Source of the DNA: a virus
Strand: one strand, 5' to 3'
Length of the DNA stretch: 64,000 nt
IMG/VR virus record: IMGVR_UViG_3300045988_111426
Part shown: positions 1 to 64,000 of the stretch, one piece after another
How the letters are laid out: each line of letters opens with the position of its first letter
Position numbering within the stretch: position 1 is the stretch's first letter
Notes under the pieces: generated by a model
Seen by the model: the letters and a program-made list of their open reading frames with translations, nothing else
Told to the model about the DNA's origin: nothing
Databases searched by the model: none
Position numbers and translations under genes: made by a program

Positions 1-157
1 CAGATGCTTCCTTCGAAATCGTACGAGCAATAGCTTCACGGAAAGAAGCCTGCTTGGCAGATGCCTTGGTAGCCTGCTTTGCAGAAGGATTCGATGCGCT
101 TTCGAATGCCTTTCTTGCACCAGCTGAATATCGCTTTAGTGATTTATTTCTAAGCAT
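1..157 (-). CDS. hypothetical protein, N-terminal part only (gene runs off left edge)
   Basis: ATG at 157..155, open to position 1. Own translation MLRNKSLKRYSAGARKAFESASNPSAKQATKASAKQ... Late-promoter-like motif at 188-203 upstream. Confidence 0.3.
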   Translation of the reverse strand, partial: MLRNKSLKRYSAGARKAFESASNPSAKQATKASAKQASFREAIARTISKEAS

Positions 158-192
158 AATTATTCTTGTTTTAATTCTTTTTTATGATTTCG

Positions 193-564
193 TTATTTAT
201 AAAACATACCTTCGTGTATGTTGATCGGATTGTCACCGAGAAGGTTCTTCTGTGTGAGTTTGTCTATGTAGTCATCAAGGTCTCGATATCTCCCAACGAC
301 GATATCTTCCCGACCACATTCACCTTCGATAATACCGAGCATTTCGGAATATGATAGAAGACAATAACGAATGCCGTTGAGTTCTATCATATAACCGTTA
401 GTTTCACCGAAGAAGACCTTATCTCCGACTTTCACATCTTTGTATTTCTCGTTACCACATACGACAACACCAACATTTCTCGGAGAATCGAAATCGAGGA
501 GCGCATCTTTACACAATTCTTCTACAAGAAAGTTGTTTCTTGTTAACTTGATTGATTTTTCCAT
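193..564 (-). CDS. GroES-fold co-chaperonin-like protein with C-terminal extension
   Basis: 'VVVCGNEKYKDVKVGDKVFFGETNGYMIELNGIRYCLLSYSEMLGIIE' parallels the GroES pattern 'VVAVG...VKVGDKVLFGKYAGTEV..DGEEYLIL.E.DILAVIE' (by eye). Confidence 0.4.
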   Translation of the reverse strand: MEKSIKLTRNNFLVEELCKDALLDFDSPRNVGVVVCGNEKYKDVKVGDKVFFGETNGYMIELNGIRYCLLSYSEMLGIIEGECGREDIVVGRYRDLDDYIDKLTQKNLLGDNPINIHEGMFYK

Positions 565-570
565 TCTTTT

Positions 571-2178
571 TTATTTGGAATACTCTATTGCAATGTTTAC
601 GGAGGACATTTCGTTTGGTGTCGTGAAAGTGTCCTTGTAAGAGATACCTTGAGAATCGGTAAAACCTCCACGAAGGGCTGCGATCTGTGATGGTCTCAAA
701 GAAATATTGCCCATTTCGTCCACATCGCCTTCATACTCTGGAACAAACACCACTTTGACGCTATCAACACCAACAATTCCGTCGATTTGGGAAACTATGT
801 CAGAATGGGTTATCTTTGTCAGCTTCTGTGAATCGAGAAGATAAGCAGAAAGTGCATGACGAATGTCGGATTGTACACGTTCAAAGTCCGTGGGCTTTCC
901 CTTCACTTCTCGGAAAAGTTCAACATAAAGATAAACCACAAATCTTCTGATCTCTGGATCGACAATGCTTATTGAAATGTCCAGAGATTTGTTACCATAC
1001 GACTTTATCGTGTTTATCAGTTTCTCCTTTTCATTTTCCTTTATAAAAAGGTGATCAGTTTCGAAATCGAAGTAGTCTTCGTTTCGAAGTATGAGTGATT
1101 TGAGCTTTGGAACAAGAACGACGGAATACTCATTGTGATGATTCACTTCTCTTTTGAAAACATCTATCAGAGAGAAGTAATTCATACGACGGAAGAAGTT
1201 CTCTATTGTTCGTTTATCGTGTATTACGAAGTTGCGAGAAATGTTTGGTGCGAGAATCTTTGTCATTTCTATTGGTTCTGAATCTGCACCAAATGATGGA
1301 TTGACCTCATTGACAGCAACAAAGATATCGGACATGTTTATCTCGTTTCCATAAGTGTCAAAGCAAGTGTCATTCAAGGAAAACAAGACAGTATCTTCAA
1401 AAACGTTCCCAATTGAACCACTCGTAGTGATGTAGTCCACTCTTATTTCTGCACCGAGCGGAGGTACTTCGTTATGTGATGCCTTCCCGAAGATGACATC
1501 AATCCCCGAAGTCATCCCAGTTTTCACCAAACATCCGCATTCTCCGTAAGGTATGTCGTAAAGTGAATCGTACTGAGGATATTCTTTTCCATTTACAGTA
1601 ACAATAACGAAGTCATTATCAAACATGTTCCACTGGGATGCATGAACTTCGAATGACTGAATGTCTTCACCTGTCCCTGTAAACGATTGATATTCGAGTT
1701 TTCCCTCTATTATGTTCAGAGAAACGTCTACTCTCTTTTGTATGTCGAAGATCTCGTAATCTTTACCAAGATCAAGCATGTAAATCAGACCATTCTGCAA
1801 GCATGTCAGCTTTGAATAGTTCGGTATAAAAACACGATTCCCAGTTATGAGATTCGTTTTTGCATCTGGCTTGACTTTCAGATTTATAACACCAGTTGCA
1901 GATTTCCCACGATAAGCGTTATAGCCTTGAAGTCTGGCCAAGCCATAAACGGATGATTGTCTGTTTGCAGTGTGGAAGTTTGTTTGATTTGCGGAATCCG
2001 TGATATAATAATAAATGTTCTGCATGTGGTTCTGCAAAACAATGAGAATCTGACCAAATGGGGATGAATACGAGAATGAACGAATATCAGTCTTGTACTT
2101 TTGGATTAGGAAGTTTATGGTGTCGTTGAGTGTGTCGTATGCCTTTATTCTCAATTTTGATAAGAAATCCGCAATCAT
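571..2178 (-). CDS. baseplate wedge protein (Baseplate_J / T4 gp6-like), tentative
   Basis: 535 aa. 'LARLQGYNAYRGKSATGVINLKV' resembles the Baseplate_J core (by eye). Late-promoter-like motif at 2190-2205 upstream. Confidence 0.35.
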   Translation of the reverse strand: MIADFLSKLRIKAYDTLNDTINFLIQKYKTDIRSFSYSSPFGQILIVLQNHMQNIYYYITDSANQTNFHTANRQSSVYGLARLQGYNAYRGKSATGVINLKVKPDAKTNLITGNRVFIPNYSKLTCLQNGLIYMLDLGKDYEIFDIQKRVDVSLNIIEGKLEYQSFTGTGEDIQSFEVHASQWNMFDNDFVIVTVNGKEYPQYDSLYDIPYGECGCLVKTGMTSGIDVIFGKASHNEVPPLGAEIRVDYITTSGSIGNVFEDTVLFSLNDTCFDTYGNEINMSDIFVAVNEVNPSFGADSEPIEMTKILAPNISRNFVIHDKRTIENFFRRMNYFSLIDVFKREVNHHNEYSVVLVPKLKSLILRNEDYFDFETDHLFIKENEKEKLINTIKSYGNKSLDISISIVDPEIRRFVVYLYVELFREVKGKPTDFERVQSDIRHALSAYLLDSQKLTKITHSDIVSQIDGIVGVDSVKVVFVPEYEGDVDEMGNISLRPSQIAALRGGFTDSQGISYKDTFTTPNEMSSVNIAIEYSK

Positions 2179-2226
2179 TCTTTTCCGAGTTTCTTTTATT
2201 TAACCGTCAAATAAAAGAAAAGTACG

Positions 2227-2934
2227 ATGGAGCTTGTATCAGAAACGATAATGAGGATGTCTCAATCTGTGCCTTATTCTACCATAGTCAGTAGATCAAA
2301 GAAGTGGTTTGATGATGTTTATGTGATGAAAGAGAAGAAACCTGCGGAAGAATCTCGAACACCTATTCCAAAGATCGGAAAGATTTACACGTGGTTCTAT
2401 GATCCATTAACTAAGGACGAAATGGACTTCTTCTCGTGGTGTCCACTAACTTTCATAATAGGTTACAAAGTGACCTCGGGAGGTCATCTTCTTCCATATG
2501 GAATAAACCTGTCGTTTATACCTCCGTCGATGCGTATAAAAATCCTCGACACGATAATAAGGCTTTGGAATACGCAAGTCATAAATCCTAACATAGAAAA
2601 GATAAAAGCGGGAGAAACACCGATATTGGACATTCCTCTTTATTATGATGTCGCAAAGAAAGTCCTGCAAAATAGTGGTTTTGAGTTTGCAATCAGATCA
2701 TACAGGCTTGAAAGATTCCAATCCTCACCAATGATTGTTTCGTATGAAGATTGGTACAAGATTTGCACATTTCCGATAAGATATATCGAGAAAATGCAGA
2801 TAAGAGCGATCTATTGGAGATATTGGAGAAGTCTTGATGGAAGTGGTATAGGAAAGCACAAAAATGTGGAAATTGTAAAAACAAAGATAAAAGAAGTACA
2901 AGACTATGTGAAGAAAAGAGAATCAAGGAAATGA
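2227..2934 (+). CDS. hypothetical protein (weak resemblance to T4 gp2-type DNA end protector)
   Basis: 235-aa plus-strand ORF, divergent from the baseplate gene. It ends at a convergent hairpin terminator (3008-3041). The 'IGKIYTWFYDPLTKDEMDFFSWCPL..YGINLSFIPPSMRIKIL' pattern is recalled from memory only. Confidence 0.45.
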   Translation: MELVSETIMRMSQSVPYSTIVSRSKKWFDDVYVMKEKKPAEESRTPIPKIGKIYTWFYDPLTKDEMDFFSWCPLTFIIGYKVTSGGHLLPYGINLSFIPPSMRIKILDTIIRLWNTQVINPNIEKIKAGETPILDIPLYYDVAKKVLQNSGFEFAIRSYRLERFQSSPMIVSYEDWYKICTFPIRYIEKMQIRAIYWRYWRSLDGSGIGKHKNVEIVKTKIKEVQDYVKKRESRK

Positions 2935-3007
2935 CGGAGAGGTATTTTCCTTGCGCTCTGATATTCACAGAGGTAGTTCGGTAAGGAGAAACATCCTCAA
3001 ACACAAG

Positions 3008-3041
3008 GAGAGGGCAAGGAAATAGTTTTCCTTGCCCTCTC
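3008..3041. terminator. perfect 15-bp hairpin at a convergent gene junction
   Basis: gagagggcaaggaaa-tagt-tttccttgccctctc, between the stop of 2227..2934 (+) and the stop of 3081..3494 (-). Arms belong to the TTTCCTTGC repeat family. Confidence 0.65.
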
Positions 3042-3080
3042 TGATTTCGTGTTATGAATCTTTCCTTCTACTATTACTGG

Positions 3081-3494
3081 TTAATAAGCGAGGAAGTAAT
3101 AACCGTTGTGTTCGAAGTAGTCGCCCATAAGAAGGTCACGTCTGAAACTATCGTAGTCGAAGTAACGATAAATCGTGTCTGGATTAGCTGCACCTTCAAT
3201 ACATGGGTCGATGTAGAGTTCGTTTACCATATCTTCAAATCCATCATCATCACACTGGTAGTTTTCTTCTGCCTTCTCGATGAGCGCATCAGCAAGTTCC
3301 TTCTGCAAGTCGATTTCTGAGTAGTAGTCATCATAGTCTTCTGAGATTTCGAATTCCCCTGCTTCCTTTTCGTCGTCGTATTCGAAGTCAATATCGACTT
3401 CAACATTACAATAGCCACTTTCAAAGTAGGCGATCACTGCGTCATAGTCGATGTGGCAGTTGTCCTTGATGTATTCTCTAATAGTCGTCGTCAT
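3081..3494 (-). CDS. ArdA-like acidic anti-restriction protein paralogue 1
   Basis: 137 aa, D/E-rich. C-terminus 'IYRYFDYDSFRRDLLMGDYFEHNGYYF' matches the ArdA C-terminal motif (Tn916 Orf18 '..YIDYQAYGRDLDLSGTFISTNHGIF', recalled). Confidence 0.55.
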   Translation of the reverse strand: MTTTIREYIKDNCHIDYDAVIAYFESGYCNVEVDIDFEYDDEKEAGEFEISEDYDDYYSEIDLQKELADALIEKAEENYQCDDDGFEDMVNELYIDPCIEGAANPDTIYRYFDYDSFRRDLLMGDYFEHNGYYFLAY

Positions 3495-3512
3495 AATCTT
3501 TTGTTTTTTAGA

Positions 3513-3526
3513 TTTCGTTATTTAAA
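3513..3526 (-). promoter_or_regulatory. late-promoter-like motif (minus strand TTTAAATAACGAAA)
   Basis: About 20 nt upstream of the ATG at 3494. It directly follows the 3528-3584 hairpin. Confidence 0.4.
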
Positions 3527-3527
3527 T

Positions 3528-3584
3528 GAACGAGGGGGGGGGTCACGTAATAAAAGATAACTACGTGACCCCCCCCCCTCGTTC
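3528..3584 (-). terminator. 22-bp stem hairpin containing G9/C10 homopolymer tracts
   Basis: gaacga-G9-tcacgta / tacgtga-C10-tcgttc with a 12-nt loop, in the only long spacer of the ArdA-like array. Confidence 0.55.
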
Positions 3585-3614
3585 GATTCTTTTACGTTTA
3601 TTAGTTTCTCTCGA

Positions 3615-3995
3615 CTAATGTCCGATGAACCAATAACCATTGTGTTCGAAGAAACCATCTACAAAAAGATGTTCTCTGAACTTATCATAATCGAAGAAGC
3701 GATAAATCCCCTTCGGATCAGCTCCATCACCGATGTATGAATCGATATAGTGATCGTTCACCATGTCTTCAAACGAAGCTTCATCACATTGATAAACGCT
3801 TTCTGCCTTATCAATGAGTTTATCTGCGAGTTCCTTCTGAATATCGATTTCCATGGCTTCGAATCCTCCTGCTTCCTTTTCGTCGTATTCGAAGTCGATA
3901 TCGATACCACTGACACTGGTATCATATTCGTAATAGGCGATTACTGCTTCGTAAGGAATATGGCAGTTGTCTTTGATATAGTCTCTGATAGTCAT
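3615..3995 (-). CDS. ArdA-like acidic protein paralogue 2
   Basis: 126 aa. 'MTIRDYIKDNCHIPYEAVIAYY..' and C-terminus 'IYRFFDYDKFREHLFVDGFFEHNGYWF'. Closely related to paralogue 1. Confidence 0.55.
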   Translation of the reverse strand: MTIRDYIKDNCHIPYEAVIAYYEYDTSVSGIDIDFEYDEKEAGGFEAMEIDIQKELADKLIDKAESVYQCDEASFEDMVNDHYIDSYIGDGADPKGIYRFFDYDKFREHLFVDGFFEHNGYWFIGH

Positions 3996-4007
3996 TTTTT
4001 CGTATTT

Positions 4008-4343
4008 TTAGAATGATGAGAACACGTAGTTGTCTTTTACTGTGTAGCCACGATCAATGAGCATCTGCTTATACGATTCATAATCGAAGAACTCTCGGAT
4101 GTAGCTGATGTCGCTCATGTTCTTCAACATTGGGATGATGAAAAATCTGTCGACAGTATCTTCGAGGTTTTCTTCAAGACAGAAGAACTCGATATCTGCA
4201 GTTTCGACGAAATATTCCACTTTCTTTTCAAACTGAGAATAATCGTCTTCAAGAGAGAATCCAAATCTGTCACCGAACAACTCGTAAAATTTGAGATACA
4301 TCTTCGATTCGAAGAGACCTTCTAAGTATTCTTTAATTGTCAT
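4008..4343 (-). CDS. ArdA-like acidic protein paralogue 3 (divergent)
   Basis: 111 aa. 'MTIKEYL..' leader and C-terminus 'IREFFDYESYKQMLIDRGYTVKDNYVF'. Confidence 0.4.
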   Translation of the reverse strand: MTIKEYLEGLFESKMYLKFYELFGDRFGFSLEDDYSQFEKKVEYFVETADIEFFCLEENLEDTVDRFFIIPMLKNMSDISYIREFFDYESYKQMLIDRGYTVKDNYVFSSF

Positions 4344-4361
4344 ATTTCTCTTTTCTTCTTA

Positions 4362-4754
4362 TTACCACTCTTCAGCTCTGAAGTGATAACCGTTATCTTC
4401 ATACCAATCACCCATTTCATCAAGCGTATGATAGAAATGTGTCCATGGGTCTTCTTCCCATTTCTCTCTCCATTCTTGGAGTTCTTCATCATCCTCAAGA
4501 TCATCACCATAGCACTCATCGAAGTATCTCAGAGCATCTTCCTTAGAGTTGATTGGATATTCAGCTATGGCACGGTCACGTGCCTGTTCTACGAGTTCTT
4601 CGGTCTCATCTTGAAAGTCTTCATATTCGTCGTTCTCTATATCGAGATCACGAAGATCTTCACCTACGTCGATATCTTCTGTTCCAGCACATGCGATGTA
4701 CGCAAAGACGAGATCTGCGTCGGGTAGCGTCTTGATATATTCTTCTACAGTCAT
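4362..4754 (-). CDS. ArdA-like acidic protein paralogue 4
   Basis: 130 aa. 'MTVEEYIKTLPDADLVFAYIAC' and C-terminus '..DEMGDWYEDNGYHF'. Very acidic. Confidence 0.45.
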   Translation of the reverse strand: MTVEEYIKTLPDADLVFAYIACAGTEDIDVGEDLRDLDIENDEYEDFQDETEELVEQARDRAIAEYPINSKEDALRYFDECYGDDLEDDEELQEWREKWEEDPWTHFYHTLDEMGDWYEDNGYHFRAEEW

Positions 4755-4769
4755 GTTTCTTTTTCTTTT

Positions 4770-5159
4770 TTACATGTTATAAGTGTCCATGAAGTAGTAA
4801 CCATCTTGTTCAAACCAAGGACATATTTCATCAATCGATTGGAAGAACTTAGTCCACGGATCTTTTTCCCATATTGCCTTATATTCTAAGTATTCTGGAT
4901 CGTTGCCACTACCATCACCAACGCAAGTCTTGAGATACTCGTAGATGTCTTCCTCAGTTCTTACTGGATATGGGTACATGCAATTATTGAATGATCCGTA
5001 TATGAGCTTATCGGCTTTATCTTTGACATCTTCGTATTCATCGTTGTCGATATCAATATCCACGGTTTCTTTTCCATACTTCCCATCTTTGACACATTCG
5101 ATATACGCAAAGATGAGACCTGCGTCTTCAAGTGTGTTGATGTATTCTCTTACAGTCAT
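4770..5159 (-). CDS. ArdA-like acidic protein paralogue 5
   Basis: 129 aa. 'MTVREYINTLEDAGLIFAYIEC' and C-terminus '..DEICPWFEQDGYYF'. Confidence 0.45.
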   Translation of the reverse strand: MTVREYINTLEDAGLIFAYIECVKDGKYGKETVDIDIDNDEYEDVKDKADKLIYGSFNNCMYPYPVRTEEDIYEYLKTCVGDGSGNDPEYLEYKAIWEKDPWTKFFQSIDEICPWFEQDGYYFMDTYNM

Positions 5160-5184
5160 TTTCTTATTATTTCTTTATGTTTTA

Positions 5185-5586
5185 TTACCAAGCACCAACC
5201 ACGAAATAATAACCGTTGTATTCAGCCCAGTTATCACTCATCGTATCGAGCAATTGATGGAGCATTCCGAGTGGGTCATCTTCGAATCTCTTTCTTCCTT
5301 CTTGGATATCTACGTCTGGATCATTTTCATGACCATGACAAGTTTCATCGTAGTATCTGAGAATATCTCCTTCGGATGTGATTGGGTAGTCGGTGAGTGC
5401 ACGATCACGAGCTTCTTCTACAAATGCATCGATGTAGTCTTTGACATCTTCGTACTGTTTGTGGAATATGAAAATGTCAAAATCTTCAAATTCCGCACCT
5501 GTGAGATATTCGAAGATGATGCAATTGATATACGCAAAGATGAGATCTTTGTCGGGTAACGATTCGACATATTCTTCTGCGGTCAT
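5185..5586 (-). CDS. ArdA-like acidic protein paralogue 6
   Basis: 133 aa. 'MTAEEYVESLPDKDLIFAYINC' and C-terminus '..MSDNWAEYNGYYF'. Confidence 0.45.
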   Translation of the reverse strand: MTAEEYVESLPDKDLIFAYINCIIFEYLTGAEFEDFDIFIFHKQYEDVKDYIDAFVEEARDRALTDYPITSEGDILRYYDETCHGHENDPDVDIQEGRKRFEDDPLGMLHQLLDTMSDNWAEYNGYYFVVGAW

Positions 5587-5628
5587 ATTTGTTTCTTATT
5601 AAGATTGTTTCTTTATTTGTTGCGGAAG

Positions 5629-6039
5629 CTATCCACGTTCGTAATCTTTTTCCATCATGTAGAAAAAGTAACCGTCGTGTTCGAACATGCCGTCTTCCAC
5701 AAGATCTTCGAAATAGGCGACCATCATTGCGTTTTCGTCACCACCATACATTTGAAGGACATCTTCGTAATCACCTCCTTCTCGGAGAAGTTCGATACAT
5801 CCGTCGTTTTTGACGAACTCTACCATTTCCTCCTCATTAGTGGCGTAACACATGAACGTCGTACGAGCATTCTTGATTATTTCATCGATATGTTTGGAGA
5901 CATCTTCGTATTCCAGTTTCAAGAACTTGTCGACATCTTTAGTTCCGACTTTGTCCTCGTATTGGTGTATCACACAGGCGACATATGCTCGGATGATGTC
6001 TCTGTCTTCGAGTTGATTGATGTATGATTTGATCGTCAT
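5629..6039 (-). CDS. ArdA-like acidic protein paralogue 7
   Basis: 136 aa. 'MTIKSYINQLEDRDIIRAYVAC' and C-terminus '..LVEDGMFEHDGYFF'. Confidence 0.4.
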   Translation of the reverse strand: MTIKSYINQLEDRDIIRAYVACVIHQYEDKVGTKDVDKFLKLEYEDVSKHIDEIIKNARTTFMCYATNEEEMVEFVKNDGCIELLREGGDYEDVLQMYGGDENAMMVAYFEDLVEDGMFEHDGYFFYMMEKDYERG

Positions 6040-6044
6040 TGTCG

Positions 6045-6269
6045 TTATTCTTCAGAGTTTACTTCTTCTGATTCCGATTCTGTTATGGTGTCTATACCAT
6101 CTCTTACGAACTTTTGTATTTTCCCAAAACTGATCGTGTCGTCGTCATCAATGTCAATGGAGAGATCTTTTTCAAACCATCCATTGTTCCGAACATATTT
6201 CAAGATATCAGAAACTGAGATTTTTCCTATAGACTTACAAATGTCTATTATACAATCCTTGATCGTCAT
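6045..6269 (-). CDS. short acidic protein sharing the array's N-terminal leader
   Basis: 74 aa. 'MTIKDCI..' leader and acidic tail 'ESESEEVNSEE'; lacks the C-terminal ArdA-type motif. Late-promoter-like motif at 6299-6312 upstream. Confidence 0.4.
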   Translation of the reverse strand: MTIKDCIIDICKSIGKISVSDILKYVRNNGWFEKDLSIDIDDDDTISFGKIQKFVRDGIDTITESESEEVNSEE

Positions 6270-6298
6270 AATCGTCTTTCAACACCGAGGTATAAAGG

Positions 6299-6312
6299 TT
6301 TCGTTATTTAAA
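6299..6312 (-). promoter_or_regulatory. late-promoter-like motif (TTTAAATAACGAAA)
   Basis: 30 nt upstream of the ATG at 6269, at the head of the acidic-protein array. Confidence 0.4.
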
Positions 6313-6325
6313 AGACGATATGTTT

Positions 6326-6541
6326 TCAGAACGACCACGTGTCGCTACCTTCAGCATTTTCACCTACGCCAATAACTATTGTGGGTTCTGGTTCTGATAT
6401 CTGGAAGTTGTAGTGGATGAGGTTGTCTTTTGATGATCTCGCATCTATGAAGTCCGATATCGAAATCACTAACAATCCGAATATTGCGGTTATTATTATC
6501 GAGATTACGGCTATTACTACGTTTTGCTTTAAATCGTCCAT
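6326..6541 (-). CDS. small single-pass membrane protein
   Basis: 71 aa with hydrophobic segment 'VVIAVISIIITAIFGLLVISI'. Confidence 0.45.
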   Translation of the reverse strand: MDDLKQNVVIAVISIIITAIFGLLVISISDFIDARSSKDNLIHYNFQISEPEPTIVIGVGENAEGSDTWSF

Positions 6542-6566
6542 TTTTCTTGTTAGTATCGTCGTGGTT

Positions 6567-6689
6567 TTACATGAAGAAACTCATGATGACCATAACACAC
6601 GATACAATGAAAACGATCATGGACATGATCAAGATGAGGAAAAGTGATGCACCGATCACTACTAACGTATTTAAGATCTTACGGATCAT
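6567..6689 (-). CDS. 40-aa hydrophobic micro-protein (below ORF-track cutoff)
   Basis: Own translation MIRKILNTLVVIGASLFLILIMSMIVFIVSCVMVIMSFFM*. ATG at 6689..6687. Confidence 0.35.
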   Translation of the reverse strand: MIRKILNTLVVIGASLFLILIMSMIVFIVSCVMVIMSFFM

Positions 6690-6732
6690 TTTGTGGGGTT
6701 GTTATTTGTTGTTCTTCTTGTTTCTTTCGTCG

Positions 6733-6794
6733 TTTTTATATGTTGTGGATGGTGGCCAGATTTTCTCATCACCACCCTCCACAACATATAAAAA
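6733..6794 (-). terminator. 23-bp stem hairpin (one mismatch)
   Basis: tttttatatgttgtggatggtgg / ccaccctccacaacatataaaaa, with A/T runs on both flanks. Confidence 0.55.
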
Positions 6795-6826
6795 ACGTTT
6801 CTATTTCTTCTAACCTTCTAATCTTC

Positions 6827-6943
6827 TCAGATGAGAATGATCGATTGAATAATCACCATCACGAGCATCAAGACAATAGTCGCAATTATGCCGTTGGTGA
6901 CTATTTTCGTCACGTCAACATTCTTCTTTCTTTTCTTGTTCAT
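6827..6943 (-). CDS. 38-aa single-TM micro-protein, ATGA-coupled to primase stop
   Basis: Own translation MNKKRKKNVDVTKIVTNGIIATIVLMLVMVIIQSIILI*. Its ATG (6943..6941) overlaps the TGA (6942..6940) of the upstream gene. Confidence 0.4.
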   Translation of the reverse strand: MNKKRKKNVDVTKIVTNGIIATIVLMLVMVIIQSIILI

Positions 6944-8118
6944 ATGTAAAGTGTATCAAATTCATCATTACCAAAGTACTTCTCCAAGACACCCATATTG
7001 AAGTTTGGGAATTTTCTGACTATGTCGTTCATATCTTTGCACGTGTAAGCAATATCTGGGAAATCTTCTGCAAACTTTGCCCACAAGAAGGTGTTGTAAC
7101 CACCATTTATCAGTTCCAATGACTTCTTTTTGCCTGCCATATCAAGGAGCGTATTATCGGTGATGTAGTATGCGCTCTTGTTATAGACAAAGTTTGAAAG
7201 TCCCCAACATGCGATCGAATTGTCCACGAAGTAGGCATCGAAAGTCCCTTCAAGAATGTTGTATCTTCGAGAGAAGTCAATATGCAACGAGTTCCATATC
7301 ATTGATATCTTGTCAAACTTCACGGAAAGCTCTTCGAAACCCTTCGGCTGAAGCTGGAAAATGTCAGTCCATATTTTAGACCATGACATCGTTGTAAACC
7401 TTCTCCGTGACTTCGGAGAGAGGTGCTTGATCTGCACACCTATCACATCACGCATATTCTTCGCAAGATTGAAAACATAAAGGTCTTCATACTTCTCGTT
7501 ATATGCAAACGTCCTCAATCTGTTTTCGTAAAGATCGGTTTTATCGGTGATCACTGCTCTTTTTCGGAGATATTCGATGAGCGCAGGTGATCTTCTGACT
7601 TCTCGGAGATGTTTTGCGCCCATTATCTCTTCTCTTGGAAATGCGTAATCGTTGACTTCTGGGACTTGCGTCGATATGTGACCATCTTTGTCGATAATGT
7701 CACGACCAGTGACTTTGATCGATTTGTCGGTTTTCGCAAGACCACTTTTCATGAAGTCCTCGAAAACTCGCTTGATGTGAGAAAGTTCTACATGCGTGAA
7801 ACTGTACTGAAGTCCGTACTCATGTATGAGATTGTACAAAGAGCCAAACGGCTTGTGACAATCGTTGTAGCATTTATAAGAGTAGTTTTGGAAGTATATG
7901 TGAAATCTCCTCTTGTATGAACTGCTACCATCTCCACAATGTGGACATCCACAATTAATATCACGGCTTGTCATACTTATCTTCGCTTTGTATGACGTAC
8001 CGAACTTGGATACGAGCACAGACTTGAACAAAGGGATGAACTTTCTTATGAACTCGTCATGAGAAAACGACTCTGTTTCCGTAGAAAAATCGAAGATTCC
8101 TTGCACATTTTCCATCAT
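6940..8118 (-). CDS. DNA primase (T4 gp61-like, CHC2-type zinc finger)
   Basis: 'CPHCGDGSSSYKRRFHIYFQNYSYKCYNDCHKPFGSLYNLI' matches the primase Zn-ribbon pattern. Adjacent to the SSB gene. Confidence 0.6.
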   Translation of the reverse strand: MMENVQGIFDFSTETESFSHDEFIRKFIPLFKSVLVSKFGTSYKAKISMTSRDINCGCPHCGDGSSSYKRRFHIYFQNYSYKCYNDCHKPFGSLYNLIHEYGLQYSFTHVELSHIKRVFEDFMKSGLAKTDKSIKVTGRDIIDKDGHISTQVPEVNDYAFPREEIMGAKHLREVRRSPALIEYLRKRAVITDKTDLYENRLRTFAYNEKYEDLYVFNLAKNMRDVIGVQIKHLSPKSRRRFTTMSWSKIWTDIFQLQPKGFEELSVKFDKISMIWNSLHIDFSRRYNILEGTFDAYFVDNSIACWGLSNFVYNKSAYYITDNTLLDMAGKKKSLELINGGYNTFLWAKFAEDFPDIAYTCKDMNDIVRKFPNFNMGVLEKYFGNDEFDTLYI

Positions 8119-8130
8119 TCATCTTATACA

Positions 8131-8168
8131 GAAGCCCCCTTGAACATTTTCACATCCAAGGGGGCTTC
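8131..8168 (-). terminator. 12-bp stem hairpin after the SSB gene
   Basis: gaagcccccttg / caagggggcttc with a 14-nt loop. Confidence 0.5.
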
Positions 8169-8196
8169 AAGCTTCAACTAAACATCAATCAATTAG

Positions 8197-9339
8197 CTAT
8201 TCAAAGTCGAGATCGTCATCGATATCTTCCATCATGTCAGAGATCGATGGTTGCTTATCAGTCGGCTTCTTTGCAGGTGCAGGCTTTTCAGCTTCTTCCT
8301 TGAGGGACTTGAACTTGGACATCGTAGAGGAAGCTGGTTCTTCTCGTCGTGGAGATTTCTTCACTGGTTCTTCGACTACCTGTTCTTCGACTTCGATATC
8401 TTCATCATCGTACTTCTCTGTGGACACGACAGATTCACGGACTGCATCGGGAATGAATGGCTTCCCATAACATGCTTGATAAGCCATACCGAACCACTTA
8501 TCGTCATCAATGACATCACGGACTGCTCGATTGAGACGTTCAACATCGTCTTCCGTCATCTTCTGGAACATCGTCTGTGAAAGATCGGGAGACTTTTCCT
8601 TGAGGAAGTTGAAGATCTCCTGCTTGTCCTCATTAGAATCGGTCATTTCTCGTCCATCAATCGTGATTGCGGAACGATCATCGACGAATCTCGACTGCAT
8701 GTAGGTGTTAAGCTCTTGACCTTGATCATTCTGACCCTTGGAAAGAACCATGATGAATTCCTTACCATTGAGAGGATCGAATGGGATGATTGGATTGATC
8801 CCAAGAGCTGGGTTACCGTTGATGAGTTGCATGATCTTTTCATAGATCACACCACCGTATCTGAAGATCTTTACCGATCCTTCGAGTTCGGGATGTTGTG
8901 TGTCCTTGATGACCTGCACCAAAGAGTAGTGGTAGGTGTTGCGCTTCAACTGCTTTGCATTCTTCTTGACGATTGCAGGAGCATCTGATCTGTAGATCTT
9001 GCTCTTATCGTAGCCGAACATCATGAACGCTACAGATGCGATATCCTTCGCCTTAGGCTCGTTCGATGGTGCATCGATGTAGCACTTCTGCCCAGGGTTA
9101 TCTGGATCGGGAACGTAGTAGACGTGCTTTACTACGATGTTCGTGCGCTCTCCGTTGGGGGCGACGTTGACATTTGGTAGGAATCTCAGCTTTGACTGAT
9201 AGATGTTGTCCTTTACATTCTCGTCGTCGATGCGAGGAGAGTAAAAGTCTGGGTTGGAGAATTGGGTGGTTTCCTTCTGCTTGAAGTCATCGGACTTCAT
9301 ATCGAAAATCCCACCAAAATCAAAAACTTCGTTGCTCAT
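8197..9339 (-). CDS. single-stranded DNA-binding protein (T4 gp32-like)
   Basis: 'KLRFLPN...' and 'VKIFRYGGVIYEKIMQLI' parallel gp32 'VIRFLPS' and 'KVFKYRFGKKIWDKI'. Acidic tail 'DIDDDLDFE'. Start moved to the ATG at 9339 (MSNEVFDF). Confidence 0.7.
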   Translation of the reverse strand: MSNEVFDFGGIFDMKSDDFKQKETTQFSNPDFYSPRIDDENVKDNIYQSKLRFLPNVNVAPNGERTNIVVKHVYYVPDPDNPGQKCYIDAPSNEPKAKDIASVAFMMFGYDKSKIYRSDAPAIVKKNAKQLKRNTYHYSLVQVIKDTQHPELEGSVKIFRYGGVIYEKIMQLINGNPALGINPIIPFDPLNGKEFIMVLSKGQNDQGQELNTYMQSRFVDDRSAITIDGREMTDSNEDKQEIFNFLKEKSPDLSQTMFQKMTEDDVERLNRAVRDVIDDDKWFGMAYQACYGKPFIPDAVRESVVSTEKYDDEDIEVEEQVVEEPVKKSPRREEPASSTMSKFKSLKEEAEKPAPAKKPTDKQPSISDMMEDIDDDLDFE

Positions 9340-9417
9340 AATAATGATTGACTGATGATGTTGTTTAAAAGTTCTGTTTTCGAGTTTCTTATGAATCTGA
9401 CACAAACCATAGTTTCT

Positions 9418-11007
9418 TTAGATTATCGATTCATCGATTTCCATGACGATGTTGTCAGAGATCATAAACATGATAGCGACTGATATCGAGTTCTCGATAC
9501 AGTTTTTTATGACACGTGCCGAGTCAATGATACCGTCAGAGATCGAGTTGTACGACTTCTGACGTTTCTTGGCATCGTAACCGTATTCGTCGTCTTCCTT
9601 TACAAAGTAGAGGATTGATGATTCTTCTTCCTCTGATATGCACGAGTTGTCCATGATCTTCTTGAACACTGATTCAAGACCTGTTTTCATAATGTGGAAC
9701 GTGTCCAGTGAAGGATCAAGCGCAGAGATTAGTCTTAGGTACGTGATACCACAACCTGCAACTATTCCGTCCTTGTATGCCGATCTGATAGCACAAATCG
9801 CATCTTCAAGTCTGTCCTTGTGTTCATAGACCTCAGATTCAGAATTCCCACCGACCTTAATGACGGCAACTGATGATCTCAAGGTGGCTATTCTCTTCTC
9901 GATCCATTCCTTGTCTTCCTCGTCAGAATCCATCAGAGACTTTAGGTTCGAGATATGCTCTTCGACTGCAGACGATACACTTTCCTTGTCATTTCTGATC
10001 GTCGTGGTGTTTTTATCCACAAAGACGCTTCGACCGCAAGAGAAGTACTCTTCTGTAAACGAAAGAGGGGTGACGGACTGGTCTCCCACCATAAGTGGCT
10101 TCATACCAAGCGAAATGGAGAGGTCAGTGAGATATTCTTCACGCTTCTGTCCATAGTACGGAGGATTGACAAGACAGATGTTCATCTTTCCACTCTGATT
10201 ATTGGCGATCAATGTGGAAAGTGCTTCACCTTCGATGTTTTCCGCAATGATCAGCAGATCACGGACACCTGTACCGTAGATTCTTGAAAGCGCATTGAGC
10301 ATCGTCTTACCATCTTGGATCTTGTGATTTGTGATGAAGATTGCACAATCGTCAGATTCGAACGACATCTTTGACTTATCATTTACGAAATAATGAGACT
10401 GCCAACCACCGTCAAATCGGAATCCAGATTCGATCGAATAGGTTATATCAGAAAGCTGTGATTGTTCAAGAACGATTATCCCATCTTTGCCGATCTTCCC
10501 ATAAATCTCCGAAAGAAGACCTGCAAGTTTCTCATCGTTGTTCGTGGAGATCTTTGCGATATCGAAGACCTGCTGAATATCGACGATCGGTGTGGCAATT
10601 TCTCGAAGCTTTTCAATGAGGACATCCTTCATCTTTTCCATTTCGTGACGAAGTCGGTGAACATCGATCTCGGGATTCTCATTTAGAAGTCCGTCGATGA
10701 GTTTCATCATCGTATACGCCATCACAACAGAAGACGTTGTTCCATCACCTGCATCAACTGCAGTTCGCATTGATGCTTGCTTTACGAGCTGACAACCTAT
10801 GTTGTGCCAATAATTCTGTAGCTTCATCTTTCTTGCTACAGTCACACCGTCTTTAGTGACCTGTGGCACATCGTACGTGTTGTGCTTGATGATGACATTC
10901 CGACCACCAGGTCCCAGAGTAGACCCAACAACGTCGTGGATCGTCTTTGCACCAACGAGGATCAGCTCTCTGGCTTCTGATCCACTTTTTACATCTACAG
11001 CGTTCAT
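9418..11007 (-). CDS. groL: GroEL-type chaperonin
   Basis: 'TLGPGGRNVII', 'VTKDGVTVA' and 'DGTTSSVV' are colinear with GroEL 'TLGPKGRNVV', 'ITKDGVSVA' and 'DGTTTATV'. 529 aa. Confidence 0.9.
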   Translation of the reverse strand: MNAVDVKSGSEARELILVGAKTIHDVVGSTLGPGGRNVIIKHNTYDVPQVTKDGVTVARKMKLQNYWHNIGCQLVKQASMRTAVDAGDGTTSSVVMAYTMMKLIDGLLNENPEIDVHRLRHEMEKMKDVLIEKLREIATPIVDIQQVFDIAKISTNNDEKLAGLLSEIYGKIGKDGIIVLEQSQLSDITYSIESGFRFDGGWQSHYFVNDKSKMSFESDDCAIFITNHKIQDGKTMLNALSRIYGTGVRDLLIIAENIEGEALSTLIANNQSGKMNICLVNPPYYGQKREEYLTDLSISLGMKPLMVGDQSVTPLSFTEEYFSCGRSVFVDKNTTTIRNDKESVSSAVEEHISNLKSLMDSDEEDKEWIEKRIATLRSSVAVIKVGGNSESEVYEHKDRLEDAICAIRSAYKDGIVAGCGITYLRLISALDPSLDTFHIMKTGLESVFKKIMDNSCISEEEESSILYFVKEDDEYGYDAKKRQKSYNSISDGIIDSARVIKNCIENSISVAIMFMISDNIVMEIDESII

Positions 11008-11016
11008 TCAGTCTGT

Positions 11017-11274
11017 TTATCTTACAATGATTAATATTTCGTGTTCCTCTACTACCTTGAACTTATCTCCCTCAATAAGCACCTCAATACCAGAGAATTT
11101 GTTGACGATCACTTTATCCCCAACTTTTACTTCTGTGACACCCATCCCAACATTGGAGACTACGCCTGCAGTCTGGTCTACATCGTTGTGTTGTACCAGC
11201 TCGAAGCCATCGATCTGCTTTTCGACCTCATTGAGCTTTATGAGGATCTTTTTTCCTAAAAGTTTTATTTCCAT
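11017..11274 (-). CDS. groS: GroES-type co-chaperonin
   Basis: 85 aa; 'KILIKL..AGVVSNVG..VKVGDKVIVNKFSGIEVLIEGDKFKVVEEHEILIIV'. Starts 10 nt after... the groL stop lies 10 nt downstream of it (gene order groS then groL in transcription). Confidence 0.8.
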   Translation of the reverse strand: MEIKLLGKKILIKLNEVEKQIDGFELVQHNDVDQTAGVVSNVGMGVTEVKVGDKVIVNKFSGIEVLIEGDKFKVVEEHEILIIVR

Positions 11275-11281
11275 TTCTTTC

Positions 11282-12778
11282 TTAATGTCCGAAGTTATCT
11301 TTTAATATCTGCTTTAAGTGATTAATATCTGCTTTGATTTCTGCCTCTTTGTGTTTTGCTTCTACTCGTTTGTTGAACATGTTCGAGATCATGGTTCGAA
11401 TTGCGGAATCTCTGTTTTTTGAGTAAACTGCACCACTTGATGAATAACACATCGATTCGTCAAGTTCGTGCTGTTCACCCATCTTGTCCACGTAGGTTTT
11501 TCCCTTATCATCGGTATGACCGAGGTAAACATCTTCACCAACGTTCAACATCTGCATAATTGAGGGGAACAGTGATTCGTAGTCATAGATGACAATCCCA
11601 TCATAAACACCAATACCTGGTTGTAAGACGAATCCTGCACTGTAAGTTTCACCTTCGGGAATCTGCTTGTCATAATCCTTTACAAACACTTTGTTGTAAT
11701 GCTTGTAATAGTAGTCACACAAGAGTGTTTCAATCCCTACACTGACGAACATAGACTGTGCAACTTCGACACGTAGAAGATTTGCAAGAACGCTCATTGA
11801 TTCGAATGTTCTACACTTCTTATCGATCAATGCCACGAGGAACGTATCGATGATACCATAAAGCACGTAACGTTCATAGTCCTTCTCATAGAGTTCCATC
11901 AGAGTTTCGGAATGATGGATCTTCTTGACACCAAGGATCTCCGATGCGATAAAGTCGAGTGACATTGATGACTTCTGCTTAATCGATCTATCAAAGAACT
12001 CAAAGATTTGCATGTAGTCGATGATTGGTCGATGAAGAGGAAGTTCGATTTCAATCTTAGATGAATGATCAAACTTGTCTTTCGCAATCGTCGAGTAAAG
12101 CATTCTCTTCGGGGAGAGAATTGTAGGATCAATGTTCGTCTTCTTACATCTGTTGACGAGATATCTTGTATCGAACTTCAAGACGTTCCATCCGAAAATA
12201 CACGGCATCCGTGTTGCGTGATTCTCGACGAAGTCTTTGTTCATTGTGAACTCATCGGGGTAGTAAATGTAACGGAACTTATACCTCTGATGAAGTGTTT
12301 TATCGGTGATTTGTGAAAGATAGTCGTTGATCTTCTGTTCGATAGAGTCGATTTGTGTCTGTGAAAGTGGCTTGATCCCCATGACAGTACCATTCCCGAA
12401 TTCGTCACAATACTGATGCGTGAAGATTCTCCCTACAGGATTTCCAGCATCTGGGAAGTCATCAAAAACTTCCGTTTCGATATCCCAGAAGAACTTACGA
12501 GGTTGATTGTTTGAGAAAATCTTCGCTTGTAAACGTTCTGGTAGAGACAATAAGAACTCGATCTTGCGATATTTGTCGAGATAGGACTTACGTTCCTTTT
12601 TCACAGGGAATCCGTCTTGGGACACGTAAGTCTTATCTCGGAACTTATCATCTTCGGTTGTCTTTGTCCATACGTACTTTTCACGATCATCTATTGTTAT
12701 GTCAGATATCGCAATGTTTCCGTTTTCGTCGAAATAAGACACCGACATCTTGTCTCTGATCTGTTTACAATTGATCAT
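11282..12778 (-). CDS. family-B DNA polymerase, N-terminal half (3'-5' exonuclease plus motif A)
   Basis: ExoI 'FWDIETEV', ExoII 'FGWNVLKFDTRYL', ExoIII 'YGIIDTFLV', motif A 'YDYESLFPSIM'. The ORF stops before motif B. Confidence 0.85.
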   Translation of the reverse strand: MINCKQIRDKMSVSYFDENGNIAISDITIDDREKYVWTKTTEDDKFRDKTYVSQDGFPVKKERKSYLDKYRKIEFLLSLPERLQAKIFSNNQPRKFFWDIETEVFDDFPDAGNPVGRIFTHQYCDEFGNGTVMGIKPLSQTQIDSIEQKINDYLSQITDKTLHQRYKFRYIYYPDEFTMNKDFVENHATRMPCIFGWNVLKFDTRYLVNRCKKTNIDPTILSPKRMLYSTIAKDKFDHSSKIEIELPLHRPIIDYMQIFEFFDRSIKQKSSMSLDFIASEILGVKKIHHSETLMELYEKDYERYVLYGIIDTFLVALIDKKCRTFESMSVLANLLRVEVAQSMFVSVGIETLLCDYYYKHYNKVFVKDYDKQIPEGETYSAGFVLQPGIGVYDGIVIYDYESLFPSIMQMLNVGEDVYLGHTDDKGKTYVDKMGEQHELDESMCYSSSGAVYSKNRDSAIRTMISNMFNKRVEAKHKEAEIKADINHLKQILKDNFGH

Positions 12779-12807
12779 TTTCTCCGTGTTGTTTTTTGTC
12801 CTCTTTC

Positions 12808-13458
12808 TTATCGTCTCCGTCTATACATTCGTTCTATGTTGTCTTGGTGGAACTTTGGAAGAGAATCAAAAAACGCTTCATGGTCTGTTATCTTAAAGTA
12901 TTCGCAATAGATGCAAAAATAGAGCTTATGATCGAAATCGAAATCTATCATTTTCCGATAGACGACATCATAAAGATCAGAACGGTCATTCTTAAAGAAC
13001 GAGTTCATCAGCTTTTCGTATGGCTTCAGATGACTCTTATCTTCACGAGAGAAAGTACAATAATCGTCAGATACAACAACATCACCATTATGAAGTACAA
13101 AGTTTATCATAAATGGTGATGTTTTATCGAGATGACAAACGTTGTCGCCACATCTCACATGATTCATATCGAACGATCGTACGTACGAGAATCGCTTATG
13201 CTTGTTGATGATCGACTGCAATGATGAATAGAACTTTTCACAGAAGTTCTGTCTTGTTCTATATTCATCGGGGTTATAAATGTCATCAAGGAATTGATCT
13301 TGATAATCTTGATCAGCAGAGAAAGAAGTACCACAAGAGTTCTCCTTGTACATGTTACCACCAGTCTTCGACTGCGGTATGAAGAGCACATCCTCCTCCT
13401 GCTGTTCATCTTCTATCTTCGCCTTCGATGAGACATTGTTAGTAGTTGTTTTGTCCAT
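12808..13458 (-). CDS. hypothetical Cys/His-rich protein
   Basis: Start trimmed to the ATG at 13458 (MDKTTTNN), because the longer ORF overlaps the TerL nuclease ORF. Contains 'HVRCGDNVCHLDK' and 'YFCIYCEYF'. Confidence 0.45.
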   Translation of the reverse strand: MDKTTTNNVSSKAKIEDEQQEEDVLFIPQSKTGGNMYKENSCGTSFSADQDYQDQFLDDIYNPDEYRTRQNFCEKFYSSLQSIINKHKRFSYVRSFDMNHVRCGDNVCHLDKTSPFMINFVLHNGDVVVSDDYCTFSREDKSHLKPYEKLMNSFFKNDRSDLYDVVYRKMIDFDFDHKLYFCIYCEYFKITDHEAFFDSLPKFHQDNIERMYRRRR

Positions 13459-13462
13459 ATGT

Positions 13463-14281
13463 TTAATCGTAATAGTCTGATATGTCGAGTTCGTCATTTC
13501 TTTCGGCTTGTTTCCCGAGCTTCTTGTCGACCAGTTTCCAAAACTCGCTTGTGCAATTTTCACTGACAATCTCCACGAGTTCTGACCATTCTTCGATATC
13601 TCGAATGTTTACAACGTTTACACACGTCATAACACAATCGTCATGCCCCGAGCTTGCACGATATGAAGACGATTTTTCTGATCGTGCAAATGTCATAGCT
13701 TCTTGAATAGTCATAAACTCAGTAAGAACAAGCTGATTGTTCTTGAGCTGATCAGAGAATATCTTACAAGAATGTTGCTTTCGGGGTTCTGTTTGATATA
13801 TCCCAACTCTGAAAGTTCGGGCATTATCATCTCGGGCATTATAGAGAAACTTGCAGAATATGACATCTTCGTCGAGTTCATTCTGTTCTCCATAAATGTT
13901 CATTAGTGTGTTTCGGAAGTAGTTCCCTTCAAAGTTGTTCTCGATAACGATCTTCAAATTATCCTGCACCATGTAACCGTTTATGAAATGATACAGCCAA
14001 TTTGCACATTCTGGTGTTTCTACCATGTTCGATCTAAACATGGCGACTTGTACCAACTTGAAGAATGATTCTTCGTCGTTGAAGATCTTCACACCTTCAA
14101 TTTCTAAAGGTGTCATCGGTAGGACTTGGAAGAAGTTGATAATCGTGTAGTCACCACCTTTTCCCTCTGCAATGTCTATCGATAGAACGAATGCGTTGCG
14201 TTCATCTTTAAACCATTGAAGTTCGAATGATGGGTGAATGAAAAAGTACTGGTCGTATTCAAGGAGAACATCTTCAACCAT
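13463..14281 (-). CDS. terL: terminase large subunit, C-terminal nuclease domain (separate ORF)
   Basis: 'VLSIDIAEGKGGDYTIINFFQV' parallels T4 gp17 '[21 protein letters not shown]'. 'SSGHDDCVMTCVN' parallels 'EGYHDDLVMSLV'. Confidence 0.75.
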   Translation of the reverse strand: MVEDVLLEYDQYFFIHPSFELQWFKDERNAFVLSIDIAEGKGGDYTIINFFQVLPMTPLEIEGVKIFNDEESFFKLVQVAMFRSNMVETPECANWLYHFINGYMVQDNLKIVIENNFEGNYFRNTLMNIYGEQNELDEDVIFCKFLYNARDDNARTFRVGIYQTEPRKQHSCKIFSDQLKNNQLVLTEFMTIQEAMTFARSEKSSSYRASSGHDDCVMTCVNVVNIRDIEEWSELVEIVSENCTSEFWKLVDKKLGKQAERNDELDISDYYD

Positions 14282-14338
14282 TCTTCTGCCGTCTATCTTT
14301 TAATTTTTATAAATTAAAAACCTCTACAATTTTCATCA

Positions 14339-15475
14339 CTATAAAGACCCATCTTGGGAGAACACACCATTTACGAACTTCTTCTGATATTTCCCGAGCT
14401 TCTTGAGGACAGCCGTTGAAAGTAGAAGTGTCGATCCGCTCATAAACGAGTTACCATACTCTTGGTTAAAGTCGGCTTCAGAACCAAGGTCGGCAATCTG
14501 ATCAAGTCTCCATTGTTCGTCTCTGCCTTCGACCTCCCACCAGTCTATTCTTATTGGGTTGAAGTTGTTCTTACCATCGAGTGCATCTTGATAAAGCTGA
14601 TAGAACTTGTTCATACCTCTTGCCGTGCTGGTGATGATCATCTTCGACTTCTTACTTGCAGAAAGTGTAGGATAAACTACACGGAAGAACTCGTTGATGA
14701 TGTTTGGTTCAATAAGTGCAAACTCGTCAGCATAAAGGAGGTCGGCAGTTTCACCTGCACCAGAGTTCTCCGTGGCAGTTTCACCGATCAGTTTACAACC
14801 GTTGTCCCATTTCTTCTTGGATACGTTATCGACTTCAATCCCGAGCTTCATATAGAACGGAAGATGCATGAAGATCGAGTTTATCTTGTCAACAAGCTCA
14901 TCAACCTTGTCTGCGTTAGCACTAGTACAAAGAACAGTCTTGTCGTAGTTAGTCAAGATATACCATGCAATGAAAATGCCCGACATTACAGAGTTGTGAG
15001 AAAGTATGCCGTCAGAGAAATATGATAAAGTCTCATCCACGACAGACAGGTCGAACACGATCTGCTGATGAGACTTCTTGAGTGAAGAGACTTTCCGTGC
15101 ACCATCCATTGTCATTAAGATATCACCTAAAGAGAGATCTCGGACTTTCGTAGGTTGATAGCTTTCAAGTGAACTCTTGGAAGAATAGATGAGGTGATTA
15201 ACAGATCCACTGACTGAGTATTCACCTGCACCAACCTCCACGATGTCATGTACGGCTTTCAAATGAACAGAAGAAAGTGGCTTCCAACCGTTTATAGTGA
15301 GTGTTTCGTGGTTATCAAGTACAACTGAATCGATTATTCCGTCATCGTTTATTGGAAATCTCCAAAGTTTGTATCGTATTATTGTGAGGAAGATTATCAG
15401 TTTGTCGAGGATGTATTGCATGAAGTCTTTGAAAAATACAGATGAATGAGGATGCACTTGTTCGTACACCCTCAT
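14339..15475 (-). CDS. terL: Hint/intein domain fused to the terminase ATPase domain, which lacks Walker A
   Basis: Intein blocks 'SGSVNHLIY' (B) and 'VFDLSVVDETLSYFSDGILSHN|S' (F/G). The following 'SVMSGIFIAWYIL...LLYADEFALIEP...MIITSTARGMNKFY' is colinear with gp17 'TTVVAIFLAHFV...MIYIDECAFIPN...IIITTTPNGLNHFY'. No 'RQxGK' P-loop precedes it. Confidence 0.8.
   Translation of the reverse strand: MRVYEQVHPHSSVFFKDFMQYILDKLIIFLTIIRYKLWRFPINDDGIIDSVVLDNHETLTINGWKPLSSVHLKAVHDIVEVGAGEYSVSGSVNHLIYSSKSSLESYQPTKVRDLSLGDILMTMDGARKVSSLKKSHQQIVFDLSVVDETLSYFSDGILSHNSVMSGIFIAWYILTNYDKTVLCTSANADKVDELVDKINSIFMHLPFYMKLGIEVDNVSKKKWDNGCKLIGETATENSGAGETADLLYADEFALIEPNIINEFFRVVYPTLSASKKSKMIITSTARGMNKFYQLYQDALDGKNNFNPIRIDWWEVEGRDEQWRLDQIADLGSEADFNQEYGNSFMSGSTLLLSTAVLKKLGKYQKKFVNGVFSQDGSL
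14993..15328 (-). mobile_element. mini-intein / Hint module (aa ~50-161) at the TerL P-loop site
   Basis: C-terminal 'SHN' followed by a +1 Ser. No endonuclease domain. The N-terminal boundary is uncertain (possible block A 'SVVLDNHETLTINGWKPL'). Confidence 0.6.
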
Positions 15476-15499
15476 TCATCTTATAAATTGTTACCTATC

Positions 15500-16327
15500 T
15501 TATTTTTTGTTGATATCGAACTTTTCAGCGATAACAACGCACGTGGTTCTTAGCGTTTTATTCTCGACGATTAGGAACTTTGTATCTCTGCCCATTGCTT
15601 TCACGAACGCACAATCATAGACGTTTGTCGAGGAAAGATGCTTGAAGAGAATAGCAGGGAAGACAAAATCACCTGTGAATGAACCGTCTGTTGGAATATC
15701 AATGTTCCAACGATCTTCATATGACATAATCGTTGTCTGACCATCTTCAAACTTCACTCTAAACTTCGAGATCTCCTTGACCTTTGCCGATGCCTGTGAT
15801 TCAGAAGCGTACTTCATCAGTTTCTTCACGTCCGTCACGTCATTCTGAGAAAGACCAAAGAATGACAAGCGTTCTGTGCTTTGGAGCAGATTTTCCCAGA
15901 TGTCCTTCTGAAGATACGGAACAAGAGAAATGTCCGCCATTGGCATTCTTGAAGATTTTCTCTTGGATTTCACTTCAAGTTTCACCACAACAAGCGATTC
16001 TCCCTTTTCGTCACACGAAAGATTAATCGAGACCTGCTCATCATCCGTGTAGATTTTCAGAAGTTCGACAAACTTCTTGATTTCGATGAACGGAATCTTG
16101 ATGTGGCTATATTCCGACTTTGAGACAATCTCTTGGCACATGACATCGAAGTCTGATTCTACGACTTTCACGAAGTCACGTGTGATTGTATGACCACGAG
16201 AGACGATCTCATGCTTCCCATCTTCTGTTTTGTAGATATCAATCACCTGCTTCGACTTTATGTCGATGTCGTTGAAGAAGCTGATAAATGCTTCTATGTT
16301 GATGTTCCGAATTGTTACAATGATCAT
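15500..16327 (-). CDS. hypothetical protein (possible sliding-clamp-like)
   Basis: 275 aa within a replication/packaging context. Assignment rests only on size and a two-lobed pattern by eye. Confidence 0.25.
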   Translation of the reverse strand: MIIVTIRNINIEAFISFFNDIDIKSKQVIDIYKTEDGKHEIVSRGHTITRDFVKVVESDFDVMCQEIVSKSEYSHIKIPFIEIKKFVELLKIYTDDEQVSINLSCDEKGESLVVVKLEVKSKRKSSRMPMADISLVPYLQKDIWENLLQSTERLSFFGLSQNDVTDVKKLMKYASESQASAKVKEISKFRVKFEDGQTTIMSYEDRWNIDIPTDGSFTGDFVFPAILFKHLSSTNVYDCAFVKAMGRDTKFLIVENKTLRTTCVVIAEKFDINKK

Positions 16328-16329
16328 GG

Positions 16330-16785
16330 CTACTTTCCTATGTGTTGAGATTGATGATGATGGCTGATGTGGCTGATGTTGATATCGATCGATACGTCTT
16401 GCTTTATCTTCATCAAGAATTGTTCTATTCTCTTTTTTTCTTCTGCCTTATTACGTGTACCGAAGTTGTAATTCTTACCACGACCTTCGGGATATCTTTC
16501 ACGGATCTTGATGAGATTTGCTTCCATGACATCATCAATCGTGACACCAAGGAAATGACAAATGTTCATGAAGTAGAACAGAACATCACCGAGTTCGTCT
16601 ACGAGATCAACCTTCGAGATCTCCTTAGAATGGAACACTGCCTTCTTGACTATATCAGCAAATTCACCAGATTCTGACATAAGTGCCATTGTCATGTGAA
16701 TGAAGTCGAGAACCTTGTTGTTTGTAGGATTCTCGTTGAAGCAAGAAACGACAAATTGCTCGTATTCTTTTACTTTTTCATCCAT
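16330..16785 (-). CDS. mazG: MazG-like nucleoside triphosphate pyrophosphohydrolase
   Basis: 'MALMSESGEFADIVKK...LVDELGDVLFYFMNICHFLGVTIDDVMEANLIKIRERY' fits the all-alpha NTP-PPase pattern. The track start at 16800 is TTG; an ATG lies at 16785. His-rich tail. Confidence 0.75.
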   Translation of the reverse strand: MDEKVKEYEQFVVSCFNENPTNNKVLDFIHMTMALMSESGEFADIVKKAVFHSKEISKVDLVDELGDVLFYFMNICHFLGVTIDDVMEANLIKIRERYPEGRGKNYNFGTRNKAEEKKRIEQFLMKIKQDVSIDINISHISHHHQSQHIGK

Positions 16786-16832
16786 TTTTATTGTTATCAA
16801 TATGACTGATTTGTGGTATTCTTATATATGAC

Positions 16833-16865
16833 GAGGTCGCCATATCTTCTCGACATAGCGACCTC
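16833..16865 (-). terminator. 8-bp GC-rich hairpin
   Basis: gaggtcgc / gcgacctc, between 16907..17434 and mazG. Confidence 0.4.
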
Positions 16866-16906
16866 AAACTAATCAATCAAATCAATCAACAAAACCGACG
16901 AGATTT

Positions 16907-17434
16907 TTACTTCTTCGTCGATTTGCGTGCGGTAGTCTTCTTTTCCTTTGGTTCTTCTACCTTTTCTTCAGCCTTTTCTTCTACTTCCTTTGTGTCTTCG
17001 GTCTTTTCTTCCTTAGAATCGTCTTCAGCCTTTTCCGTAGTTTCTTCTGCGGTTTCCGTAGTTTCTTCTACCTTTTCCGTTTCGGTTTCGGTCTGTTCTT
17101 CTTCAATGTCTTCACCTTCCACCTTTATGGCGTGGAGCTGATGACCACCGAGGATACGGTTATACTTCAGTTCGAACGAATAACCATCAATAACTACAGA
17201 CGGACACAGAGCCATGAAGAGATTCGTCTGTGATTCCGTGACGAAGAGATGATTAAGAGATGAGAATGTCTTACCATCAAGCCACTTAGGGCTTTCAAGT
17301 TCACTCGTTATAAACTCTGCAACACCATCGGTGTTGAATTCACCATTGACAGGTGTAAACCAAAAGCCGTTAGATTCGATGCTTCTATCATCGATCTTTG
17401 ACTTCGTGATCTTGATATTACTAAGTTCAAACAT
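16907..17434 (-). CDS. hypothetical protein with E/T/K-rich low-complexity tail
   Basis: 175 aa with tail 'EEEQTETETEKVEETTETAEETTEKAEDDSKEEK...'. Late-promoter-like motif at 17460-17474 upstream. Confidence 0.5.
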   Translation of the reverse strand: MFELSNIKITKSKIDDRSIESNGFWFTPVNGEFNTDGVAEFITSELESPKWLDGKTFSSLNHLFVTESQTNLFMALCPSVVIDGYSFELKYNRILGGHQLHAIKVEGEDIEEEQTETETEKVEETTETAEETTEKAEDDSKEEKTEDTKEVEEKAEEKVEEPKEKKTTARKSTKK

Positions 17435-17459
17435 GTTTCGTTTCTTTTTTGATCAAAAA

Positions 17460-17474
17460 TTCTCATTATTTAAA
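17460..17474 (-). promoter_or_regulatory. late-promoter-like motif variant (TTTAAATAATGAGAA)
   Basis: 26 nt upstream of the ATG at 17434. Confidence 0.35.
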
Positions 17475-17512
17475 AGTATAAGAAGAAAAACCAATCAGAA
17501 AGATCAATCGAT

Positions 17513-17983
17513 ATGGAAGAGAATAATAGCAAAGCGTGGGATATTTACAGCACGTTAGAAGTTGATGAAAACGGAATACCAATCACGACACCTTCTGAGA
17601 GTGTTAGAGAGGTTATCAATGAAGAACCTCGTCAGACGATAATGCTTCATAGAAACGAGATCGAAGAAGAAGATAACAGTCAGAAGATCGTATATGAAAG
17701 TGGTGACGAATCTCACGCCATCAAGCTCCCTCCAAGGAAACTGAACCTTCCGAATGAGGTCATAGGAATAGTCAAGAATGGTGTAAAGTCCACCATTTCT
17801 TTCAACATTATGGTTGAAATCGACATGATACCCGAGAGCATCATCGACTTTTTATCAGAGTCTTACAACATACCGAAAGAAGATGTCGTGAAAGACATCG
17901 TTGAACTTTCTTTTGATGAAGATGATGCAAAAAAGATCCTCTCCGAAGGAATAATAAAGGAACTCTGGAAAGAAGAAAAATAA
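17513..17983 (+). CDS. hypothetical acidic protein (plus strand)
   Basis: 156-aa ORF filling the gap between two minus-strand genes. No minus-strand alternative exists. Confidence 0.45.
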   Translation: MEENNSKAWDIYSTLEVDENGIPITTPSESVREVINEEPRQTIMLHRNEIEEEDNSQKIVYESGDESHAIKLPPRKLNLPNEVIGIVKNGVKSTISFNIMVEIDMIPESIIDFLSESYNIPKEDVVKDIVELSFDEDDAKKILSEGIIKELWKEEK

Positions 17984-17986
17984 CGG

Positions 17987-18622
17987 CTACGATTTGATAG
18001 CCATTGAACGGATAGTTTTTCTTATCATCTCCGTTCTTGATTGTGTCGAAGAGAGGTCACCAGAACATCTCTTCGACACAACGTTTGTACCAAACACGAT
18101 CTCACCATCCTTTTCTTCTGTCTGTGGCTGTGTAGTCATGTTCGTTGTTCTGATTGGTGTTGTGGATTCCGAAACCATCTGAGGATTGGACTGTCGTATA
18201 AGTTCCATTATCCTCTTCTTATCCTTCTCTGCAACACTTCGATTGAGTTCTCGTTGAGATTCGTTCTCTTTAGGAGAAGATGAAGCCGACTTCTTTATAG
18301 CTTCGACTGCTGTTTGTCTGTTCGGTGTTATGAACGTGAAAGTCCCATCCATTGAATAAGGATTCGAGACGTGGTTGTAATGCATCAAGATATCGGCATC
18401 GTCTTCTGATCCCATAAGAATTCTCGAGACAAGATGAGGTCTACCGCTCAAATCTTCAGAAATCGTCGATATCTGTAAAGTGTAGTCCATAGGAACAGTC
18501 TTTGAAAACGATTCAGAACAAAGATCGATGATTTCTTCATCATCAATCCTTATCGTCTGCTTTGCTTCCAATGACTGGTAAGATATCGGCTTTAGTGAAG
18601 GTATTACGAGCTGGTAGTCCAT
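17987..18622 (-). CDS. hypothetical protein (LysM / tail-protein-X-like motif by eye)
   Basis: Start trimmed to the ATG at 18622, because the 18-bp hairpin 18633-18683 lies inside the longer ORF. 'HLVSRILMGSEDDADILMHYNHVSNPYSMDGTFTFITP'. Confidence 0.4.
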   Translation of the reverse strand: MDYQLVIPSLKPISYQSLEAKQTIRIDDEEIIDLCSESFSKTVPMDYTLQISTISEDLSGRPHLVSRILMGSEDDADILMHYNHVSNPYSMDGTFTFITPNRQTAVEAIKKSASSSPKENESQRELNRSVAEKDKKRIMELIRQSNPQMVSESTTPIRTTNMTTQPQTEEKDGEIVFGTNVVSKRCSGDLSSTQSRTEMIRKTIRSMAIKS

Positions 18623-18632
18623 ATACAAAAAT

Positions 18633-18683
18633 CGGTGAAGTCCTTTTGTTATGTAACTACCTACCAACAAAAGGACTTCACCG
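18633..18683 (-). terminator. perfect 18-bp hairpin after purB
   Basis: cggtgaagtccttttgtt / aacaaaaggacttcaccg with a 15-nt loop. Confidence 0.65.
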
Positions 18684-18701
18684 ACGAGTTTTCGTTTTTC
18701 T

Positions 18702-19973
18702 CTAAAGCTCTATGAACTTCTTGATTTCATCATACTCAATACCGAGAGTTTTTAGAGCTTTCTTGAAGTCGTAGAGTGTCATCGAACTTCCTCTAAACAC
18801 ACGCTTCGATTCTTCATATGCGTCTTCATCTCCCTTCAACTTCAAGTAGAGCTGTACGATTTCAGAGAACACTTGATAATTCTCCTCGAGATCATCTTTT
18901 ATCTTCTCCTCGTTCACCTCGAGCGACTTCAAGCCATTTGCAAACGAAGAGAATCCAAGATAAAGATAAGACAGAGTTTCGGGGATCATTCTTATGACCA
19001 CTGAATCGGAGAGATCACGATGCATTCTTGATTTCGATAACTTATTAATGTAAAACTCGAAGTCTTTCTGACATCTACAGAAGCATCCTTCCGCATTTTC
19101 AAACTTGATGGGGTTGACCTTGTGGGGCATAGCGGAAGATCCACAATAACCTTCGTCTACCTTCAGTTTGAAATAACCATCCGAGCACATTTGCCAAATC
19201 TGTTGAATGTCGCTAATGATTCTTGAAATGGCCAGATTCCAATCAGAGAATCTTTCACAGAACGATTCCCATCTGTCGGTTTGTGTCGCTTCTTCTCCAC
19301 TAATGGTGAACCTGCCGAACTTCTTGACAAACGAATCCATAAGTTCTGCAACTCTCCGAGGATCAATATCGAAAAGTCTCGATATTGCGAAGTTGTTACC
19401 GACAGCACCAGAGAACTTGACAACTGAATAGCCATTTGTACGTTGTCTAAACTTCAAGACATCATACCGCCATTTATAAACGTCATCTTTCAAAAGATGA
19501 GGAACTGCAGATTGTCCATGAGTCTTTGATAGAGACCAAATGCCCCTTGTCTCTCTATGAAGATTTGTGAGGATTCCTTCGACATAGTTTACCGAACGAT
19601 CAATGACTTCCATTGCTTCTTGCATGAGGATAGACATTGACAAGGAAACTATGTCTTGTGAAGTCAGTCCGAAGTGAACATAAACCGAACCCGACGTTTT
19701 TCTTTGTAAGACATTAATAACTGCCTTGACATCGTGCTTGGTTACACTTTCCTCTTCAAGAATCTCGTTGTAGACAGAACTGTCGAACTTGCAGTTTTTT
19801 CTGATGATGTCTTCGTTTACTTCTATGTTTGCTATCTCTTTTAAGAAGTAAAGAAGATATTCGACTTCGACATTCCACATCGTCTTATAGTACCTTTCGG
19901 AATTAAAGACCTTTGACATGTTCTGTATGACATCCGAATACCTGTGATCGAGAGGAGATACGTTCCGTTGCAT
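18702..19973 (-). CDS. purB: adenylosuccinate lyase
   Basis: 'SPLDHRYS', 'HFGLTSQDI' and the fumarate-lyase signature 'GSSAMPHKVNPIKFENAEG'. Start set to the ATG at 19973 (MQRNVSPLD). Confidence 0.85.
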   Translation of the reverse strand: MQRNVSPLDHRYSDVIQNMSKVFNSERYYKTMWNVEVEYLLYFLKEIANIEVNEDIIRKNCKFDSSVYNEILEEESVTKHDVKAVINVLQRKTSGSVYVHFGLTSQDIVSLSMSILMQEAMEVIDRSVNYVEGILTNLHRETRGIWSLSKTHGQSAVPHLLKDDVYKWRYDVLKFRQRTNGYSVVKFSGAVGNNFAISRLFDIDPRRVAELMDSFVKKFGRFTISGEEATQTDRWESFCERFSDWNLAISRIISDIQQIWQMCSDGYFKLKVDEGYCGSSAMPHKVNPIKFENAEGCFCRCQKDFEFYINKLSKSRMHRDLSDSVVIRMIPETLSYLYLGFSSFANGLKSLEVNEEKIKDDLEENYQVFSEIVQLYLKLKGDEDAYEESKRVFRGSSMTLYDFKKALKTLGIEYDEIKKFIEL

Positions 19974-20052
19974 TTTGATTGATTGATTGGGGTGAAAATA
20001 TTCGTCGATATTCCAGAGCACAAGGAAAGTACCTTCCTTAAGCTCGGAGAGC

Positions 20053-20451
20053 CTATTTTATGAGGAATGTGGTGATCGCCACTGCAGAAGAAAGAAGTCC
20101 AACATATTTCCAAAATGCTGACTTTTGTCTTTCCTTCTTCAGAGATTTTTCATAAATCTCCACCATCTTCTTATGGTTTGATATGATAGTGTCATTTTTC
20201 ATCATCATCTCGTCATATTTGCGGAGCTGTTCAAGCTGGTTTTCGATGATGAGTGTCTTGTTGTCCACGACTTCTCTCAAAGACTGCATAATCGAATCCT
20301 TCATTGCGGAGATCTCAAGAAGTTGCTTATGTTGATCAAACATGTGGTTGATTATGACAGCATCTTTCTTCGAGATTTCTATGTTCTGCGCACGTGATCC
20401 AAATGTACAACAGAGAAGCATCACTATCGAGAAGCTAATTATTCTTTTCAT
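20053..20451 (-). CDS. secreted or lipoprotein-like coiled-coil protein with C-terminal TM
   Basis: Signal-like 'MKRIISFSIVMLLCCTFGSRAQ', a coiled-coil middle, and a 'VGLLSSAVAITTFLI' anchor. Confidence 0.45.
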   Translation of the reverse strand: MKRIISFSIVMLLCCTFGSRAQNIEISKKDAVIINHMFDQHKQLLEISAMKDSIMQSLREVVDNKTLIIENQLEQLRKYDEMMMKNDTIISNHKKMVEIYEKSLKKERQKSAFWKYVGLLSSAVAITTFLIK

Positions 20452-20836
20452 ATTCTTGGATGTTTTGTCTTAGTTCTTGTTCGACTTCGAACACGTCTTT
20501 GGAGAAATTCAGCTTCTTTGCTCGCATTGCGCTCTCTGCTTTCCTTAGTGAAAATGTCTTCGTGTCGACGACATTTTCAAGTGAATCGATCTTTTTTGAA
20601 GATATCTCGTTTTGTAGGGAAAGTGAATCGATCTGCGCCTTCAACTTTCGAACATCGTGTTCATAGACAGAGTTCGTGTATTTCAACGAATCGATTATCT
20701 CGTGAGGTTTGTTTTCACTTCCTATGTTTGCAATACGCATAATTGCGACAATGAAGTAGATCGTGGTGATTACAAAGAAAACTATCGTAGAAATCCGTAA
20801 TATCTTCTTAATGTTTGTGCAGTTATCTTTTGTCAT
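20435..20836 (-). CDS. N-terminal-TM coiled-coil membrane protein (i-spanin-like topology)
   Basis: TM segment 'ISTIVFFVITTIYFIVAIM', then coiled coil. Overlaps the next gene by 17 nt. Confidence 0.45.
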   Translation of the reverse strand: MTKDNCTNIKKILRISTIVFFVITTIYFIVAIMRIANIGSENKPHEIIDSLKYTNSVYEHDVRKLKAQIDSLSLQNEISSKKIDSLENVVDTKTFSLRKAESAMRAKKLNFSKDVFEVEQELRQNIQEYEKNN

Positions 20837-20880
20837 AATGAAGATTTTCGAAATGGTATGGGCTTGTGTTTTTTATTAAT

Positions 20881-20889
20881 CTTATAACA
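20881..20889 (-). promoter_or_regulatory. extended -10-like element (minus strand TGTTATAAG)
   Basis: Immediately downstream of hairpin 20892-20933 and about 45 nt upstream of the ATG at 20836. Confidence 0.3.
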
Positions 20890-20891
20890 AG

Positions 20892-20933
20892 AATGAGGGT
20901 CATTGTGTGCTTATCGTCACAATGACCCTCATT
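20892..20933 (-). terminator. perfect 16-bp hairpin after the PurA-family gene
   Basis: aatgagggtcattgtg / cacaatgaccctcatt with a 10-nt loop. Confidence 0.6.
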
Positions 20934-20958
20934 TATCGAATTGTTCTTGAAGAAGAGG

Positions 20959-22380
20959 TTATTCTTCTACAGCGACAAAGTCGTCGGATTCACGACCAGT
21001 CCCCAGTACAGAAAGCACAACCTTCTTATCATCACCCACAAGCTTGTTGATGGTGTCGATTTCTCCGAACATATTCTTGGAGAGCCAATCTTCTACCTTT
21101 GTTGTGATCTTTTCACGTTCTCCGTCCATTTCGCCATCTACCCAGTTGACGAAGTTGATGACAATATGAGTTTTACCATTTGGAGAGAGATTGTAGAGAA
21201 TGCCGTCGTGCAGAAGGCTCTTATCGAACTCGAAGACTCTTCGGGGGAGCTTGGTAAGTGACGTGCATTTTACATCATCTGGAATCGTCTTCCCATAGTT
21301 CTTTTCGACATCTTCCCACGTGATTTCTCGCTGGTGACTTTCTTCGTTCCAGATTGGAGAATAACCAGTACCGCTGAATGATTCGATGACTTCGTATTCA
21401 AGATATGGGAACTCACGCATTTCGTAGAAGTTGATGAATTCCTTACGTGTGACGATAGAAACGTGATCATCTCCTTCGATGAAGTCGAACAGATGCTTAT
21501 GAGCGTAGTACTTGAGCGTCGATTCCGAGTTCTTGTGAAGTCGGACAACTGGCTTCCCACCAATAAGGCGATACTTCTTGTTGTTGATCTTGATCGGATA
21601 AGTTCTACCATTCAAGATAACGTCACCTGCGAAGAATGGAGGAAGATTCATATCATCCAAAGCTGCACTGATCGTCACGTTTCGACTTGTTGAGTTCTGC
21701 TTGTTATAGCCGAGACCATACGAAAGTGGGAAACCTTGACCAATTTGCAGAAGGACTGATCCTCCATTGATCATAAACGTCATAAGACGCTTTTCGACAT
21801 CACAGATGAACTGCTTGAGTTCTGGGACTTGGTAAGCATAAGTCACCGTCTTGTTTCGAACGACCTTCTTTGCACGAACTGCACCAGATCCAGAGCAAGT
21901 AGATCCGCCTGCGATTGTGCCGTCATGATCAGACGACGAGTAGTTACCATCGATATCGCAAAGACCCTTTTCATAGTCTTCATCGATCTTGGTGATGATC
22001 CCTGCCTTGGGGTGGATGAAGAGCTTATCGAGAGGAAGACCGCTCATCTTGATTTCCTCGAAGAGACGTTCAACGGAGAACGACGCACCGTGACCGATAG
22101 CAACGAACTCGAGCTTTTCGTGGAGGTAGGCAGATGAAGGGAGAACTTCAAACATCATCTTCTTGCCGTCATCGTAGACCCAATGCGATGCATTTGCAGA
22201 GTTCGTAGTACAGACTGCAAGACGCTTATCACCAGTGCCGAACGAGGTGTTCTTCACGATCAGAGATTCACATTTGCCCTTGCCAGATGAACCTGCAGAA
22301 TAACCATCCAACAAGAACGTGATCTTTCCCTTTTCGAACATGTGATCAAACATGCCTACTTGATGCTTCTTGGCTTTCAT
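20959..22380 (-). CDS. divergent adenylosuccinate-synthetase-family enzyme (PurA/PurZ-like)
   Basis: Colinear with PurA by eye. P-loop 'GSSGKGK' (PurA GDEGKGK), 'NSANASH' (GGHNAGH), 'GGSTCSGSGA' (GTTGRGIGP), 'LLQIGQGFPLSYG' (MFEGAQGTLLDIDHG). Carries a large insertion before the C-terminal third. Confidence 0.65.
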   Translation of the reverse strand: MKAKKHQVGMFDHMFEKGKITFLLDGYSAGSSGKGKCESLIVKNTSFGTGDKRLAVCTTNSANASHWVYDDGKKMMFEVLPSSAYLHEKLEFVAIGHGASFSVERLFEEIKMSGLPLDKLFIHPKAGIITKIDEDYEKGLCDIDGNYSSSDHDGTIAGGSTCSGSGAVRAKKVVRNKTVTYAYQVPELKQFICDVEKRLMTFMINGGSVLLQIGQGFPLSYGLGYNKQNSTSRNVTISAALDDMNLPPFFAGDVILNGRTYPIKINNKKYRLIGGKPVVRLHKNSESTLKYYAHKHLFDFIEGDDHVSIVTRKEFINFYEMREFPYLEYEVIESFSGTGYSPIWNEESHQREITWEDVEKNYGKTIPDDVKCTSLTKLPRRVFEFDKSLLHDGILYNLSPNGKTHIVINFVNWVDGEMDGEREKITTKVEDWLSKNMFGEIDTINKLVGDDKKVVLSVLGTGRESDDFVAVEE

Positions 22381-22504
22381 TTGTTCTTTATTAAGTTTGA
22401 TTTGACTAATTCGTTCTTTCCATTTTTATATCGAAGATACTCATCAGTGTTCGTCAGTATCGATTCCGTCGACATTTCCGATATTTTCAGTATTTTTATA
22501 CGAA

Positions 22505-22538
22505 ATGGGCTGGCCTATGTTTCCAAAGACCAGCCCAT
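22505..22538 (-). terminator. 9-bp hairpin after the HU gene
   Basis: atgggctgg / ccagcccat. Confidence 0.4.
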
Positions 22539-22576
22539 CCGTTCATTGCGAATTCGTTTATCTCCTTTTCTTTCTA

Positions 22577-22840
22577 CTAAAGTTCTACAGACTTTGACAT
22601 CTTGAACTTACCGACCTTCTTTGCAGGTACTGTCATCTTTTCCTTAGTACCAGGCTTGAAGGCTTCACGCTCTGGGCGAACTCTGGATGAGTACGTACCG
22701 AAGCCAACGAAGGTCACTGGCTCATCCTTCTTAAGACTTTCGATGATAGTCTTGTGATAAGCACCGATGATGGCTTCTACCTGCGTCTTAGTTGCACCAG
22801 TCTGCTCTGCGAGAGCTGTGATGAATTCTTTCTTAGTCAT
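22577..22840 (-). CDS. hup: HU/IHF-family DNA-binding protein
   Basis: 'MTKKEFITALAEQTGATKTQVEAIIGAYHKTIIESLKKDEPVTFVGFGTY...PGTKEKMTVPAKKVGKFK' fits the HU pattern. Confidence 0.85.
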   Translation of the reverse strand: MTKKEFITALAEQTGATKTQVEAIIGAYHKTIIESLKKDEPVTFVGFGTYSSRVRPEREAFKPGTKEKMTVPAKKVGKFKMSKSVEL

Positions 22841-22861
22841 ATTTGGATTGAAATTAAAAAG

Positions 22862-23149
22862 TTACATTTGCTTGTCTTGACACGTTTCCATGAGCTTCAG
22901 AACAAGGTCAAATCGTTCTTGACCTCTCACGAAGATCATGTGGCTCGTACCCTGTGAAGTAGAGAACATACAAGATACGACATTTGGATTCAGTGAATTG
23001 TAGTTTGCCACTACGTTGTATGCACGACCTGTGACATTATTGGACACCACACCACTGTTGTAACCGAGGAGATTGCCATTGACTGTGACATTTCCCAGTT
23101 CTTGTTTTACCAACACCTTAAGGATTGATAAAAGGTTGAGTTTATTCAT
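22862..23149 (-). CDS. hypothetical protein
   Basis: 95-aa ORF whose start overlaps the stop of the upstream gene by 8 nt. Confidence 0.45.
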   Translation of the reverse strand: MNKLNLLSILKVLVKQELGNVTVNGNLLGYNSGVVSNNVTGRAYNVVANYNSLNPNVVSCMFSTSQGTSHMIFVRGQERFDLVLKLMETCQDKQM

Positions 23150-24227
23150 AAGATAAAACTTGTAAATCGATCTTTTTTCTTGTTATATTTCTGAAAGATA
23201 CGTTGTTTCCTTGAGGTCTTATGAAACCGAAGCTGTGATAAACGTCGTGTTCTCGGAGAGCACCACACGTGATCGAACAGTTGAACGATTCATCATACTT
23301 CTTGTAGATCTTTTCTACAGAGACCTCTTGAAGAAGACCTTCGGTTTCTGAGTTGTTTTCGACAACGATAGAAATCCCACGGAACTCTGCTACAGAGAAC
23401 TTTGATTGGAACATGTCGTGCTCTAATCGAACATCTTCTTCACTTCCAAGAGCAGTGTACTTTCTCAGAATAGCTCCGTTGTCGCATAGCTTCTCCCACG
23501 TTTCCCGACTGTAAAGGAATCTAACCGATTCAACACCATCAATCGGGTAGTCCATGTTTGGTGAGAGCATAAAAACTCGTGACTTCTTGGAGATGTTGCA
23601 CTCAGTGTCGATTTTCCCACCTCCACTGAACTTACCACCAACTTCTATCATATTCACCTTCAGATCGTACTCATTCGACATTTCGTCATATTCGTAGTGA
23701 ATGTCGAACTTTAGCTGTGTGTGAAGATACTCGAAAGTGATATCCTCGGCATCACCGACATATTTTCCAGACTTTGAGAGATACCTCTGAAAGCTCACGA
23801 GCTGTGATTGCGCATTTCTACCGCCTTCCCCCTCATTCACACTTTCTGAAGACGGAGGAAACACAACACCCACATTCAGACGAACAATCGAAGATTCATC
23901 TTTGGGGTCGATAACTTCCACATTCACATCGAAGTGTAAAGTCTGCTTGCTTCGAATCTGTGCATCGTTCATATGTGCAACAGATCCACCGAAACATGTG
24001 AAGATCACGTTCTTGAATGAAGGGATTGTCACTTGTTCATATGGATCAATCGTGATTATCGTCGATGACGATCTTTCACACTTTACAGAGAACTCGGACA
24101 TATCAAGGAAAGTTCTTCCGAAACTGTCCATAAACGAGTTATTCGAGAAAACGATAGACCGTTCTCTTGTTTTTATCTTTGGGTTAAGGATGTAGGAAGG
24201 ATCGTTCCCACTTAAAACATTAGCCAT
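23142..24227 (-). CDS. hypothetical protein
   Basis: 361-aa ORF with no recognisable motifs. Overlap-coupled on both sides. Confidence 0.55.
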   Translation of the reverse strand: MANVLSGNDPSYILNPKIKTRERSIVFSNNSFMDSFGRTFLDMSEFSVKCERSSSTIITIDPYEQVTIPSFKNVIFTCFGGSVAHMNDAQIRSKQTLHFDVNVEVIDPKDESSIVRLNVGVVFPPSSESVNEGEGGRNAQSQLVSFQRYLSKSGKYVGDAEDITFEYLHTQLKFDIHYEYDEMSNEYDLKVNMIEVGGKFSGGGKIDTECNISKKSRVFMLSPNMDYPIDGVESVRFLYSRETWEKLCDNGAILRKYTALGSEEDVRLEHDMFQSKFSVAEFRGISIVVENNSETEGLLQEVSVEKIYKKYDESFNCSITCGALREHDVYHSFGFIRPQGNNVSFRNITRKKIDLQVLSYE

Positions 24228-24697
24228 ACAAATTCTGCTATTTCTTTATTATAAATTGCGACGATTATAGAGAAAATGAAGACAAGGATTCTCCAAAGAT
24301 CAAGACCATAAATGATCGGCTTGAACTTTACGAGATAAATCGTTCTTTCTTTATCATTTTCTTCACTTACAAACTGTTCACGTGAAGAACTTACAAGACC
24401 ATAAAGATTCTGAACTTGTAATGATTCTTCGATCAGTTGTAAATGGCTTATGATGTAGCTCATATGATCTGCCTTTCTCACTTCATCTGGTATAACCACA
24501 AAAACATAAAGCACGTTGAACATTGTCTTTCTGACATTCTTCACGTCTTGTCCGTCGATTTTCATCCTGTACCTTAGTTGAATCGTTTCATTTTCGACGA
24601 TGTTTGTGAAACAATCTGAAGTGTACTTGTAGAGTTTGATCGTCTTATAGAACAAGAGGATGAAAGAGACGATTATGATGAGAAACGTGATAATCAT
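24212..24697 (-). CDS. membrane protein (N- and C-terminal TM segments)
   Basis: 'MIITFLIIIVSFILLFY' and 'LWRILVFIFSIIVAIY'. Confidence 0.5.
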   Translation of the reverse strand: MIITFLIIIVSFILLFYKTIKLYKYTSDCFTNIVENETIQLRYRMKIDGQDVKNVRKTMFNVLYVFVVIPDEVRKADHMSYIISHLQLIEESLQVQNLYGLVSSSREQFVSEENDKERTIYLVKFKPIIYGLDLWRILVFIFSIIVAIYNKEIAEFVWLMF

Positions 24698-24728
24698 TCT
24701 TACAGGTTTTTTATTATCTTATAAAAAT

Positions 24729-24760
24729 CGACCTCCGTGGTTTTTATCCCACGGAGGTCG
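24729..24760 (-). terminator. rho-independent terminator after nrdJ
   Basis: cgacctccgtgg / ccacggaggtcg, followed on the minus strand by ATTTTTAT. Confidence 0.7.
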
Positions 24761-24787
24761 ACGACACAATCAATAATCAATGCAAAA

Positions 24788-26830
24788 CTAAACAGACTTC
24801 ACTTCACAAGCCCCACCTGCGCAAGCGTATTCGAATTGAGTAGTCTTGATGTCTTCGATATAAACCTTGGAAAGATCGAGATTTGTCGGGAATTTCTCGA
24901 GCATCTGTTCATATTCTTCCTTGGTGATATCTTGGAATGGTGCTTGCTTGTAAGTACCTCCGTCGAAAGGTAGAATCGTAAGACCAGAGTAGGAATTTCG
25001 ATTGTCCCACATCCATTCGATGACCTTATCGATTTCACCATCTTTGACATAGACAGTCGACGAGACGTTGTGCTTGTTTGCTCCAGAGATGTGACCTGGT
25101 GCTATCCAGTTTTCGTTGAATCTCTTGATTCTCTCGAGGAGGTCGAAGGTGGATTCCGTTCTGAAGATGCAATCGTGGTTGGCACGCATTGGAACAGAGA
25201 ACACGGCTTTGTCCTTATCAGAATATTCATCATCGAGGAAATCTGGAGCGTTGATCTTCAGATAAGTGTAAACTGGATCAGACTTCAGAATTCGGATATT
25301 GCGAACGTAGTATTCAGCATGAGCAGAGTGAATCCCACTTCCGAACACACCAGCAACGATCGTTGATGTTCCTTCGGGCTTGATCGTGGTGACTCTTTGT
25401 GCTTCATTTACACCGATCAGTTTTGCTACTCTCTTGTTTTCTTCCACCGCACACAATGCAGCTTCGGTCTCATTGAGAGAAAGAATAGTTCCCGATGCAA
25501 TACCTGTCAAAGATACCCCCAGAAGTGCTTCCTTTTCGGTCTGTTCCTTCCACTTTGGGCGGAGGTAGTGAAAGTTCGTGTAACCTGCTTGGAGAGTTCC
25601 AATGAATGATGCCACTCGTGCACGACGATTGAACTCTTCCTGCGTACGAATATCGTAGGCAACGATCGTTGAAAGATTACAGAACTGACAGTCGTTGAGC
25701 GCAATCTCGCCACATGGGTTCGAGATCATGTCATAGTCATTCGTCCAGAAAAGACCTGGTTCTCCAGACTTGTTCGAATCTGCGATTCTCATCAACTTCT
25801 CGAGTTCTTCACGTGTGGTATCATCACGATGAAGTACTGCAGAGTTGTTACTCATTGCTCTCTGAGGATGCACGTAGTACCAACTTGCAGAGAGATTCTT
25901 GCAGATGTTGTCAAAGTCCCAAGAATTGTCAAAGTCACCGAACTTCTTGCGAACAGTGATAACTCGTGATTCATCACCATAGAAGTCGTCGATGTTCTTC
26001 GGTTCTACCTTGATGTACCAGTTCTTATCATCCTCAGATTCAACAACAGCACTTCGAAGTGGAACATTTGACTTTGCAGTCATAATTGCTTCATCATCCT
26101 TATCGAAGAACATGATCATTGCAGCCATTCTCACCCCACCACTTACTACGGCATCGCCGATGAAGCAAGAAATATCAAGACATTCAAGAGGTGTGAGCTT
26201 TCGACCAACTGCTGTCTTGAAGACCTTGTCGATCTGTTCGATTGACTTCTTGAGTCTTTCATGACCTGGTGCATAGCAGTTCAACTTCTTGATGATTGAT
26301 CCCTTTGGGCGGATGTCACGATAGTCGAACTCTGGGTAAGGATTCCCACGAAGATAAGAGTAACAGAGCATACGAACGGCATCTGCCCAACCTTCGATAG
26401 AATCTGAGATGAGGAAACGCTTCTTCTTGGTTGGTTTCTTGACTTCTGGGAGATTGTCGATGTGTCGCTTTTGGATAGAAACACCGATTCCTGTCCCACT
26501 CAAGAGAATGTGCATGATCTCTGAGAAGCACTTTGTATCATTAAGAAGAAGTGCAGAACAGTTGTATATTCGTGTTGGATTATACGAGATTGGGAGACCA
26601 CCGAACTGGATCGATCTCATTGATGGGAACACCTTCTTTGAGTACACCATCTTCATGTTCTCACGGATCTCTCCCTCAAGATGAGGATAGTCATTGATGA
26701 ACATCTTCTCCAGTTCTGCCACACATTCTTCCCAAGTCTGCTTTCTATGTTCCTCTGGGACAATGTTCGCATACTTCGAATGCACGACGAGATCACTCAA
26801 GAACTCGTTAGCGATTTCTGATTTTGACAT
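24788..26830 (-). CDS. nrdJ: class II (cobalamin-dependent) ribonucleotide reductase
   Basis: Active-site 'NPCGEIALNDCQFCNLST' and C-terminal redox tail 'YACAGGACEVKSV'. 680 aa. Confidence 0.75.
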   Translation of the reverse strand: MSKSEIANEFLSDLVVHSKYANIVPEEHRKQTWEECVAELEKMFINDYPHLEGEIRENMKMVYSKKVFPSMRSIQFGGLPISYNPTRIYNCSALLLNDTKCFSEIMHILLSGTGIGVSIQKRHIDNLPEVKKPTKKKRFLISDSIEGWADAVRMLCYSYLRGNPYPEFDYRDIRPKGSIIKKLNCYAPGHERLKKSIEQIDKVFKTAVGRKLTPLECLDISCFIGDAVVSGGVRMAAMIMFFDKDDEAIMTAKSNVPLRSAVVESEDDKNWYIKVEPKNIDDFYGDESRVITVRKKFGDFDNSWDFDNICKNLSASWYYVHPQRAMSNNSAVLHRDDTTREELEKLMRIADSNKSGEPGLFWTNDYDMISNPCGEIALNDCQFCNLSTIVAYDIRTQEEFNRRARVASFIGTLQAGYTNFHYLRPKWKEQTEKEALLGVSLTGIASGTILSLNETEAALCAVEENKRVAKLIGVNEAQRVTTIKPEGTSTIVAGVFGSGIHSAHAEYYVRNIRILKSDPVYTYLKINAPDFLDDEYSDKDKAVFSVPMRANHDCIFRTESTFDLLERIKRFNENWIAPGHISGANKHNVSSTVYVKDGEIDKVIEWMWDNRNSYSGLTILPFDGGTYKQAPFQDITKEEYEQMLEKFPTNLDLSKVYIEDIKTTQFEYACAGGACEVKSV

Positions 26831-26850
26831 ACGGTTTAGTTTTGTATTAA

Positions 26851-27579
26851 TTATTGATGATGATGAGATTCTTCAAGCTTTGGGATTAATGACCAATAGT
26901 TGAACTTCTTATGTTTTGTGGATTTGTGCTTCTTGAAGATGAAGAAAGTCGATGTGAACTTTCGAGCGTGCAACTGCTTGGTCATAAATGGTGAGATCAT
27001 TCTCGACTTTGCACCAAGAACGAAGGTGTCTTCGGTGACAAACCCTGCTCTCTCGGCACACATGAACGAGAAAAACTCAGTATTGTGGTTGATACCGCCA
27101 TAAATCGTGTTCTGTGTCTTGAAGAGAAGCGTACCACCGACCTTCAGCACACGATAAGCTTCATTGATCCAGAACCAGTACGTTTCATACATGTCGTCTG
27201 GAGTGTGAAAACCTTGGAATCTGTTGAACATCTTCGATCCAGTTTCATCAGTCACCGACGTGTCTGGCTTTGTTGGTCTGACGATAAACGGCAGATCGAT
27301 CATCATTGATTCGATCGAGAGATCATCAATGGGAAGTGGCTTTAAGGGTTCTATATTCTGGACATCTTCCGAAAGTGGAAAAACATCAAACTTTAGTCGA
27401 GGTTGTTCAATGACAATCTCACGAGTTTCTCCATCTGTTTCCTTCACTTTGAACTTTCCATAGAAAGCACCTTTGGAATAAGTGATGTCGCAATCGATAG
27501 GCTTTCCGTCGAGATACAACTTCTGGATGTTGTCCAGTATCTCGTGTTGGTTATAACCGAGGTTTTTGATAATGTCCAT
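26851..27579 (-). CDS. putative SAM-dependent DNA methyltransferase
   Basis: 'MMIDLPF' (DPPY-like motif IV) and 'AYRVLKVGGTLLFK'. No clear FxGxG motif seen. His-rich tail. Confidence 0.45.
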   Translation of the reverse strand: MDIIKNLGYNQHEILDNIQKLYLDGKPIDCDITYSKGAFYGKFKVKETDGETREIVIEQPRLKFDVFPLSEDVQNIEPLKPLPIDDLSIESMMIDLPFIVRPTKPDTSVTDETGSKMFNRFQGFHTPDDMYETYWFWINEAYRVLKVGGTLLFKTQNTIYGGINHNTEFFSFMCAERAGFVTEDTFVLGAKSRMISPFMTKQLHARKFTSTFFIFKKHKSTKHKKFNYWSLIPKLEESHHHQ

Positions 27580-27713
27580 TTTTGAATTGATTGTTGTCTG
27601 TCGAATGTTAACTATTGATTATTGGTTGTTGGTTTGTCTTACGATCGACCTGCCATATTTCCTATCATACGGAAATGGAGAGTGGTTCATAGGCATTTAT
27701 GATTTTCAGAGAC

Positions 27714-27787
27714 GTATTTCCCTTGATCTCGAAACCATCTTCGAAGGCTTTCATACCTCCAGTGGATTCAGAAATCAAGGGAAATAC
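27714..27787 (-). repeat. 14-bp inverted repeat, variant of the TTTCCTTG family
   Basis: gtatttcccttgat / atcaagggaaatac with a 46-nt loop, in the 27580-27814 spacer. Confidence 0.45.
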
Positions 27788-27814
27788 CAAGGAGAGCCAA
27801 GGAGAGTATCTTCC

Positions 27815-28027
27815 TTAGTACACGAGTTTCTTATCCTTCATTGATCTTACGATTCTGACTGGGATAAAGCACTCTACTTTATCATTTCTGAAGACACCAC
27901 AGAGTTCACCACTTGAACTCTGTGTTTTCCCGACATACGTGAAAACACAACCATTGTACGAGATTTGGTCATTCGGTGATAACAAGCCATCACTCGTCAC
28001 GATATAACCGCTGTACTTCTTGTCCAT
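27815..28027 (-). CDS. hypothetical small protein
   Basis: 70-aa ORF in the nucleotide-metabolism operon. Confidence 0.4.
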   Translation of the reverse strand: MDKKYSGYIVTSDGLLSPNDQISYNGCVFTYVGKTQSSSGELCGVFRNDKVECFIPVRIVRSMKDKKLVY

Positions 28028-28040
28028 ATTTGTTCGGTTT

Positions 28041-28910
28041 TTATGGAGCGTACATCAGAGGATGACGAGAATAGAAGTTGACATCTGCTATAATATCACC
28101 ACGTTTCAGAGAAAGGGACTTCTTTCCGATTAGTGTCATATAAACGATGAAATCATCATCAACAATGTCCCACCCTGCAATCATCAGTCCATTGTTCATA
28201 AACATAGACGGAACGACATCTACACTTACAAGCGTTCCCAAAGGTAACTCATAAACACGAAGATCAGTCCTTACAGCGATTCTATCATTCGCCACTATCT
28301 TCACTGTATCATCTCCAAGAATCGCAGGTGGATTTTTACCGACGTATTCAAGAACATCAACGAATCTGGCCACCAAGAGTTCTTCACTTTTGCGGTTCAT
28401 GACCACCACATCTCCCAAACGATCATAGACTTCGTGAACAATCGGTTGATAGTTCTTCTCATAGAAACCGATCTGATTTCGATGAACGAGTGTGAAAGCC
28501 GTCAAGAGATCATAAGGGAAGACTGTGTCGTATTCGTGACAGTCATCTGGGACTTTCGTGAGGTGGATTTGCGACACGTATCTTCTGAAGAGATTCCACA
28601 TTTCTGCACCACCAATCACGAACACATCCTTCTGACGATTTTCGGAAGATTCACAGAAAGCTTTGAGCATTTCCATCGATTTGAAAACGTGAACACCTTC
28701 GATAGAAATGTCGTCTCGTGATAGGACAATGTTTAGTCTTCCTTCAAGTGGCTTTCCGATCTCTTCATATGTCTTCCTGCCCATGATGACAATGTTTCCC
28801 ATCGTCATTTCACGGAACAGATTCATATCTTCTCGGATTCTGAACAGAAGTTTGCCGTCGTTTCCAACAGCGAAGTTCTTATCAACACTGGCTATGAACT
28901 TTACTTTCAT
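28041..28910 (-). CDS. dihydrofolate reductase fused to a dUTPase-like beta-barrel domain
   Basis: The N-terminal half carries 'GNDGKLLFRIREDMNLFREMTMGNIVIMGRKTYEEIGKPLEGRLNIVLSR' and 'VFVIGGAEMW' (DHFR). The C-terminal half carries 'AVRTDLRVYELPLGT..VVPSMFMNNGLMIAGWDIVDDDFIVYMTLIGKKSLSLKRGDIIADVNF' (dUTPase motifs 1-4 pattern, no motif 5). Confidence 0.7.
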   Translation of the reverse strand: MKVKFIASVDKNFAVGNDGKLLFRIREDMNLFREMTMGNIVIMGRKTYEEIGKPLEGRLNIVLSRDDISIEGVHVFKSMEMLKAFCESSENRQKDVFVIGGAEMWNLFRRYVSQIHLTKVPDDCHEYDTVFPYDLLTAFTLVHRNQIGFYEKNYQPIVHEVYDRLGDVVVMNRKSEELLVARFVDVLEYVGKNPPAILGDDTVKIVANDRIAVRTDLRVYELPLGTLVSVDVVPSMFMNNGLMIAGWDIVDDDFIVYMTLIGKKSLSLKRGDIIADVNFYSRHPLMYAP

Positions 28911-28926
28911 GATGATTTATTCTTCA

Positions 28927-29982
28927 TTAAAAGCCATCACAGCAACATTCCGACATGTCACCACCATCGTTGCCAATACAACGTTCGTCTTTTAGTGATC
29001 GACGACGATCTTCTTTGCTTTCGTAGTTGTCCCAACCATCGACTTTTTCACATGGGAATTCCTTATGTGCCACTTTCAAGAACTCGTGTTCACCTCTAAT
29101 AGCCAACACAGCAATCGTCTGATCTTTGTGTATAGTGACAGGTTTCGATCCCATGTTTACAAGACCAACACAGACAACACCATCAGTAATACTCGATGAT
29201 TCCACCGAGATTCCGTTATAGACAAAGTAGTGTAAGATTGTCTTGATATCGACATAAACGTTCTTGGGGATTCTGTAAATCTCGATATCGGTCTTCATGA
29301 AAACTCTGTCACCTTTGTGTAAAACTATGGAATCCCGATGATCAGACTTTCTTCTTACAGTTTCACCAAAGCCGTTGACGTGAACTCTTGGTTCTCGTGC
29401 ACAAACACCATAACAACCAAAACCATCGACACTTGCTGTACACATGAAGACGTTGTCTTTGAACTCGTAATCGGTGACTTTCACGAAGTCATTGAGATGG
29501 TGTTCCCAGACAACGTTCGAAGACCGACGAATATCGAGGATCATCTTCTGAGGGATGTCGGAGAGTTCGTATCTATCGTGAGATTCTGATCCACTCACTT
29601 CCACCATCTTGATTCTGTCGACATGACCTACAAAGCTTCTTGCGATGTGGATGTTGTCGACCATTACGTAAACATCACGATATATGTCAAACTTCGTACC
29701 GAGCATGTCGATGAAATCTCGTATAGATTCTGCACGAACAAACCCTTCACGATTGAAGTTCTTGTTCTGGGTGATGACAACATTTATGCGGTTTGGAAGC
29801 GGTGATATGAGAGTGGAACATGTGTCCTCATCAAAGACTATGATGTTTCCAGTGGTGATCTTTCCGATATAGTCTCGAAGATCCGTGTTGGAGGGTGAAG
29901 ATAGCAGTTTCTGGGCGTTGATTGTCCTCGCTTTGTCGTTGACAAATAGGATCATTTCGATTTCGGTCTTGTTCTTCTTCAT
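28927..29982 (-). CDS. degenerate DHFR-like::dUTPase-like fusion paralogue with Cys-rich tail
   Basis: 'GNIIVFDEDT..PNRINVVITQ' (decayed DHFR pattern), then 'GDRVFMKTDIEIYRIP...SSSITDGVVCVGLVNMGSKPVTIHKDQTIAVLAI'. Tail 'MSECCCDGF'. Confidence 0.5.
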   Translation of the reverse strand: MKKNKTEIEMILFVNDKARTINAQKLLSSPSNTDLRDYIGKITTGNIIVFDEDTCSTLISPLPNRINVVITQNKNFNREGFVRAESIRDFIDMLGTKFDIYRDVYVMVDNIHIARSFVGHVDRIKMVEVSGSESHDRYELSDIPQKMILDIRRSSNVVWEHHLNDFVKVTDYEFKDNVFMCTASVDGFGCYGVCAREPRVHVNGFGETVRRKSDHRDSIVLHKGDRVFMKTDIEIYRIPKNVYVDIKTILHYFVYNGISVESSSITDGVVCVGLVNMGSKPVTIHKDQTIAVLAIRGEHEFLKVAHKEFPCEKVDGWDNYESKEDRRRSLKDERCIGNDGGDMSECCCDGF

Positions 29983-30010
29983 CTTTGTTTGTGGTTGATT
30001 ATGATTGCGA

Positions 30011-30976
30011 TTATGAGTGTTTGATCAGTTTAGTTCCCCATTTGCTGGTTTCCATATTCTCTGAGAAGTCGTTATTACAACCTATGAGTTTGTAGTCTCC
30101 GATTATGTGAACATTACCAACCACTTTCTTATAGTCCAAAACTACACGATGTGGTGAATTGTTGACAAAAGAAAGGATAATGTCACCATCGGAGATTTTG
30201 CACGACTGCATAACAAAACCGAGAGCACGGAAACGAGTATTTTCCACAACACGGATATCAGTTTCGGACGGTATTCTGTACATCTTGAAATCTGTGACGA
30301 TCGAAAACGTGTCACCTCCTTCGATGATTGTCGACAGTCCATTCGAAAGTATTCTGTTTACAGGTTCACCTTCGGAATTCACATGTGAAAGAACGTCCCA
30401 ACAGTAAAGTTCACAACCTTTGTCTTTGGAGACATAACTGTTGCAAATGACAACATTGTCTGCGAATTCACGTTCTTGATGGATTATTCCGTTGGGGAAT
30501 TCTGAGTAGTTTGTCATCTTACACACTTTGTGGACATCTTCCAAGAGTGGTCTCGTCATTTCCTCGTTCCATTTCTCATCAGTGACGAGGAAGTGGATTT
30601 TGGAAACGTATTGAACAAGCGATGACCATGCGTCATATCCACCAATCACGAAGACCTTTTCATTTCTCCCACGAAGGAAATCACAAAGATGTTTGTATGA
30701 ACAGATGAACTTTGTATCTTCGGTGTCTTCATGTTCATAATCAAAGAGAACGATTGACGGAACTCTAAAGTTTGATCTTTCCATCATTTCGTAGTACTCT
30801 CCGTCCATCACGATTATTGCGCCTTCACGAGTGTCATTTATCAACTTTCTCAGTGATTCTCTATACTTCTCATCTGTGAACGGATTCGTATAATCGTTGA
30901 CACTCAAGGACTTATCGACATATGCGACGAATTCCACCTTCAGTTTTTTCCATATTGCTCCGAATTTTTTCTGCAA
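30011..30976 (-). CDS. degenerate DHFR-like::dUTPase-like fusion paralogue
   Basis: 'KVEFVAYVDKSLSV', 'VFVIGGYDAWSSL', then 'GDTFSIVTDFKMYRIP...CKISDGDIILSFVNNSPHRVVLDYKKVVGNVHI'. The track start at 30976 is TTG. Confidence 0.5.
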   Translation of the reverse strand: MQKKFGAIWKKLKVEFVAYVDKSLSVNDYTNPFTDEKYRESLRKLINDTREGAIIVMDGEYYEMMERSNFRVPSIVLFDYEHEDTEDTKFICSYKHLCDFLRGRNEKVFVIGGYDAWSSLVQYVSKIHFLVTDEKWNEEMTRPLLEDVHKVCKMTNYSEFPNGIIHQEREFADNVVICNSYVSKDKGCELYCWDVLSHVNSEGEPVNRILSNGLSTIIEGGDTFSIVTDFKMYRIPSETDIRVVENTRFRALGFVMQSCKISDGDIILSFVNNSPHRVVLDYKKVVGNVHIIGDYKLIGCNNDFSENMETSKWGTKLIKHS

Positions 30977-31011
30977 TGTTCTGAGTTTTTCTGCATAGCT
31001 TGCTTGAGTTT

Positions 31012-31797
31012 TTAAACACTCACATCCGCCTTGATCGTAGGATGATGAACGTAGTTCTTGATTACGATTTGATCGATGAGATTTGCGGAGATATTGTCAA
31101 TGTCGATATCTCCCACGATTTCTATCTCTGGGAGTTCGTATGGTTTTCGGGATAGTTGGAGCTTTACTTGATCCAAGTGATTCTTGTAGATGTGAAGATC
31201 TCCAAACGAATGGATAAATCGATGAGGTTTCTTGTCACAGATCTTTGCAACAATGTAAAGCAGAAGTGAGTATTGAGCAAGATTGAATGGAACACCCAAG
31301 AAGAGATCGGCAGATCTTTGATAAAGCTTTAATGAAAGCCTGTCACCTTCGACATAGAACTGGAAGAAACAATGACAAGGAGGAAGTGCCATTTCCGAGA
31401 GTTCTTGAGGATTCCAAGCCGAGACGATTATTCTTCGTGAATCTGGATTGTTCCGAATTTGGTCGATTGCTTCTCGAATCTGATCAACCCCTCCGAAATC
31501 TCTCCATTGCTTTCCATAGATCTTTCCAAGGTCTCCGTTTTCATCTGCCCATTCATCCCAGATCGTCACACCATTGTCTCGGAGGAACTTCACGTTTGTA
31601 TCACCACGGAGCATCCAAGCAAGTTCGAATATGACACTTCTCATATGGATTCTCTTCGTGGTGAGGATTGGGAATTTTTCACTTACGTCATATTCCACTT
31701 GATGACCAAACACAGAGATTGTTCCAGTTCCAGTTCTGTCCGTTCTTTCTGTCCCGTTTTCGAGAACGTACTTGAGCAAATCGAGATAAGTCTGCAT
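31012..31797 (-). CDS. thyA: thymidylate synthase
   Basis: 'DRTGTGT', '[14 protein letters not shown]', '[19 protein letters not shown]' (Asn retained), and canonical C-terminus '[11 protein letters not shown]'. Confidence 0.9.
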
Positions 31798-31843
31798 TGT
31801 CTTTGATTGTTATTGATGTTGATGATGATTGTTCGTATACGTT

Positions 31844-31879
31844 AAGACCTCACCTTTCTTATATCAAAGGTGAGGTCTT
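31844..31879 (-). terminator. perfect 14-bp hairpin
   Basis: aagacctcaccttt / aaaggtgaggtctt with an 8-nt loop. Confidence 0.6.
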
Positions 31880-31907
31880 GGGCACAAACTAAAATAAAGA
31901 ATAGCAA

Positions 31908-33311
31908 CTATCTACTTCTCTTTTTCTTATAGTCTTCGATGAGCTTTGTCACGTAGGATTCAGCGTCGAATTCTCCCGAAAGCATTGATAGAATCTGAGG
32001 TGAATAACCACTGACGAAGACGTTTCCATCTTTGCTAACAGTTGGTAGTGTGACATTGTCCACTGAGAGATTCCACCAGATCATCTTCACACCCTTCTGA
32101 TTGAGAGTATCAAGATGCGTCGCATTTCTATCATAGGAATCGTCGAACTGCATATCACTAAGAACAAGGACATATTCGGGCAGATCTTCCGTTATGTTGT
32201 TCAGATTTCGAAGAACTGCTTCGAAATTCGTGCAAGTACAGTCACCGAACGATTCGAGGATCGCCATATCACGAACATAGGAGAAATCCTCATCTTTTGT
32301 CAATTTCATGATCCGAGAATCGTCCGAGAAGACGATGAAGTGATTACGGAGATAATCAGAATGGTGTGAAACATAGTGACCAATTGAACGTGCCTTACCA
32401 ATTGAATCGAATCTGTCGAACATTGATCCAGAGCCGTCAATGATTGGGATGATCTTCCCAAAGTTCATAGATCCCAGAGCCTTGAAAGCTTCTGTATAGA
32501 ACGTGTCATGTTCCATCCCCTTCTCACTGGGATTTATCTTTCCGTCATATGCCGTGTAACGATAATCAAAGCCATTGAATGCAGTGTTTCGATATGACCT
32601 TAGTAAGTCGTATGGCGTGGAAACGGACTGATTCATCTTGGTTTTCCCAGATTTTAGTTCCTCGAGATACTTCTTGAAGTTTTCATCCTTGAAGAATTCC
32701 TTCTTATGTCGAAGCATAGAAAGTGAAGGAACATGTGAGTAATCATCTGGGAATTCTCCACGTGATCTCACAGATTCGACAGTCATAGGGGATGCGCACC
32801 ATCCACGATAGATTGTCTTCGAAATCTTCTGTCTTCGAAGTTCGTTTCTGATGATCTTGAACTTCTTGGATCTCTCACGAGGAAGCCACTTTTTCAGAAG
32901 TTCGTAATTACCACGGATAGAATCGTTGTCCATGGCTTCCTTGATGTACCCCACGACCTCCTTGGGGGTGTGAGTGTACAAGATATCATCAGCACGACCA
33001 ACCTCGATCACATCATCGATCGAAATGTTCTGAATTTTCAAGAGAACACGACCGATTTCTCTTTCACCAATCCCCATACGAGGATCTCTGATATACATTG
33101 AGAAGAAGCGGTTGAACTCACTCTTTTCAAGGAACTCGGGATAATCGACAATGATCAGTTTCTCTACTTCTGCAAGTCCCTTGTACTTTGCGATTTCACG
33201 GATCTTTTGAAGTCTGAACAAGAAATCGACATAAGGATTTCCGATGTATCTCTTATAGGCTCTGTCACCATTCGTCGTTCTCGTCTCGTTGAATGCATCG
33301 AAGATGTTCAT
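31908..33311 (-). CDS. DUF2828-like protein with vWA (MIDAS) domain
   Basis: 'TTNGDRAY..GNPYVDFLF' (as in DUF2828 'TENG...SGNPCLDFFF', recalled), MIDAS 'IIDGSGSM', and 'VLVLSDMQFDD'. Start trimmed to the ATG at 33311. Confidence 0.55.
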   Translation of the reverse strand: MNIFDAFNETRTTNGDRAYKRYIGNPYVDFLFRLQKIREIAKYKGLAEVEKLIIVDYPEFLEKSEFNRFFSMYIRDPRMGIGEREIGRVLLKIQNISIDDVIEVGRADDILYTHTPKEVVGYIKEAMDNDSIRGNYELLKKWLPRERSKKFKIIRNELRRQKISKTIYRGWCASPMTVESVRSRGEFPDDYSHVPSLSMLRHKKEFFKDENFKKYLEELKSGKTKMNQSVSTPYDLLRSYRNTAFNGFDYRYTAYDGKINPSEKGMEHDTFYTEAFKALGSMNFGKIIPIIDGSGSMFDRFDSIGKARSIGHYVSHHSDYLRNHFIVFSDDSRIMKLTKDEDFSYVRDMAILESFGDCTCTNFEAVLRNLNNITEDLPEYVLVLSDMQFDDSYDRNATHLDTLNQKGVKMIWWNLSVDNVTLPTVSKDGNVFVSGYSPQILSMLSGEFDAESYVTKLIEDYKKKRSR

Positions 33312-33385
33312 AATCGTTTGATTGAGATTGATCTTTATTTGTTGTTTGTGATTGTTTGTGATTGATTGCTTAGCGATTAATGTTT

Positions 33386-33416
33386 CGGTCATCTTATCTT
33401 TACGACAAGATGACCG
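33386..33416 (-). terminator. 10-bp hairpin inside the discarded N-terminal ORF extension
   Basis: cggtcatctt / aagatgaccg. Confidence 0.4.
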
Positions 33417-33442
33417 TTTCTTCTTTTGTTTTCCCTTCTTCT

Positions 33443-33775
33443 TTAAGCTATGATCTGATCTTCCAAGGTGTCAATGAGTTGTAGCATTTCCCTGTAATGA
33501 TCGATGTTTTTAAGGTTCATTGGATCTTCTTCTACAATTTCCAAAAGATCTCCGAATCTGTCATCAATCGCAATGTCGACGTTTTCACCGTCTTCCATGT
33601 CGTTGTAGATGTAAGTTGGCAGTTCCTTTAGTCTGTTATAGATTTCGATTATCAGTTCGAATTCCTCATCGGTCTTCTTCTTTGAGAAGTAAGACATTGG
33701 AATCTTGTTTTGGATCTTGAACATTCTCTTGACGTAATCTTTCACAGAGAAGTAGTCATCCAGCAGTGTAGTCAT
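33443..33775 (-). CDS. hypothetical acidic protein
   Basis: 110-aa ORF. Confidence 0.5.
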   Translation of the reverse strand: MTTLLDDYFSVKDYVKRMFKIQNKIPMSYFSKKKTDEEFELIIEIYNRLKELPTYIYNDMEDGENVDIAIDDRFGDLLEIVEEDPMNLKNIDHYREMLQLIDTLEDQIIA

Positions 33776-33789
33776 ATTTTCACCGAGTT

Positions 33790-34413
33790 CTAAATTAAAA
33801 AATCCTTGCTTGAAAGAATAGTTGAAGTCGACACCTCAACCTCCTCTTTTATATTCCCATCGACAAGCATGTTTTTGATGCAAGCATAGTCAAGTTCAAT
33901 GACAATGTTTCTACCTTCGGAGACCATTTCCACATTCTTCCCATAGTGATAATGGAGCTTGGATGATGAACAACTGTCTGTTTCGTCCTTGTATTCCACC
34001 AAGAGGTAATGTTTTGAAGGAATGGCTTTGAGAATGACTGATTCTTGGAATTTCCAATAAGAATCGTCTATGATGTCCGTCTTCTTAATCATTTCAAGAG
34101 AAATGATCTCATCGATTATCATTTTTTCAAACACTTCCTCCGAAATGTCTACTCTGTCGAGGATCTTCTGTGATCTGAAGATGTCACGATTTTTATCATC
34201 GTAGACCACTCTTCCAAGTGTCCTTGAGAAGACGAAGTTCCCATCAAGATAATCTTCTAAAAGCAGACAGAACTTGCCGTCCAGAGAGTACCTTTTCTCG
34301 TTGAACTTTTTACCATCAAAGACAACAACGTAGTACTGACCATCTTTCAAAACAGCATAGGTTCTTATGGTCTTGTTATCGTGTCTAAGTTTTATAAGTA
34401 CTAGTTTGGGCAT
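33790..34413 (-). CDS. hypothetical protein, paralogue A
   Basis: 207 aa. 'ISEEVFEKMIIDEIISLEMIKKTDIIDDSYWKFQESVIL' aligns with the neighbouring gene. Confidence 0.55.
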   Translation of the reverse strand: MPKLVLIKLRHDNKTIRTYAVLKDGQYYVVVFDGKKFNEKRYSLDGKFCLLLEDYLDGNFVFSRTLGRVVYDDKNRDIFRSQKILDRVDISEEVFEKMIIDEIISLEMIKKTDIIDDSYWKFQESVILKAIPSKHYLLVEYKDETDSCSSSKLHYHYGKNVEMVSEGRNIVIELDYACIKNMLVDGNIKEEVEVSTSTILSSKDFLI

Positions 34414-34424
34414 GGTCGATTCGG

Positions 34425-35039
34425 TTACTTAAAGTTGAGGTATTCGTTATTGTAAATGCTGGAAACTGTCATCTTTGTACTTTCGACAAGAAGACCATTC
34501 ACGAGGATCTTCAAATCTTTGCCATGTCTGTCGATAACGATGATGTCGTCGGAATACTTGAAAATCTGTGGTGTTCTACAGTTTTCAAAGTTTACGAAAC
34601 CTTCGGAAATCCGCTTTCCATTTTCATCAAAACTGGTAACTGATAGATTCTCACCAATCCCCGAAGTGACAAGTATCTCATCTTCAAACTTCCAAAGGTC
34701 AGAATAAGGAATTGTCTCAGTGACGTAAATCTCCAGAAGTGTGAAGAGCGAGCCATCGATCAGCTCGTCAAATGTTTCTTCCGAAAAGCTCAATCTGTAA
34801 AGAAATCTATCAGATGTCTTTGTTCCGTCTCTCCTCTCTATGAGAAGTTTGATCATTGGAACGACAACTGCGCTTCCTCCGATATATTCGATAGTCCCAG
34901 CACATGAAAGGAACTTCTTCTTGTCGATCTGGGGCTGATAGTCGTTGAATCTGTCCATGTCGATACGGACTGTGAAGAATCTCTCTCCGATCTTCGCCAC
35001 GTATGACTTCAAACTTTGAAGGTAGACGATTTTTACCAT
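34425..35039 (-). CDS. hypothetical protein, paralogue B
   Basis: 204 aa. 'FSEETFDELIDGSLFTLLEIYVTETIPYSDLWKFEDEILV'. Confidence 0.55.
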   Translation of the reverse strand: MVKIVYLQSLKSYVAKIGERFFTVRIDMDRFNDYQPQIDKKKFLSCAGTIEYIGGSAVVVPMIKLLIERRDGTKTSDRFLYRLSFSEETFDELIDGSLFTLLEIYVTETIPYSDLWKFEDEILVTSGIGENLSVTSFDENGKRISEGFVNFENCRTPQIFKYSDDIIVIDRHGKDLKILVNGLLVESTKMTVSSIYNNEYLNFK

Positions 35040-35845
35040 AATGTTTCTTCTTTCTGAGATTTGTGGAAGAACCTTTCATACAGGTTCGGATTCTCCCAGT
35101 CTCTTATAACAGATGACATGCAGAGATTTTTGATGTTGTGATAAATTGATAGGTTCTCTTTGTCAAGTGTATCGTTGTCGATTATCGATTGCATCCACTC
35201 TTCACGAAAAACCCATGGAAATCTTTTCCCATTCTGATAGTAGATTTGGTCTTGACCAAGCGAGGAACATGAAATGTACTCAATTCCCGAGAAATCGGTC
35301 TTGTGGTGAAATCCGAGAAGTGGTTCAATTTCTAACCACAATCTTGTGTTGGGAGAAATCTTCAAAGATGCTCGCAGAAGATCCACTCTATGACGAAAGC
35401 CATCATTTTCCACAGATGTTCCAATTATGACGTTATCTGGGAGCGGTTTCTGATAATAGTCTCTGAGGAACTTGTAATAACGCCCAGCATTCTTCGATAA
35501 TAGAAAGAAAACGTGTTGTGGGAAATCTCCGAAAGTGTCAAACACACAAGCAATGTCCTTGTCTTCGATCGACGGACTTAAAAAGTCACCCATTATCGAA
35601 CCGATGTAGATTTCAGAGACTTCTGATGGACTTATGAAATCTCGGAGGTGCTTTGTGTTTATCTTTGGTTGTAGGAAAAACTGATCCGCATAACCTCTGG
35701 CAGGGAACATCTTATAACGAACATAGCAATATGGACAAGACGACTTTTCCGTGGGGACGATGATCGAATCGTCAAATGGGTCTCCACAAGTCCCTTCCTT
35801 CTTCCCAAAGACATCACATCCGTAGACAAAGTTCAAAGTTCTCAT
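35033..35845 (-). CDS. DUF5131 (phage Gp37/Gp68) family protein
   Basis: 'CPYCY', 'IYIGSIMGDFLSPSIEDKDIACVF..FPQHVFFLLSKNAGRY' and 'NVIIGTSVEN...RLWLEIEPLLG' follow the family pattern 'GC.NCYA / IFV.SMSDLFH / H.FQ.LTKRP / NVWLGVSVEN / EPLLG'. Confidence 0.6.
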   Translation of the reverse strand: MRTLNFVYGCDVFGKKEGTCGDPFDDSIIVPTEKSSCPYCYVRYKMFPARGYADQFFLQPKINTKHLRDFISPSEVSEIYIGSIMGDFLSPSIEDKDIACVFDTFGDFPQHVFFLLSKNAGRYYKFLRDYYQKPLPDNVIIGTSVENDGFRHRVDLLRASLKISPNTRLWLEIEPLLGFHHKTDFSGIEYISCSSLGQDQIYYQNGKRFPWVFREEWMQSIIDNDTLDKENLSIYHNIKNLCMSSVIRDWENPNLYERFFHKSQKEETLW

Positions 35846-35851
35846 TCCTCT

Positions 35852-37054
35852 TTACCAAAGTGGATCGAAAGCGATCAATGAAACAGGCAATGCTTGTACA
35901 CCAATCGAAGTGATTATCTTGTTAAGTGGTGAAAGATAAAGCATTTCGAACTGCTTGGAATAATCGATTGGATAAAGGAACTCATAACAAGGGTCTCCGT
36001 TGACAAATGCGAAGACATCACTTCGGGGATCTGTTGAATAGTAGTATTGAATCTTCATCCCCGATCTGATCTGTTGATATTTGTGTTTATACTTCGACTT
36101 TGTAAGTTCGGCATTATAAACACTCGAAGCTCTGATCTGAATTGTTACCCCCTTGACGTATTCGAAGACACCATCTTTTGCAGTTATCACATATTTCTCA
36201 TAACCATTAACTCTCTGAGAGATTGCAACATCTTCCACGTTTGCACTTTCAAATTTTGATTTTTGCATTTTGACGTGGTCGATGAAATCTCGAAGATTCA
36301 GTTCTCGGTGTTGCAAGATATAGTGAACTGTCTCACGGAGAAGTTCTCGGACAAACTTTGGTGTCGATGACTTGTTAATATCGAGACCTTTGACTTCTAC
36401 GTTTTCAAGTGGCTTGAAATAAACGCCTTCTTCCCAAGAGATATTCTTGATGTACTTCTTCTTCGATGTCCACAAGACGTTGTGGCAGATCATCTCAAAA
36501 GCAAGCTTCATTGAACGTTGTCCATCAATCTTCTGCTGGAATCCGTTGAACTTGCGGATATAACCAACGAGCATATCTTTGACACAATCATTCAGATCGT
36601 TTTCACCAATATCAAAGACGAATTCTTCAAGAGTTCCCTTGTAATCGGTCTTGTCCATGATGTCCTTGTAACGGATAAACACGGAATCTGTGTCGGCATA
36701 GTTCACCGCATTGAAATCGATCGGATCACACTTTGTAATCCCCATCTTTGCATGCAGTTCCCGATGATTTGGGAATCTCTGTTGGAAATACCTATTGAAG
36801 AAGAGAATGGTGTAACGGATCACATGAGAAGATTGCTCAGACACGGATCTTGCAATTTCTCTATCGTAGAGGATAAATGAATGATAACCAAGAACACCAT
36901 AGATTGAGTTGAGAGCAACTTTCGAGACTTTGTTAATTGTTGACTGATAACTTGCTTCTCTCTCAAGTCTGGATATTTCCATCAGAATCTCCTCTTCTGT
37001 GACATTCTGTCCTTTCTTCAAGGATGAGTGGTTAAGTTCTATCTCAAGGATCAT
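35852..37054 (-). CDS. family-B DNA polymerase, C-terminal half (motifs B and C, KKKY, thumb)
   Basis: Motif B 'KVALNSIYGVLG', motif C 'YADTDSVFI', and 'TSKKKYIKN'. Begins with its own ATG. Confidence 0.85.
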   Translation of the reverse strand: MILEIELNHSSLKKGQNVTEEEILMEISRLEREASYQSTINKVSKVALNSIYGVLGYHSFILYDREIARSVSEQSSHVIRYTILFFNRYFQQRFPNHRELHAKMGITKCDPIDFNAVNYADTDSVFIRYKDIMDKTDYKGTLEEFVFDIGENDLNDCVKDMLVGYIRKFNGFQQKIDGQRSMKLAFEMICHNVLWTSKKKYIKNISWEEGVYFKPLENVEVKGLDINKSSTPKFVRELLRETVHYILQHRELNLRDFIDHVKMQKSKFESANVEDVAISQRVNGYEKYVITAKDGVFEYVKGVTIQIRASSVYNAELTKSKYKHKYQQIRSGMKIQYYYSTDPRSDVFAFVNGDPCYEFLYPIDYSKQFEMLYLSPLNKIITSIGVQALPVSLIAFDPLW

Positions 37055-37217
37055 TGGGGATCTTGTTGTAGAGTTGTTGGCTGACTATTGATTGATCAGT
37101 AGATGTTGATCAGTTGATGATTGTTGATGTCGGATGTCTATTCACATTTCCTATAATCAAGAGAGGTCATGGGTTATGTTCGGGAGGATTTTGGAGGTGA
37201 TCTCTTTTTAAAGTTTC

Positions 37218-37444
37218 GTACGTATACGCAGGAATTCCAACAGTTTTATATGCGTGTCACCTAACACGCTAGCGGTACCATTGGTAGAAACTGGAGATTT
37301 TTAATCAGAGAAATAAAGATATTTCTGCGCTCAATGTATGGTTTGTAGAAACCTATGCACTAGCGTGCATAGTTTGTTCTCCAAACCAGTTGTTAATGCT
37401 TCGCATTAACGTTAAAAGTAATTAAAAATAATCGCACGCATATA
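37218..37444. other. structured non-coding segment (candidate ncRNA or origin hairpins)
   Basis: Long-range 10-bp complementarity between 37247-37256 and 37435-37444 encloses local hairpins at 37340-37353, 37353-37372 (8 bp, loop tagc), 37392-37410 (8 bp) and 37309-37326. Confidence 0.3.
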
Positions 37445-37645
37445 CGAGTATACACCCACGAATACACACCCACGAGTTACACGAATAAGCATGCGGTTTG
37501 TGACAACTGAGCCGATAATCAGCCAAGAATCCTCCAAAGTCATAGGTAGTCTTCAAAGAATCAGTCATAGTCTTTCAATGATCCTTTAATCTTTGGTCTT
37601 AGTCTTTGATGATTTCCAACAGTCGTCATAATCTTTCAATGATCA

Positions 37646-37681
37646 GTCTTTGTCTTTGTCTTTGTCTTTGTCTTTGTCTTT
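37646..37681. repeat. (GTCTTT)6 hexanucleotide tandem repeat
   Basis: Six perfect consecutive GTCTTT units. Confidence 0.9.
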
Positions 37682-38271
37682 CCATAACCCTTCATAGTCT
37701 TTGACAATAGTCCACAGTCTTCCAATGATCATCATTATCCTTCAAAGATACTCTTCTGATTAAAGAGAGGTACTTTCCTTGCACTCTGATACACTTTCCG
37801 CTATTTCTACCCCACTGAATATCTTCGAGGACAAGGAAGATACCAAGAAGACAATCGAAGATAATCAGTCATAGTCTTCCAATAGTCCTTTGATGATTGC
37901 CTTTGTCTTTCAATGATTGTCCATAATCAGTCATAGTCTTCCAATGATCCTTTGACAATCATTCATTATTGTCATTGTCTATTCATAGTCTTTCAAGAGT
38001 ACTCTTCTGATTACAGAAAGGCACTTTCCTTGCATTCTGACCCATTTGACGCTATTTTCACCCCACTTGATCAGTTTGAATCAAAGAAAGACATAAAGAA
38101 GACAATCGTCGATAATCAATAGTCTTTCGATAATCAGCCTTTGTCTTTAATTGTCTTTCATAGTCTTTGATGATGATCATTGTCTCCCGACGAGAGTCCA
38201 TAATCCCCAAGAATATGTCTTCTGATTACAGGAAGGTACTTTCCTTGCACTCTGACCCATTTTCCGCTATT

Positions 38272-38300
38272 TTCATATTCTTGAATCACTTCGAGGACAA
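38272..38300 (-). promoter_or_regulatory. sigma70-like promoter inside an inverted-repeat cassette (TTGTCC-N17-TATGAA)
   Basis: The -35 lies in the right arm. Same geometry as 44123-44151 and 52757-52785. Confidence 0.35.
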
Positions 38301-38481
38301 GGAAAGTACCTTCCTTTAAAGCATATCAATTGGATAACACGTCTTCGGATAATGATGAATAGTGAACGATTGTTTCTCATCTATCCATTTTTGTTGATCT
38401 TCCGATAAAAACAACCATTTCTCACCCATTATAAGACGTATGAAGTAGATTTGTTGATGTCATAAGAATACAAAGAAGACA

Positions 38482-39039
38482 ATGAAGTCATTAGAACAGT
38501 TTCGCAATATGGTCTTGAATCACGATATCTTCATATTGATCGAAGGTAGACAAGCATTGATCAAAAATGTCGATCTTGATTTATACTCTCGACGTGGTGA
38601 TTTAGTGGTTTCGTATCAAGACATAATAATCAACGACGAAGGTATAAAGACAGAGAACCACGAGGAAACTGTTCTATTCATTCGTGATGGTCTCTTTTGT
38701 GAAGACTACTACATCGTGGAATCCGATCCAGTGTTCTATAAGCAGTTTTCTATAAAGACACGCAACAAGATGAAGATTCTCGATATGCGAGATATTGCCG
38801 TTGTTCACGATCTCTCTTCAAAATCTCCAGAGGAAATAATGAACGTTTATAAGATGATTCGTGAAGAGATTCTTCTTTACACGTTCTTCAATCCTTCTAT
38901 CTTCCATAAAAATCCTTACCCATCTTTAGAATATAAGATGCCAAATGAAAAGATTATCGAAAAGTCAGATGAATCATTGAGAAATCTGGATGGTCTGATC
39001 GATTCTGCAAGATCAATTCATTGGTTCTTAAGTTTCTAA
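38482..39039 (+). CDS. hypothetical protein
   Basis: 185-aa first gene of the plus-strand island. Confidence 0.55.
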   Translation: MKSLEQFRNMVLNHDIFILIEGRQALIKNVDLDLYSRRGDLVVSYQDIIINDEGIKTENHEETVLFIRDGLFCEDYYIVESDPVFYKQFSIKTRNKMKILDMRDIAVVHDLSSKSPEEIMNVYKMIREEILLYTFFNPSIFHKNPYPSLEYKMPNEKIIEKSDESLRNLDGLIDSARSIHWFLSF

Positions 39040-39055
39040 CAGAGAGGAAAAAGTC

Positions 39056-39586
39056 ATGAAGAAGATAGCTTTCGTTGGTAAATCTGCAGTTGGTAAGAAT
39101 CACTTCTTAAACATCTTTACCGCTCTTGGATACAAACCAGCAATAGGTCATACTACAAGAGCACCAAGAGAGGGGGAACAAGAAGGTAAAGATTATCACT
39201 TTGTCTCTAAGGAAGAGTTTGCGGAGATGATCTTGAAGGACGAGTTCATCCAGTTCATGCAGTTCCAAGGAGAATATTACGGAACTACTTTCACAGAATT
39301 CAGAAATTGTGACTTCTTCATCACTTCACCAACTGGTCTTGAGTACATTCCCGACAATCTTCGCTCAAATATAACAATAGCTGAACTCATCTGTGAAAAG
39401 ACAGTCACAATCCTCAGAAGACAGATTCGTGATGCATCCCAAGATACCACTTCGAGAGATGAGAATGACGACAAGCTCTTTGAAAACTTTGATCAGAAAA
39501 TGAAAGATCTCGGTTATAATCACGTGAAGATCGACACTGCAACAGCAATCGAAAAGTTCTACGCTCACAGCTTTGATGTATGCTAA
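39056..39586 (+). CDS. gmk: guanylate-kinase-like nucleoside monophosphate kinase
   Basis: P-loop 'GKSAVGKN', 'GHTTRAPREGEQEGKDYHFVSKEEF' and 'GEYYGT', matching Gmk 'SHTTR.PR.GE..G..Y.FV' and 'YYGT'. Confidence 0.75.
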   Translation: MKKIAFVGKSAVGKNHFLNIFTALGYKPAIGHTTRAPREGEQEGKDYHFVSKEEFAEMILKDEFIQFMQFQGEYYGTTFTEFRNCDFFITSPTGLEYIPDNLRSNITIAELICEKTVTILRRQIRDASQDTTSRDENDDKLFENFDQKMKDLGYNHVKIDTATAIEKFYAHSFDVC

Positions 39587-40284
39587 TACTTGATAACAGT
39601 AAAGACTACTACGACTACATCCAAGGCGTTTATGGCGTGGATAGAAAGATTGTGTTTGATAGGCATGCTTTCAACTTACAGCACGAAGATGTTCGTTTTT
39701 CTTGTCACGACAATCTTGCTTACTTTCTTGTAGAAGTTGCAACAACGTGGTATATGCTCAGAGTTGATGTTGATCCCGAGAGAGATTCTTTAAGGGGGGA
39801 GCACCCTTTCCAAAGATTGAGTTTTTATCACAAAGACATACGTTCTCTTTCTCTCATCTGTACAAAGGAAATCGATGAAAAGGAGAAACTTTCCGATAGT
39901 GTTTCGTTCTTACTCAACATTGACAACGCCCATACCGTTTTCTCGATGTTCATGTCTTATATGATCACCCACGGTAGAAAATACGGCTTTGGGGATGAGC
40001 GTATAGACTACGACGACATGTTCAGATCTCTGTTCGAAATGTCAGCGTCTGAGATAGTACCGAAGGTGGCCAGATTTGGATTTGAAAGCTACTTCCACTG
40101 TAAAAATCCACTCTTGAAGTGCATCAACTTCGGTGGGATTGTTCCTCCAGAGGAGATGTTCATCAAGATCCAAAACTTCCTCTCGGCACAAATCAAAGAT
40201 GGTGTCGAAGTGAAGATGACAGATGAACAGAAGATTGTCGGGTATGGATTCGACAAGAAGACATCTTTCAGGAAGAGAAAATAA
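39580..40284 (+). CDS. hypothetical protein
   Basis: 234-aa ORF overlapping the gmk-like stop by 7 nt. Basic tail 'GFDKKTSFRKRK'. Confidence 0.55.
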   Translation: MLILDNSKDYYDYIQGVYGVDRKIVFDRHAFNLQHEDVRFSCHDNLAYFLVEVATTWYMLRVDVDPERDSLRGEHPFQRLSFYHKDIRSLSLICTKEIDEKEKLSDSVSFLLNIDNAHTVFSMFMSYMITHGRKYGFGDERIDYDDMFRSLFEMSASEIVPKVARFGFESYFHCKNPLLKCINFGGIVPPEEMFIKIQNFLSAQIKDGVEVKMTDEQKIVGYGFDKKTSFRKRK

Positions 40285-40373
40285 GGATTCTATTCATACT
40301 TTCCATAGACAGCGAGAGGACTGTGGTCAATTTCGAGATCACAGCCCTCTCCAATTTTTCAAGAGTGAAAGTT

Positions 40374-43300
40374 TTAGTCTTCTTGATACTTCATCTTTAT
40401 CGTTATGTCAAATGAGAAGATGTCATCGATGAACTTTTGTATGAGGTCAAAGCCGATAACTTTCTCATAGACCACGTTCTTGACACCATCTTCACCATTT
40501 ACACGCCCTTCACCTTGAGATCCATCACCATAATAGTCCGTCATTCTACATTCGAAGATGATCGGTATTCTGATTTCTGAATTGTTGATGATTAACCCTT
40601 TGTTGTAGATGTTCGTGTTGGTGCTTATCGCTTTCGGATTCTGAGGTGAAAGATAAACATAAGCACCACAGGTGTCTTTCCCGACGAGATATCTGTCATC
40701 GTGGTGGAAACCAATCTTGGAAGATTCACCGATTATCGATTTCACCGAGTTCGACTTGAAAGATGCACTCTGAACACTCTTCGCAATGATGTCTTTGATC
40801 GTGGATTTGTGTTCACTTTCCACACCACTTATGTTCTTGAAGAGTGGGTGATCTTTATGGAAGCAGAAATCTGTGAGATAGCCGTTTCCATCCACGAGTT
40901 TTCCATCAACAATCTTTGCGATGAACTGAGTCTCTGGTTTCCCTGTGGTTGCGTAATCTCCAAAGTTCAGCTCTTTTCTTTCTTCATTAAGCTTCTTTTC
41001 TGATGCATTCATCCCAGTCGTCGATTTCTTCCATTTTTCTACGATGCTGTCTTGAAGTGCAAGATCACGTGATCTCTGATAAACGAACTGTCCCTTCATC
41101 TGTGGAGATCCAAATGGAAGTCGATGTTCACCTTCACCATCGGTTTTAAAGCCGATGCAAGGGAAGTCATAGCGACGATAGCCGTAAGTCTTCTCATCGT
41201 GAACGTATCCACTCATGTCCTCGGTGACTGGTGTGTTAAAACCTGGGACATAAGACAAGAGTTCGGCATCTATCGACTTTGGATTTCTTATGCTCAAGTA
41301 GTATGTCTTCTGAATAATCGATCCCTTTGAGTTCGATTCAGTTTCATTCTTGTAATAACCAGCGAAGATCTTCACATGGTCATTGTTCTCAATGTTCATG
41401 ATCTTTTCCTCATTGCTATCAAGAATGGATATTTGAAGAGGAGAGTTCTTGATCCCATATCTTGATTCGATAGAGTCAATCGTTCTCTTCATCTCATCAA
41501 GAACCTGCATCACAGATTTCTGTTTGTTTTCACCATCAGTGAAGTAGTCCGTCGATATGTTACGTGAAGAATGGTGGAACATCTTCTCTCCCGATGTGTG
41601 GGAATCTGAAAGGTGATCATAAACACCAATTGATGTGAGTTCCTTCTCTATCATCGTGAGCATGTTGTCATCACCAATCCCTTCGAAAATCTTGGAAGAT
41701 GTGTCGACGAGATGCTGTGGGAATTCAACAATGACAGGTGATGACCATTCCGACATGTTGATAACTGTAGGATAGCCAGCTTCAGAGATCGAACGTACTC
41801 GGATTTCTACGTACTCATTTTTGGATATTGGAATGTCTACTTGATTTGGATTAATGCTATCAGCATCGAGTTCGTTCTCAGATTTCCATTCATACGCCCC
41901 AGTTGCAAGATTGTAGATTTTCTCTCTCTGATTCATTGGGAGCGTATTCCAATTCGAGTAGTACGCTTTGAGTTTCTCACCACTTGGGAGAATGTAGTCG
42001 ATCGTTTCTACGTTTGATTCTGTATTATCAGTTCGAAGATATCGATACTGACATTCAAACTTGATAATGTCGTAAGACACACCGTTATAAACCGTAGGTT
42101 CTGGTATAGCAAAAAACCCTCTGATTCTGTACTTTGGCTTGAATTCCTCAGAATCCCGAGTATACGTAAGGATGTCATTAACCAGAGAATAGAAAGTACT
42201 TACGAGGTTCTTTCTTTGCTTGTAATTCTCATCTATCGACTTCTGAAGTTTCTCACGTAGATTTTTATCGACAGTAGAACCCATCTCGTCTTTGAGTTTC
42301 ACTATCGATTTGTCGATGATTTCGATTTGGCTCTTTACGTTTTCCTTCTCGGCATATTTCTCTCTTACCTTCGTCTCGAACTGGTTTATTCTATGTGAAT
42401 TGATCAGCTTCACTTGCAGGTTTTTGGCTTCAAGGGAGGGGGTGTTCGGCTTCACATAAACATCCTTCTTCGCCGAAGAACCTCGGAGATTGTTGATTTT
42501 CTCTTCGACTTGAACGTCGGGTTTCACATAGACATTACAAGATCCCCATTCATCTGAAGCTATCCACTTCTGATTTATCGGTTTGATGAAGAGAATGAAT
42601 GGTTCTGATGAATGAAGCTCTACTGGGACAATTGTTCCAAACTCGTCTTCAATATCGATCTTGATCGTATCACCAATGGATACTTGTTCAAGACCATAAA
42701 CCGTGTTAAATCGGACATAACCAGTGGACTTGTCAATTTCCGAAACTGACCAAAGAGTGTTCTTACCAACAGTAAACTTTGATCCAACGGAAACTGATCT
42801 CGTAATTGTCACATCACCATCGATCGATTCTGTATACGAGAGATTCTGTCCAGATCCATTATCAAGAAGATAACCATCCTCGGAAATGTCCGATATCTTG
42901 AAATCTCGGGTGATGTTTCGTGATCTTGGTTTGACACAAACGATCGATTCTTGTTCTTTATATTTCTTCGCCGTAGAATGAAGATGTTTGAGGATATTCT
43001 CGTATTTCGTACCTGCAGAGAAATCATAACCATCGACGAAAAGCTTCTTTATCTGTACATGGGTGAAATCGTACTTATACTCTTCGACCTGCTTCGAAAT
43101 GTCAATATCAATAAACGTTGATTTTTCACCTTTGAGGTTTTCACGTGTGTATAATGACTTCGAAATGATGTCGTCCGTGATCGTTATCTCATTTGGTGTA
43201 AATCTCTTGATGTTTATAAGTTGTCTTCGAACGCCATCTTGTGTAACAACGTACGCCTGCATCTCACCATCTGCCACTATGTTCCTTATGTTCTTGTCGA

Positions 43301-43493
43301 TTCTTTCAAGTCTTCGGATGATGTGGGACAGAGAAGGTACGTCGAACGATTCTTTGCCGTTCTCAAGGATGTATTCTATTCTAACAGTATCAGATTCATC
43401 GATCATCATCTTTTGGAGGGCGTTGATTATCTCCAAAGACGTGATGTCATGTCTCGCTACATTCTCTAAAAACTTGTCTATACTGTTTGACAT
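40374..43493 (-). CDS. large virion structural protein (baseplate or fibre candidate)
   Basis: 1039 aa with a late-promoter-like motif at 43515-43529 upstream. No motif-level assignment. Confidence 0.4.
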   Translation of the reverse strand: MSNSIDKFLENVARHDITSLEIINALQKMMIDESDTVRIEYILENGKESFDVPSLSHIIRRLERIDKNIRNIVADGEMQAYVVTQDGVRRQLINIKRFTPNEITITDDIISKSLYTRENLKGEKSTFIDIDISKQVEEYKYDFTHVQIKKLFVDGYDFSAGTKYENILKHLHSTAKKYKEQESIVCVKPRSRNITRDFKISDISEDGYLLDNGSGQNLSYTESIDGDVTITRSVSVGSKFTVGKNTLWSVSEIDKSTGYVRFNTVYGLEQVSIGDTIKIDIEDEFGTIVPVELHSSEPFILFIKPINQKWIASDEWGSCNVYVKPDVQVEEKINNLRGSSAKKDVYVKPNTPSLEAKNLQVKLINSHRINQFETKVREKYAEKENVKSQIEIIDKSIVKLKDEMGSTVDKNLREKLQKSIDENYKQRKNLVSTFYSLVNDILTYTRDSEEFKPKYRIRGFFAIPEPTVYNGVSYDIIKFECQYRYLRTDNTESNVETIDYILPSGEKLKAYYSNWNTLPMNQREKIYNLATGAYEWKSENELDADSINPNQVDIPISKNEYVEIRVRSISEAGYPTVINMSEWSSPVIVEFPQHLVDTSSKIFEGIGDDNMLTMIEKELTSIGVYDHLSDSHTSGEKMFHHSSRNISTDYFTDGENKQKSVMQVLDEMKRTIDSIESRYGIKNSPLQISILDSNEEKIMNIENNDHVKIFAGYYKNETESNSKGSIIQKTYYLSIRNPKSIDAELLSYVPGFNTPVTEDMSGYVHDEKTYGYRRYDFPCIGFKTDGEGEHRLPFGSPQMKGQFVYQRSRDLALQDSIVEKWKKSTTGMNASEKKLNEERKELNFGDYATTGKPETQFIAKIVDGKLVDGNGYLTDFCFHKDHPLFKNISGVESEHKSTIKDIIAKSVQSASFKSNSVKSIIGESSKIGFHHDDRYLVGKDTCGAYVYLSPQNPKAISTNTNIYNKGLIINNSEIRIPIIFECRMTDYYGDGSQGEGRVNGEDGVKNVVYEKVIGFDLIQKFIDDIFSFDITIKMKYQED

Positions 43494-43514
43494 AATGTCG
43501 AAGTCTTTTTTTAA

Positions 43515-43529
43515 TTTGTGTTATTTACC
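43515..43529 (-). promoter_or_regulatory. late-promoter-like motif variant (GGTAAATAACACAAA)
   Basis: About 22 nt upstream of the ATG at 43493. Confidence 0.3.
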
Positions 43530-43568
43530 TTTCCGAAAAAGTATATAAACTAATCAAAATCCGCTTTT

Positions 43569-43985
43569 ATGATACATTATAACAGTAAGTTAATACGATT
43601 TCTCCTGCCCAAGGGTTATAGTGCTATGATGTTGTTTGGTCATGTGTTTATCAGATCAACGAAGAATGATGCCGATAGCGTCATCGTGAACCACGAACTA
43701 ATACACGTAGAACAATGGAAAGAACTAACGTTTGCAGTATTCGCAATTCTTAATGTTCCTTTCATAGGTAGCATCAATATCAAGTACACGATCCTCACGA
43801 TGCTTCTTGCGTTCTGTGCGTTCTATGTGTGGTATTTCTTGGAATATCTCATCAGACTTGCGATAAAGAAGAACCACGACGAAGCTTACATGAACATATC
43901 CTTTGAAAAGGAAGCTTATCTGAATGAGGGGAAACCGAGATACTTAGAAAACCGAGACTACTTCTCATTTATCAAGTATCTCTAA
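43569..43985 (+). CDS. membrane protein with HExxH metallopeptidase-like motif
   Basis: 'VNHELIHVEQW', followed by hydrophobic segments 'LTFAVFAILNVPFIG' and 'ILTMLLAFCAFYVWYFL'. Confidence 0.4.
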   Translation: MIHYNSKLIRFLLPKGYSAMMLFGHVFIRSTKNDADSVIVNHELIHVEQWKELTFAVFAILNVPFIGSINIKYTILTMLLAFCAFYVWYFLEYLIRLAIKKNHDEAYMNISFEKEAYLNEGKPRYLENRDYFSFIKYL

Positions 43986-44004
43986 GGGAGAAAAAGAAAA
44001 TTGT

Positions 44005-44115
44005 AAAAAGAAGAAAAGGTGGCTATCGGAGATGATCTCTCTGATAGCCACCTTCTTTATAAACATACTCTTCTGATTAAAGAGAGGTACTTTCCTTGCA
44101 CTCTGACAGATTCTC
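44005..44115 (-). ncRNA. candidate ~105-nt small RNA (promoter 44123-44151 to terminator 44017-44054)
   Basis: A sigma70-like promoter followed about 100 nt later, on the minus strand, by stem AAGGTGGCTATC/GATAGCCACCTT plus TTCTTCTTTTT. No ORF of 60 aa or more. Confidence 0.25.
44017..44054. terminator. bidirectional hairpin terminator
   Basis: aaggtggctatc / gatagccacctt. A T-run follows on the minus strand and a weaker one on the plus strand, after 43569..43985. Confidence 0.65.
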
Positions 44116-44122
44116 TCGTGTT

Positions 44123-44151
44123 TTCATATTCTTGAATAGTTTCGAATGCAA
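44123..44151 (-). promoter_or_regulatory. sigma70-like promoter in an inverted-repeat cassette (TTGCAT-N17-TATGAA)
   Basis: Read on the minus strand. Confidence 0.35.
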
Positions 44152-44221
44152 GGGAAGTGTGTTCGAAAGCTTAAATCAAAGAGAGGTACTTTCCTTGCGC
44201 TCGAAGATGTTCCATCGTGTT

Positions 44222-44249
44222 TTCATAATCTTGAAAGAAAAGAGCGCAA
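44222..44249 (-). promoter_or_regulatory. sigma70-like promoter in an inverted-repeat cassette (TTGCGC-N16-TATGAA)
   Basis: Read on the minus strand; tandem to the previous cassette. Confidence 0.3.
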
Positions 44250-44262
44250 GGGAAATACACTC

Positions 44263-44310
44263 GAGAGCCTTGTATGAGTAGTTTTTGTTACTAGTCCACA
44301 CAAGGCTCTC
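44263..44310 (-). terminator. 11-bp hairpin after 44342..45937
   Basis: gagagccttgt / acaaggctctc with a 26-nt loop. Confidence 0.45.
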
Positions 44311-44341
44311 TCTTTATATTGATGTTAAAAATCGTGGGTCT

Positions 44342-45937
44342 TTATATTCCGAGTTTTGCTTTTGTTCTTTCGATCACAGCGTTGAATCTCTTCACGTCTT
44401 GGGATGCGACATTTACAAGATAAGGCAAGGTGTCAGACTTGTTTTCATAATCCCCATCATCGACCACGTTCTTGATATACTTCTTGTAGTCCGATGTTGA
44501 TCGATAACCGTCGATCTTGTAGGCAATGTTCACCAGAGAGTTGTAGAATGAATCGACAAGCTTTCTATCATCTTTGATAACGTTTATTATGGAGAAAGCA
44601 TCACTAATGTTTGCGACATCTTCGGCTTCATTTACCTTGAAGATTTTCTTGAGGACATCTCTTGATCCGTTTGTGATATCATATCTCTTACGTTCTCCAC
44701 AACTTTCCACGATGAGGGTCTTTGTTTTATGATTTCGGAAACCAGTGACCACAGGTCGGATCTTCATTCCTTCGTGTTCAAACACTCTCCCTTCATTGAC
44801 CTGTATCTCGTTGCGATCATCATCAAGGAAGACCTGATCGATTTCTCCTATGTTCTCCTCGATTTCGTTAATGATGTTATCTACGATTTCCTTAGACTTG
44901 TCATCATCGCTCTTCTTCTGGATGTACTCACGCTTCCCAAGCAGAATGTAGTAGATTTCCATGATTCTCTCGTTCTCACGGATATCTTCTGGGAGACTTT
45001 CGATTTTTTCAATCTGTTCATTCAGAACTGAGATTTCCTTCTGAAGATCCGCATCGACATCTTCTACAATGTCTTCGACATCATCATCTTCTCCGTCTTC
45101 GTCCTTATTCATCTGTCTACCTGCTGGTTTATCATCTTCACCACTTGCTCTGCCTTCAAGTGCTTCCATGACGGAAACTGGGGATTGAAGAAGAGGTGTG
45201 ATATCAACACCATAGTACTCAAAGATCGTGTCGATAACATCTTGAGTTACTCTAAAAGTGTTCTCTGTTCCTGCGACATAGTCAATAACAATTGCATAGT
45301 CACCCGAATCAGAGTTCATAATACAAATCCACGTGTCACTTTCATCGGTGGCAGTCATTATAACATAACCGATGTAATCTCTGAATGAGAGATCTTCATA
45401 GACCTTCGCATCAACAGTTGGTGGGATTGAATCAACAGAGTAAATCGGTTCTACTAAAGTCACTCTATCGAGAGTGTTGAGAACATCAGTAGCAATTTTG
45501 TCTCCATAGTACTCTTTGAGAAGTCTCAGAAGTCGTAAAGACGTTCCATCACCATATAGTACGTCATTTCTGAAATCTTCTGTAAGGATTCCGTTCTCGT
45601 CGATTATTGTCAGATATTCGATAGAAGGCACGCTATACGATCTGAACAATTCAAGGACATGTTGGAAGTCGTATTCTGTTTCAAGATTGTCACCGAGTTC
45701 AATCACTCTATCACAGAGTTCTCTCGCTTTATCGACGTTTTTCTCATCTTCGGATTCCAGTTTTTTGTCGACAATATCTACAACATGTTCGAGGTCTTCA
45801 TAGTTGTATGCAATCTGTTCAATGGTGTCACCACTTTCGAAGAGGAAATATTCATCATCTTCAAAGATTCTCACTGGTTTAGATTTGTGTTCGAGGATTC
45901 GCTTTCCTTGTTTGTATGATTTGTTCCAATTGTTCAT
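44342..45937 (-). CDS. hypothetical acidic protein
   Basis: 531 aa with a D/E-rich centre ('GEDDKPAGRQMNKDEDGEDDDVEDIVEDVDAD'). Motif 45952-45965 lies upstream. Confidence 0.55.
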   Translation of the reverse strand: MNNWNKSYKQGKRILEHKSKPVRIFEDDEYFLFESGDTIEQIAYNYEDLEHVVDIVDKKLESEDEKNVDKARELCDRVIELGDNLETEYDFQHVLELFRSYSVPSIEYLTIIDENGILTEDFRNDVLYGDGTSLRLLRLLKEYYGDKIATDVLNTLDRVTLVEPIYSVDSIPPTVDAKVYEDLSFRDYIGYVIMTATDESDTWICIMNSDSGDYAIVIDYVAGTENTFRVTQDVIDTIFEYYGVDITPLLQSPVSVMEALEGRASGEDDKPAGRQMNKDEDGEDDDVEDIVEDVDADLQKEISVLNEQIEKIESLPEDIRENERIMEIYYILLGKREYIQKKSDDDKSKEIVDNIINEIEENIGEIDQVFLDDDRNEIQVNEGRVFEHEGMKIRPVVTGFRNHKTKTLIVESCGERKRYDITNGSRDVLKKIFKVNEAEDVANISDAFSIINVIKDDRKLVDSFYNSLVNIAYKIDGYRSTSDYKKYIKNVVDDGDYENKSDTLPYLVNVASQDVKRFNAVIERTKAKLGI

Positions 45938-45951
45938 ATCGATCAGAAACG

Positions 45952-45965
45952 TTTGCTTATTTAGA
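45952..45965 (-). promoter_or_regulatory. late-promoter-like motif variant (TCTAAATAAGCAAA)
   Basis: About 15 nt upstream of the ATG at 45937. Overlaps the stop of the upstream gene. Confidence 0.3.
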
Positions 45966-46806
45966 TTTCTTCACCTGCCCAGAAATCTTCTGTTTGTTCG
46001 TGTGTCTTTATCTCGGAAGATGAGGGGACAATATTAATTGGATATTTCCGAGTTCCATTTCCACCGATCACCACCTTCGTGTTGATGAAAGTTACCTTTG
46101 CTTGGTTCTTCTTCATCATTATCGTGGTCTCATCAATGATAGGTCTGACAGTGTCGAGCTTCAAGGCAAGCTTCATCATTGGTAGTTTATCATTCGCATT
46201 AGACTTGAAAGACAAATTCTTCTCCATCTGTGCGTTCTCGGGGAAAGTCACTGTACAAGGCAGTCCTTGGAAACCTTTGTATCTGAAATAGAACATGTTC
46301 GCTTTCCAGAGCTTTTCAATAAAAGCGTCATAGATCTTCATTCGTTCTATTTCAGAAGATGCTTTGATTTCAATGCTGACGTTGAATTGTTCGGGGACAA
46401 AGTTTGTACGTGCCGAGAATGTTTCCGTAGAAACACCCATTTCGTTTTCGACATCCATCACAAACTCTGCACGTTCATAACCGCCCGACATCTGGTTTGG
46501 TTGAAGTCCAGCACTTTCAAAAGTGAAGACACCGTATGGAACTTTACGATACTGTCCTTCTACTATCTTTTTGTAGTCATCTTCTGTCAAGTCGTCTTGT
46601 AACCATTCATATTGATGAGGATCAAGGAACATATCGGAAAGATACTGCTGATCGACAGAACCATAGAAGATCTTGACGGTTTTGAGGATTTCTTCACCAT
46701 CTTTCACCTCGACGATCTTTATCACATCATACAAGAACTTTGATAAGGCAACGATGATGTTTCGCATGAAAACATCATCGTTGTTCTTCTTCACTATAAA
46801 GTCCAT
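45961..46806 (-). CDS. virion-module protein of unknown role (tail tube/completion candidate by position only)
   Basis: 281-aa ORF directly after the portal gene. Confidence 0.3.
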   Translation of the reverse strand: MDFIVKKNNDDVFMRNIIVALSKFLYDVIKIVEVKDGEEILKTVKIFYGSVDQQYLSDMFLDPHQYEWLQDDLTEDDYKKIVEGQYRKVPYGVFTFESAGLQPNQMSGGYERAEFVMDVENEMGVSTETFSARTNFVPEQFNVSIEIKASSEIERMKIYDAFIEKLWKANMFYFRYKGFQGLPCTVTFPENAQMEKNLSFKSNANDKLPMMKLALKLDTVRPIIDETTIMMKKNQAKVTFINTKVVIGGNGTRKYPINIVPSSSEIKTHEQTEDFWAGEEI

Positions 46807-46812
46807 TAGTTT

Positions 46813-48483
46813 TTAACCTTCTTGTTTTTCTTTGTTTTTCTCTGCTTCCTTGATTCTTTCGTTCTCTTCCCATTCTTCCTCGGTGAAGACCTTGAACTTC
46901 GTCACGTAAAGGAACTTCTGTGAGAACAGCATTCCACCATCTTCGCCCTTTATGTTTTCATAGTTTTTGACGAGTTCATATCTTGCACGCATGATCTCTG
47001 CCTGTCGAGATTCTTCAAAGAGGAAGTTCGTGTTGAAAGTGAAACCGATGCTCGACTTCAATGATTGGAAAGCTACGAGATCCTTACAATCAAGAAGAGA
47101 CTGTATGTAAATCGGCTTCTTGAGGACTTCTGCGAACGATGCTCTTATTCTGTTTATGAAGTTTGCATAGGACATGTCCTCATAAGTGACACTATCCGCC
47201 TTGAAGATTATCGCTCTCGAGTTCGATTGATCTCTGTCGTATCTGTTCAGTGGAATACGAGAATCTTTTCGAAGTGCTCGGTTGAAATAGTCCACGACCT
47301 TCATCGATGAAAGATCTGGCCCACTGCTCTGCAGAACATCAACTTGAGGAGATTGACCGTTTCGATTTGGGAAGACAATGTTACGTGAGTAGTTAATTCT
47401 TGGTTCTCCGTTAATAGTGACTTCCCCAGTCATAGCATTTACAAACAGATCTTCTTGGTAGTTGTTTGTTACCTTTCGAAGTGCTTCCTTTGCCTTATCT
47501 CTCGTCTTGTTGGCGATCGGTATTACCATCTTGAGCTTGTATTGCGAGTTCATGATAAACCATCCAACAGTAGAATCTTCAAGTTTTCTCTTGAGGTTGA
47601 AGTTTCTTATAAGTCTTTCAACATAGGAAACGTTTCCAGACGTTGATTCATCATAATAAGAGATTCTGATGACTTGGTTGTCAGAAAGGTAGCTTCCGTT
47701 TTCTGCATAGAACCAATAAACCTTTCCAGATTCGTTATCTATTATCTTCTCCAGTTTTGCAGGGTCTAACTCAACAAAACCGATGATTTTCATTGGTACA
47801 ACATCTTCACCATCTTCACCGTTCTGCATAGACATTGAAGACGATAGGTTGTAGATTTCTTCATACTTTCTTAAAGCTCTTTCCTCTCTCTTTCTCTCTG
47901 CAACGAGTGTTGATCTTTTTACATCGTTCTTCATATGAGATATCGATTCATTCACTGATCGAATTTTCCCCTTTATGGATTCGATCTTTGATATGATCTC
48001 TGATTTCTTCTCATATTCATACACGATTTCATAGGCAATAGCACCATCGACGAGATAAGATCTGAACTTCTTCCAAAGGTTGTTAGATTGGTCGAACTTG
48101 AGCATGCTGTAAATCTCGTCGAAGTTCTTCTTGATAACAGAAACGTGATAGGCGAGTAGCTTCTCTTCTCTTATGTTTATCGAACAAGCCATCCCGAACT
48201 CATCGGGGATTATTGAATCGTCACATACGCTATCAAGAATGTACTCTATTTCGTTATATGATGCGAACTTACGATAAACATCTCTCTTACTTTCGTAGGA
48301 CATATCCTCGTAAGGATCATGACTTTCTCTTTGTTTGTCGTCATAGATGTCATCGTCATCACCATCTTTTGCGATTGACTTCGTTCTCGCTATTATAGAA
48401 TAATCAATTCCGATATCTGATATCGATTTCGCATACTTTGAAATGAGACCAGCAACGAATCCATTGCTTTTTCTTCTTTGCAT
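46813..48483 (-). CDS. portal protein (T4 gp20-like)
   Basis: 'SYVERLIRNFNLKRKLEDSTVGWFIMNS..VIPIANKTRDKAKEALRKVTNNYQEDLFVNAMTGEV' parallels gp20 '[59 protein letters not shown]'. Confidence 0.8.
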   Translation of the reverse strand: MQRRKSNGFVAGLISKYAKSISDIGIDYSIIARTKSIAKDGDDDDIYDDKQRESHDPYEDMSYESKRDVYRKFASYNEIEYILDSVCDDSIIPDEFGMACSINIREEKLLAYHVSVIKKNFDEIYSMLKFDQSNNLWKKFRSYLVDGAIAYEIVYEYEKKSEIISKIESIKGKIRSVNESISHMKNDVKRSTLVAERKREERALRKYEEIYNLSSSMSMQNGEDGEDVVPMKIIGFVELDPAKLEKIIDNESGKVYWFYAENGSYLSDNQVIRISYYDESTSGNVSYVERLIRNFNLKRKLEDSTVGWFIMNSQYKLKMVIPIANKTRDKAKEALRKVTNNYQEDLFVNAMTGEVTINGEPRINYSRNIVFPNRNGQSPQVDVLQSSGPDLSSMKVVDYFNRALRKDSRIPLNRYDRDQSNSRAIIFKADSVTYEDMSYANFINRIRASFAEVLKKPIYIQSLLDCKDLVAFQSLKSSIGFTFNTNFLFEESRQAEIMRARYELVKNYENIKGEDGGMLFSQKFLYVTKFKVFTEEEWEENERIKEAEKNKEKQEG

Positions 48484-48492
48484 AAGAGAATA

Positions 48493-48506
48493 TTTCGTTA
48501 TTTAAA
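48493..48506 (-). promoter_or_regulatory. late-promoter-like motif (TTTAAATAACGAAA)
   Basis: 10 nt upstream of the portal ATG at 48483. Confidence 0.4.
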
Positions 48507-48536
48507 AAACCTATCTGACCGTCGTTAGGGAAAATC

Positions 48537-48570
48537 GTGATGGCTACCGTCTCCCGACGACAGCCATCAC
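48537..48570 (-). terminator. stem-loop 1 of 3 with conserved loop (minus strand GTCGGGAGA)
   Basis: gtgatggct / agccatcac; loop contains tctcccgac. Confidence 0.5.
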
Positions 48571-48667
48571 ATCCATTTTAAGCTAATTCCTTCTTGTTAC
48601 TAAAATCAGATCAACGATCTTATATTCTTGTGAATGTGACTGTTTTCTCAATGTTTCAAAAAACTCA

Positions 48668-48701
48668 GTCGGGGCTATCATCTCCCGACGATAACCCCGA
48701 C
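48668..48701 (-). terminator. stem-loop 2 of 3 with conserved loop
   Basis: gtcggggctatc / gataaccccgac. The single C/A mismatch on the plus strand becomes a G-U pair in minus-strand RNA. Loop atctcccgac. Confidence 0.5.
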
Positions 48702-48777
48702 ATAACAACTTAACAACAGCTATGTTTACATTTTCCGAAGTTCTTATAAATCACGGAAATAGAGTGGTTTATGAAGA

Positions 48778-48813
48778 GATTGGGCTGTCGAGATTTCTCC
48801 CAACAGCCCAATC
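48778..48813 (-). terminator. stem-loop 3 of 3 with conserved loop
   Basis: gattgggctgt / acagcccaatc; loop contains tctcccaac. Confidence 0.5.
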
Positions 48814-48856
48814 CACAAAGTTTAATAACAACTATGGTCTTCAGTTCCCAAAGTTC

Positions 48857-51800
48857 TTATATTATGGTAAAGCCTGTTTGATTCACCGATCTTCCTTTAA
48901 GGGTGATTCTGTTGATGAACTTCTTGGAAACACCAGTGATAGTGACTTCAACGTCAATAAGAACACCATCGTTGTCGACCAGCCACCCAGGGTTGTTGGT
49001 TCTATCAATGGTTATCTTAAAGCTTTCGATTGCACGATAAGCATCACGAAGAGAACCATAGTAACCATTGAGGATAGTTCTAATCGTTGCTCTCATCGTG
49101 TCATCGTTATAATCATAAACATAAGGATCGATGAGTCGTTTCGTTTCCTCAGTTATGGTTATAAGAAGGTCACGAGCGTGAATGTTGTTGAGTGCAGACG
49201 TAAATCTCTGATAACCAGTTTCGTTACCGTAGATTATCGGAGAGCCGTTCTTGATGATGATTGGGTTGATACCAAACTCGATAAGAGAACGGAAATCGTC
49301 AGATCCAAGACGGAAGTCAACACCCGAAACACCTTCACCAGTTATTGCACCACGGATGATACCTGCAGAAGGCTTGTATTCGTCCGTTGTCCCAAACTTG
49401 CGCATGAAGCAAGATGCAACATAGCTTGCAGGTGGGATAGACGACGTAGAACCATCACTCTCCGTAACTGAAACGTTTGGGAAGAAGAATGCTGAGTGTG
49501 ATGCACCCTGTTCCTCTTCGGGGAGAGAGAACAGCCATTCAGGAGATTCTGCCTTGTTCCCACCTTCGACGATATATCTGACTTCTACCGAAGGAGAAGG
49601 GTTAGTCGAAGTTGGTGATGCCGTGAATCTTGGGTTCTTGTGCTTCTTGAACTCATCGACACGAGGAATGTTGATGATCGCCATGCAGATATCACGCTTC
49701 TTGGCAATTTCTGAAATGTAGCTCTTGCACTTTGGTTCAATACCACCATTGAAAGTATCAACGATATATCGGAACGAGATCGCTTCTGGATCAGAAAGTG
49801 CCTTGCCAATGTTGGTTTCAGAGATCACTGAATAAATCTCACGAATGGACTTGTTTGATCCATCTGGGATAGACTTCGGATTGATCTGGAACCCATCAAG
49901 AGAGAACACCTTGTAGAACTTCGTGAGTTCGTGAACAGAAACCTCTCTGTAGAAGCGACCCTCACCGATTGCACCATCAAGTTCAACAATGAAGAACTTC
50001 TTGCCATTAACGAGTTCCTGCTTGATCGATACCACGTTCTGCACGCTTTCAGAAGTCTTGATCTTGTCCCCGATTTCGATAGGGTTCTTTTCGAACACCT
50101 TCTGCTCGACGACAAACGTCTTCTGGGACTTGATAGACGATAGATCAAGCGAGATCTTCTGAATGTTCTCCATATTGAACGTTGCATCCTTGTAGAATGT
50201 CTTGATCAGTTCAACATCTTGATAGGAGAGCTTGTTTGACTTGTCGGTGACTACATCAAGGACATTCTCGATCTTGTTACCATAGTCGAACTCACCAATC
50301 GTTATCTTCGGTGCAGAATTGAGGAAGAGTGATTCTTCGCTTCCAACAGCGGTGACATAGAACTCATAACAACCAACGCTAACACTATCCGAAATCTCAC
50401 GTGACTTCTGATCGTAATTGATAGCCACCACGTCATCGTTTATGCTTGAACCTTCTGCCCATACACGAGCAGTACCGTTCTCGATAGAACCAATATGAAT
50501 GTCTTCAAGGAACAGCCATTTGTTCTTATCGGTGTCATCTTCAACGTAAATGTTGCCGTCACCATAGACCGAAATCGTTGCACGAAGGTCAGTATCCTTC
50601 ACGTCAGACTGTTCTCTCGTGAGAGTAGCAACATTCGTGTTACCTGTGGCGTTCTTGATAACATCACCAGTCGTCTTGTCATAGGTGTCGAACACGTCGT
50701 GGCGTGCCGTCGTCAGAACTGCGGTGTTTATTTCTGCGAGATTCTTGGTGGTGGGGATGATTTCAACTTTACCACCATCTGCCTTCACTGCATTGAAACC
50801 GATCTTCTTGGCATATGCCACGACATCATCTGCGTTCTTTGCAGGAGATCCATCGATGAAGACCGCATTCTCGTTCTCTACAACCTTGAAAGTTGCCTTC
50901 CCGAGAGGGAACGAGACGATTTCATCGAACACAAGACGAACATCACCTGCTTCAGTGATTTCGAGCTTTGATTCAACTGCGGTGTCGTTAGTGTACTTGT
51001 GGAGAATACCGTCAACACGCTTACGATCTTCAGAATGTGATGAATCGTGCTCTGGTGCGGTGTACTTCCGCTTCACCTTCACATGTGGACGAGTACCCAT
51101 CTTGACAATCTTGAGAAGTTTTGCGTACATTTCGTCTTCCTTGTCGGTGAAGAGGAAAGTCTTATCATCGATCTTTTCAAACTTGGACAGTGAAATCTCG
51201 TCGATGACCATCTCTTCCGAGAACACACGTGGCTCGATTACTGTTCTCTGACCAAACGACTTCGACACGTGAGAAAGCATCTCCAGAGAATCGGCAGGAT
51301 TCTGGATAATTGAAGAACAAACAACATCAATCTGTCGTTCGTGCATGTTGTACTGCTTGTCTTCGATCTGCTCTCTGTCAATTGCACAAACAACACCGTG
51401 AGAAATCGTCGACGAGTTGATCATCTGCTCAATGTAGAGATTTTCACCATTCTTCGTTCTGAAGTCTGGGATCAGTGACCCAACGGTTCTGAACTTGATG
51501 GCGATATCTTGACGACGCAGGAAATCTTCAAGCTTGTCTGCCTGCAGAAGACCTCCTTCAAACAGTCCCTTGAATCTAACATCAAAATCAGAAATCTGAG
51601 AATAATCACCAACAATGGCGATAACTTCGATGATGTAGTCGTTGACTGATGTCTCGGGGTCAAGGTACGCTGGAACATTACCATCATACCATTCCTTGAG
51701 CTTCATATCATAACCTCGAAGTTCTGCCTTCTTGATAATGAATGAGAGTTTTTGCTGTGAAAGGTTTACAAGATTAAAAATTGACTTATCACGTCTATTT

Positions 51801-52282
51801 GCGAGAACATTCTCTGCAGAAGGAATAAACCAGTCATCCTTCTTGAAGAATGAAGAATACAACTTCGTCGTCTTGCCGATGTTCTTGATCTGTGGTTCAG
51901 TGGATAGCGAGAGGAAATCGACCTTGTCTGCATCTTCTGCAGGAGTACCATCTTCCTTCAGCGTATCATTGAACTTCACGAGATTAAGCGCAATGACTGG
52001 TGTATTCTTGAGAAGTACTTCTATTGATTTGTGGAAGAATGATCCTTTCCTTTCAAGCGACTTATCACGTGCGCCATACAGATTTCTCAAAGTCTCCACA
52101 TCACCTGCTTCGATAAGGAATGGTCTATTGAACCATCCAACTTTTGAAAAACCTGGTACAAGGACAGAGATTCTACCAGGTGCGTTGTATGACGTTACCG
52201 ATTCATCAGAAATCATGGTAAAGACACCAGCACCTTTGAACTTTGTCTTCAAATCAGAAAGACTAACAGTTGCTCTTGCCAT
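48857..52282 (-). CDS. contractile tail sheath protein with large insertion domains
   Basis: N-terminus 'GAGVFTMISDESV..GRISVLVPGFSKVGWFNRPFLI'. C-terminal 'LIEFGINPIIIKNGSPIIYGNETGY..SALNNIHARDLLITITEETKRLIDPYVYDYNDDTMRATI' fits the sheath C-domain pattern. 1141 aa. Confidence 0.7.
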   Translation of the reverse strand: MARATVSLSDLKTKFKGAGVFTMISDESVTSYNAPGRISVLVPGFSKVGWFNRPFLIEAGDVETLRNLYGARDKSLERKGSFFHKSIEVLLKNTPVIALNLVKFNDTLKEDGTPAEDADKVDFLSLSTEPQIKNIGKTTKLYSSFFKKDDWFIPSAENVLANRRDKSIFNLVNLSQQKLSFIIKKAELRGYDMKLKEWYDGNVPAYLDPETSVNDYIIEVIAIVGDYSQISDFDVRFKGLFEGGLLQADKLEDFLRRQDIAIKFRTVGSLIPDFRTKNGENLYIEQMINSSTISHGVVCAIDREQIEDKQYNMHERQIDVVCSSIIQNPADSLEMLSHVSKSFGQRTVIEPRVFSEEMVIDEISLSKFEKIDDKTFLFTDKEDEMYAKLLKIVKMGTRPHVKVKRKYTAPEHDSSHSEDRKRVDGILHKYTNDTAVESKLEITEAGDVRLVFDEIVSFPLGKATFKVVENENAVFIDGSPAKNADDVVAYAKKIGFNAVKADGGKVEIIPTTKNLAEINTAVLTTARHDVFDTYDKTTGDVIKNATGNTNVATLTREQSDVKDTDLRATISVYGDGNIYVEDDTDKNKWLFLEDIHIGSIENGTARVWAEGSSINDDVVAINYDQKSREISDSVSVGCYEFYVTAVGSEESLFLNSAPKITIGEFDYGNKIENVLDVVTDKSNKLSYQDVELIKTFYKDATFNMENIQKISLDLSSIKSQKTFVVEQKVFEKNPIEIGDKIKTSESVQNVVSIKQELVNGKKFFIVELDGAIGEGRFYREVSVHELTKFYKVFSLDGFQINPKSIPDGSNKSIREIYSVISETNIGKALSDPEAISFRYIVDTFNGGIEPKCKSYISEIAKKRDICMAIINIPRVDEFKKHKNPRFTASPTSTNPSPSVEVRYIVEGGNKAESPEWLFSLPEEEQGASHSAFFFPNVSVTESDGSTSSIPPASYVASCFMRKFGTTDEYKPSAGIIRGAITGEGVSGVDFRLGSDDFRSLIEFGINPIIIKNGSPIIYGNETGYQRFTSALNNIHARDLLITITEETKRLIDPYVYDYNDDTMRATIRTILNGYYGSLRDAYRAIESFKITIDRTNNPGWLVDNDGVLIDVEVTITGVSKKFINRITLKGRSVNQTGFTII

Positions 52283-52298
52283 ATGTTTTTAATTATCG

Positions 52299-52325
52299 TT
52301 TCTATTTATATTTCGTTATTTAACC
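52299..52325 (-). promoter_or_regulatory. two tandem late-promoter-like motifs (TATAAATAGAAA and GGTTAAATAACGAAA)
   Basis: 17-43 nt upstream of the sheath ATG at 52282. Confidence 0.45.
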
Positions 52326-52346
52326 ACTTTGTAGGCGGAAAAACGG

Positions 52347-52386
52347 AAGAGCCGATGATCTTTCTATCAATCAAGATCATCGGCTC
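52347..52386 (-). terminator. perfect 15-bp hairpin upstream of the sheath promoter
   Basis: agagccgatgatctt / aagatcatcggctct with a 10-nt loop. Confidence 0.6.
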
Positions 52387-52411
52387 TCACCTGCTTTGTG
52401 TTTCCAATTTT

Positions 52412-52672
52412 TCAATCGTTTACAACATTGTCATTGTTTATTTCCATGTTCCTCACAACAGTGTCCATCGCCACTGTCGAATCTGTATTCTGAACGTATA
52501 TCGTATCAACCAGAGTTATCGTGTCTTGTCCGCTTCTACTATCGTAAAAAGTTATGGATTTGGAAGATAAGAATGACATCACTGAAACTATCATAAACGT
52601 TATAAAGCAACTACACATGACGAACATTGTTGCATTGATAACTATCTGTCTAAACCAACGATTCCCTATCAT
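52412..52672 (-). CDS. small membrane protein
   Basis: 86 aa with hydrophobic 'VINATMFVMCSCFITFMIVSVMSFL'. Confidence 0.45.
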   Translation of the reverse strand: MIGNRWFRQIVINATMFVMCSCFITFMIVSVMSFLSSKSITFYDSRSGQDTITLVDTIYVQNTDSTVAMDTVVRNMEINNDNVVND

Positions 52673-52720
52673 TATTATTCTCGTGTTTTTGATTTATGTA
52701 CTTTTCGAGTTTTTCCGTGG

Positions 52721-52794
52721 TACTTTCCTTGCACTCGAAGACATCTTCTGTTGTTTTCATACCTTTGAGCATCTTCGACTGCAAGGAAAGTACT
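52721..52794 (-). terminator. 22-bp stem (one mismatch) inverted-repeat cassette after the tape-measure gene
   Basis: gtactttccttgcactcgaaga / tcttcgactgcaaggaaagtac. Contains promoter-like TTGCAG-N17-TATGAA (52757-52785) on the minus strand. Confidence 0.55.
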
Positions 52795-52816
52795 CTTCTT
52801 GTATCAAGAGGGCACT

Positions 52817-55800
52817 TTAGCCAATCTTGCCATTCACTCTCACCTTAGCATTACCATCCATAAACAGATCCTTAAGGTCAGAAAGTATCGATGCGACTGC
52901 GTTCTGTTGGACAGCACCATCCGAGTTTCTATAACCAAGAGCATCAAGGATCATACCCATCGACTGGATGATCTTATCAATCTGTCGAGTTCGGAGCTGT
53001 TCTGGAGTTTCCCCTGCTTTTCTATCGACCTTCATTGTTTCCTTGTTCGATTTCTCGATCTTGAAACCAGTGGATGATTGGTAACTTGCGAAAGATCCTC
53101 CCGAAGGCTTTGAAAGTGAAGGGAATGAGTATGCGGATCTCGATCTGTTCTGTTCGAACGAGTTCGCCTTGTCAATCACAGATTCTATCGACTTCCAATC
53201 TGCAGAGACATCCTTCATATCTTTACCGAACTTCGTGAGTATCTTCGTGAACTCAGAGAATGGCTTGATGAACTTCGAGAATGTGTCAACTTTGTGGGGC
53301 GTGAGGAACGAGAATCCTTCGTTGATCATCTGTAGTGTCTTCTTGAGTGTAGCACCCATTCTGAGTGACGAGATATCGGCATCTTTAATCGATGAGTAGT
53401 TTTTAATCGTGTTTACAAGCATATTCAACGGTTCATTGAACATCTTCACTGCATCAACACCCTTTTGAAGATCACTATCTGCTATCCCAAAGATTCCAGT
53501 TCCCTTATCGGCATCTTCTGCAAGAGACATGAACACTTGAGGTATCGTGGTAAGTATCCCTTCGATATTCTTCTGTATTGCCGTCCTCTCTTCATCCGAG
53601 ATCTTCGTTGTCTTCCACTTCACGACACCATCATAAAGAGGGATGAGTGCTTCGCCTATCCCCTTGACGTAGTCGATCCCTCTCTGGACTGTGGTCTTAA
53701 GGATCATCCCCATGAAACCAGTAGGAATCACATCCTTGTCCTGCTCACCGAATTGTGAGACAAGAGCAGGAAGAACACCCATGATTGTTTGGAGATTTGA
53801 AGTTATTCTTTCAACATCTGCCGACGTGAGTTTTGCGTCTCTCCATTTTCGGACACCATCTGCGAGACTGTTTATTGCATTGCCGAGGTCGCCTGTATAT
53901 TCAAGTCCTCGTTCAACTGATGACTTTTGGAACAATCCAAGGAAACCTGCGTTTATAACCTCATCCTTGTCAATCGCACCGAAGTCCGCAATCTTTCGGG
54001 GGAGAACACCAAGGATTGTTCTTATGTTCGTGTCGATCTGTTCCACATCAGAAGAAGAGAGCTTCATCTCTGCCCATTTCTTCACACCATCTGCAAGATC
54101 TCCAAGAGAATCCCCGAGTTTGGCGGTAAATCTTAGACCATTACGAACTTCACGAAGTGAGAAAGTCTGGCCATTGAGATATTCGAACTTTCTCTTCTCT
54201 TCTACATCTTTCTCTGACTTTCTGAGAATCCCCCAAAGATTCCACATGTCGTCGTCATCATCAAAAAATCTCCCCATTGGAGCGATCGATGCAGGGATGA
54301 TCCCAAGAATCGACTTGATATTATCCGCAATCTTCTGCCCATCCCCCTCGTCGATCTTCATCTCTGTCCACTTTCGGACACCATCTGCAAGATCGATCAT
54401 TGCCGAAGACATTCTACTTGCAGAGGTGATCGAACCTTGGATCTTGAACCAGTTCGTGTCGATGTCGTACATCTTCTTGATTGCATCGGGAGAAGTTGCA
54501 ATGATCACCGAGTGCATGATGTTCTTGAACATCTCCCCAATGTTGCGAGAAATGTCGATGAGCTTCGAAGTGTCTCCAAGCGAGGAGAACTTGACCATTG
54601 ATGTGGAGAATGTGTCGACGATACTTGCAACATCTCTCAAAGATCCAAGTCGGAAAGTGTCAAGGAAAGAAAGTTCAGAAAGTGCGTCGGAAGCTCCCTT
54701 CGCAAGAATCGTCATCGACTTTGAGAAGTTGGAGACATCATCGACTTGAACTTTGGATTTGCTTATACCTTCGAAGACCTTCGTAAATGGAAGAAGTGAT
54801 GCACCAACTGCACCAAGAGCGACAGATCCAAGAAGAATAAGAGGTGAAGCAATTCCGAACATGCTCATAGGAACAACAAGTTCCTTGATAAACTCTGGGA
54901 GGTGCTTTATCAGTGCATCACCGCTCTTTTCCATTGCTTCTCCGACCATCTTCAACGGAAGGGCAAAGGTGAGCAATGAAAGTCCAACGAGTGCCATAGC
55001 ACCTGCACCAAGAGCGATATAACCGAAGAACATACCTGCAACACCCCAAATTGTGGCAAGACCAGACGCAAGTCCCATGAAGATCAGTGCACCCTTCCAA
55101 CTCTTCATTGCAACCATAGATGAGAAAGCAATCGATGCACTGACAAGATAAACTGACAAGGACATCAGTGACATTGCAAGAGCACCTTTCGATATTGTCA
55201 CCCAAGATTTACCGATGAAGTGATAAACGACGGCAAGTGCCGAAAGTGATAAGGCAAGAATACCAACATTTACAAAGTCAATCCCTACCTGTGACACACC
55301 ATAAAGAGAAAGTGCACCAAGGACAAGGGAAGCGGACATGAAAGCGATTGCCTTTGCGCCAGAGACTATTCGTCTCGAGTTTCGAGAATTACCAAAGTAC
55401 ATGAACAATCTCGACATTCCGTACATTGTAGCACTGGTGATTGCCAGACCCCATACGAGCTGTCGAACATCGATCTGTCGCATTATGAGCGTCGTAAGTG
55501 CCATTGAACCTGCAAATGCGAGAACGGAAAGTCCCATCTTTGCAATCCCGACTGCACCTCGATTTAGTCCTTCTGCATTGTTCGCTATGAATTGTAGCTC
55601 TTTCCTCAAGAACTTGACGACAAACTTAAAGATCGTCATACCTGGTACAGCAAGAACAAGAAGCGGTGATGCAATGAAGATTCTCCACGCAAACTTACGG
55701 ATCCCAGTACCAATGCTCGAGAGCATGTCCCCAGTTGCCTTCATTTTCGAAGCATCACCATTCTTCATCACCTCCGAGAAGCTCTTGACAAATTCTCCAA

Positions 55801-56653
55801 GCGAGTTCATTATTCTTTGGATTCTTCTCTGTGAAGGCATCTTCGACTTTGACAGAGAATCCATGAAAGGTTTGAGGTGAACAGAGAAGACGGACATCGA
55901 TTCAGCAATCGCTTTTGTGTTTTCAATAGAAACATCCTTAAGGTCTTGCATGTTGAAGATCGATATCGCTTTCTTGATTGCTCTTATCTTTCTATCGGTA
56001 ATATTTCTCGAATCTATCTCCGCAACGCCACGAGTATAATCGACAACAAACATTGATGCTTTCGAGAAAGTGTCCAAAGACTGCTTGTCGAGTTTTTCAA
56101 CGGCATCTTTGATACCCTTCATCAGAACACTTATCGACTTATTGAATGTCGCTATATTCTTGACGTATCTCTTGTTTACACTTGTGTTGATAGAAGATAC
56201 GAAAAGGTTGATTGATTGGCTTATCTGATCAAGCGTTCTCATATCTGCACCAAGCTGTGCACCACCAACTGGGGGTGTTGCCGATATCTCTGCTTTCTGC
56301 TTTGCGATCAGTTGTATTCCCTTGTCTATGGAGAACATCGTATCCATGAACAAATGACCATTCAGTCCGAACACTTTGTCCATGAGAATAGCTTGTTGTT
56401 CAATATAGAACGAAATGGTCGCCATATCGGACATTGACGTAGGAGAAGTGATGGAAGCCATCTGAGGTACAGATTCCGAAAGCTTCTTCTCTTCTTCGAG
56501 TTTTTCCTTGTAAAGTTTTGCGACCTCTTCAAGATTCGTTGATATGCTTTGGACACCATCGAAGATACCGTTAATTTTCGAAGATGAGTTTCTCTGCAAA
56601 TCTAACGATTCACCGAAGATGTCGTAGAGTATGTTAAATTGTTCAATGTCCAT
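52817..56653 (-). CDS. tail tape-measure protein
   Basis: About 1278 aa. Central block of many hydrophobic segments and four internal 'LADGV(R/K)KW..K(L/I)..(S/D)..(I)..N(I)..I(L/M)G(V/I)(L/I)P' repeats. The track start at 56659 is TTG; an ATG lies at 56653. Confidence 0.65.
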   Translation of the reverse strand: MDIEQFNILYDIFGESLDLQRNSSSKINGIFDGVQSISTNLEEVAKLYKEKLEEEKKLSESVPQMASITSPTSMSDMATISFYIEQQAILMDKVFGLNGHLFMDTMFSIDKGIQLIAKQKAEISATPPVGGAQLGADMRTLDQISQSINLFVSSINTSVNKRYVKNIATFNKSISVLMKGIKDAVEKLDKQSLDTFSKASMFVVDYTRGVAEIDSRNITDRKIRAIKKAISIFNMQDLKDVSIENTKAIAESMSVFSVHLKPFMDSLSKSKMPSQRRIQRIMNSLGEFVKSFSEVMKNGDASKMKATGDMLSSIGTGIRKFAWRIFIASPLLVLAVPGMTIFKFVVKFLRKELQFIANNAEGLNRGAVGIAKMGLSVLAFAGSMALTTLIMRQIDVRQLVWGLAITSATMYGMSRLFMYFGNSRNSRRIVSGAKAIAFMSASLVLGALSLYGVSQVGIDFVNVGILALSLSALAVVYHFIGKSWVTISKGALAMSLMSLSVYLVSASIAFSSMVAMKSWKGALIFMGLASGLATIWGVAGMFFGYIALGAGAMALVGLSLLTFALPLKMVGEAMEKSGDALIKHLPEFIKELVVPMSMFGIASPLILLGSVALGAVGASLLPFTKVFEGISKSKVQVDDVSNFSKSMTILAKGASDALSELSFLDTFRLGSLRDVASIVDTFSTSMVKFSSLGDTSKLIDISRNIGEMFKNIMHSVIIATSPDAIKKMYDIDTNWFKIQGSITSASRMSSAMIDLADGVRKWTEMKIDEGDGQKIADNIKSILGIIPASIAPMGRFFDDDDDMWNLWGILRKSEKDVEEKRKFEYLNGQTFSLREVRNGLRFTAKLGDSLGDLADGVKKWAEMKLSSSDVEQIDTNIRTILGVLPRKIADFGAIDKDEVINAGFLGLFQKSSVERGLEYTGDLGNAINSLADGVRKWRDAKLTSADVERITSNLQTIMGVLPALVSQFGEQDKDVIPTGFMGMILKTTVQRGIDYVKGIGEALIPLYDGVVKWKTTKISDEERTAIQKNIEGILTTIPQVFMSLAEDADKGTGIFGIADSDLQKGVDAVKMFNEPLNMLVNTIKNYSSIKDADISSLRMGATLKKTLQMINEGFSFLTPHKVDTFSKFIKPFSEFTKILTKFGKDMKDVSADWKSIESVIDKANSFEQNRSRSAYSFPSLSKPSGGSFASYQSSTGFKIEKSNKETMKVDRKAGETPEQLRTRQIDKIIQSMGMILDALGYRNSDGAVQQNAVASILSDLKDLFMDGNAKVRVNGKIG

Positions 56654-56659
56654 ATACAA

Positions 56660-56718
56660 AATAGCCCCCTTGCGAGTCGGTAGAGATTCGACTTATTTAC
56701 CGATTCGAGGGGGCTATT
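56660..56718 (-). terminator. 11-bp outer stem with nested inner stem
   Basis: aatagccccct / agggggctatt enclosing agtcg..cgact. Confidence 0.45.
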
Positions 56719-56728
56719 CGAGGGATTT

Positions 56729-57136
56729 TTACATGTTCCTCTCGTACACTTTCAACTCATCATTTAGAGCATCGGGGAACATTTTGAATAGCATATCGAA
56801 GTCACGTCTGTCAAGTTCGTTATGCTTCATATAAAAATTGATAACTTCCGCATCGACTGTGATCTTCTTCTCTTTTTCTTTCTCGAGTTTCTTAGTCTTT
56901 GTGAAGAGGAATTGTGGCTTTGATTTGTACCTCCTTTTCATCACTTCTCTCCAAAAGTCTACCACACGAGCATAGTTGATCTGCTCAAGGTTCATTCTGG
57001 AAGTTTCATCAATGTACATGATCGACATGAATCTCTGAATCATAAAGTAGTGCGACCTTTTATCAGATTCAGAAATCTTCTCCCATTTTCCATCATCCCA
57101 CATCGAATCGATGAGATCAAACAGCTTTATTGCCAT
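56729..57136 (-). CDS. hypothetical protein (weak gp62-like clamp-loader pattern)
   Basis: 135 aa. 'DKRSHYFMIQRFMSIMY' and position next to RNase H. By eye only. Confidence 0.3.
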   Translation of the reverse strand: MAIKLFDLIDSMWDDGKWEKISESDKRSHYFMIQRFMSIMYIDETSRMNLEQINYARVVDFWREVMKRRYKSKPQFLFTKTKKLEKEKEKKITVDAEVINFYMKHNELDRRDFDMLFKMFPDALNDELKVYERNM

Positions 57137-58179
57137 ATGTCTTGAGAATCTATAAACTGATCAAACGTTCTATTGTTCTGTGTCTTCGTTAGCTCTCCTA
57201 TAACGTACAACTCGAGTGCATCATAGTAAGCGTCGTTATAACTCTTATATGAGAGTTCGACATATCTGCGATTGATGCCGATATTCTCGGAGATCTTCTC
57301 GGAATCAGCATAATCTGGGGACTTCTGCACCTCGTCGATTATGTGCTTTGGGAGATCTGCATCTTCGAAAACATCTTCAACGGTCATCTCACCATTTACC
57401 ACCTTCTCTTCATAATACTTCTCGAAGACTTTCGATGCACGGAGGTCAGTGAACGATACTTCAGATTTTCCCTTGAGATATTTGTAAACGGAAGGGATGT
57501 TGTCGGATTTATCCCCAGACAAGACCTTTACGAACAGTGCCTTCTCGGGGATGATCTTCTCGGATCTCTGTTCAATGATCGTTCTGTTACTATCTTCGAT
57601 CACGTTTTCAGAAATCCCTAAGAAGTCATCAAGCGTGGAGATTTCCTTCTTCTTTGTCCTCTGATCAATGTAGTGCATCATCTTCGACGAATCCATGTTG
57701 AACATTGCAATGAAGCTCGTTCCATTGAACTTCACGAGTTGTTTCATATCGGAATCCGCTGTACAGATGATCACTGATTCATCAGACTTGTAGATCAGAT
57801 TCGATGAAACATAGATGAGATCATCACCTTCTGCATGAGGATAGGAGAGAACACAATAGCCGTTATCTACGAGGAATCGTTTGAACTCTGAGATGAACTT
57901 GGAGAATCCTTGACGATCGAATCTTGGTGTTGATGTCTTTCGATTTGCCTTGTAATCATCGCCACGATCAAGCTCGTATCGCCACGACTTCTCCGTAGAA
58001 TCAAAGCAGAATACAAAGTTTGTCACCCTGCTGTACTTCTTGATGACGAAGTTTATCGATTGTAAGACAGCTTGACGGAGATCATCTCTGTCCTCTTGTG
58101 TAGACAAGAAAATCTCTGATGGGGATATTGCGAACGCTGTCCTATTCGCAATATAGTTCATATCAAAAACTATCTGCAT
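57127..58179 (-). CDS. rnh: RNase H / 5'-3' flap endonuclease (T4 rnh-like)
   Basis: 'YKANRK', 'EGDDLI', 'ICTADSDMKQLV' and 'LSGDKSDNIPSV'. Confidence 0.75.
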   Translation of the reverse strand: MQIVFDMNYIANRTAFAISPSEIFLSTQEDRDDLRQAVLQSINFVIKKYSRVTNFVFCFDSTEKSWRYELDRGDDYKANRKTSTPRFDRQGFSKFISEFKRFLVDNGYCVLSYPHAEGDDLIYVSSNLIYKSDESVIICTADSDMKQLVKFNGTSFIAMFNMDSSKMMHYIDQRTKKKEISTLDDFLGISENVIEDSNRTIIEQRSEKIIPEKALFVKVLSGDKSDNIPSVYKYLKGKSEVSFTDLRASKVFEKYYEEKVVNGEMTVEDVFEDADLPKHIIDEVQKSPDYADSEKISENIGINRRYVELSYKSYNDAYYDALELYVIGELTKTQNNRTFDQFIDSQDIWQ

Positions 58180-59375
58180 TATTCCGCTATTTTGTAGTTA
58201 TAAACTGGCTTTAAGACACCTTCCACATCAACAGTTTCTGCGAGCCATGGAAGAATATCTTCAAGTTTCTTATAAGCAGAAGGTGATTCATCTATCACAT
58301 CTTCGGAAAGTGACCATGTCTGTACGCCTTCCATAGATTCCCGAAGTTCCTCAAGCGTGAGCTTTTTCTTTGCTTCTGTCCTTGACATCACACGACCTGC
58401 TCCATGAGGTGCAGAATAGTTCCAATCTGGATTTCCAATCCCACGACCGATGATTATTCCGTCACGCATGTTGATAGGGATCACAACACGTTGATCTTTA
58501 TAAGCAGAACATGCACCCTTTCGAATAATTCCGTGGTTATCGATGTAGTTATGAACACAATGCTCGATTTGAGAACTCTCTATCTTTATACCGAGATGTT
58601 CACCTATGGACATTGCGATATACATGCGACTGAGGATAGCGAATTCGACAGCAACACCAATGTCGTGGAGATAGTCGTAAAGCAATGATTCATCGAGAAT
58701 ATCGGTTGACTGCCCGATTGCTCGCATTTCCTTTACACGTTCCTCGATCTTTGTATGAAGACCGTTCTTTTTCATTTCCACAATCATCTCCTTAATCTTT
58801 TCTGACTTCGCCTTCTTGATCATTTCGACGTTCTTGGACACATAGTACTTGTAGACATGGTTGCCAAGACGACGAGATCCACTATGAATGACGAGATAAA
58901 GATCACCTACCTCTGATTTGCCGATCTCTATGAAGTGATTACCACCTCCAAGAGTGCCCAGAGTATTGGTTATCTTCTGAAACTCGTCTTGATCCACACC
59001 GCATCGCAACGAAGATATCGTCATATTGCTCATCTTCATGAAATCGTATAGAAATCCACCAAATGGTGTGTTAGACTGTGTACCCTTCTTTGCGACTAAA
59101 TCAACAAAGTCGTTCAGATCCTTGTAGTTGATATCGATCTTCCCAAGCTTTACCAAGGTCATCCCACAGCCTATGTCATTTCCCACAAGATGAGGGTTGA
59201 CCTTTCCTTGGGATGTTGTAGATGTGAAGCCAATAACACATCCTTTCCCTGCATGGACATCTGGCATAATCCTCACACTTTCTGCGGAATATGGCTCTGT
59301 GGAAACTATTGAATCGATCTGCACCTTAGTCTTCGAATCTATAACAGATGCGAAAATCTTAATGTTTGCTTCCAT
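58179..59375 (-). CDS. rtcB: RtcB-family RNA 3'-phosphate ligase
   Basis: 'MPDVHAGKGCVIGFT', 'GGGNHFIEIG', 'HSGSRRLG' and 'SAPHGAGRVMSR'. Confidence 0.9.
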   Translation of the reverse strand: MEANIKIFASVIDSKTKVQIDSIVSTEPYSAESVRIMPDVHAGKGCVIGFTSTTSQGKVNPHLVGNDIGCGMTLVKLGKIDINYKDLNDFVDLVAKKGTQSNTPFGGFLYDFMKMSNMTISSLRCGVDQDEFQKITNTLGTLGGGNHFIEIGKSEVGDLYLVIHSGSRRLGNHVYKYYVSKNVEMIKKAKSEKIKEMIVEMKKNGLHTKIEERVKEMRAIGQSTDILDESLLYDYLHDIGVAVEFAILSRMYIAMSIGEHLGIKIESSQIEHCVHNYIDNHGIIRKGACSAYKDQRVVIPINMRDGIIIGRGIGNPDWNYSAPHGAGRVMSRTEAKKKLTLEELRESMEGVQTWSLSEDVIDESPSAYKKLEDILPWLAETVDVEGVLKPVYNYKIAE

Positions 59376-59400
59376 ATGTCGAATTCTTGTTAATGATTGA

Positions 59401-59439
59401 GGGGGTTATCCGTCTTTCTTATTCGTTCAGATAACCCCC
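59401..59439 (-). terminator. 10-bp G/C-rich hairpin
   Basis: gggggttatc / gataaccccc with a 19-nt loop. Confidence 0.5.
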
Positions 59440-59467
59440 AAATGATGATTTATGTTATGAATGACTA

Positions 59468-61258
59468 CTACTTGCGGTCTTCACATTCGTGGGAGTTACC
59501 TTCTGATGATTCGATATGATAAGTTCTCGATCTCAGTAGATCGCCATCGTTGTTATATTCAGAAGTCTTGCGTTCCATGTTTTCATAGTCGTATTCTGAG
59601 AGTTCTACAACGTTACCATTCTTATCGTGCTTCTTTGACTTGATAACACGACCTTCTTCGTCGTACATTTCCCAGATGCCGATAGGATTGTTCTTCTTGT
59701 CAGTGTTGCCACGTACCTTGAGCTTTCCGCTCATGTAGCGTTCTGTGTGAACGTTATCGATGAAGAATTCCACTGCCACACCATTCACGATATGACCGTA
59801 TTGTTCGAGCTTGCCTTGTTCGTTATAGACCTCGAAGATCTTCTCGGTGTCGCTGAGATAGTTCACCATCTCATCCTTCTTGCCATTTTCGTGGTAAGTG
59901 ATCCATTCTCCCGATTTCTTTCCGTTCGTGTAAGATCCGCTCTTGTAGACCTTACCATTTTCATAGTATTCGGTGTATTCACCACAGAGAGAACCATCGA
60001 CGTAGTTCGAGACACGCTTTACCTTGCCACTTTCGAAGTATTCGATTCTCTTCACCATCTGGTAGTTTTCGAAGAATGATTCCGACTTGATTGTGTCGAG
60101 TTCACCATTTTCGTAGTATCTCGTGACGACCCCCGAGGGAATCTGACGTTCAAGGATTGCTTCTGATTCGAGTTCACGCTTGATGATCTCCTTTACTCTG
60201 TTTCGCATTCTGAAGACACGAGACTTGACTGCACCGCTGGTTTCGAATCCGTATTTGTCACGGATCTGCTCGTGGGTGAGATCATTGAAGATAAAGTCGA
60301 TAAGGACTTCAGAGTTGGGACACTTTTCGAAGAGTTCACGGCAACGTTGAATCATTCGCTTGTTCTTTGCATCTTCTGGATCTTCATCGGGGTTGAAGAT
60401 GTCTTCTGCGCTGACGATTTCGATTTCTTCGTCGTCTTCCTTGACGGTGTTGCGCTTGTGGGCGATGTCGATCATTTCCTCGTTGTCGGTATCAGAGTTT
60501 GACGTGAGCTTTGACATAGGAATAACGATGTTGGTCTGCATTCTGTTGAATCTCATAAGTGAGAGATTCTTGGCAGAGACTGCAATATAACCACTGATGG
60601 GCTTGTCATCGGAGAACCATTCGTTGTCTTCTGACTTCGAAAAGTCACGGCTTTCGAGTTCATAGATCTCTTGATAGGTCAGACCGTCGTATGATTCCAT
60701 CTTGCGAGCATATGCTTCAGCATCTTTGGATTCGAGTTCTCGGATTCTTGCTTCAAGAACTTCGATTTCTGCCTTGAATTCCTCGATTTCTGCGAGTTCC
60801 TTCGAGAATGACTTCGTTGCCTTGAAGTCCGACATTGTCACCTTCTGCTCACGGTTTTCAATCAGTCTTTCGATCTCACGGATCTTCTTTTGGATATCTG
60901 CGACCTCCTTGTTTCGTACGTACTTCCGACGAGTTCTGAACATCTCGAACATGTCGATGACGACGTTGTGAGATTCATCCTCATCGTGGAGGATCAGCAA
61001 GGATTGCTCCATTGCCTGTGGATAGAAGATTGAGAAGAACTCAGAGAAGATGCAGTTGTCCTTGTCCCCAGTCATGAACAGTCTTCCCACAGATTGTTCA
61101 CGTACCCACTTCTGCATGGTGAACTTCTTGCGGTATGCAGGGGAGAGGGCGTTGTAGAGCTTGCGTTCCATGTCCTCTACGATGTGACGACGAACTTTGA
61201 TAATGAAAGCTCTGTTGATTTCCTTGCGAAGTCCTTCGGGTGTGATGTAAGTTGCCAT
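59468..61258 (-). CDS. sigma-factor region-4-like HTH protein fused to C-terminal MORN/YwqK-type repeats
   Basis: 'CPNSEVLIDFIFNDLTHEQIRDKYGFETSGAVKSRVFRMRNRVKEIIK' fits the sigma70 r4.1/4.2 pattern. It is followed by repeats of the 'YYENGE..', 'YFESGKVK..', 'YYENGKVYKSGSYTNGKKSGEW', 'YHENGKK' type. Confidence 0.55.
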   Translation of the reverse strand: MATYITPEGLRKEINRAFIIKVRRHIVEDMERKLYNALSPAYRKKFTMQKWVREQSVGRLFMTGDKDNCIFSEFFSIFYPQAMEQSLLILHDEDESHNVVIDMFEMFRTRRKYVRNKEVADIQKKIREIERLIENREQKVTMSDFKATKSFSKELAEIEEFKAEIEVLEARIRELESKDAEAYARKMESYDGLTYQEIYELESRDFSKSEDNEWFSDDKPISGYIAVSAKNLSLMRFNRMQTNIVIPMSKLTSNSDTDNEEMIDIAHKRNTVKEDDEEIEIVSAEDIFNPDEDPEDAKNKRMIQRCRELFEKCPNSEVLIDFIFNDLTHEQIRDKYGFETSGAVKSRVFRMRNRVKEIIKRELESEAILERQIPSGVVTRYYENGELDTIKSESFFENYQMVKRIEYFESGKVKRVSNYVDGSLCGEYTEYYENGKVYKSGSYTNGKKSGEWITYHENGKKDEMVNYLSDTEKIFEVYNEQGKLEQYGHIVNGVAVEFFIDNVHTERYMSGKLKVRGNTDKKNNPIGIWEMYDEEGRVIKSKKHDKNGNVVELSEYDYENMERKTSEYNNDGDLLRSRTYHIESSEGNSHECEDRK

Positions 61259-61305
61259 GATTCGTTGATCTTTTGATTAGGGGTTAATTATGCGTTGTCT
61301 ATTGA

Positions 61306-61626
61306 TTACTTGTTGTTGTTGTTGTTCTTGCCGTTTGCAGGATCTGTTGCTTCCACTACGATGTAGCACGTGGCGAGGAAGCCGATGATGAAGATCACTA
61401 CGCCAGATGCTCCACCGACGAAGTTGCCTACGAGACCCTTCACGATTTTGCCGAGTGGGAAGAATGATTCGAGGATGAGCATGGAGATGAACGTGATTGA
61501 CATCCACTTTCTGATGGTCTTCTTTGTCTTGAAGAATTCGTTCGTTGTGGAAGCTACCTTCTTGACTGACTTGATGATGATTTCCATTGCGATGTTGATG
61601 AAATCATTGAACTTGCGATTAGTCAT
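61306..61626 (-). CDS. two-TM membrane protein
   Basis: Start trimmed to the ATG at 61626, because the longer ORF runs through the promoter/repeat block. 'WMSITFISMLILESFF' and 'GVVIFIIGFLATCYIVV'. Poly-N tail. Confidence 0.5.
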   Translation of the reverse strand: MTNRKFNDFINIAMEIIIKSVKKVASTTNEFFKTKKTIRKWMSITFISMLILESFFPLGKIVKGLVGNFVGGASGVVIFIIGFLATCYIVVEATDPANGKNNNNNK

Positions 61627-61683
61627 GATCTTTGGATCTGATTGATTTGTTGAACTGATTTTTAGCTGTTGTGTGAAAATCTT

Positions 61684-61733
61684 CACATAATAACTATAAC
61701 AAAGATCGTGCCAGAGTTTCAAAGACATGACAG
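61684..61733 (-). promoter_or_regulatory. conserved promoter block copy A (extended -10 TGTTATAGT at 61693-61701)
   Basis: About 45 nt are nearly identical to 62541-62585. Confidence 0.45.
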
Positions 61734-61743
61734 ATTTGTCAGT

Positions 61744-61900
61744 TGTCATATATTCTGTCATGTCTTCTTTAACACTTTGTAACATCTTGTATTACCTCGT
61801 GTCATATACCATAACATTTTTTAACATCTCATGGCACAAATGTCATATGGCACATGTCATATTCTGTCATGTCATAGTTGTCATGTGTTATGTTTGTCAT
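61744..61900. repeat. array of nine TGTCAT motifs
   Basis: TGTCAT at 61744, 61756, 61800, 61841, 61855, 61865, 61870, 61879 and 61895. Confidence 0.8.
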
Positions 61901-61914
61901 ATCTCGTGTTATAT

Positions 61915-61966
61915 GAAAACAAAAGCCCACCTCGGCATATGAGCGTCGAGGTGGGCTTTTGTTTTC
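61915..61966. terminator. perfect 20-bp bidirectional rho-independent terminator
   Basis: gaaaacaaaagcccacctcg / cgaggtgggcttttgttttc. Confidence 0.8.
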
Positions 61967-61981
61967 ATCTTCCTTCAGTTG

Positions 61982-62473
61982 TTATTCGAGATCGACAGCT
62001 TCGATTATCAACATCTCGTTGAGTTCACTTCTGCTTAGTGCGATTCCCTTGAGGTTGTTACTTGCTTCAAGGTAGATGCTGACTTCTTCATTTTCTGGCC
62101 AATATGACACGGAATAGTCAACAAAAGAGCCGTCAGCATAGGTCTCATTGATGACAGCAGAGTATTCTCTGACGTTGTTGAAGGATGGAGTGGTTTTCAC
62201 GAGTTCCACAAGCATCCCCTGCACAAGGTCGACGAGGTATTTGTGTGCTTCCTGCCAGTTGCTTACACCCTCAACATAGTGACCTTCGATATTCTCGAGG
62301 TACTCGTTTAAGGATTTCGGATTCTCGATTTCAAGGCGAGCTTCTGCCATATCGTAGTCACCGTAGAAGGTGTCCGATACTGCCTTGTCGTAGTCGTACT
62401 TGATGTTGTGATTAGCTGGTGTAACGCCTTCTTGTGAATTGAAGTAGTACGTGTTGTGACCTGTCATTTCCAT
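61982..62473 (-). CDS. hypothetical protein
   Basis: 163-aa ORF bracketed by promoter block B and the terminator at 61915-61966. Confidence 0.55.
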   Translation of the reverse strand: MEMTGHNTYYFNSQEGVTPANHNIKYDYDKAVSDTFYGDYDMAEARLEIENPKSLNEYLENIEGHYVEGVSNWQEAHKYLVDLVQGMLVELVKTTPSFNNVREYSAVINETYADGSFVDYSVSYWPENEEVSIYLEASNNLKGIALSRSELNEMLIIEAVDLE

Positions 62474-62540
62474 GAGTTCTGTTCTTTTGCTTTTACCTTT
62501 CGGTGGTGGATGATGATAACTGATTGATCAGAAGATCTTT

Positions 62541-62585
62541 CACGATAATTATAACAAAGATTATGCCAAGTTATCTTTGTCATGA
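62541..62585 (-). promoter_or_regulatory. conserved promoter block copy B (extended -10 TGTTATAAT at 62548-62556)
   Basis: Minus strand TTGGCATAATCTTTGTTATAATTATCGTG. Confidence 0.5.
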
Positions 62586-62641
62586 CAAGGTTGTTATATG
62601 CGCTGTCATACGTGTCATACTCATTCTGTCATCTTTGTCAT
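62578..62641. repeat. array of five TGTCAT motifs (the first is part of the palindrome TGTCATGACA)
   Basis: TGTCAT at 62578, 62604, 62613, 62627 and 62636. Confidence 0.8.
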
Positions 62642-62703
62642 ATACTGATTTACAGGAAGGTACTTTCCTTGGCTTCTCTTCCTTTTTCTAATATGAAAAC
62701 AGC

Positions 62704-62738
62704 GAGAGGTATCTCCGAGTTCAACGAAGATACCTCTC
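62704..62738 (-). terminator. 11-bp hairpin after 62773..63555
   Basis: gagaggtatct / agatacctctc with a 13-nt loop. Confidence 0.5.
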
Positions 62739-62772
62739 TGTGCTTTCGAAGGTATTTTTATATTTTTGATGT

Positions 62773-63555
62773 TTATGCGTTGTTTCTAAACGTTACGCCA
62801 CTATGTCTGTAAACCACAAGACCTTGATAGTTCTTTTCATCAACATAGACGAGTTCGACGAATTGTGGTTCATCAGATCTTTGTCCTTTGAATACAATCG
62901 ACACGTCCGTTGATTTCCCATTCATAAGTCGTATTGGTCTCAAGGGGTCAGATGAAGCTATCTGGCAAATATCCGATTCACCACATTGGAAAAGGTGCAT
63001 CGTGAAGTGCATACCCTTTTTCAGAGTTGCTGGGTTGATCAGAAGCTTCTTTTCCCCCGAAGATATCATCGAATTGTAATTCAGAAGAAGTACGGACTTT
63101 TTATTGTGAATGTCAGTACCACTATTCTGTGTGACATTCAGTACCTCGTATTGAGTGACCAGTGTTTGTTCAATATCAAAAGATGCCGAGGAGAATGATC
63201 TCGTCTTGAATGAATCACAAAACAGTCTATCAATATAAGATTCACCATCTGCAACGCTTGTAGTTCCCTTCCCTGCAACGAGCTTTGCAAATCTTGCATT
63301 ACCAAGATTGTCAATGCTGGCGATCTGTGAATTGCTCTTATCCAGTATAGAAAGTACGTCATCAATATCGGCATTGAGAACTACCTTCTTCAGTGACATT
63401 GTGCTATTCCCTGTGAGGTTAATTATACCTCGAGCAGTGTCGATGATAGAGTCATATGAGTTAAACTTTGATTCTATAATCGACAGGAAGTTGTTTATGA
63501 ACTGTGGAAGTTCTGATACGAATTCGCTTTTACTTAGTTTCTTAAAGCTATCCAT
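62773..63555 (-). CDS. hypothetical protein
   Basis: 260-aa ORF. Confidence 0.55.
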   Translation of the reverse strand: MDSFKKLSKSEFVSELPQFINNFLSIIESKFNSYDSIIDTARGIINLTGNSTMSLKKVVLNADIDDVLSILDKSNSQIASIDNLGNARFAKLVAGKGTTSVADGESYIDRLFCDSFKTRSFSSASFDIEQTLVTQYEVLNVTQNSGTDIHNKKSVLLLNYNSMISSGEKKLLINPATLKKGMHFTMHLFQCGESDICQIASSDPLRPIRLMNGKSTDVSIVFKGQRSDEPQFVELVYVDEKNYQGLVVYRHSGVTFRNNA

Positions 63556-63563
63556 CTTTTGAT

Positions 63564-63932
63564 TTATTCGTTTTTGTTGTTTATTTCTTTGTATGTGAAT
63601 CTACGACCAGCGAAAGCCCTTACTGCGATGTAGTAAATGTAAGAGAGAATGAAAAACCACATCTGAGAACCAACGCTTCTATCTCTGAAATAAGAGGTTG
63701 ATCTTCGCACCATTGATTGGAAAAGTTCGATATCGGCTTTCAATCTGTCTTCTCGAGTTCCTCCTATTTCGTAAAGCATATCGTGGACTTCACACTCTCC
63801 ACGGAAAAACTCGTGGTGTGGTGGCTTTAGGAACTTGAATATTCCTCCCATAGCACCACAACCATTCGTCTTTGTCTTGTCTATGTCTACCTCGTTAATC
63901 TTCTCCATCTCCATCTTCCCATTCTTCGTCAT
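63564..63932 (-). CDS. hypothetical protein with 'C..HD..Y' motif (DUF1353 / PLA2-like pattern, weak)
   Basis: 'ECEVHDMLYEIGGTREDRLKADIELF'. The track start at 63956 is TTG; the first ATG is at 63932. Confidence 0.3.
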   Translation of the reverse strand: MTKNGKMEMEKINEVDIDKTKTNGCGAMGGIFKFLKPPHHEFFRGECEVHDMLYEIGGTREDRLKADIELFQSMVRRSTSYFRDRSVGSQMWFFILSYIYYIAVRAFAGRRFTYKEINNKNE

Positions 63933-64000
63933 CAAGAGTGTATTTCGAAAGATCAATGTTCGCTTTCTTCTGCCAACACTTGTTCAAACAGGTTTTTATG

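What the first reader, a model, noticed from the sequence alone, without database searches (positions are those of the whole stretch)
3081..6269. Eight tandem small acidic paralogues carrying an ArdA-type C-terminal motif
- **Array:** eight head-to-tail minus-strand ORFs of 74-137 aa, with 5-42 nt spacers except one 120-nt gap.
- **Shared leader:** all start MT(I/V/T/A)x(E/D/S)(Y/C)(I/V/L).
- **Composition:** all are strongly D/E-rich.
- **C-termini:** seven end with variants of F(D)Y(D/E)x(F/Y)(R/K)xxL...(D/N)GY(Y/H/W/F)F, e.g. 'YRYFDYDSFRRDLLMGDYFEHNGYYF'.
- **Family match:** from memory this matches the C-terminal part of the ArdA DNA-mimic anti-restriction protein (Tn916 Orf18 '..YIDYQAYGRDLDLSGTFISTNHGIF').
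- **Missing part:** the canonical ArdA N-terminal domain appears absent.
- **Interpretation:** an eight-fold diversified array suggests an arms-race counter-defence locus, with each copy possibly tuned to a different Type I R-M or other DNA-binding defence system.
Basis: partly seen in the sequence, partly recalled or inferred. Interest (0 to 1): 0.7.

Follow-up and report, generated by a model that had tools for sequence, protein, structure and literature searches.

The report
Variable array of truncated ArdA-like genes
A large T4-like phage from a human oral metagenome carries a head-to-tail row of small, very acidic paralogous genes whose C-terminal domain is remotely related to the dimerisation domain of the DNA-mimic anti-restriction protein ArdA, and the number of copies differs from phage to phage, which points to a counter-defence locus whose activity is still untested.

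Summary
Eight minus-strand ORFs (3081-6269) lie head to tail and are all acidic. Seven (par1-par7) are demonstrably homologous. The eighth (par8, 74 aa) shares only the N-terminal ~28 residues, and that link is not significant.

Pfam does not call any copy ArdA. Profile-profile comparison links the par1/par2 subgroup to ArdA domain 3, the dimer interface or "antirestriction motif" (probability 87-94%, P 2e-7 to 4e-6). A second array from a more distant phage gives the same register. Foldseek's best PDB hit for the par1 model is ArdA 2W82. par3 to par7 are tied to ArdA only through family homology. ArdA domain 1 is absent.

Sister phages carry 4-11 copies in a conserved order at the same locus. 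Orthologues are under purifying selection (dN/dS 0.07-0.15).

Unexpectedly, par8 and par1 are each preceded by a TAAATAACGAAA motif. This motif otherwise sits upstream of the portal and tail-sheath genes, so it is probably a T4-type late promoter.

Best reading: truncated ArdA-derived acidic inhibitors of DNA-binding defence or repair enzymes, which is a new variant of a known kind. Function and timing are inferred, not shown.

The parts
6045..6269 (-). par8: 74-aa acidic head gene of the array. It shares only the N-terminal ~28-40 residues with the family and has no ArdA-like C-terminal domain.
   Evidence: ORF. A par8-like gene heads the array in all six closely related loci L001-L006, but not in the distant relative L088. 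hhalign to the par1/par2 group gives P 5.7e-4 over residues 1-43 only. dN/dS 0.15.
5629..6039 (-). par7 (136 aa, group G3): the first full family member, present in every sister phage.
   Evidence: hhalign to G1 gives 93.4% over the C-terminal 71 columns. dN/dS 0.12. No direct ArdA signal.
5185..5586 (-). par6 (133 aa, group G2).
   Evidence: G2 is the block whose copy number varies from 0 to 5 among relatives.
4770..5159 (-). par5 (129 aa, group G5).
   Evidence: A spurious sub-threshold Gag_p10 hit probably explains why a relative is named 'Matrix protein' in UniProt.
4362..4754 (-). par4 (130 aa, group G2), the most acidic copy (35% D+E, net charge -37).
   Evidence: The AF2 model has pLDDT 89.2 and the same order of helices and C-terminal beta-hairpin as par1. 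Foldseek against BFVD finds only the protein's own family.
4008..4343 (-). par3 (111 aa, group G4), carrying an FDYESYKQML...DNYVF C-terminus.
   Evidence: hhalign to ArdA gives P 1.3e-3 in the same register as par1. dN/dS 0.07.
3615..3995 (-). par2 (126 aa, group G1), an ArdA-domain-3-like C-terminus.
   Evidence: 59% identical to par1. Part of the G1 profile that matches ArdA.
3081..3494 (-). par1 (137 aa, group G1): the last gene of the array and the clearest ArdA-like copy. Residues ~84-131 align to ArdA (Tn916 Orf18) residues 111-157.
   Evidence: AF2 pLDDT 93.1, pTM 0.82. Top Foldseek PDB hit is 2w82_A. BFVD hits are named 'Antirestriction'. hhalign results. The ArdA HMM scores 22.4 bits, the best of 460 window ORF segments.
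6299..6312 (-). TTTAAATAACGAAA, a late-promoter-like motif ending 29 nt upstream of the par8 ATG.
   Evidence: The exact motif also lies upstream of the portal and tail-sheath genes. There are 6 hits against 1.06 expected, all on the minus strand and all 14-35 nt (measured from the 8-nt core) before an ORF start. It is conserved upstream of the array in L001-L006 and in L088.
3513..3526 (-). A second TTTAAATAACGAAA motif, ending 18 nt upstream of the par1 ATG.
   Evidence: It aligns in five of six relatives: exact in L003, L004 and L005, and with a G-to-A change (TAAATAACAAAA) in L001 and L006.
3528..3584 (-). Perfect G10/C9-containing stem-loop between par2 and par1. It is probably a transcript end or stabiliser placed ahead of par1's own promoter.
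   Evidence: Inverted repeats I2 and I4. The 120-nt spacer folds at -50.4 kcal/mol with z -7.9. Conserved in relatives.
3008..3041 (.). 15-bp perfect hairpin between the convergent par1 and gp2-like genes, probably the terminator that closes the array.
   Evidence: Inverted repeat I3. Sequence. The gp2-like gene 2227-2934 (+) matches phrog_429 and PF26869.

Best explanation
The locus is an expandable battery of small acidic proteins derived from the C-terminal part of the ArdA DNA-mimic anti-restriction fold.

Architecture. Each full copy has three parts:
- a family-specific N-terminal module of about 45 residues (beta-strand 'TIxEY', then two helices);
- a long acidic helix and loop region of variable length;
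- an ArdA-domain-3-like unit (strand, three helices, terminal GYxF beta-hairpin). In ArdA this unit is the dimer interface and carries the conserved 'antirestriction motif'.

Inferred mechanism. The proteins dimerise through this domain and present a carboxylate-rich surface. That surface occupies the DNA-binding groove of host DNA-targeting enzymes. Type I R-M complexes are the prime candidates. BREX-type systems or nucleases that attack modified DNA are alternatives. Different paralogues would cover different targets.

Locus organisation and dynamics. The array grows and shrinks by duplication and loss (4-11 copies in sister phages), while each retained copy is kept by purifying selection. 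Transcription appears to start at a T4-late-type promoter ahead of par8. It appears to stop at a strong hairpin after par2 and to restart at a second copy of the promoter ahead of par1.

Shown: the paralogy, the remote homology of par1/par2 to ArdA domain 3, the acidity, the copy-number variation, purifying selection, and conservation of the motif. Inferred: dimerisation, DNA mimicry, the targets, and the timing of expression.
For: Real genes and one family:
- BLASTP chain and hhalign network.
- dN/dS 0.07-0.15, against 0.06 for the neighbouring gp2-like gene.

ArdA link:
- G1 profile against 66 diverse viral ArdA sequences: probability 93.6%, P 2.1e-7, par1 84-129 aligned to ArdA 111-155.
- The tool's own hhalign, A6 against A7: 87%, P 4e-6.
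- An independent six-gene array from a more distant phage (L088): 88.6%, P 2.6e-6, ArdA 111-161.
- par3 group: P 1.3e-3 in the same register.
- Column-shuffle null: 0 of 300 shuffles reach the real score (33.5 against a maximum of 19.6).
- The ArdA HMM ranks par1, par2 and par3 as numbers 1-3 of 460 window ORF segments.
- Recurrent sub-threshold hits to PF07275 and to 'anti-restriction' PHROGs 2059 and 14321.
- The par1 AF2 model is confident (pLDDT 93). Its best PDB match is ArdA 2W82. Its BFVD matches are dominated by proteins named 'Antirestriction' or 'ArdA', including short ones of 110-119 aa.

Acidity: D+E 22-35%.

Precedents showing that ArdA domain 1 is dispensable:
- sArdC, a stand-alone C-terminal ArdA fragment, protects lambda from EcoKI and EcoR124II (PMC12548430).
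- Fletchervirus gp119, an ArdA domain 2+3-like protein of a T4-like phage, inhibits EndoV (PMC13091555).

Hypervariable locus: 4-11 copies in the same order and same position in six sister phages, and at least 6 copies in a 70%-identity relative.
Against: - No copy passes a curated threshold for ArdA in Pfam or PHROGs.
- HMMER profile searches of 1.84 billion representatives and of PDB sequences do not reach ArdA.
- The Foldseek hit to 2W82 is weak (E 0.45, TM 0.31).
- par4-par7 have no direct ArdA signal in sequence. The par4 model has none in fold either.
- The homologous segment is the dimerisation domain, not the part of ArdA that provides most of the DNA-like surface. Homology therefore does not by itself imply mimicry.
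- Coordinates of the models were not available, so the charge pattern could not be inspected.
- The promoter-like motif is the one found before structural genes. This is an odd time to make a protein that must act when DNA enters.
- Orthologues show no gene-wide positive selection.
Confidence: 0.55

Rival explanations
1. Virion-packaged 'internal proteins'. The array would be the functional analogue of the hypervariable internal-protein (IP) locus of T-even phages. The proteins would be made late, loaded into the prohead through the shared N-terminal leader (T-x-x-E-[YF]-I-x-[DE], compared with the T4 capsid-targeting sequence MKTYQEFIAE), and injected with the DNA to neutralise defences at once. 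This is compatible with an ArdA-like mode of action, because it mainly concerns delivery.
For: - A late-type motif TAAATAACGAAA lies upstream of par8 and par1. The same motif lies upstream of the portal and sheath genes, and a relaxed form lies upstream of the baseplate wedge and two giant ORFs. Replication and nucleotide-metabolism genes instead carry a TATAAGA-type motif.
- The motif is conserved at the head of the array in all relatives, including L088.
- The leader is the most conserved segment of the family and is shared with par8, which is otherwise different.
- T4 IPs are described as a diverse set of anti-defence proteins that share only the CTS (PMC3012670). The CTS sequence is confirmed in PMC8442874.
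- The neighbouring gene is gp2-like. In T4, gp2 is a late, DNA-end-bound protein that enters the cell with the DNA.
Against: - AF2 places the leader inside the fold at pLDDT 94-97.
- In the L088 paralogues the same motif sits 0-16 residues from the N-terminus.
- There is no conserved Glu at the position of the T4 (L/I)xE cleavage site.
- No unrelated protein carries the leader in the 64-kb window or in the flanks of seven relatives.
- The major T4 IPs are described as highly basic (PMC8442874), whereas these proteins are strongly acidic.
- No prohead protease could be identified in the window.
- The promoter class is inferred from three structural genes only.
Confidence: 0.15
2. The fold is ArdA-like but the target is not restriction. 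The paralogues would inhibit host DNA-repair enzymes or modification-dependent nucleases that recognise an unusual phage base. The precedent is Fletchervirus gp119, which inhibits EndoV. Other possible targets are nucleoid or transcription proteins.
For: - gp119 shares ArdA domains 2-3 only, lacks domain 1, and comes from a T4-like phage with a fully substituted base (PMC13091555).
- The window encodes a PurZ/PurA-like synthetase, an adenylosuccinate lyase, a MazG-like pyrophosphatase and a guanylate kinase. This gene set recalls the 2-aminoadenine pathway, based on my knowledge of the S-2L and PhiVC8 literature.
- It also encodes a DNA methyltransferase.
Against: - The PurZ assignment is far below the curated cut-off (85 bits against 300) and scores no better than archaeal-type PurA.
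- No DatZ-like HD-domain protein was found among the ORFs scanned.
- No data on targets exist. sArdC and classical ArdA act on Type I R-M systems (PMC12548430).
Confidence: 0.18
3. The proteins are not an anti-defence system. They would be small acidic late proteins with a role in morphogenesis (scaffold, chaperone or decoration) that merely reuse an ArdA-domain-3-like dimerisation module.
For: - The promoter motif is the late, structural-gene type.
- The phage invests in its own chaperonins: a GroEL and two GroES-like genes next to the array.
- The homologous part is a dimerisation domain, not the part of ArdA that provides most of the mimic surface.
Against: - An essential structural role fits poorly with copy number ranging from 4 to 11 and with the loss of whole subgroups among near-identical phages.
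- The nearest structural and sequence relatives are all anti-restriction proteins.
- The locus lies in the replication and early-type gene block, downstream of primase, rather than among head or tail genes.
Confidence: 0.1

Closest known systems
ArdA (Tn916 Orf18, PDB 2W82; Pfam PF07275)
   Same: - Strongly acidic.
- The C-terminal unit has the same order of elements: strand, three helices, beta-hairpin.
- It carries the conserved Y-x-D-Y-x-x-[FY]-x-R-D-L ... G-x-x-F motif of ArdA domain 3, which is the dimer interface.
- Remote homology is supported at 87-94% hhalign probability for par1/par2.
- ArdA is the top PDB fold hit.
   Different: - ArdA domain 1 is absent. Its conserved motifs GxWF and EEYAIHD have no counterpart.
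- The family has its own N-terminal module.
- Length is 111-137 aa against 165 aa.
- Scores are below every curated threshold.
- The genes occur as 4-11 tandem paralogues in a phage, not as a single gene on a conjugative element.
- The motif upstream is a late-type promoter motif.
sArdC, small C-terminal ArdA (Utkina et al. 2025, PMC12548430)
   Same: A stand-alone protein that keeps only the C-terminal, dimer-forming part of ArdA. sArdC has experimentally shown anti-restriction and anti-methylation activity, so ArdA domain 1 is not required.
   Different: sArdC is about one third of ArdA's length, is chromosomal in Lactococcus and Actinomycetes, and is a single gene. The proteins here are twice as long, carry an unrelated N-terminal module, are phage-borne, and are arrayed.
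Fletchervirus NCTC 12673 gp119 (PMC13091555)
   Same: An acidic ArdA-like protein of a T4-like myovirus that matches only ArdA domains 2-3 and is predicted to dimerise. It shows that truncated ArdA folds in phages can be retargeted to other DNA enzymes, in that case EndoV.
   Different: gp119 is a single gene. No sequence relationship to it was tested here. Its target is tied to the deoxyinosine genome of that phage.
T-even internal protein locus (IPI*, IPII, IPIII; Repoila et al. 1994, as cited in PMC3012670)
   Same: A hypervariable cluster of small, mutually diverse proteins in T4-type phages. They share a short conserved N-terminal sequence and are made late. At least one of them (IPI*) blocks a restriction enzyme.
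   Different: - T4 IPs are not ArdA-like.
- The major T4 IPs are described as highly basic (PMC8442874).
- Their leader is a cleaved targeting peptide.
- Here the leader appears to be part of the fold and can lie internally.
Ocr (T7 gp0.3)
   Same: An acidic, dimeric phage DNA mimic that blocks Type I R-M and BREX (PMC7261183).
   Different: The fold is unrelated. Ocr is a single gene and the first gene expressed after DNA entry.

Membership tests
ArdA (Pfam PF07275) | Significant match to the curated family model at or above its gathering score | tested here: not met
   None of the eight copies is hit at E<=1. Only 2 of 33 relatives are hit, with best E 0.15. Five further relatives give no hit. 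PHROG 'anti-restriction' families 2059 and 14321 are hit only at E>=0.04.
ArdA (Pfam PF07275) | N-terminal domain 1 (three-stranded sheet with the conserved G-x-W-F and E-E-Y-A-I-H-D motifs) | tested here: not met
   The ArdA invariant residues G21, W23, E44, E45 and D50 have no counterpart. All profile alignments start at ArdA position ~83 or later. In the AF2 models the N-terminus is strand-helix-helix.
ArdA (Pfam PF07275) | Domain 3 carrying the conserved 'antirestriction motif' / dimer interface | tested here: met
   Met for par1/par2: hhalign 93.6% (P 2.1e-7) and 87% (P 4e-6), covering ArdA 111-157. The L088 array gives 88.6%. The shuffle null is. par3 is weak (P 1.3e-3). par4-par7 have this feature only by homology to par1/par2. 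par8 lacks it.
ArdA (Pfam PF07275) | Highly acidic protein | tested here: met
   D+E 21.6-35.4% and net charge -9 to -37.
ArdA (Pfam PF07275) | Elongated homodimer whose carboxylates mimic about 42 bp of B-DNA | not testable with these tools
   Only monomer models are produced and no coordinates are returned.
ArdA (Pfam PF07275) | [quoted passage not shown] | not testable with these tools
   This needs restriction-alleviation assays.
sArdC (small C-terminal ArdA, PMC12548430) | Homology restricted to the C-terminal, dimer-interface part of ArdA | tested here: met
   The alignments cover ArdA residues ~111-161 only.
sArdC (small C-terminal ArdA, PMC12548430) | Size about one third of ArdA, with no additional domain | tested here: not met
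   The proteins are 111-137 aa with a family-specific N-terminal half.
T4-type internal proteins | Capsid-targeting sequence at the extreme N-terminus, ending in an (L/I)xE protease site | tested here: inconclusive
   The leader resembles MKTYQEFIAE (PMC8442874) in the pattern T-x-x-E-[FY]-I-x-[ED]. However, the final Glu is not conserved. The motif lies 0-16 aa from the N-terminus in L088 paralogues. It is modelled as part of the fold.
T4-type internal proteins | Late transcription | tested here: inconclusive
   The TAAATAACGAAA motif is shared with the portal and sheath genes. No expression data are available.
T4-type internal proteins | Locus that is polymorphic among related phages | tested here: met
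   4-11 family genes at the same position in six sister phages.
T4-type internal proteins | Presence in the virion and injection with the DNA | not testable with these tools
   This needs virion proteomics.

The most novel reading that the evidence does not exclude
The array is a late-expressed battery of ArdA-derived DNA mimics that is loaded into the capsid and injected with the genome. It would be an ArdA-based counterpart of the T-even internal-protein locus, with the conserved N-terminal module serving as the packaging handle. Each paralogue would pre-emptively block a different DNA-targeting defence or repair enzyme in oral Bacteroidota hosts, and possibly protect a base-modified (2-aminoadenine?) genome.
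Probability: 0.12. Interest if true: 0.8.

Novelty: new variant of a known kind. Interest (0 to 1): 0.55.

Why it matters
- DNA-mimic anti-restriction proteins are usually found as single genes. A locus holding 4-11 diverged copies of a truncated ArdA fold would be a natural library showing how a small acidic scaffold is retargeted. Recent work on sArdC/sArdN and on gp119 has just opened that question.
- The proteins are short and fold confidently in prediction, which makes them attractive as specific inhibitors of DNA-binding enzymes.
- The link to a late-type promoter, if confirmed, would raise the question of how a protein made late can protect incoming DNA. Virion delivery is the obvious and testable answer.
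- The phage clade comes from human oral metagenomes and has no cultured or annotated relative in the phage collection searched.

Tried and rejected
- blastn of the locus against 50,697 phage records found no match.
- Pfam, PHROGs and PDB-sequence HMM searches with single proteins and with profiles gave nothing at threshold.
- A full HMMER profile search of 1.84 billion representatives found only clade-specific relatives. It also gave one spurious hit, P0215, a eukaryote-like Cys-rich repeat protein of 1535 aa with repeated CENGYYF.
- hhalign against a narrow Tn916-like ArdA alignment gave only P 0.032. A diverse ArdA profile was needed.
- Foldseek of the par4 model found no ArdA-like hit.
- The hypothesis that the MTIxEYI leader is a T4-like capsid-targeting signal was considered and downgraded. 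The leader lies internally in L088 paralogues, is part of the predicted fold, has no conserved cleavage Glu, and is carried by no unrelated protein.
- A search for gp55-like late sigma factors, prohead protease or a recognisable major capsid protein among window ORFs found nothing.
- A search for a DatZ-like HD protein, to back the Z-base idea, found nothing.
- A literature search for tandem ArdA paralogues in phages found nothing relevant.
- The 'junk or non-coding ORFs' reading is rejected by dN/dS 0.07-0.15.

Full report
**1. The observation**

Listing ORFs gives eight minus-strand ORFs at exactly the stated coordinates:
- par1, 3081-3494, 137 aa
- par2, 3615-3995, 126 aa
- par3, 4008-4343, 111 aa
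- par4, 4362-4754, 130 aa
- par5, 4770-5159, 129 aa
- par6, 5185-5586, 133 aa
- par7, 5629-6039, 136 aa
- par8, 6045-6269, 74 aa

The spacers are 120, 12, 18, 15, 25, 42 and 5 nt. All eight are acidic, with D+E 21.6-35.4% and net charge -9 to -37.

The leader MT[IVA]x[EDS][YC][IVL] is present in all eight. par1 has two extra residues. The leader occurs in no other ORF of the 64-kb window, nor in the flanks of seven related loci.

par1-par7 are homologous. This is shown by a BLASTP chain (5e-48 to 3e-5) and by group-versus-group hhalign at 76-99.9% probability, mostly over the full length.

par8 shares only its first ~28-40 residues with the family (hhalign P 5.7e-4 to the par1/par2 group, BLASTP not significant). 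I therefore treat it as a conserved head gene of uncertain relationship.

The FDY(D/E)x(F/Y)(R/K)xxL half exists only in par1-par3. Only the terminal (D/N)GYxF hairpin is general.

Orthologues from six sister phages have dN/dS 0.07-0.15, against 0.06 for the neighbouring gp2-like gene. These are therefore functional coding genes under purifying selection.

**2. Where it sits**

The window is part of a T4-type myovirus of about 150 kb. The exact par1 sequence lies on a 150,193-bp contig from a human oral metagenome (ERR589410). There is no nucleotide match among 50,697 deposited phage records.

Neighbouring genes:
- a gp2-like DNA-end protector, convergent with par1 (2227-2934, +);
- a baseplate wedge gene;
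- upstream on the same strand, two tiny membrane-like ORFs, then primase, a gp32-like SSB, GroEL, GroES and the N-terminal half of a family-B DNA polymerase.

The gene leaders are A-rich and lack Shine-Dalgarno sequences. The nearest GroEL hits are from Bacteroides and Flavobacterium phages. A Bacteroidota host is therefore likely, but this is an inference.

**3. Is it ArdA-like?**

Curated models say no:
- Pfam PF07275 is never reached. None of the eight copies is hit. Two of 33 relatives are hit at E>=0.15.
- PHROG 'anti-restriction' families are hit only at E>=0.04.
- HMMER profile searches of PDB sequences and of 1.84 billion representative proteins do not reach ArdA.

The family is confined to this phage clade. 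The word-indexed search returned 87 proteins, none with a Pfam domain. The 1.84-billion-representative search returned 18 proteins, one of them spurious.

I verified that my recalled Tn916 Orf18 sequence is identical to 2W82. I then collected 80 viral ArdA loci down to 23% identity and built a 66-sequence profile.

Profile-profile results:

| Query set | hhalign probability | P | Region aligned |
|---|---|---|---|
| whole family | 67% | 5.2e-5 | C-terminal 32 residues |
| par1/par2 group (48 sequences) | 93.6% | 2.1e-7 | par1 84-129 to ArdA 111-155 |
| par1/par2 group, tool's own hhalign on separately built alignments | 87% | 4e-6 | par1 84-131 to ArdA 111-157 |
| par3 group | not significant | 1.3e-3 | same register |
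| par4/par6 group | not significant | 8e-3 | adjacent ArdA helix |
| par5, par7 and G6 groups | none | - | - |

Three further tests agree:
- A null of 300 column shuffles of the family alignment gives scores of 11.0 +/- 1.9 (maximum 19.6) against the real 33.5. Composition does not explain the match.
- The ArdA HMM was run without filters on all 460 six-frame ORF segments of the window. It ranks par1 first (22.4 bits), par2 second and par3 third.
- An independent test set came from a more distant phage (L088, primase 70% identical). Six family genes follow the primase directly there. Their own six-sequence profile matches ArdA 111-161 at 88.6%, P 2.6e-6.

**4. Structure**

AlphaFold2 with the family alignment gives a confident par1 model (pLDDT 93.1, pTM 0.82). 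Its elements are E2-4, H5-12, H17-26, E38-40, a long helix H51-78, then E79-82, H83-99, H105-111, H114-123 and a hairpin E126-129/E132-135. The last block has the same order of elements as ArdA domain 3 as described for 2W82; that description is from my knowledge of McMahon et al. 2009, cited in PMC13091555.

Foldseek results for par1:
- Against PDB, 2w82_A comes first, but weakly (E 0.45, TM 0.31). The next hits are unrelated.
- Against BFVD, the list is dominated by proteins named 'Antirestriction' or 'ArdA'. It includes a 50%-identical family member already so named in UniProt (A0A8S5VU31), three short proteins of 110-119 aa (probability 1.0, TM 0.45-0.56), and ArdA-like proteins of several named phages.

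The par4 model (pLDDT 89.2) has the same architecture. Foldseek nevertheless finds only its own family for it.

Conclusion for sections 3 and 4: par1/par2 carry a domain that is very probably homologous to ArdA domain 3. The other five inherit that assignment only through family homology. ArdA domain 1 is absent and is replaced by a family-specific module.

**5. What is known about truncated ArdAs**

Two recent papers remove the objection that ArdA domain 1 is needed:
- sArdC, a stand-alone C-terminal ArdA fragment overlapping the dimer interface, protects lambda from EcoKI and EcoR124II and has anti-methylation activity (PMC12548430).
- gp119 of the T4-like Fletchervirus NCTC 12673 matches only ArdA domains 2-3, is predicted to dimerise as a DNA mimic, and inhibits EndoV. 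In that way it protects a deoxyinosine-substituted genome (PMC13091555).

The present proteins resemble these in principle. They differ in three ways: they are twice the size of sArdC, they carry their own N-terminal module, and they are arrayed.

**6. Dynamics of the locus**

In six sister phages (76-91% identity in par1) the array sits at the same place and is headed by a par8-like gene. It contains 4, 7, 9, 10, 11 and 11 family ORFs. Two of the ORFs in L001 overlap and may be one broken gene.

Clustering at 50% identity gives six groups. Their order is conserved: G3 (par7), then a G2/G5 block of 0-5 copies, then G6 (absent from this window), then G4 (par3), then a G1 block of 1-3 copies.

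The variation is therefore by duplication and loss of whole genes. It is not by fast divergence of orthologues.

I found no report of tandem ArdA-like paralogue arrays in the literature library.

**7. Expression signals (inference)**

The exact 14-mer TTTAAATAACGAAA occurs upstream of par8 (6299-6312) and upstream of par1 (3513-3526). It also occurs immediately upstream of the portal gene. One-mismatch versions lie upstream of the tail-sheath gene and of an ORF next to the baseplate cluster.

The count is 6 hits against 1.06 expected, and 0 of 100 shuffles reach 6. All are on the coding strand, 14-35 nt before an ATG as measured from the 8-nt core.

Relaxed TAAATAA cores precede the baseplate wedge gene and two giant ORFs. 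Replication and nucleotide-metabolism genes are instead preceded by a hairpin plus TATAAGA.

The core resembles the T4 late promoter TATAAATA, which is established knowledge.

The motif is conserved at the head of the array in all relatives, including L088. Upstream of par1 it is exact in L003-L005 and has one substitution in L001 and L006.

Between par2 and par1 lies a perfect G10/C9 stem-loop (-50.4 kcal/mol, z -7.9). A second hairpin closes the array at 3008-3041.

A late promoter is unexpected for a protein that must act on incoming DNA. This led me to consider a T-even IP-like scenario. The T4 capsid-targeting sequence MKTYQEFIAE (PMC8442874) resembles the leader, and T4 IPs are a diverse anti-defence set sharing only that leader (PMC3012670).

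The evidence is mostly against the leader being a targeting peptide:
- It is modelled inside the fold.
- It lies 0-16 residues from the N-terminus in L088 paralogues.
- It lacks a conserved cleavage Glu.
- It is carried by no unrelated protein.

Packaging itself remains untested.

**8. Verdict**

- The finding is real.
- The ArdA interpretation is supported as remote homology for the par1/par2 subgroup, and by descent for the family. It is not supported as membership of the curated ArdA family.
- The anti-restriction mechanism is plausible by analogy with sArdC and gp119, but it is entirely inferred.
- What appears new is the architecture (a novel N-terminal module fused to ArdA domain 3), the variable array of 4-11 paralogues, and the late-type promoter.
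- I rate it a new variant of a known kind, with interest about 0.55.

Noticed in passing
window 20959-22380 (-), 18702-20021 (-), 16330-16800 (-), 39056-39586 (+): A PurZ/PurA-like synthetase was found: NCBIfam PurZ 85 bits against a cut-off of 300, and archaeal-type PurA 82 bits. The phage also encodes an adenylosuccinate lyase, a MazG-like pyrophosphatase and a guanylate kinase. This gene set recalls the 2-aminoadenine (Z-base) pathway, so the genome may be base-modified. No DatZ-like HD protein was found among the ORFs scanned.
   Followed up: partly
window, minus strand: 188-201, 3513-3526, 6299-6312, 17461-17474, 48493-48506, 52311-52324; TATAAGA sites upstream of 6940-8118, 16330-16785, 20435-20836, 24212-24697, 31012-31797: There are two classes of promoter-like motif. 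TAAATAA(CGAAA) lies before structural genes and before the array. A hairpin followed by TATAAGA lies before replication and nucleotide-metabolism genes.
   Followed up: partly
window 9418-11007 (-), 11017-11274 (-), 193-564 (-): The phage encodes a GroEL (about 34% identical to Bacteroides phage DAC16-type proteins), a GroES, and a second, longer GroES-like protein next to the baseplate genes.
   Followed up: no
window 11282-12778 (-) and 35852-37054 (-): The family-B DNA polymerase appears to be split into two genes about 23 kb apart. The N-terminal exonuclease half matches PHROG 262 positions 12-496 of 856. A separate 400-aa ORF hits PF00136.
   Followed up: no
window 14339-15475 (-): A 378-aa ORF has weak hits to a terminase large subunit and to an intein C-terminal splicing region.
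   Followed up: no
window 4770-5159 (par5); BFVD A0A8S5VTT1: A relative of par4/par5 is named 'Matrix protein [Ackermannviridae sp.]' in UniProt. This is probably an annotation artefact of the sub-threshold Gag_p10 hit also seen here (E 0.0018, below the gathering score).
   Followed up: partly
window 6733-6794: A 23-nt inverted repeat (96% complementary, 16-nt loop) lies between the primase stop codon and the two small membrane-like ORFs 6567-6689 and 6326-6541 that precede the array.
   Followed up: no
L004 about 9875-9935; L005 about 9885-9950: In two sister phages the spacer before the par1-like gene is altered. L004 carries a run of more than 30 A's. L005 carries a much longer G run and a disrupted stem. 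The homopolymer hairpin therefore looks unstable or hard to assemble.
   Followed up: no
P0215 (1535 aa, from the representative library): A eukaryote-like Cys-rich repeat protein matches the family profile nine times through its repeated 'CENGYYF' segments. This is a false positive of the profile.
   Followed up: yes
window 58179-59375 (-), 57127-58179 (-), 26851-27579 (-): The window encodes an RtcB RNA ligase, a 5'-3' exonuclease and a DNA methyltransferase. These are further candidates for counter-defence or repair functions.
   Followed up: no

Follow-up and report, generated by a model that had tools for sequence, protein, structure and literature searches.

A family-B DNA polymerase divided at the fingertip between two distant genes in a phage genome

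The window, meaning the whole 64-kb stretch of DNA analysed out of a genome of roughly 150 kb, encodes a family-B DNA polymerase (PolB) in two separate ORFs, one carrying the N-terminal half (N-half) and the other the C-terminal half (C-half). This split is real, yet largely precedented: the break is known from T4-like phages, and the distance between the genes from phage PhiKZ and an archaeon. The explanation we favor, with a probability of about 85%, is that the two ORFs encode the subunits of one T4/RB69-type family-B replicase, broken at the fingertip, which associate as an obligate 1:1 heterodimer.

Two halves and the position of the break

The N-half comprises the N-terminal domain, the 3'-5' exonuclease, the initial palm segment and the first finger helix. 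Its exonuclease motifs lie at residues 99 (DIET), 198 (NVLKFD) and 307 (YGIIDT). They are followed by motif A at 399 (DYESLFPS, with the catalytic-motif Asp399) and by the finger motif FNKRVEAK at 468, with the triphosphate-binding Arg471 and Lys475. The C-half supplies the second finger helix with motif B (KVALNSIYG, residue 45), the remaining palm with motif C (YADTDS, 119), the KKKY motif (198) and the thumb. The Pfam DNA_pol_B profile scored above cutoff on both halves alike, covering profile positions 26-142 in the N-half and position 156 onward in the C-half. DNA_pol_B_exo1 was also matched in the N-half, with an E value of 1.2e-4, slightly below its gathering score. These motif positions and Pfam matches agree with the original prediction, which had placed the split between motifs A and B, and every motif it quoted (ExoI, ExoII, ExoIII and motif A; motif B, motif C and KKKY behind an ATG of their own) was found in the ORF concerned. 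The hydrophobic C-terminal tail of the C-half, LIAFDPLW, is a candidate clamp-binding peptide.

Table 1. Features of the split polymerase locus, in window positions.
Feature	Position	Strand	Remarks
GroES-like (11017-11274) and GroEL-like (9418-11007) genes	9418..11274	-	Immediately downstream of the N-half
PolB N-half	11282..12778	-	498 aa; ATG start, TAA stop
First finger helix	11297..11404	-	N-half residues 459-494; AF2 model with alignment
Intervening phage genes	12779..35851		23,073 nt
PolB C-half	35852..37054	-	400 aa; own ATG, TAA stop
Second finger helix, bearing motif B	36890..36997	-	C-half residues 20-55, equal to 518-553 of the concatenated model
Non-coding repeat-rich region, 1.4 kb	37055..38481		Immediately upstream of the C-half; flanked by divergent gene blocks

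Since the minus strand encodes both halves, the C-half lies upstream of the N-half in the direction of transcription. The ORF coordinates bear out this predicted layout and the predicted gap of about 23 kb. For two independent cistrons, the emphasis placed on an inverted order carries little weight, and the phage genome may well be circularly permuted. About 30 ORFs lie between the halves, and they are ordinary phage genes rather than a mobile insertion. They include a TerL ATPase ORF, a putative nuclease ORF, MazG, adenylosuccinate lyase, a PurZ/PurA-like ORF, an HU-like protein, ribonucleotide reductase, a methylase-like ORF, two DHFR-domain ORFs, ThyA, a DUF2828/DUF7788 protein and DUF5131. 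The C-half TAA is 6 nt ahead of the DUF5131 gene. The repeat-rich region upstream of the C-half probably contains the promoter or regulatory region of its transcription unit, and an origin-like role is possible. The linkage of the N-half to the chaperonin genes was retained in relatives as low as 48% in identity. The contiguous polB of MaF61 is also adjoined by chaperonin genes.

Alignment to RB69 gp43, as the original prediction had proposed, placed the break at the fingertip. The N-half alignment reached RB69 residue 486, leaving 23 N-half residues beyond it, and C-half residue 21 paired with RB69 residue 539, so that the break fell at about RB69 positions 509 and 519 in the N-half and C-half alignments, respectively. 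In the AF2 model of the concatenated halves, the junction between residues 498 and 499 lies between the two finger helices (Table 1), and the N-half protein terminates 4 residues past the first of them. We also compared the tail (residues after the motif A Asp) and the head (residues before the motif B Lys). The tail/head lengths were 99/44 here, 101/46 in 44RR 43A/43B, 99/47 in PAU, 102/40 in LR756504 and 96/44 in a 167-kb relative. The total from motif A to motif B was 144 residues here and 141-149 across the split forms compared. This is near the value of about 149 in contiguous RB69 (numbering D411 to K560), so nothing has been gained or lost at the break. These alignments put the break at the fingers hairpin tip, matching the 43A/43B split of T4-like Aeromonas phages.

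Known split polymerases and relatives of the phage

The closest precedent in enzyme type is the gp43A/gp43B split of Aeromonas phages 44RR, 25, 31 and 65 and Acinetobacter phage 133 (Petrov et al. 2006, 2010, as cited in PMC3061061 and PMC2988022). These proteins are RB69/T4-like PolBs made from separate cistrons without an intein, as here. The 44RR proteins have 498 aa (43A) and 391 aa (43B), against 498 and 400 aa here, and the break is between the finger helices in both. The phage 25 proteins are cited as co-purifying and active (Petrov 2010, via PMC2988022). However, the gp43A and gp43B genes are colinear neighbours, with 2 bp to 3 kb between them, whereas the present halves are separated by 23,073 nt with the C-half upstream. 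The split is confined to a small sub-family of the T4-related phages, in contrast to the present clade, where it is the majority state of a large group. The identity of the two halves to 44RR 43A/43B was only 22-24%; judged from this, the fission was therefore probably independent of that in the Aeromonas/Acinetobacter T4-like lineage.

Other split enzymes share different features with this one. PhiKZ DNAP-N (gp82) and DNAP-C (gp50) form an active, stable 1:1 complex with a cryo-EM structure (PMC13648687), and their N and C subunits carry motif A and motif C, respectively, as here. The PhiKZ break, however, is inside a large chimallivirus-specific palm-insertion domain, which leaves the fingers entirely on the C subunit; no such domain was present in our halves, as judged from the motif A to motif B spacing and the AF2 model. 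The chimallivirus enzyme also differs in its 1369 aa, its divergent PolB clade and its RNase H-clamp partner (Rhc). The PolB of Methanothermobacter thermautotrophicus is likewise encoded without an intein by two distant genes (Kelman et al. 1999, as cited in PMC3061061 and PMC2677866), with 85 kb between them according to PMC3061061, but it is archaeal, and its palm break is about 83 residues C-terminal to the fingertip position. An engineered Pfu PolB split near the finger tip gave a stable 1:1 complex with wild-type kinetics (PMC3061061). Unlike the natural split described here, it is artificial and bicistronic; its stop and start codons overlap, and its archaeal fingertip is very short. The original prediction, while noting adjacent colinear splits, could name no known example of a distant, order-inverted one. 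That claim of novelty was overstated, because distant split PolBs already exist: PhiKZ gp82/gp50 and M. thermautotrophicus precede it, though with palm breaks, and dispersed fingertip-split halves are already present in the published genomes LR756500-504 and LR745206.

A survey of relatives, which had also been suggested, found the fingertip split to be recurrent. Stand-alone N-halves made up 112 of the 141 closest near-full-length representatives of 50%-identity clusters (about 79%). These 112 ended 81-125 residues past motif A (median 97), and members of the C-half family had about 375-440 aa. The same architecture occurred in hundreds of lineages and in the cultured phage PAU. Homologous halves with the break point found here are encoded by PAU (gp105/gp110) and by the huge phages LR756500-504 and LR745206. 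In Prevotella megaphage Lak-A1 the N-half ends at the same fingertip position; its C-half was sought and not located. Chryseobacterium phage MA9V-1 has two separate PolB ORFs, ORF135 and ORF138, 2.2 kb apart (PMC10537231), with sizes that match the present halves, a likeness drawn from the ORF listing rather than the break point. We found no literature description of a fingertip split in PAU, MA9V-1, LR756500-504, LR745206 or Lak. Cultured members of this PolB clade infect Bacteroidota.

The halves are colinear and 2.4 kb apart in PAU and 13 kb apart in LR756500; the distance is about 100-130 kb in LR745206 and LR756502 and reaches about 280 kb in LR756504, where they occupy opposite strands. 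Across these comparisons, the fingertip split is clade-wide and its spacing variable. A rough NJ tree interspersed split and contiguous forms and required at least 19 state changes. A large Vsr-like or NUMOD-repeat endonuclease-like ORF comes directly after the N-half in both LR756500 and Lak-A1. The LR756500 C-half is broken again at motif C, with split-intein-like ends (YIDTD/SIQK...DVTGDHSLIV and ...DILVHN/SCYLAF) and a free-standing endonuclease-like ORF between them, an arrangement that matches the one described in PMC2677866.

Fold, selection and alternative readings

The concatenated halves were modeled by AF2 with a 53-sequence alignment, giving a pLDDT of 91.4 and a pTM of 0.81. The model superposed on full-length RB69 and T4 gp43 (Foldseek) with TM values of 0.72-0.80 and E of about 1e-47. 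[quoted passage not shown] The chain was artificially fused, so this result speaks of compatibility rather than association. The dN/dS value, computed against relatives with about 99% protein and about 94% DNA identity, was 0.023 (N-half) and 0.022 (C-half), indicating equally strong purifying selection on both at the sequence level. The halves also diverged in parallel across genomes (N-half/C-half, 48%/43% and 28%/28%; against MaF61, 32%/33%).

This likeness of the two halves bears on the likeliest of the alternatives, in which they have partly independent roles: the N-half might be a free proofreading exonuclease or pair with a different partner, or each half might be regulated on its own so as to time the assembly of active polymerase. 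The exonuclease site is complete within the N-half, which sits beside groES/groEL, an SSB and a primase-like gene. The C-half lies behind the 1.4-kb regulatory-looking region, together with nucleotide-metabolism genes, and its surroundings shift among relatives while the N-half/chaperonin linkage stays constant. The equal selection and parallel divergence weigh against this reading, as does the requirement of the polymerase active site for residues of both halves. Moreover, the complete genomes checked have one of each half, and the known split PolBs are stable 1:1 complexes. We consider independent roles unlikely.

It is much less probable that the two ORFs are decaying pseudogenes or an artefact of assembly, and that a functional polB lies elsewhere. 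Such a reading draws on the limited part of the genome that is visible, and on the absence of the exact window proteins from the contig index. However, independent ENA and Logan assemblies were colinear with the window from 4818 to 22756 and from 31775 to 47300, covering 18 kb at the N-half locus and 15 kb at the C-half locus. Since they reproduce both contexts, the split is not a mis-assembly. The longest contigs bearing variants of each half were of matching size (about 146-151 kb), which suggests that the variants share contigs. Decay is contradicted by the dN/dS of about 0.02 in both halves, and an artefact by the recurrence of the architecture in so many lineages and in PAU. A six-frame scan of the window found a single motif A, a single motif B and a single motif C, and the contiguous MaF61 PolB matched the window at the N-half and C-half loci only. 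In the complete genomes of LR756500-504, LR745206 and PAU, the N-half and C-half queries each matched one place per record, and no second polB-like locus was detected with them.

The junctions themselves show that the break is seamless, with no sign of an intein, intron or extra domain in their sequence. A contiguous polB might be restored by RNA-level trans-splicing of group I or II intron halves, or by programmed DNA rearrangement. Group I introns are common in essential genes of Bacteroidota jumbo phages, where splicing has been confirmed by RNA reads (PMC12880540). Nevertheless, no Rfam family reached the gathering threshold across the window, which for the N-half 3' end was the only Rfam scan, and a permissive scan of 36900-38600, upstream of the C-half, gave chance-level hits and nothing intron-like. 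The N-half stops at a TAA 7 nt ahead of the groES-like gene, and the C-half starts at a separate ATG. More than 100 protein clusters preserve both ends as termini of ORFs. Sequence shared between the junctions was limited to 8-12-nt matches, at chance level, and the halves are on opposite strands in several relatives. We regard splicing or rearrangement as scarcely credible.

Post-translational joining by a split intein, as in Nanoarchaeum equitans PolB or phage 'fractured genes', is just as improbable and effectively refuted by sequence: the split-intein-like ends in LR756500 occur in the same gene of a relative, but at the window junctions the 23 residues after the finger Lys and the 44 before the motif B Lys leave no room for an intein, are modeled by AF2 as the finger helices themselves, lack HN[CST] and block-B-like motifs, and are equally short in all fingertip-split relatives compared. 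The predicted absence of intein and intron signatures was thus upheld by the missing motifs, the lack of surplus junction length and the empty Rfam scan.

Proposed assembly and its possible meaning

For the fingertip-broken heterodimer, we infer that the halves are co-expressed, each translated from its own cistron, and physically associate into an active enzyme. On co-expression, promoter and terminator scans gave matches at chance level only. Non-covalent pairing would occur via the palm core and antiparallel packing of the two finger helices, and the resulting 1:1 heterodimer would be equivalent to single-chain gp43. The polymerase active site would be composite, with the motif A Asp and the finger Arg/Lys from the N-half, while the C-half would contribute the motif B Lys/Asn, the motif C Asp and KKKY. 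Neither half would polymerize alone, although the exonuclease site is complete in the N-half. With two independent cistrons, adjacency would become dispensable, and genome rearrangement would then have separated the halves to the distances seen here and in relatives. The original fission probably arose from insertion of a homing endonuclease or another element into the variable fingertip-coding segment. This origin is inferred from relatives only, because in the window neither half is flanked by an endonuclease gene.

In this large clade of PolBs from big and huge phages, the two-subunit fingertip split is the prevailing, repeatedly generated state, going by the cluster counts and the rough tree. 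A further proposal is that it is kept as useful rather than merely tolerated. We hold this usefulness to be rather improbable. If the split were useful, the open fingertip could alter nucleotide selectivity; the engineered Pfu fingertip split altered selectivity for a gamma-phosphate-modified dNTP (PMC3061061). A PurZ-like pathway is encoded by this phage and may be mentioned beside this idea. Alternatively, separately regulated halves could gate the timing of active replicase assembly. If so, the dispersal of the halves would reflect their independent regulation.

The two polymerase ORFs and the break between them

The original prediction of a family-B DNA polymerase (PolB) encoded in two ORFs was exact in both positions, and all the motifs it quoted were found in the respective halves. 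The N-half contained Exo I (DIET, aa 99), Exo II (NVLKFD, 198), Exo III (YGIIDT, 307), motif A (DYESLFPS, 399) and a finger-helix motif (FNKRVEAK, 468). The C-half contained motif B (KVALNSIYG, aa 45), motif C (YADTDS, 119) and KKKY (198). Pfam found DNA_pol_B_exo1 and DNA_pol_B profile positions 26-142 in the N-half, and DNA_pol_B from position 156 onward in the C-half. The genes share the minus strand and are separated by 23,073 nt, so the C-half lies upstream, as had been stated. Motifs A, B and C each occurred once in the six frames of the window, and a contiguous homolog used as query matched the window at the places of the two halves only. The 23-kb interval carries ordinary phage genes and is not a mobile element.

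In a phmmer comparison with PDB sequences, the N-half could be aligned to RB69 gp43 as far as residue 486, followed by 23 more residues, and RB69 residue 539 aligned with C-half residue 21. By these alignment ends, the break falls between the two long helices of the fingers domain, at its tip. The N-half ended 99 residues past the motif A Asp (the tail), and the C-half had 44 residues ahead of its motif B Lys (the head). The total from motif A to motif B was 144 residues, compared with ~149 in contiguous RB69, indicating no insertion or loss at the break. An AlphaFold2 model of the seamlessly concatenated halves, built with a 53-sequence alignment (pLDDT 91.4, pTM 0.81), superseded a single-sequence run with a pLDDT of only 31.6. 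In the model, helix 459-494 was followed by the junction between residues 498 and 499, a short tip and the motif B-bearing helix 518-553. Foldseek matched it to full-length RB69 and T4 gp43 (TM 0.72-0.80, E ~1e-47). According to the model, the two halves fit a single canonical PolB; since the chain was fused artificially, this concerns compatibility and not binding.

Compared with relatives of ~99% protein and ~94% DNA identity, the N-half had a dN/dS of 0.023 at a dS of 0.32, and the C-half one of 0.022 at a dS of 0.34. The halves also diverged in parallel, with N-half/C-half identities of 48%/43% to a 167-kb metagenomic relative, 28%/28% to the huge phage LR756504 and 32%/33% to the Flavobacterium phage MaF61. 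Judged from their sequences, both halves are functional genes. Their shared strand and DNA-metabolism neighbourhoods suggest co-expression. Scans for sigma-70 promoters and for terminators near the two halves performed no better than on shuffled sequence, and the Bacteroidota-type promoter pattern TTTG N17-23 TANNTTTG gave 3 matches compared with 2.1 expected, none near the halves.

The earlier statement that the junctions lack inteins and introns was borne out. There was no room for an intein, and neither HN[CST] nor a block-B-like motif was present. No Rfam family reached the gathering threshold anywhere in the window, a permissive Rfam scan of 36900-38600, upstream of the C-half, returned chance-level matches only, and a tRNA scan of the window found none. 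Rearrangement of the DNA through recombination sites at the junctions was rejected, because only chance-level matches of 8-12 nt were shared. Mis-assembly was rejected because independent assemblies were colinear with the window around each half. The N-half context was reproduced by an ENA scaffold (4818-22756) and a Logan contig (9314-22756), each in a single HSP at ~91% nucleotide identity, and the C-half context by a second ENA contig aligned to 31775-47300 at ~88-90%. The longest contigs with N-half variants and those with C-half variants were of equal sizes (151,174; 150,200; 150,445; 145,663 bp), which suggests that both halves sit on the same contigs. They came from human-associated metagenomes, oral ones among them; one such variant pair is in NCBI under 'MAG TPA: Ackermannviridae sp.'. 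Exact copies of the window's two halves were absent from the contig index, and megablast found nothing matching window 9000-33000 in the phage collection. Stop-codon recoding occurs in related Lak megaphages, but was ruled out here by a coding density of 91% under the standard genetic code and by the TAA ending each half.

Genes and repeats around the halves

GroES-like and GroEL-like genes directly follow the N-half. This polB-chaperonin linkage persists in relatives with identities as low as 48%; in the 167-kb relative groES and groEL again follow the N-half, and in MaF61 chaperonin genes adjoin a contiguous 994-aa PolB.

The gene content also hints at a nucleotide pathway for 2-aminoadenine (Z-base). 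The best matches of a 473-aa PurA-like ORF were phage PurZ structures (phiVC8 6FM1/6FKO, E 6e-16; S-2L 7ODX, 2e-10), ahead of archaeal PurA (1.6e-8), and its P-loop GSSGKGK is comparable to GSTGKG of phiVC8. Adenylosuccinate lyase, MazG and guanylate kinase are encoded as well. No DatZ-like or DpoZ gene was seen in the window, and the split PolB is its only polymerase. Among phages, MaF61 had the closest homolog of the PurZ-like ORF (39.7%), and PurZ phages of the phiVC8 type came next. A tie between this pathway and the split state was weakened by this result, since the MaF61 PolB is contiguous.

Two adjacent ORFs appear to divide the terminase large subunit between them. One, of 378 aa, carries the ATPase domain only (Terminase_6N, aa 166-348; phrog_2), and the neighboring 272-aa ORF, with a weak 'terminase' PHROG match (E 1.2e-5), may be the nuclease domain. 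The pair measured 378 + 272 aa in a 99% relative and 367 + 272 aa in an 87% relative. A DHFR domain was found in two adjacent ORFs, strongly in one (289 aa, E 1e-36) and weakly in the other (351 aa, E 2.7e-8), both longer than a plain DHFR; ThyA adjoins.

The 1.4-kb non-coding region directly upstream of the C-half is flanked by divergent gene blocks. A ~136-nt unit occurs in it three times, at spacings of 251 and 215 nt, and every copy has a 27-nt hairpin arm (GGAAGGTACTTTCCTTGCACTC-like). Also present are an (AAAGAC)n run and an AGTCTTT-rich 30-nt repeat in at least seven copies. The region had no Rfam match, and could be a regulatory or origin region. A non-coding gap at this place was found in relatives too. 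A further ~98-nt stretch of the window shared 83% identity with a portion of the repeat region that precedes the C-half in two relatives (L019, L021), so the repeat unit seems to be a dispersed intergenic element.

Distribution of the split

The split is a property of the whole clade. In a 90%-clustered database, N-half homologs from 99% down to ~29% identity were all ~455-570 aa long, and C-half homologs ~375-440 aa. An exhaustive search covered 1.84 billion cluster representatives, and 141 of the best 150 were near-full-length. Among these, 112 were stand-alone N-halves, stopping 81-125 residues past motif A (median 97; 99 in the window), and 26-27 were contiguous proteins of more than 740 aa. 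Split and contiguous forms were interleaved in a rough NJ tree, with at least 19 changes by parsimony; the tree has no support values and is indicative only. The true host of phage PAU is Sphingobacterium, according to White and Suttle (2013) as cited in PMC10537231, which places the hosts of the cultured members of the clade in Bacteroidota.

The Lak-A1 N-half had a fingertip end with TAA and one in-frame TAG, consistent with TAG recoding. No Lak-A1 C-half was found within 20 kb on either side of the N-half, nor at E <= 1e-31 (genome 541 kb); it was possibly missed through recoding or extra breaks.

Positions of the polymerase halves and of other features in the window and in related phages
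Sequence	Feature	Position	Arrangement
Window	N-half	11282-12778(-)	498 aa
Window	C-half	35852-37054(-)	400 aa
Window	GroES-like and GroEL-like genes	9418-11274(-)	
Window	Apparently split terminase large subunit	14339-15475(-), 13463-14281(-)	
Window	Possible Z-base pathway	20959-22380(-), 18702-19973(-), 16330-16785(-), 39056-39586(+)	
Window	DHFR-domain ORFs	28041-28910(-), 28927-29982(-)	
Window	ThyA	31012-31797	
Window	Non-coding repeat region	37055-38481	
Window	Stretch similar to relatives' repeat region	44061-44158	
Phage PAU	N-half, C-half	gp105, gp110	colinear, 2.4 kb apart; four genes between, including predicted sliding clamp gp109 (PMC4889955)
Chryseobacterium phage MA9V-1	N-half, C-half (matched by sizes only)	ORF135, ORF138	2.2 kb apart (PMC10537231)
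LR756500	N-half, C-half	~262.5 kb (-), ~248.8 kb (-)	13 kb apart
LR756500.1 244000-268000 (L012)	PolB/endonuclease-like region	4784-5725, 5718-7421, 7414-8184, 16546-18489, 18486-19904	
LR745206	N-half, C-half	232.8 kb (+), 130.6 kb (-)	~100 kb, opposite strands
LR756502	N-half, C-half	253.9 kb (+), 120.5 kb (-)	~130 kb, opposite strands
LR756501/503	N-half, C-half	90 kb (-), 710 kb (+)	opposite strands
LR756504	N-half, C-half	256 kb (+), 538 kb (-)	~280 kb, opposite strands
167-kb metagenomic relative	N-half, C-half	17.7 kb (+), ~143 kb (-)	opposite strands
Lak-A1, MK250016.1 182085-223554 (L015)	N-half	~19940-21490	

Assembly of the halves and origin of the split

The best explanation, to which we give a probability of about 0.85, is that the two ORFs encode a PolB that requires both of them as subunits. 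All of the exonuclease site lies within the N-half. The dNTP-binding and catalytic site would be composite: the N-half would contribute the Asp of motif A and the Arg/Lys of the fingers, and the C-half the Lys/Asn of motif B and the Asp of motif C. The halves would assemble through the contacts of the single-chain enzyme, within the palm core and where the finger helices pack antiparallel. LIAFDPLW, the hydrophobic C-terminal end of the C-half, presumably resembles the clamp-binding tail of T4-type polymerases.

The proposed assembly is supported by three precedents. The gp43A and gp43B proteins of phage 25 co-purify and are active, according to PMC2988022. Pfu PolB split at the fingertip forms a stable 1:1 complex indistinguishable from the wild type (PMC3061061), and the N and C subunits of the PhiKZ polymerase form an active 1:1 complex with a cryo-EM structure (PMC13648687). 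The T4-related phage 44RR has the same break site, with 498 + 391 aa and a tail and head of 101/46, compared with 498 + 400 aa and 99/44 in the window. However, the 43A and 43B genes of T4-related phages lie next to each other, with 2 bp to 3 kb between them, while the halves in the window are 23 kb apart. Distant encoding is shared with PhiKZ (gp82 = N, gp50 = C) and with M. thermautotrophicus, but the break in both is in the palm and not at the fingertip. The original prediction thus overstated the novelty of a distant split PolB. Public genomes already contain polymerases that have both a fingertip break and dispersed halves, although no description of this was found in the literature. No new mechanism is revealed, as there are precedents for the site of the break, for the heterodimer solution and for encoding the halves far apart.

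Some relatives carry additional genes at the breaks. A large ORF with KIKxTNLERYGV repeats directly follows the N-half in LR756500 and Lak-A1; the repeats of this endonuclease-like ORF read KIKxTNxERYG in Lak-A1, and the LR756500 ORF also has a Vsr-like endonuclease part ('IHIWEDDW'). In LR756500, a 462-kb phage, PolB is in three genes, with the fingertip split and a second break at motif C. The ends of the latter ('YIDTD/SIQK...DVTGDHSLIV' and '...DILVHN/SCYLAF') look like a split intein. Of the two paralogous endonuclease-like ORFs in this phage (567 and 647 aa), one lies between the C pieces and the other right after the N-half. This corresponds to a 'fractured gene' as described in PMC2677866. 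Endonuclease genes that split polymerase genes were also reported for Jug phages of Bacteroides (PMC12880540). An insertion at the variable fingertip may have produced two cistrons, which later rearrangement would have separated.

A ~500-aa or ~400-aa 'DNA polymerase' in this phage clade is neither a truncated gene nor an assembly error. PolB phylogenies and completeness checks must pair the halves, which may sit anywhere in the genome. The clade provides a clear natural case of a gene that underwent fission and whose parts then lost their linkage. There are many instances at a single structural hot spot, whether independent or long-lived, and relatives show candidate intermediates in the endonuclease-like ORF beside the break and the extra intein-like break at motif C. 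It also offers many natural sequence pairs for studying the assembly of fingertip-split replicases, with which the effect of the split on nucleotide selectivity can be tested.

Follow-up and report, generated by a model that had tools for sequence, protein, structure and literature searches.

A ~150-kb T4-like phage from human mouth (oral) metagenomes carries three large terminase (terL) genes. Two of them likely encode pieces of one ATPase that are joined by a cysteine-free split intein, and the third encodes the nuclease as a separate product. The gene for the ATPase core, preceded by the C-terminal intein half (IntC; together the C-fragment), and the gene for the nuclease lie side by side in the window, the 64,000-nucleotide stretch of DNA that was analysed. 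The gene for the N-fragment, which carries the N-terminal intein half (IntN), is found on the same strand about 60 kb downstream, beyond the window. All pieces belong to one genome, as seen in members of the same phage species: the 151,607-bp contig that holds the C-fragment also bears the N-fragment gene (contig identity verified), and in an NCBI TPA genome the N-fragment (DAG97907.1) is co-resident with DAG97900.1 and DAG97901.1, the exact window proteins. One of these three entries is currently named 'DNA packaging protein' and the other two 'large terminase protein', and nothing links them to one another.

Three genes for one terminase

The features of the window, all on the minus strand, are as follows.

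13463..14281 (-): terL nuclease gene, 272 aa, RNase H-like TerL C-domain (tblastn to TerL C-halves; PDB 3c6a/3cpe)
14147-14182, 13925-13948 and 13628-13651 (-): nuclease motifs with conserved acidic residues (PDB match, motif reading)
14282..14338 (-): intercistronic spacer, 57 nt, with five in-frame stops (sequence reading)
14306-14315 (-): conserved A+T-rich element AATTTATAAA in the spacer (motif)
14339-15475 (-): mechanical ORF, 378 aa, IntC followed by the TerL ATPase
14339..15421 (-): terL middle gene (IntC plus ATPase core), probable CDS of 360 aa from M19 (ORF, Pfam Terminase_6N, PHROG terminase, strain alignment, dN/dS)
14342..14992 (-): C-extein, Ser162 to the end of the ATPase domain (aligned with T4 gp17 167-365 and PHROG 5989 positions 170-330)
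14615-14635 (-): coupling motif ITSTARG, residues 281-287 (motif scan)
14717-14740 (-): Walker B LLYADEFA, residues 246-253 (motif scan)
14993..15421 (-): IntC, residues 19-161, 143 aa, no cysteine (intein profile, AF2 plus Foldseek, invariant residues)
15356..15394 (-): leader motif IFLTIIRYKLWRF ('helix 2'), adjoining the split site (kept in C-fragments down to 41% identity)
15422..15499 (-): 5′ untranslated region of the C-fragment gene, with AATTTATAAG at 15480-15489 (strain alignment, motif)

The original prediction described the middle gene as an ATPase ORF that contains intein blocks and resumes its extein right after Walker A. Each of these elements was recovered: block B (SGSVNHLIY) at residues 89-97, blocks F/G (VFDLSVVD...DGILSHN) at residues 140-161, the ensuing Ser162, and Walker B downstream of the insertion. 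The alignment to T4 gp17 begins at gp17 residue 167, the T of SRQLGKT, and residues 166-348 match Pfam Terminase_6N from profile position 15 onward only. The reading frame of 14339-15475 also held, but the start probably lies at M19 (nt 15421), because non-multiple-of-3 indels between strains fall at nt 15475-15421; the first 18 codons of the mechanical ORF are within the untranslated region. The gene is flanked by a 275-aa ORF without family match and a MazG gene.

The same prediction stated that the TerL P-loop and N-extein are lacking upstream, and favoured a TerL-N plus short IntN encoded elsewhere. Across all frames of the 64 kb, a regex for RQxGK / GxxxxGK[STC] found no TerL P-loop, an HMM built from 142 TerL N-exteins found no N-extein, and tblastn with four TerL N-termini found no N-fragment; the ORFs that tblastn matched weakly, at 4.6, 46.4 and 61.2 kb, are unrelated, and these matches were rejected. 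Nor was the N-fragment at the syntenic spot between a PurA-like gene and the C-fragment, an interval occupied by membrane-protein-like ORFs, a PurB-like lyase gene, the MazG gene and unknowns. Protein searches with the N-terminal parts from two relatives, LR756500 and P0324, came up without it, probably for want of shared 5-mers. An alignment-based IMG/VR search for it was swamped by intact TerLs, and P0335 was absent from IMG/VR. The genome was walked in six steps toward the gene, which was reached only after synteny with phage L117 (Mre11-Rad50-helicase-SLT-TerL-N) had indicated the correct edge.

The gene found there has the predicted make-up, an ORF ending in a TerL N-domain, RQxGK and an IntN. 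It encodes 153 aa, of which 114 form an N-extein ending ...NVILASRQIGK and 39 an IntN (SKGWGSVING...KLYSTIYG) whose Ser1 directly follows ...ASRQIGK. The HMM of TerL N-exteins matches it at E~1e-37, and it neighbours a helicase gene and a 207-aa ORF without family match. Its boundaries abut those of the C-fragment. In PHROG 5989 the N-fragment ends at profile position 170 and the C-extein begins at 170; in T4 gp17 the two cover residues 72-167 and 167-365. Walker A, RQIGK, is thus carried by the N-fragment and not by the window ORFs. A C-fragment with no partner anywhere, which would have told against a split intein, is not what the 151,607-bp contig and the TPA genome contain.

The intein halves and their predicted chemistry

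IntC consists of the leader helix 2, block B SVNH (His94), block F Asp142 and block G His160-Asn161, and would measure 161 aa if the first ATG were used. A profile of 31 homologous leader-plus-IntC regions, the intein profile search that had been proposed, retrieved only inteins from the PDB. VidaL (6vgv) was the top match at 8e-18 in sequence and 3.8e-7 by Foldseek, followed in sequence by gp41-1 (2.6e-15) and CatC (6dsl_B; 3e-12), the IntC of a consensus TerL intein of the AceL/GOS-TerL type. The AlphaFold model has a pLDDT of 89.8, and its best 50 Foldseek matches are all inteins or Hint domains. The Hint-fold identity of this region is well above chance. A Pfam scan of the window protein gave no Hint domain call; its relatives do match PF14890.

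Within IntC, the roughly 49-aa stretch ahead of the Hint domain contains no P-loop, as had been noted, and is not an N-extein: it belongs to IntC as a conserved leader helix, predicted at residues 10-34 in the AlphaFold model. The idea that the leader motif is a deletion-fused tail of the N-fragment, leaving an IntN of merely 7-12 aa, was dropped because P0324, a contiguous relative at 46% identity, has two successive similar helices, the second of which corresponds to the window leader. The segment DSVVLDNHETLTING was also considered as block A with Ser50 as nucleophile; alignment with the intein of Klebsiella phage Magnus places it after block A, in agreement with VidaL alignments that begin at about residue 60, and it is taken as sitting in the hairpin that follows block A.

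The residues of a class-1 intein are all present across the two genes: Ser1, block B His, block F Asp, block G His-Asn and a +1 nucleophile. H94, D142 and N161 are invariant in the 31 homologues, and H160 and Ser/Thr at +1 are nearly so. With N-extein plus IntN and IntC plus C-extein encoded as two genes of one genome, the partner gene in hand, its boundaries abutting and the catalytic residues kept, the predicted naturally and atypically split intein is supported. After translation, the IntN would dock onto the nearly complete, open Hint fold of IntC, probably aided by the amphipathic helices on either side of the split site. Class-1 trans-splicing would then proceed through an N-O acyl shift at Ser1, transesterification to Ser+1 and cyclisation of Asn161, making a GK-S peptide bond inside the P-loop of a 331-aa ATPase. 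If the P-loop is completed only in this way, ATP binding would be impossible before both products meet. Against this reading weigh the uncommonness of Ser1/Ser+1 inteins and the weak or absent activity of some split inteins.

Alternatively, the intein halves could serve as a docking module that never splices, with the P-loop completed non-covalently by two polypeptides. Ser1/Ser+1 chemistry is rare and generally slower (PMC11766414), and the extra helices could supply affinity without any chemistry. We regard this as unlikely: residues needed for chemistry alone (block B His, block F Asp, His-Asn and +1 Ser/Thr) vary little or not at all even between deeply diverged homologues, Cys or Ser is kept at position 1 of N-fragments, and an unexcised 182-aa Hint domain within Walker A would probably leave the ATP site obstructed.

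Atypically split TerL inteins are already known. AceL-, GOS- and Cat-TerL are naturally split phage TerL inteins with an IntN of 25-37 aa and an IntC of 104-115 aa, and AceL-TerL has its optimum at 8 °C (PMC11766414). 'Fractured genes' (Dassa et al. 2009) are phage genes, terminase among them, that a break inside the intein has turned into two; by definition both halves stay at the original place and in the original orientation, with a homing-endonuclease gene between them (PMC2677866). The kind of system described here is therefore not new. Like AceL- and GOS-TerL, the intein is split near its N-terminus, and through the CatC consensus it resembles them in sequence; the comparison covers fragment lengths, nucleophiles and CatC. 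Its 143-aa IntC is longer than theirs because of a leader helix of ~25-35 aa at the N-terminus, and its IntN has a matching C-terminal helix. AceL uses Cys1/Cys+1 and GOS Ser1/Cys+1, whereas the window phage combines Ser1 with Ser+1, and its intein is entirely free of cysteine. AceL and GOS come from Antarctic or marine water, the window phage from a human-associated setting at 37 °C. In contrast to fractured genes, its intein halves lie ~60 kb apart and neither is flanked by an endonuclease gene.

Other inteins share single traits. VidaL, which we take to be an atypically split, cysteine-free intein residing in UvsX rather than TerL and having an IntN of about 16 aa, is without the two split-site helices. 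The Magnus intein (Vi01-like; annotated as a 159-aa contiguous mini-intein) is likewise inserted after RQxGK, and its residues ~38-159 align with window residues 41-160; Magnus TerL, however, is a single polypeptide with Cys1/Thr+1 and a fused nuclease. The cyanobacterial DnaE split intein joins by trans-splicing the halves of an essential enzyme encoded at distant loci, as are the halves in the window phage, but it is cellular and split at the canonical site, with a long IntN and an IntC of ~36 aa, while the window intein is viral. The unusual traits here are the distant loci, Ser1/Ser+1 without cysteine, the two split-site helices and a nuclease detached across a whole clade.

A nuclease on its own cistron

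The nuclease was correctly predicted to be a separate ORF in the same frame as the ATPase ORF, parted from it by TAG-TGA-TGA..TAG..TAA, a 57-nt spacer in which all three kinds of stop occur. The 272-aa cistron matches TerL C-halves as well as the RB49/T4 gp17 nuclease structures (E=6e-7). Its acidic-residue motifs are SIDIAEG, IENN and HDD, and by reading, SIDIAEGKGGDY, VIENNFEG and SGHDDCVM would be the counterparts of the catalytic acidic residues of T4 gp17. Summed over the pieces, the phage has the gp17 inventory of YQ adenine motif with Walker A, Walker B, coupling motif and RNase H-like nuclease. T4 gp17, however, is one chain with an ATPase-nuclease hinge, whereas here there are three gene products, with ATPase and nuclease on independent cistrons and not on one polypeptide as in the T4 type.

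Could ATPase and nuclease still be joined in cis, by RNA splicing, frameshift, bypass or read-through, leaving TerL in two pieces? The two ORFs share a frame and are merely 57 nt apart, and the terL of gut jumbo phages is split by group I introns (PMC12880540). An alternative genetic code reading through the spacer was dropped because all three stop codons occur in it, and the five stops speak against joining in cis. Spacer length varies between strains by non-multiples of 3. An Rfam search of the spacer found no family, intron or ribozyme, and no group I or II intron would come near to fitting into 57 nt. Between them, the ORFs cover the entire interdomain linker of contiguous homologues. Separate nuclease ORFs occur in relatives (identities of 79% and 42%), among them L111 and L116; in L116 a 1-nt gap parts the nuclease ORF from the ATPase ORF and their frames differ, while L113 and L115 have no nuclease within 10 kb. 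ATPase-only C-fragments of 345-379 aa are kept from 95% down to 41% identity. Joining in cis is accordingly quite improbable.

The favoured reading is that the nuclease is translated apart and would join the motor non-covalently. Isolated ATPase and nuclease domains of T4, when mixed, reportedly do not package DNA, so that a nuclease on its own would have to rely on contacts that compensate.

Less probable even than joining in cis is that the window ORFs are a decaying remnant beside a complete, functional terL elsewhere. Strong purifying selection acts on all pieces (dN/dS 0.015-0.11), the IntC value being 0.05-0.11, that of the ATPase about 0.016 and that of the nuclease 0.025-0.05. Relatives as distant as 41% identity retain this architecture, and 61-111 near-identical copies lie on independent 144-152-kb assemblies. 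An uninterrupted terL elsewhere in the genome had been named as the finding that would overturn the prediction; tblastn with full TerL and T4 gp17 detected only the three pieces and no second terL, in a search that spans about 128 of ~150 kb. That the split is an artefact of assembly or gene calling is hardly credible, metagenomic origin of the DNA notwithstanding, as many assemblies made independently, by different projects and with different assemblers (Logan, ENA, JGI/IMG-VR and NCBI TPA), show the identical arrangement.

A family of split terminases and its implications

The phage has many relatives. N-fragments of 160-200 aa with GK, Cys/Ser and an IntN form more than 100 clusters at 50% identity, and matching C-fragments exist; by these sequences, split TerL inteins are a large and diverse family. 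P0324 has the same intein in contiguous form, with helix 1, linker and helix 2 located where split forms break. In LR756500, N-fragment, endonuclease-like ORF (a weak DUF559/Vsr-like match) and C-fragment are adjacent, exactly the layout of a fractured gene, and in another phage 9 kb of opposite-strand genes lie between the intein halves. All evolutionary stages are represented: contiguous, endonuclease-fractured, separated by a 9-kb island and dispersed over 60 kb.

For the T4-like clade as a whole (C-fragment identity 41-95%), we lean towards a motor of three polypeptides, with a trans-spliced P-loop, a free headful nuclease and a helix 'zipper'. One intein half would be encoded in the replication module and the other near structural genes. 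In annotation terms, this bears on three terL pieces that databases currently leave unconnected. In biotechnology, a cysteine-free Ser1/Ser+1 split intein with a short IntN may serve as a ligation tool at 37 °C and under oxidising conditions, complementing AceL-TerL. If they act as proposed, the two amphipathic helices beside the split site would be a natural 'zipper' for fragment capture.

For the packaging motor, a P-loop formed solely through trans-splicing would act as a built-in activity switch, and the packaging ATPase would be gated by the meeting of differently placed, possibly differently timed products. The headful nuclease, in turn, would be a free subunit without the covalent hinge that underlies current T4-type translocation models. 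Conserved and under purifying selection, this detached nuclease offers a natural way to ask if the motor mechanism needs an ATPase-nuclease hinge.

A terL ATPase behind half an intein

14339-15475, minus strand: C-fragment ORF, 378 aa
residues 246-253 of the C-fragment ORF: Walker B, LLYADEFA
residues 281-287 of the C-fragment ORF: coupling motif, ITSTARG

TerL homology in the C-fragment ORF begins only beyond the Walker A Lys: the Pfam Terminase_6N match (residues 166-348) starts at profile position 15, and the T4 gp17 alignment starts at gp17 residue 167, the Thr of Walker A SRQLGKT. The original description of an ATPase ORF that has Walker B and lacks a P-loop and an upstream N-extein is borne out; the 64-kb window as a whole encodes neither a TerL N-terminus nor a TerL P-loop. 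The coding sequence is most likely 14339-15421, starting at Met19, because nine strain-level relatives carry 1-2 nt indels versus the window in the stretch from the first ATG (15475) to the Met19 ATG (15421), and several database entries in the same 90% cluster are given as 360 aa. Frame is preserved 3′ of Met19 in those nine relatives. Given this start, IntC is most likely 143 aa.

The residues preceding Ser162 form the C-terminal portion of an intein, in agreement with the Hint domain first proposed ahead of the ATPase. Among 31 aligned leader and IntC regions, only three columns are invariant, His94 (block B), Asp142 (block F) and the terminal Asn161; His160 is nearly so, and Ser or Thr always follows Asn161. 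The profile of this alignment matched inteins exclusively in the PDB (VidaL, 8e-18; gp41-1, 2.6e-15; CatC, the IntC of the consensus AceL/GOS-TerL intein, 3e-12). The AlphaFold model (mean pLDDT 89.8) retrieved inteins or Hint domains in 50 of the 50 top Foldseek places. A predicted helix bearing the family-conserved motif IFLTIIRYKLWRF spans the first ∼35 residues, a leader that CatC lacks. Neither IntN nor IntC contains cysteine. Among phage records the closest is LR756500 (462 kb), collinear with the window protein from residue 57 at 38% identity; window residues 41-160 align with the 159-aa mini-intein annotated at the P-loop in Klebsiella phage Magnus.

The partner gene and the origin of the split

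Short proteins in which TerL-N is followed by GK, Cys and an IntN of 45-70 aa are common (60+ clusters at 90% identity, >100 at 50%). The window phage's own N-fragment was absent among proteins retrieved with the LR756500 N-fragment as query, so the genome was walked through same-species contigs from IMG/VR and ENA/JGI. Upstream of the gene for P0335, a related N-fragment, are Mre11, Rad50, a DEAD helicase and an SLT protein. In the window phage the walk came to Mre11, Rad50 and a helicase, and the N-fragment gene turned up one step further. Thus, the predicted partner, an ORF combining TerL-N, RQxGK and a short IntN encoded elsewhere, was located as a 153-aa gene (MAKKVVENM...YYRHNVILASRQIGK/SKGWGSVINGLEGDFKISDLFPRTLINRLRSKLYSTIYG, then stop; N-extein HMM E∼1e-37).

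125,474-125,935 of the IMGVR_UViG_3300045988_115354 contig, same strand as the C-fragment: N-fragment
64,730-65,824 of the same contig, same strand as the N-fragment: C-fragment

The contig carrying the N-fragment is the same molecule as that record (0 mismatches in 11,218 bp), which places the N-fragment ∼60 kb downstream of the C-fragment, roughly 45 kb past window position 1. The N-fragment belongs to a cluster of 87 members, on contigs of 144-152 kb. Proteins identical to those of the window are encoded on human oral metagenome contigs of 144-152 kb and by NCBI TPA genomes with the label ‘Ackermannviridae sp.’; cluster member DAG97907.1 is on a 150,200-bp contig, a length listed also for the exact window proteins DAG97900.1 and DAG97901.1 (longest contig). 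The N-fragment lies outside the window and is linked to it by identical proteins that co-occur on contigs and in a TPA genome. In alignment the two fragments abut precisely: the N-fragment ends and the C-extein starts at position 170 of PHROG 5989, and they cover T4 gp17 residues 72-167 and 167-365, respectively.

The same intein occurs in one piece in contiguous relatives of ∼770-930 aa, in which block A is followed by an amphipathic helix (consensus L.FLEKIKY.LYK.Y), a short linker, a similar second helix (...LIFFRYKLWKY) and the remaining Hint fold. One such protein, P0324 (823 aa), shares 46% identity with the window protein, starting at the second helix. The break in split forms is in the linker: helix 1 closes the N-fragment and helix 2 opens the C-fragment. 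In LR756500 an ORF with a sub-threshold DUF559/Vsr-like match lies between the TerL halves, the same layout as the ‘fractured gene’ of Dassa et al. 2009 (PMC2677866), where terminase is among the listed hosts; in another phage, 9 kb and 18 opposite-strand genes separate them. In relatives at 73%, 54%, 49% and 41% identity, no N-fragment lies in the 10 kb 5′ of the C-fragment, and dispersal of the halves in the window clade is therefore old.

By substitution pattern, the terL pieces show no sign of decay. In comparisons with two strains, IntC has a dN/dS of 0.05-0.11, the ATPase 0.015-0.017 and the nuclease 0.025-0.05; across four strains the N-extein has one amino-acid difference and IntN several substitutions.

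Several side observations concern these loci. At the locus carrying the N-fragment gene (L138), a strong inverted repeat followed by a T-run (TGTCGGAGGTATC...GGTATCTCCGACA, 12215-12265) separates that gene from a 207-aa ORF. It resembles an intrinsic terminator, and terL-N may therefore be transcribed on its own. A 362-aa acidic protein encoded 2.6 kb downstream of terL-N (L138 15353-16441), without Pfam or PHROG match, is homologous to a 377-aa protein directly preceding the TerL C-fragment in a relative (L113); its position suggests a small terminase. Near-identical TerL N-exteins carry unrelated IntN in P0335, P0336 and P0337 (one Cys-initiated, two Ser-initiated), which points to the replacement of intein alleles at a fixed site. 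In LR756500, the split TerL is directly followed by a 270-aa TerL-ATPase-like ORF (5844-6656) whose Walker A is degenerate (SSRQMGIS) and which lacks a nuclease; it may represent a paralogue or remnant.

A detached nuclease gene

13463-14281, minus strand: nuclease ORF, 272 aa

The nuclease ORF matches C-terminal TerL halves of Flavobacterium phage MaF61, Tenacibaculum phage PTm1 and several huge uncultured phages, as well as structures of the RB49/T4 gp17 nuclease domain (E=6e-7), with conserved acidic residues in SIDIAEGKGGDY, VIENNFEG and SGHDDCVM. As first described, it is a separate same-frame ORF behind multiple stops, five of them (TAG, TGA, TGA, TAG, TAA) in a 57-nt spacer. C-fragments terminating at the ATPase end (345-379 aa) form a clade from 95% down to 41% identity; the nuclease is still fused in more distant split TerLs (620-658 aa). 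It follows the ATPase ORF immediately in the window, L111 (79% identical) and L116.

Rejoining of the two ORFs by recoding or RNA splicing would fit their common frame in the window but is unlikely: the spacer differs between strains by non-multiples of 3 (a core A+T-rich element is retained), an Rfam scan of it gave no match, and the two ORFs together wholly cover the interdomain linker of a contiguous homologue. Moreover, the L116 nuclease ORF (42% identical) is set off from the ATPase ORF by a 1-nt gap and uses another frame, and none was found within 10 kb in L113 or L115. Gene layout thus points to clean fission at the hinge.

In L115 (the relative at 41% identity; 1-102 and 11025-15985), a ribonucleotide reductase carries an intein, and two DUF7487 endonuclease-like genes lie directly 3′ of the ATPase-only fragment. 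The element AATTTATAAR occurs only twice in 64 kb, at window 14306-14315 and 15480-15489 (minus strand), each just upstream of a terL cistron (expected count 0.36; two reached in 8/100 shuffles), and AATATAAAG lies ∼20 nt before the N-fragment ATG; such elements may act as a promoter common to these genes, perhaps of the T4-late kind.

Genome setting, known systems and a proposed mechanism

20959-22380: PurA-like gene, upstream of terL
18702-20021: PurB-like gene, upstream of terL

The phage also carries a T4-type portal, a gp32-like protein and a GroEL/GroES pair; this pair, which adjoins the PolB N-part, and a second, weak Cpn10-like ORF are at window 9418-11274 and 193-564. Family B DNA polymerase is likewise in two genes ∼23 kb apart (11282-12778 and 35852-37054, minus strand). 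Its 498-aa N-part, the same size in relatives at 49-73% identity, holds the exonuclease domain and the beginning of the polymerase domain, and the 400-aa part holds KxxxNSxYG and YADTDS; no intein motifs were found at either part's end. A run of ∼126-136-aa ORFs (3615-6039, minus strand) includes at least two clear paralogues (MTVEEYIKTLPDADLVFAYI... and MTVREYINTLEDAGLIFAYI...). Elsewhere, a RecA/UvsX-like protein (L106 14432-16204) has 591 aa, much longer than typical UvsX, with the RecA match confined to residues 32-127, and repeated ∼150-nt non-coding units with a tRNA-like translation signature lie near contig position ∼110 kb (L123-L126, ∼18.8-20.4 kb).

Atypically split TerL inteins are already established (PMC11766414), and fractured terminase genes were reported in 2009 (PMC2677866). 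AceL-TerL (25/104 aa, optimum 8 °C) is Cys1/Cys+1 and GOS-TerL (37/115 aa) Ser1/Cys+1; Cat-TerL is an engineered intein (PMC11766414). In contrast, the intein of this phage is Ser1/Ser+1 and cysteine-free. Our literature search found no report of this chemistry, of paired helices at a split site, of ∼60-kb separation without a flanking endonuclease, of a human-oral source or of clade-wide nuclease detachment; the ‘split terL’ papers found concern solely group I introns in gut jumbo phages (PMC12880540).

In the mechanism we propose, IntN would dock onto the open Hint fold of IntC, possibly assisted by the two helices. Class-1 trans-splicing by Ser1, His94, Asp142, His160/Asn161 and Ser+1 would then form the GK-S bond of Walker A and yield a 331-aa ATPase, with which the 272-aa nuclease would associate non-covalently at the portal.
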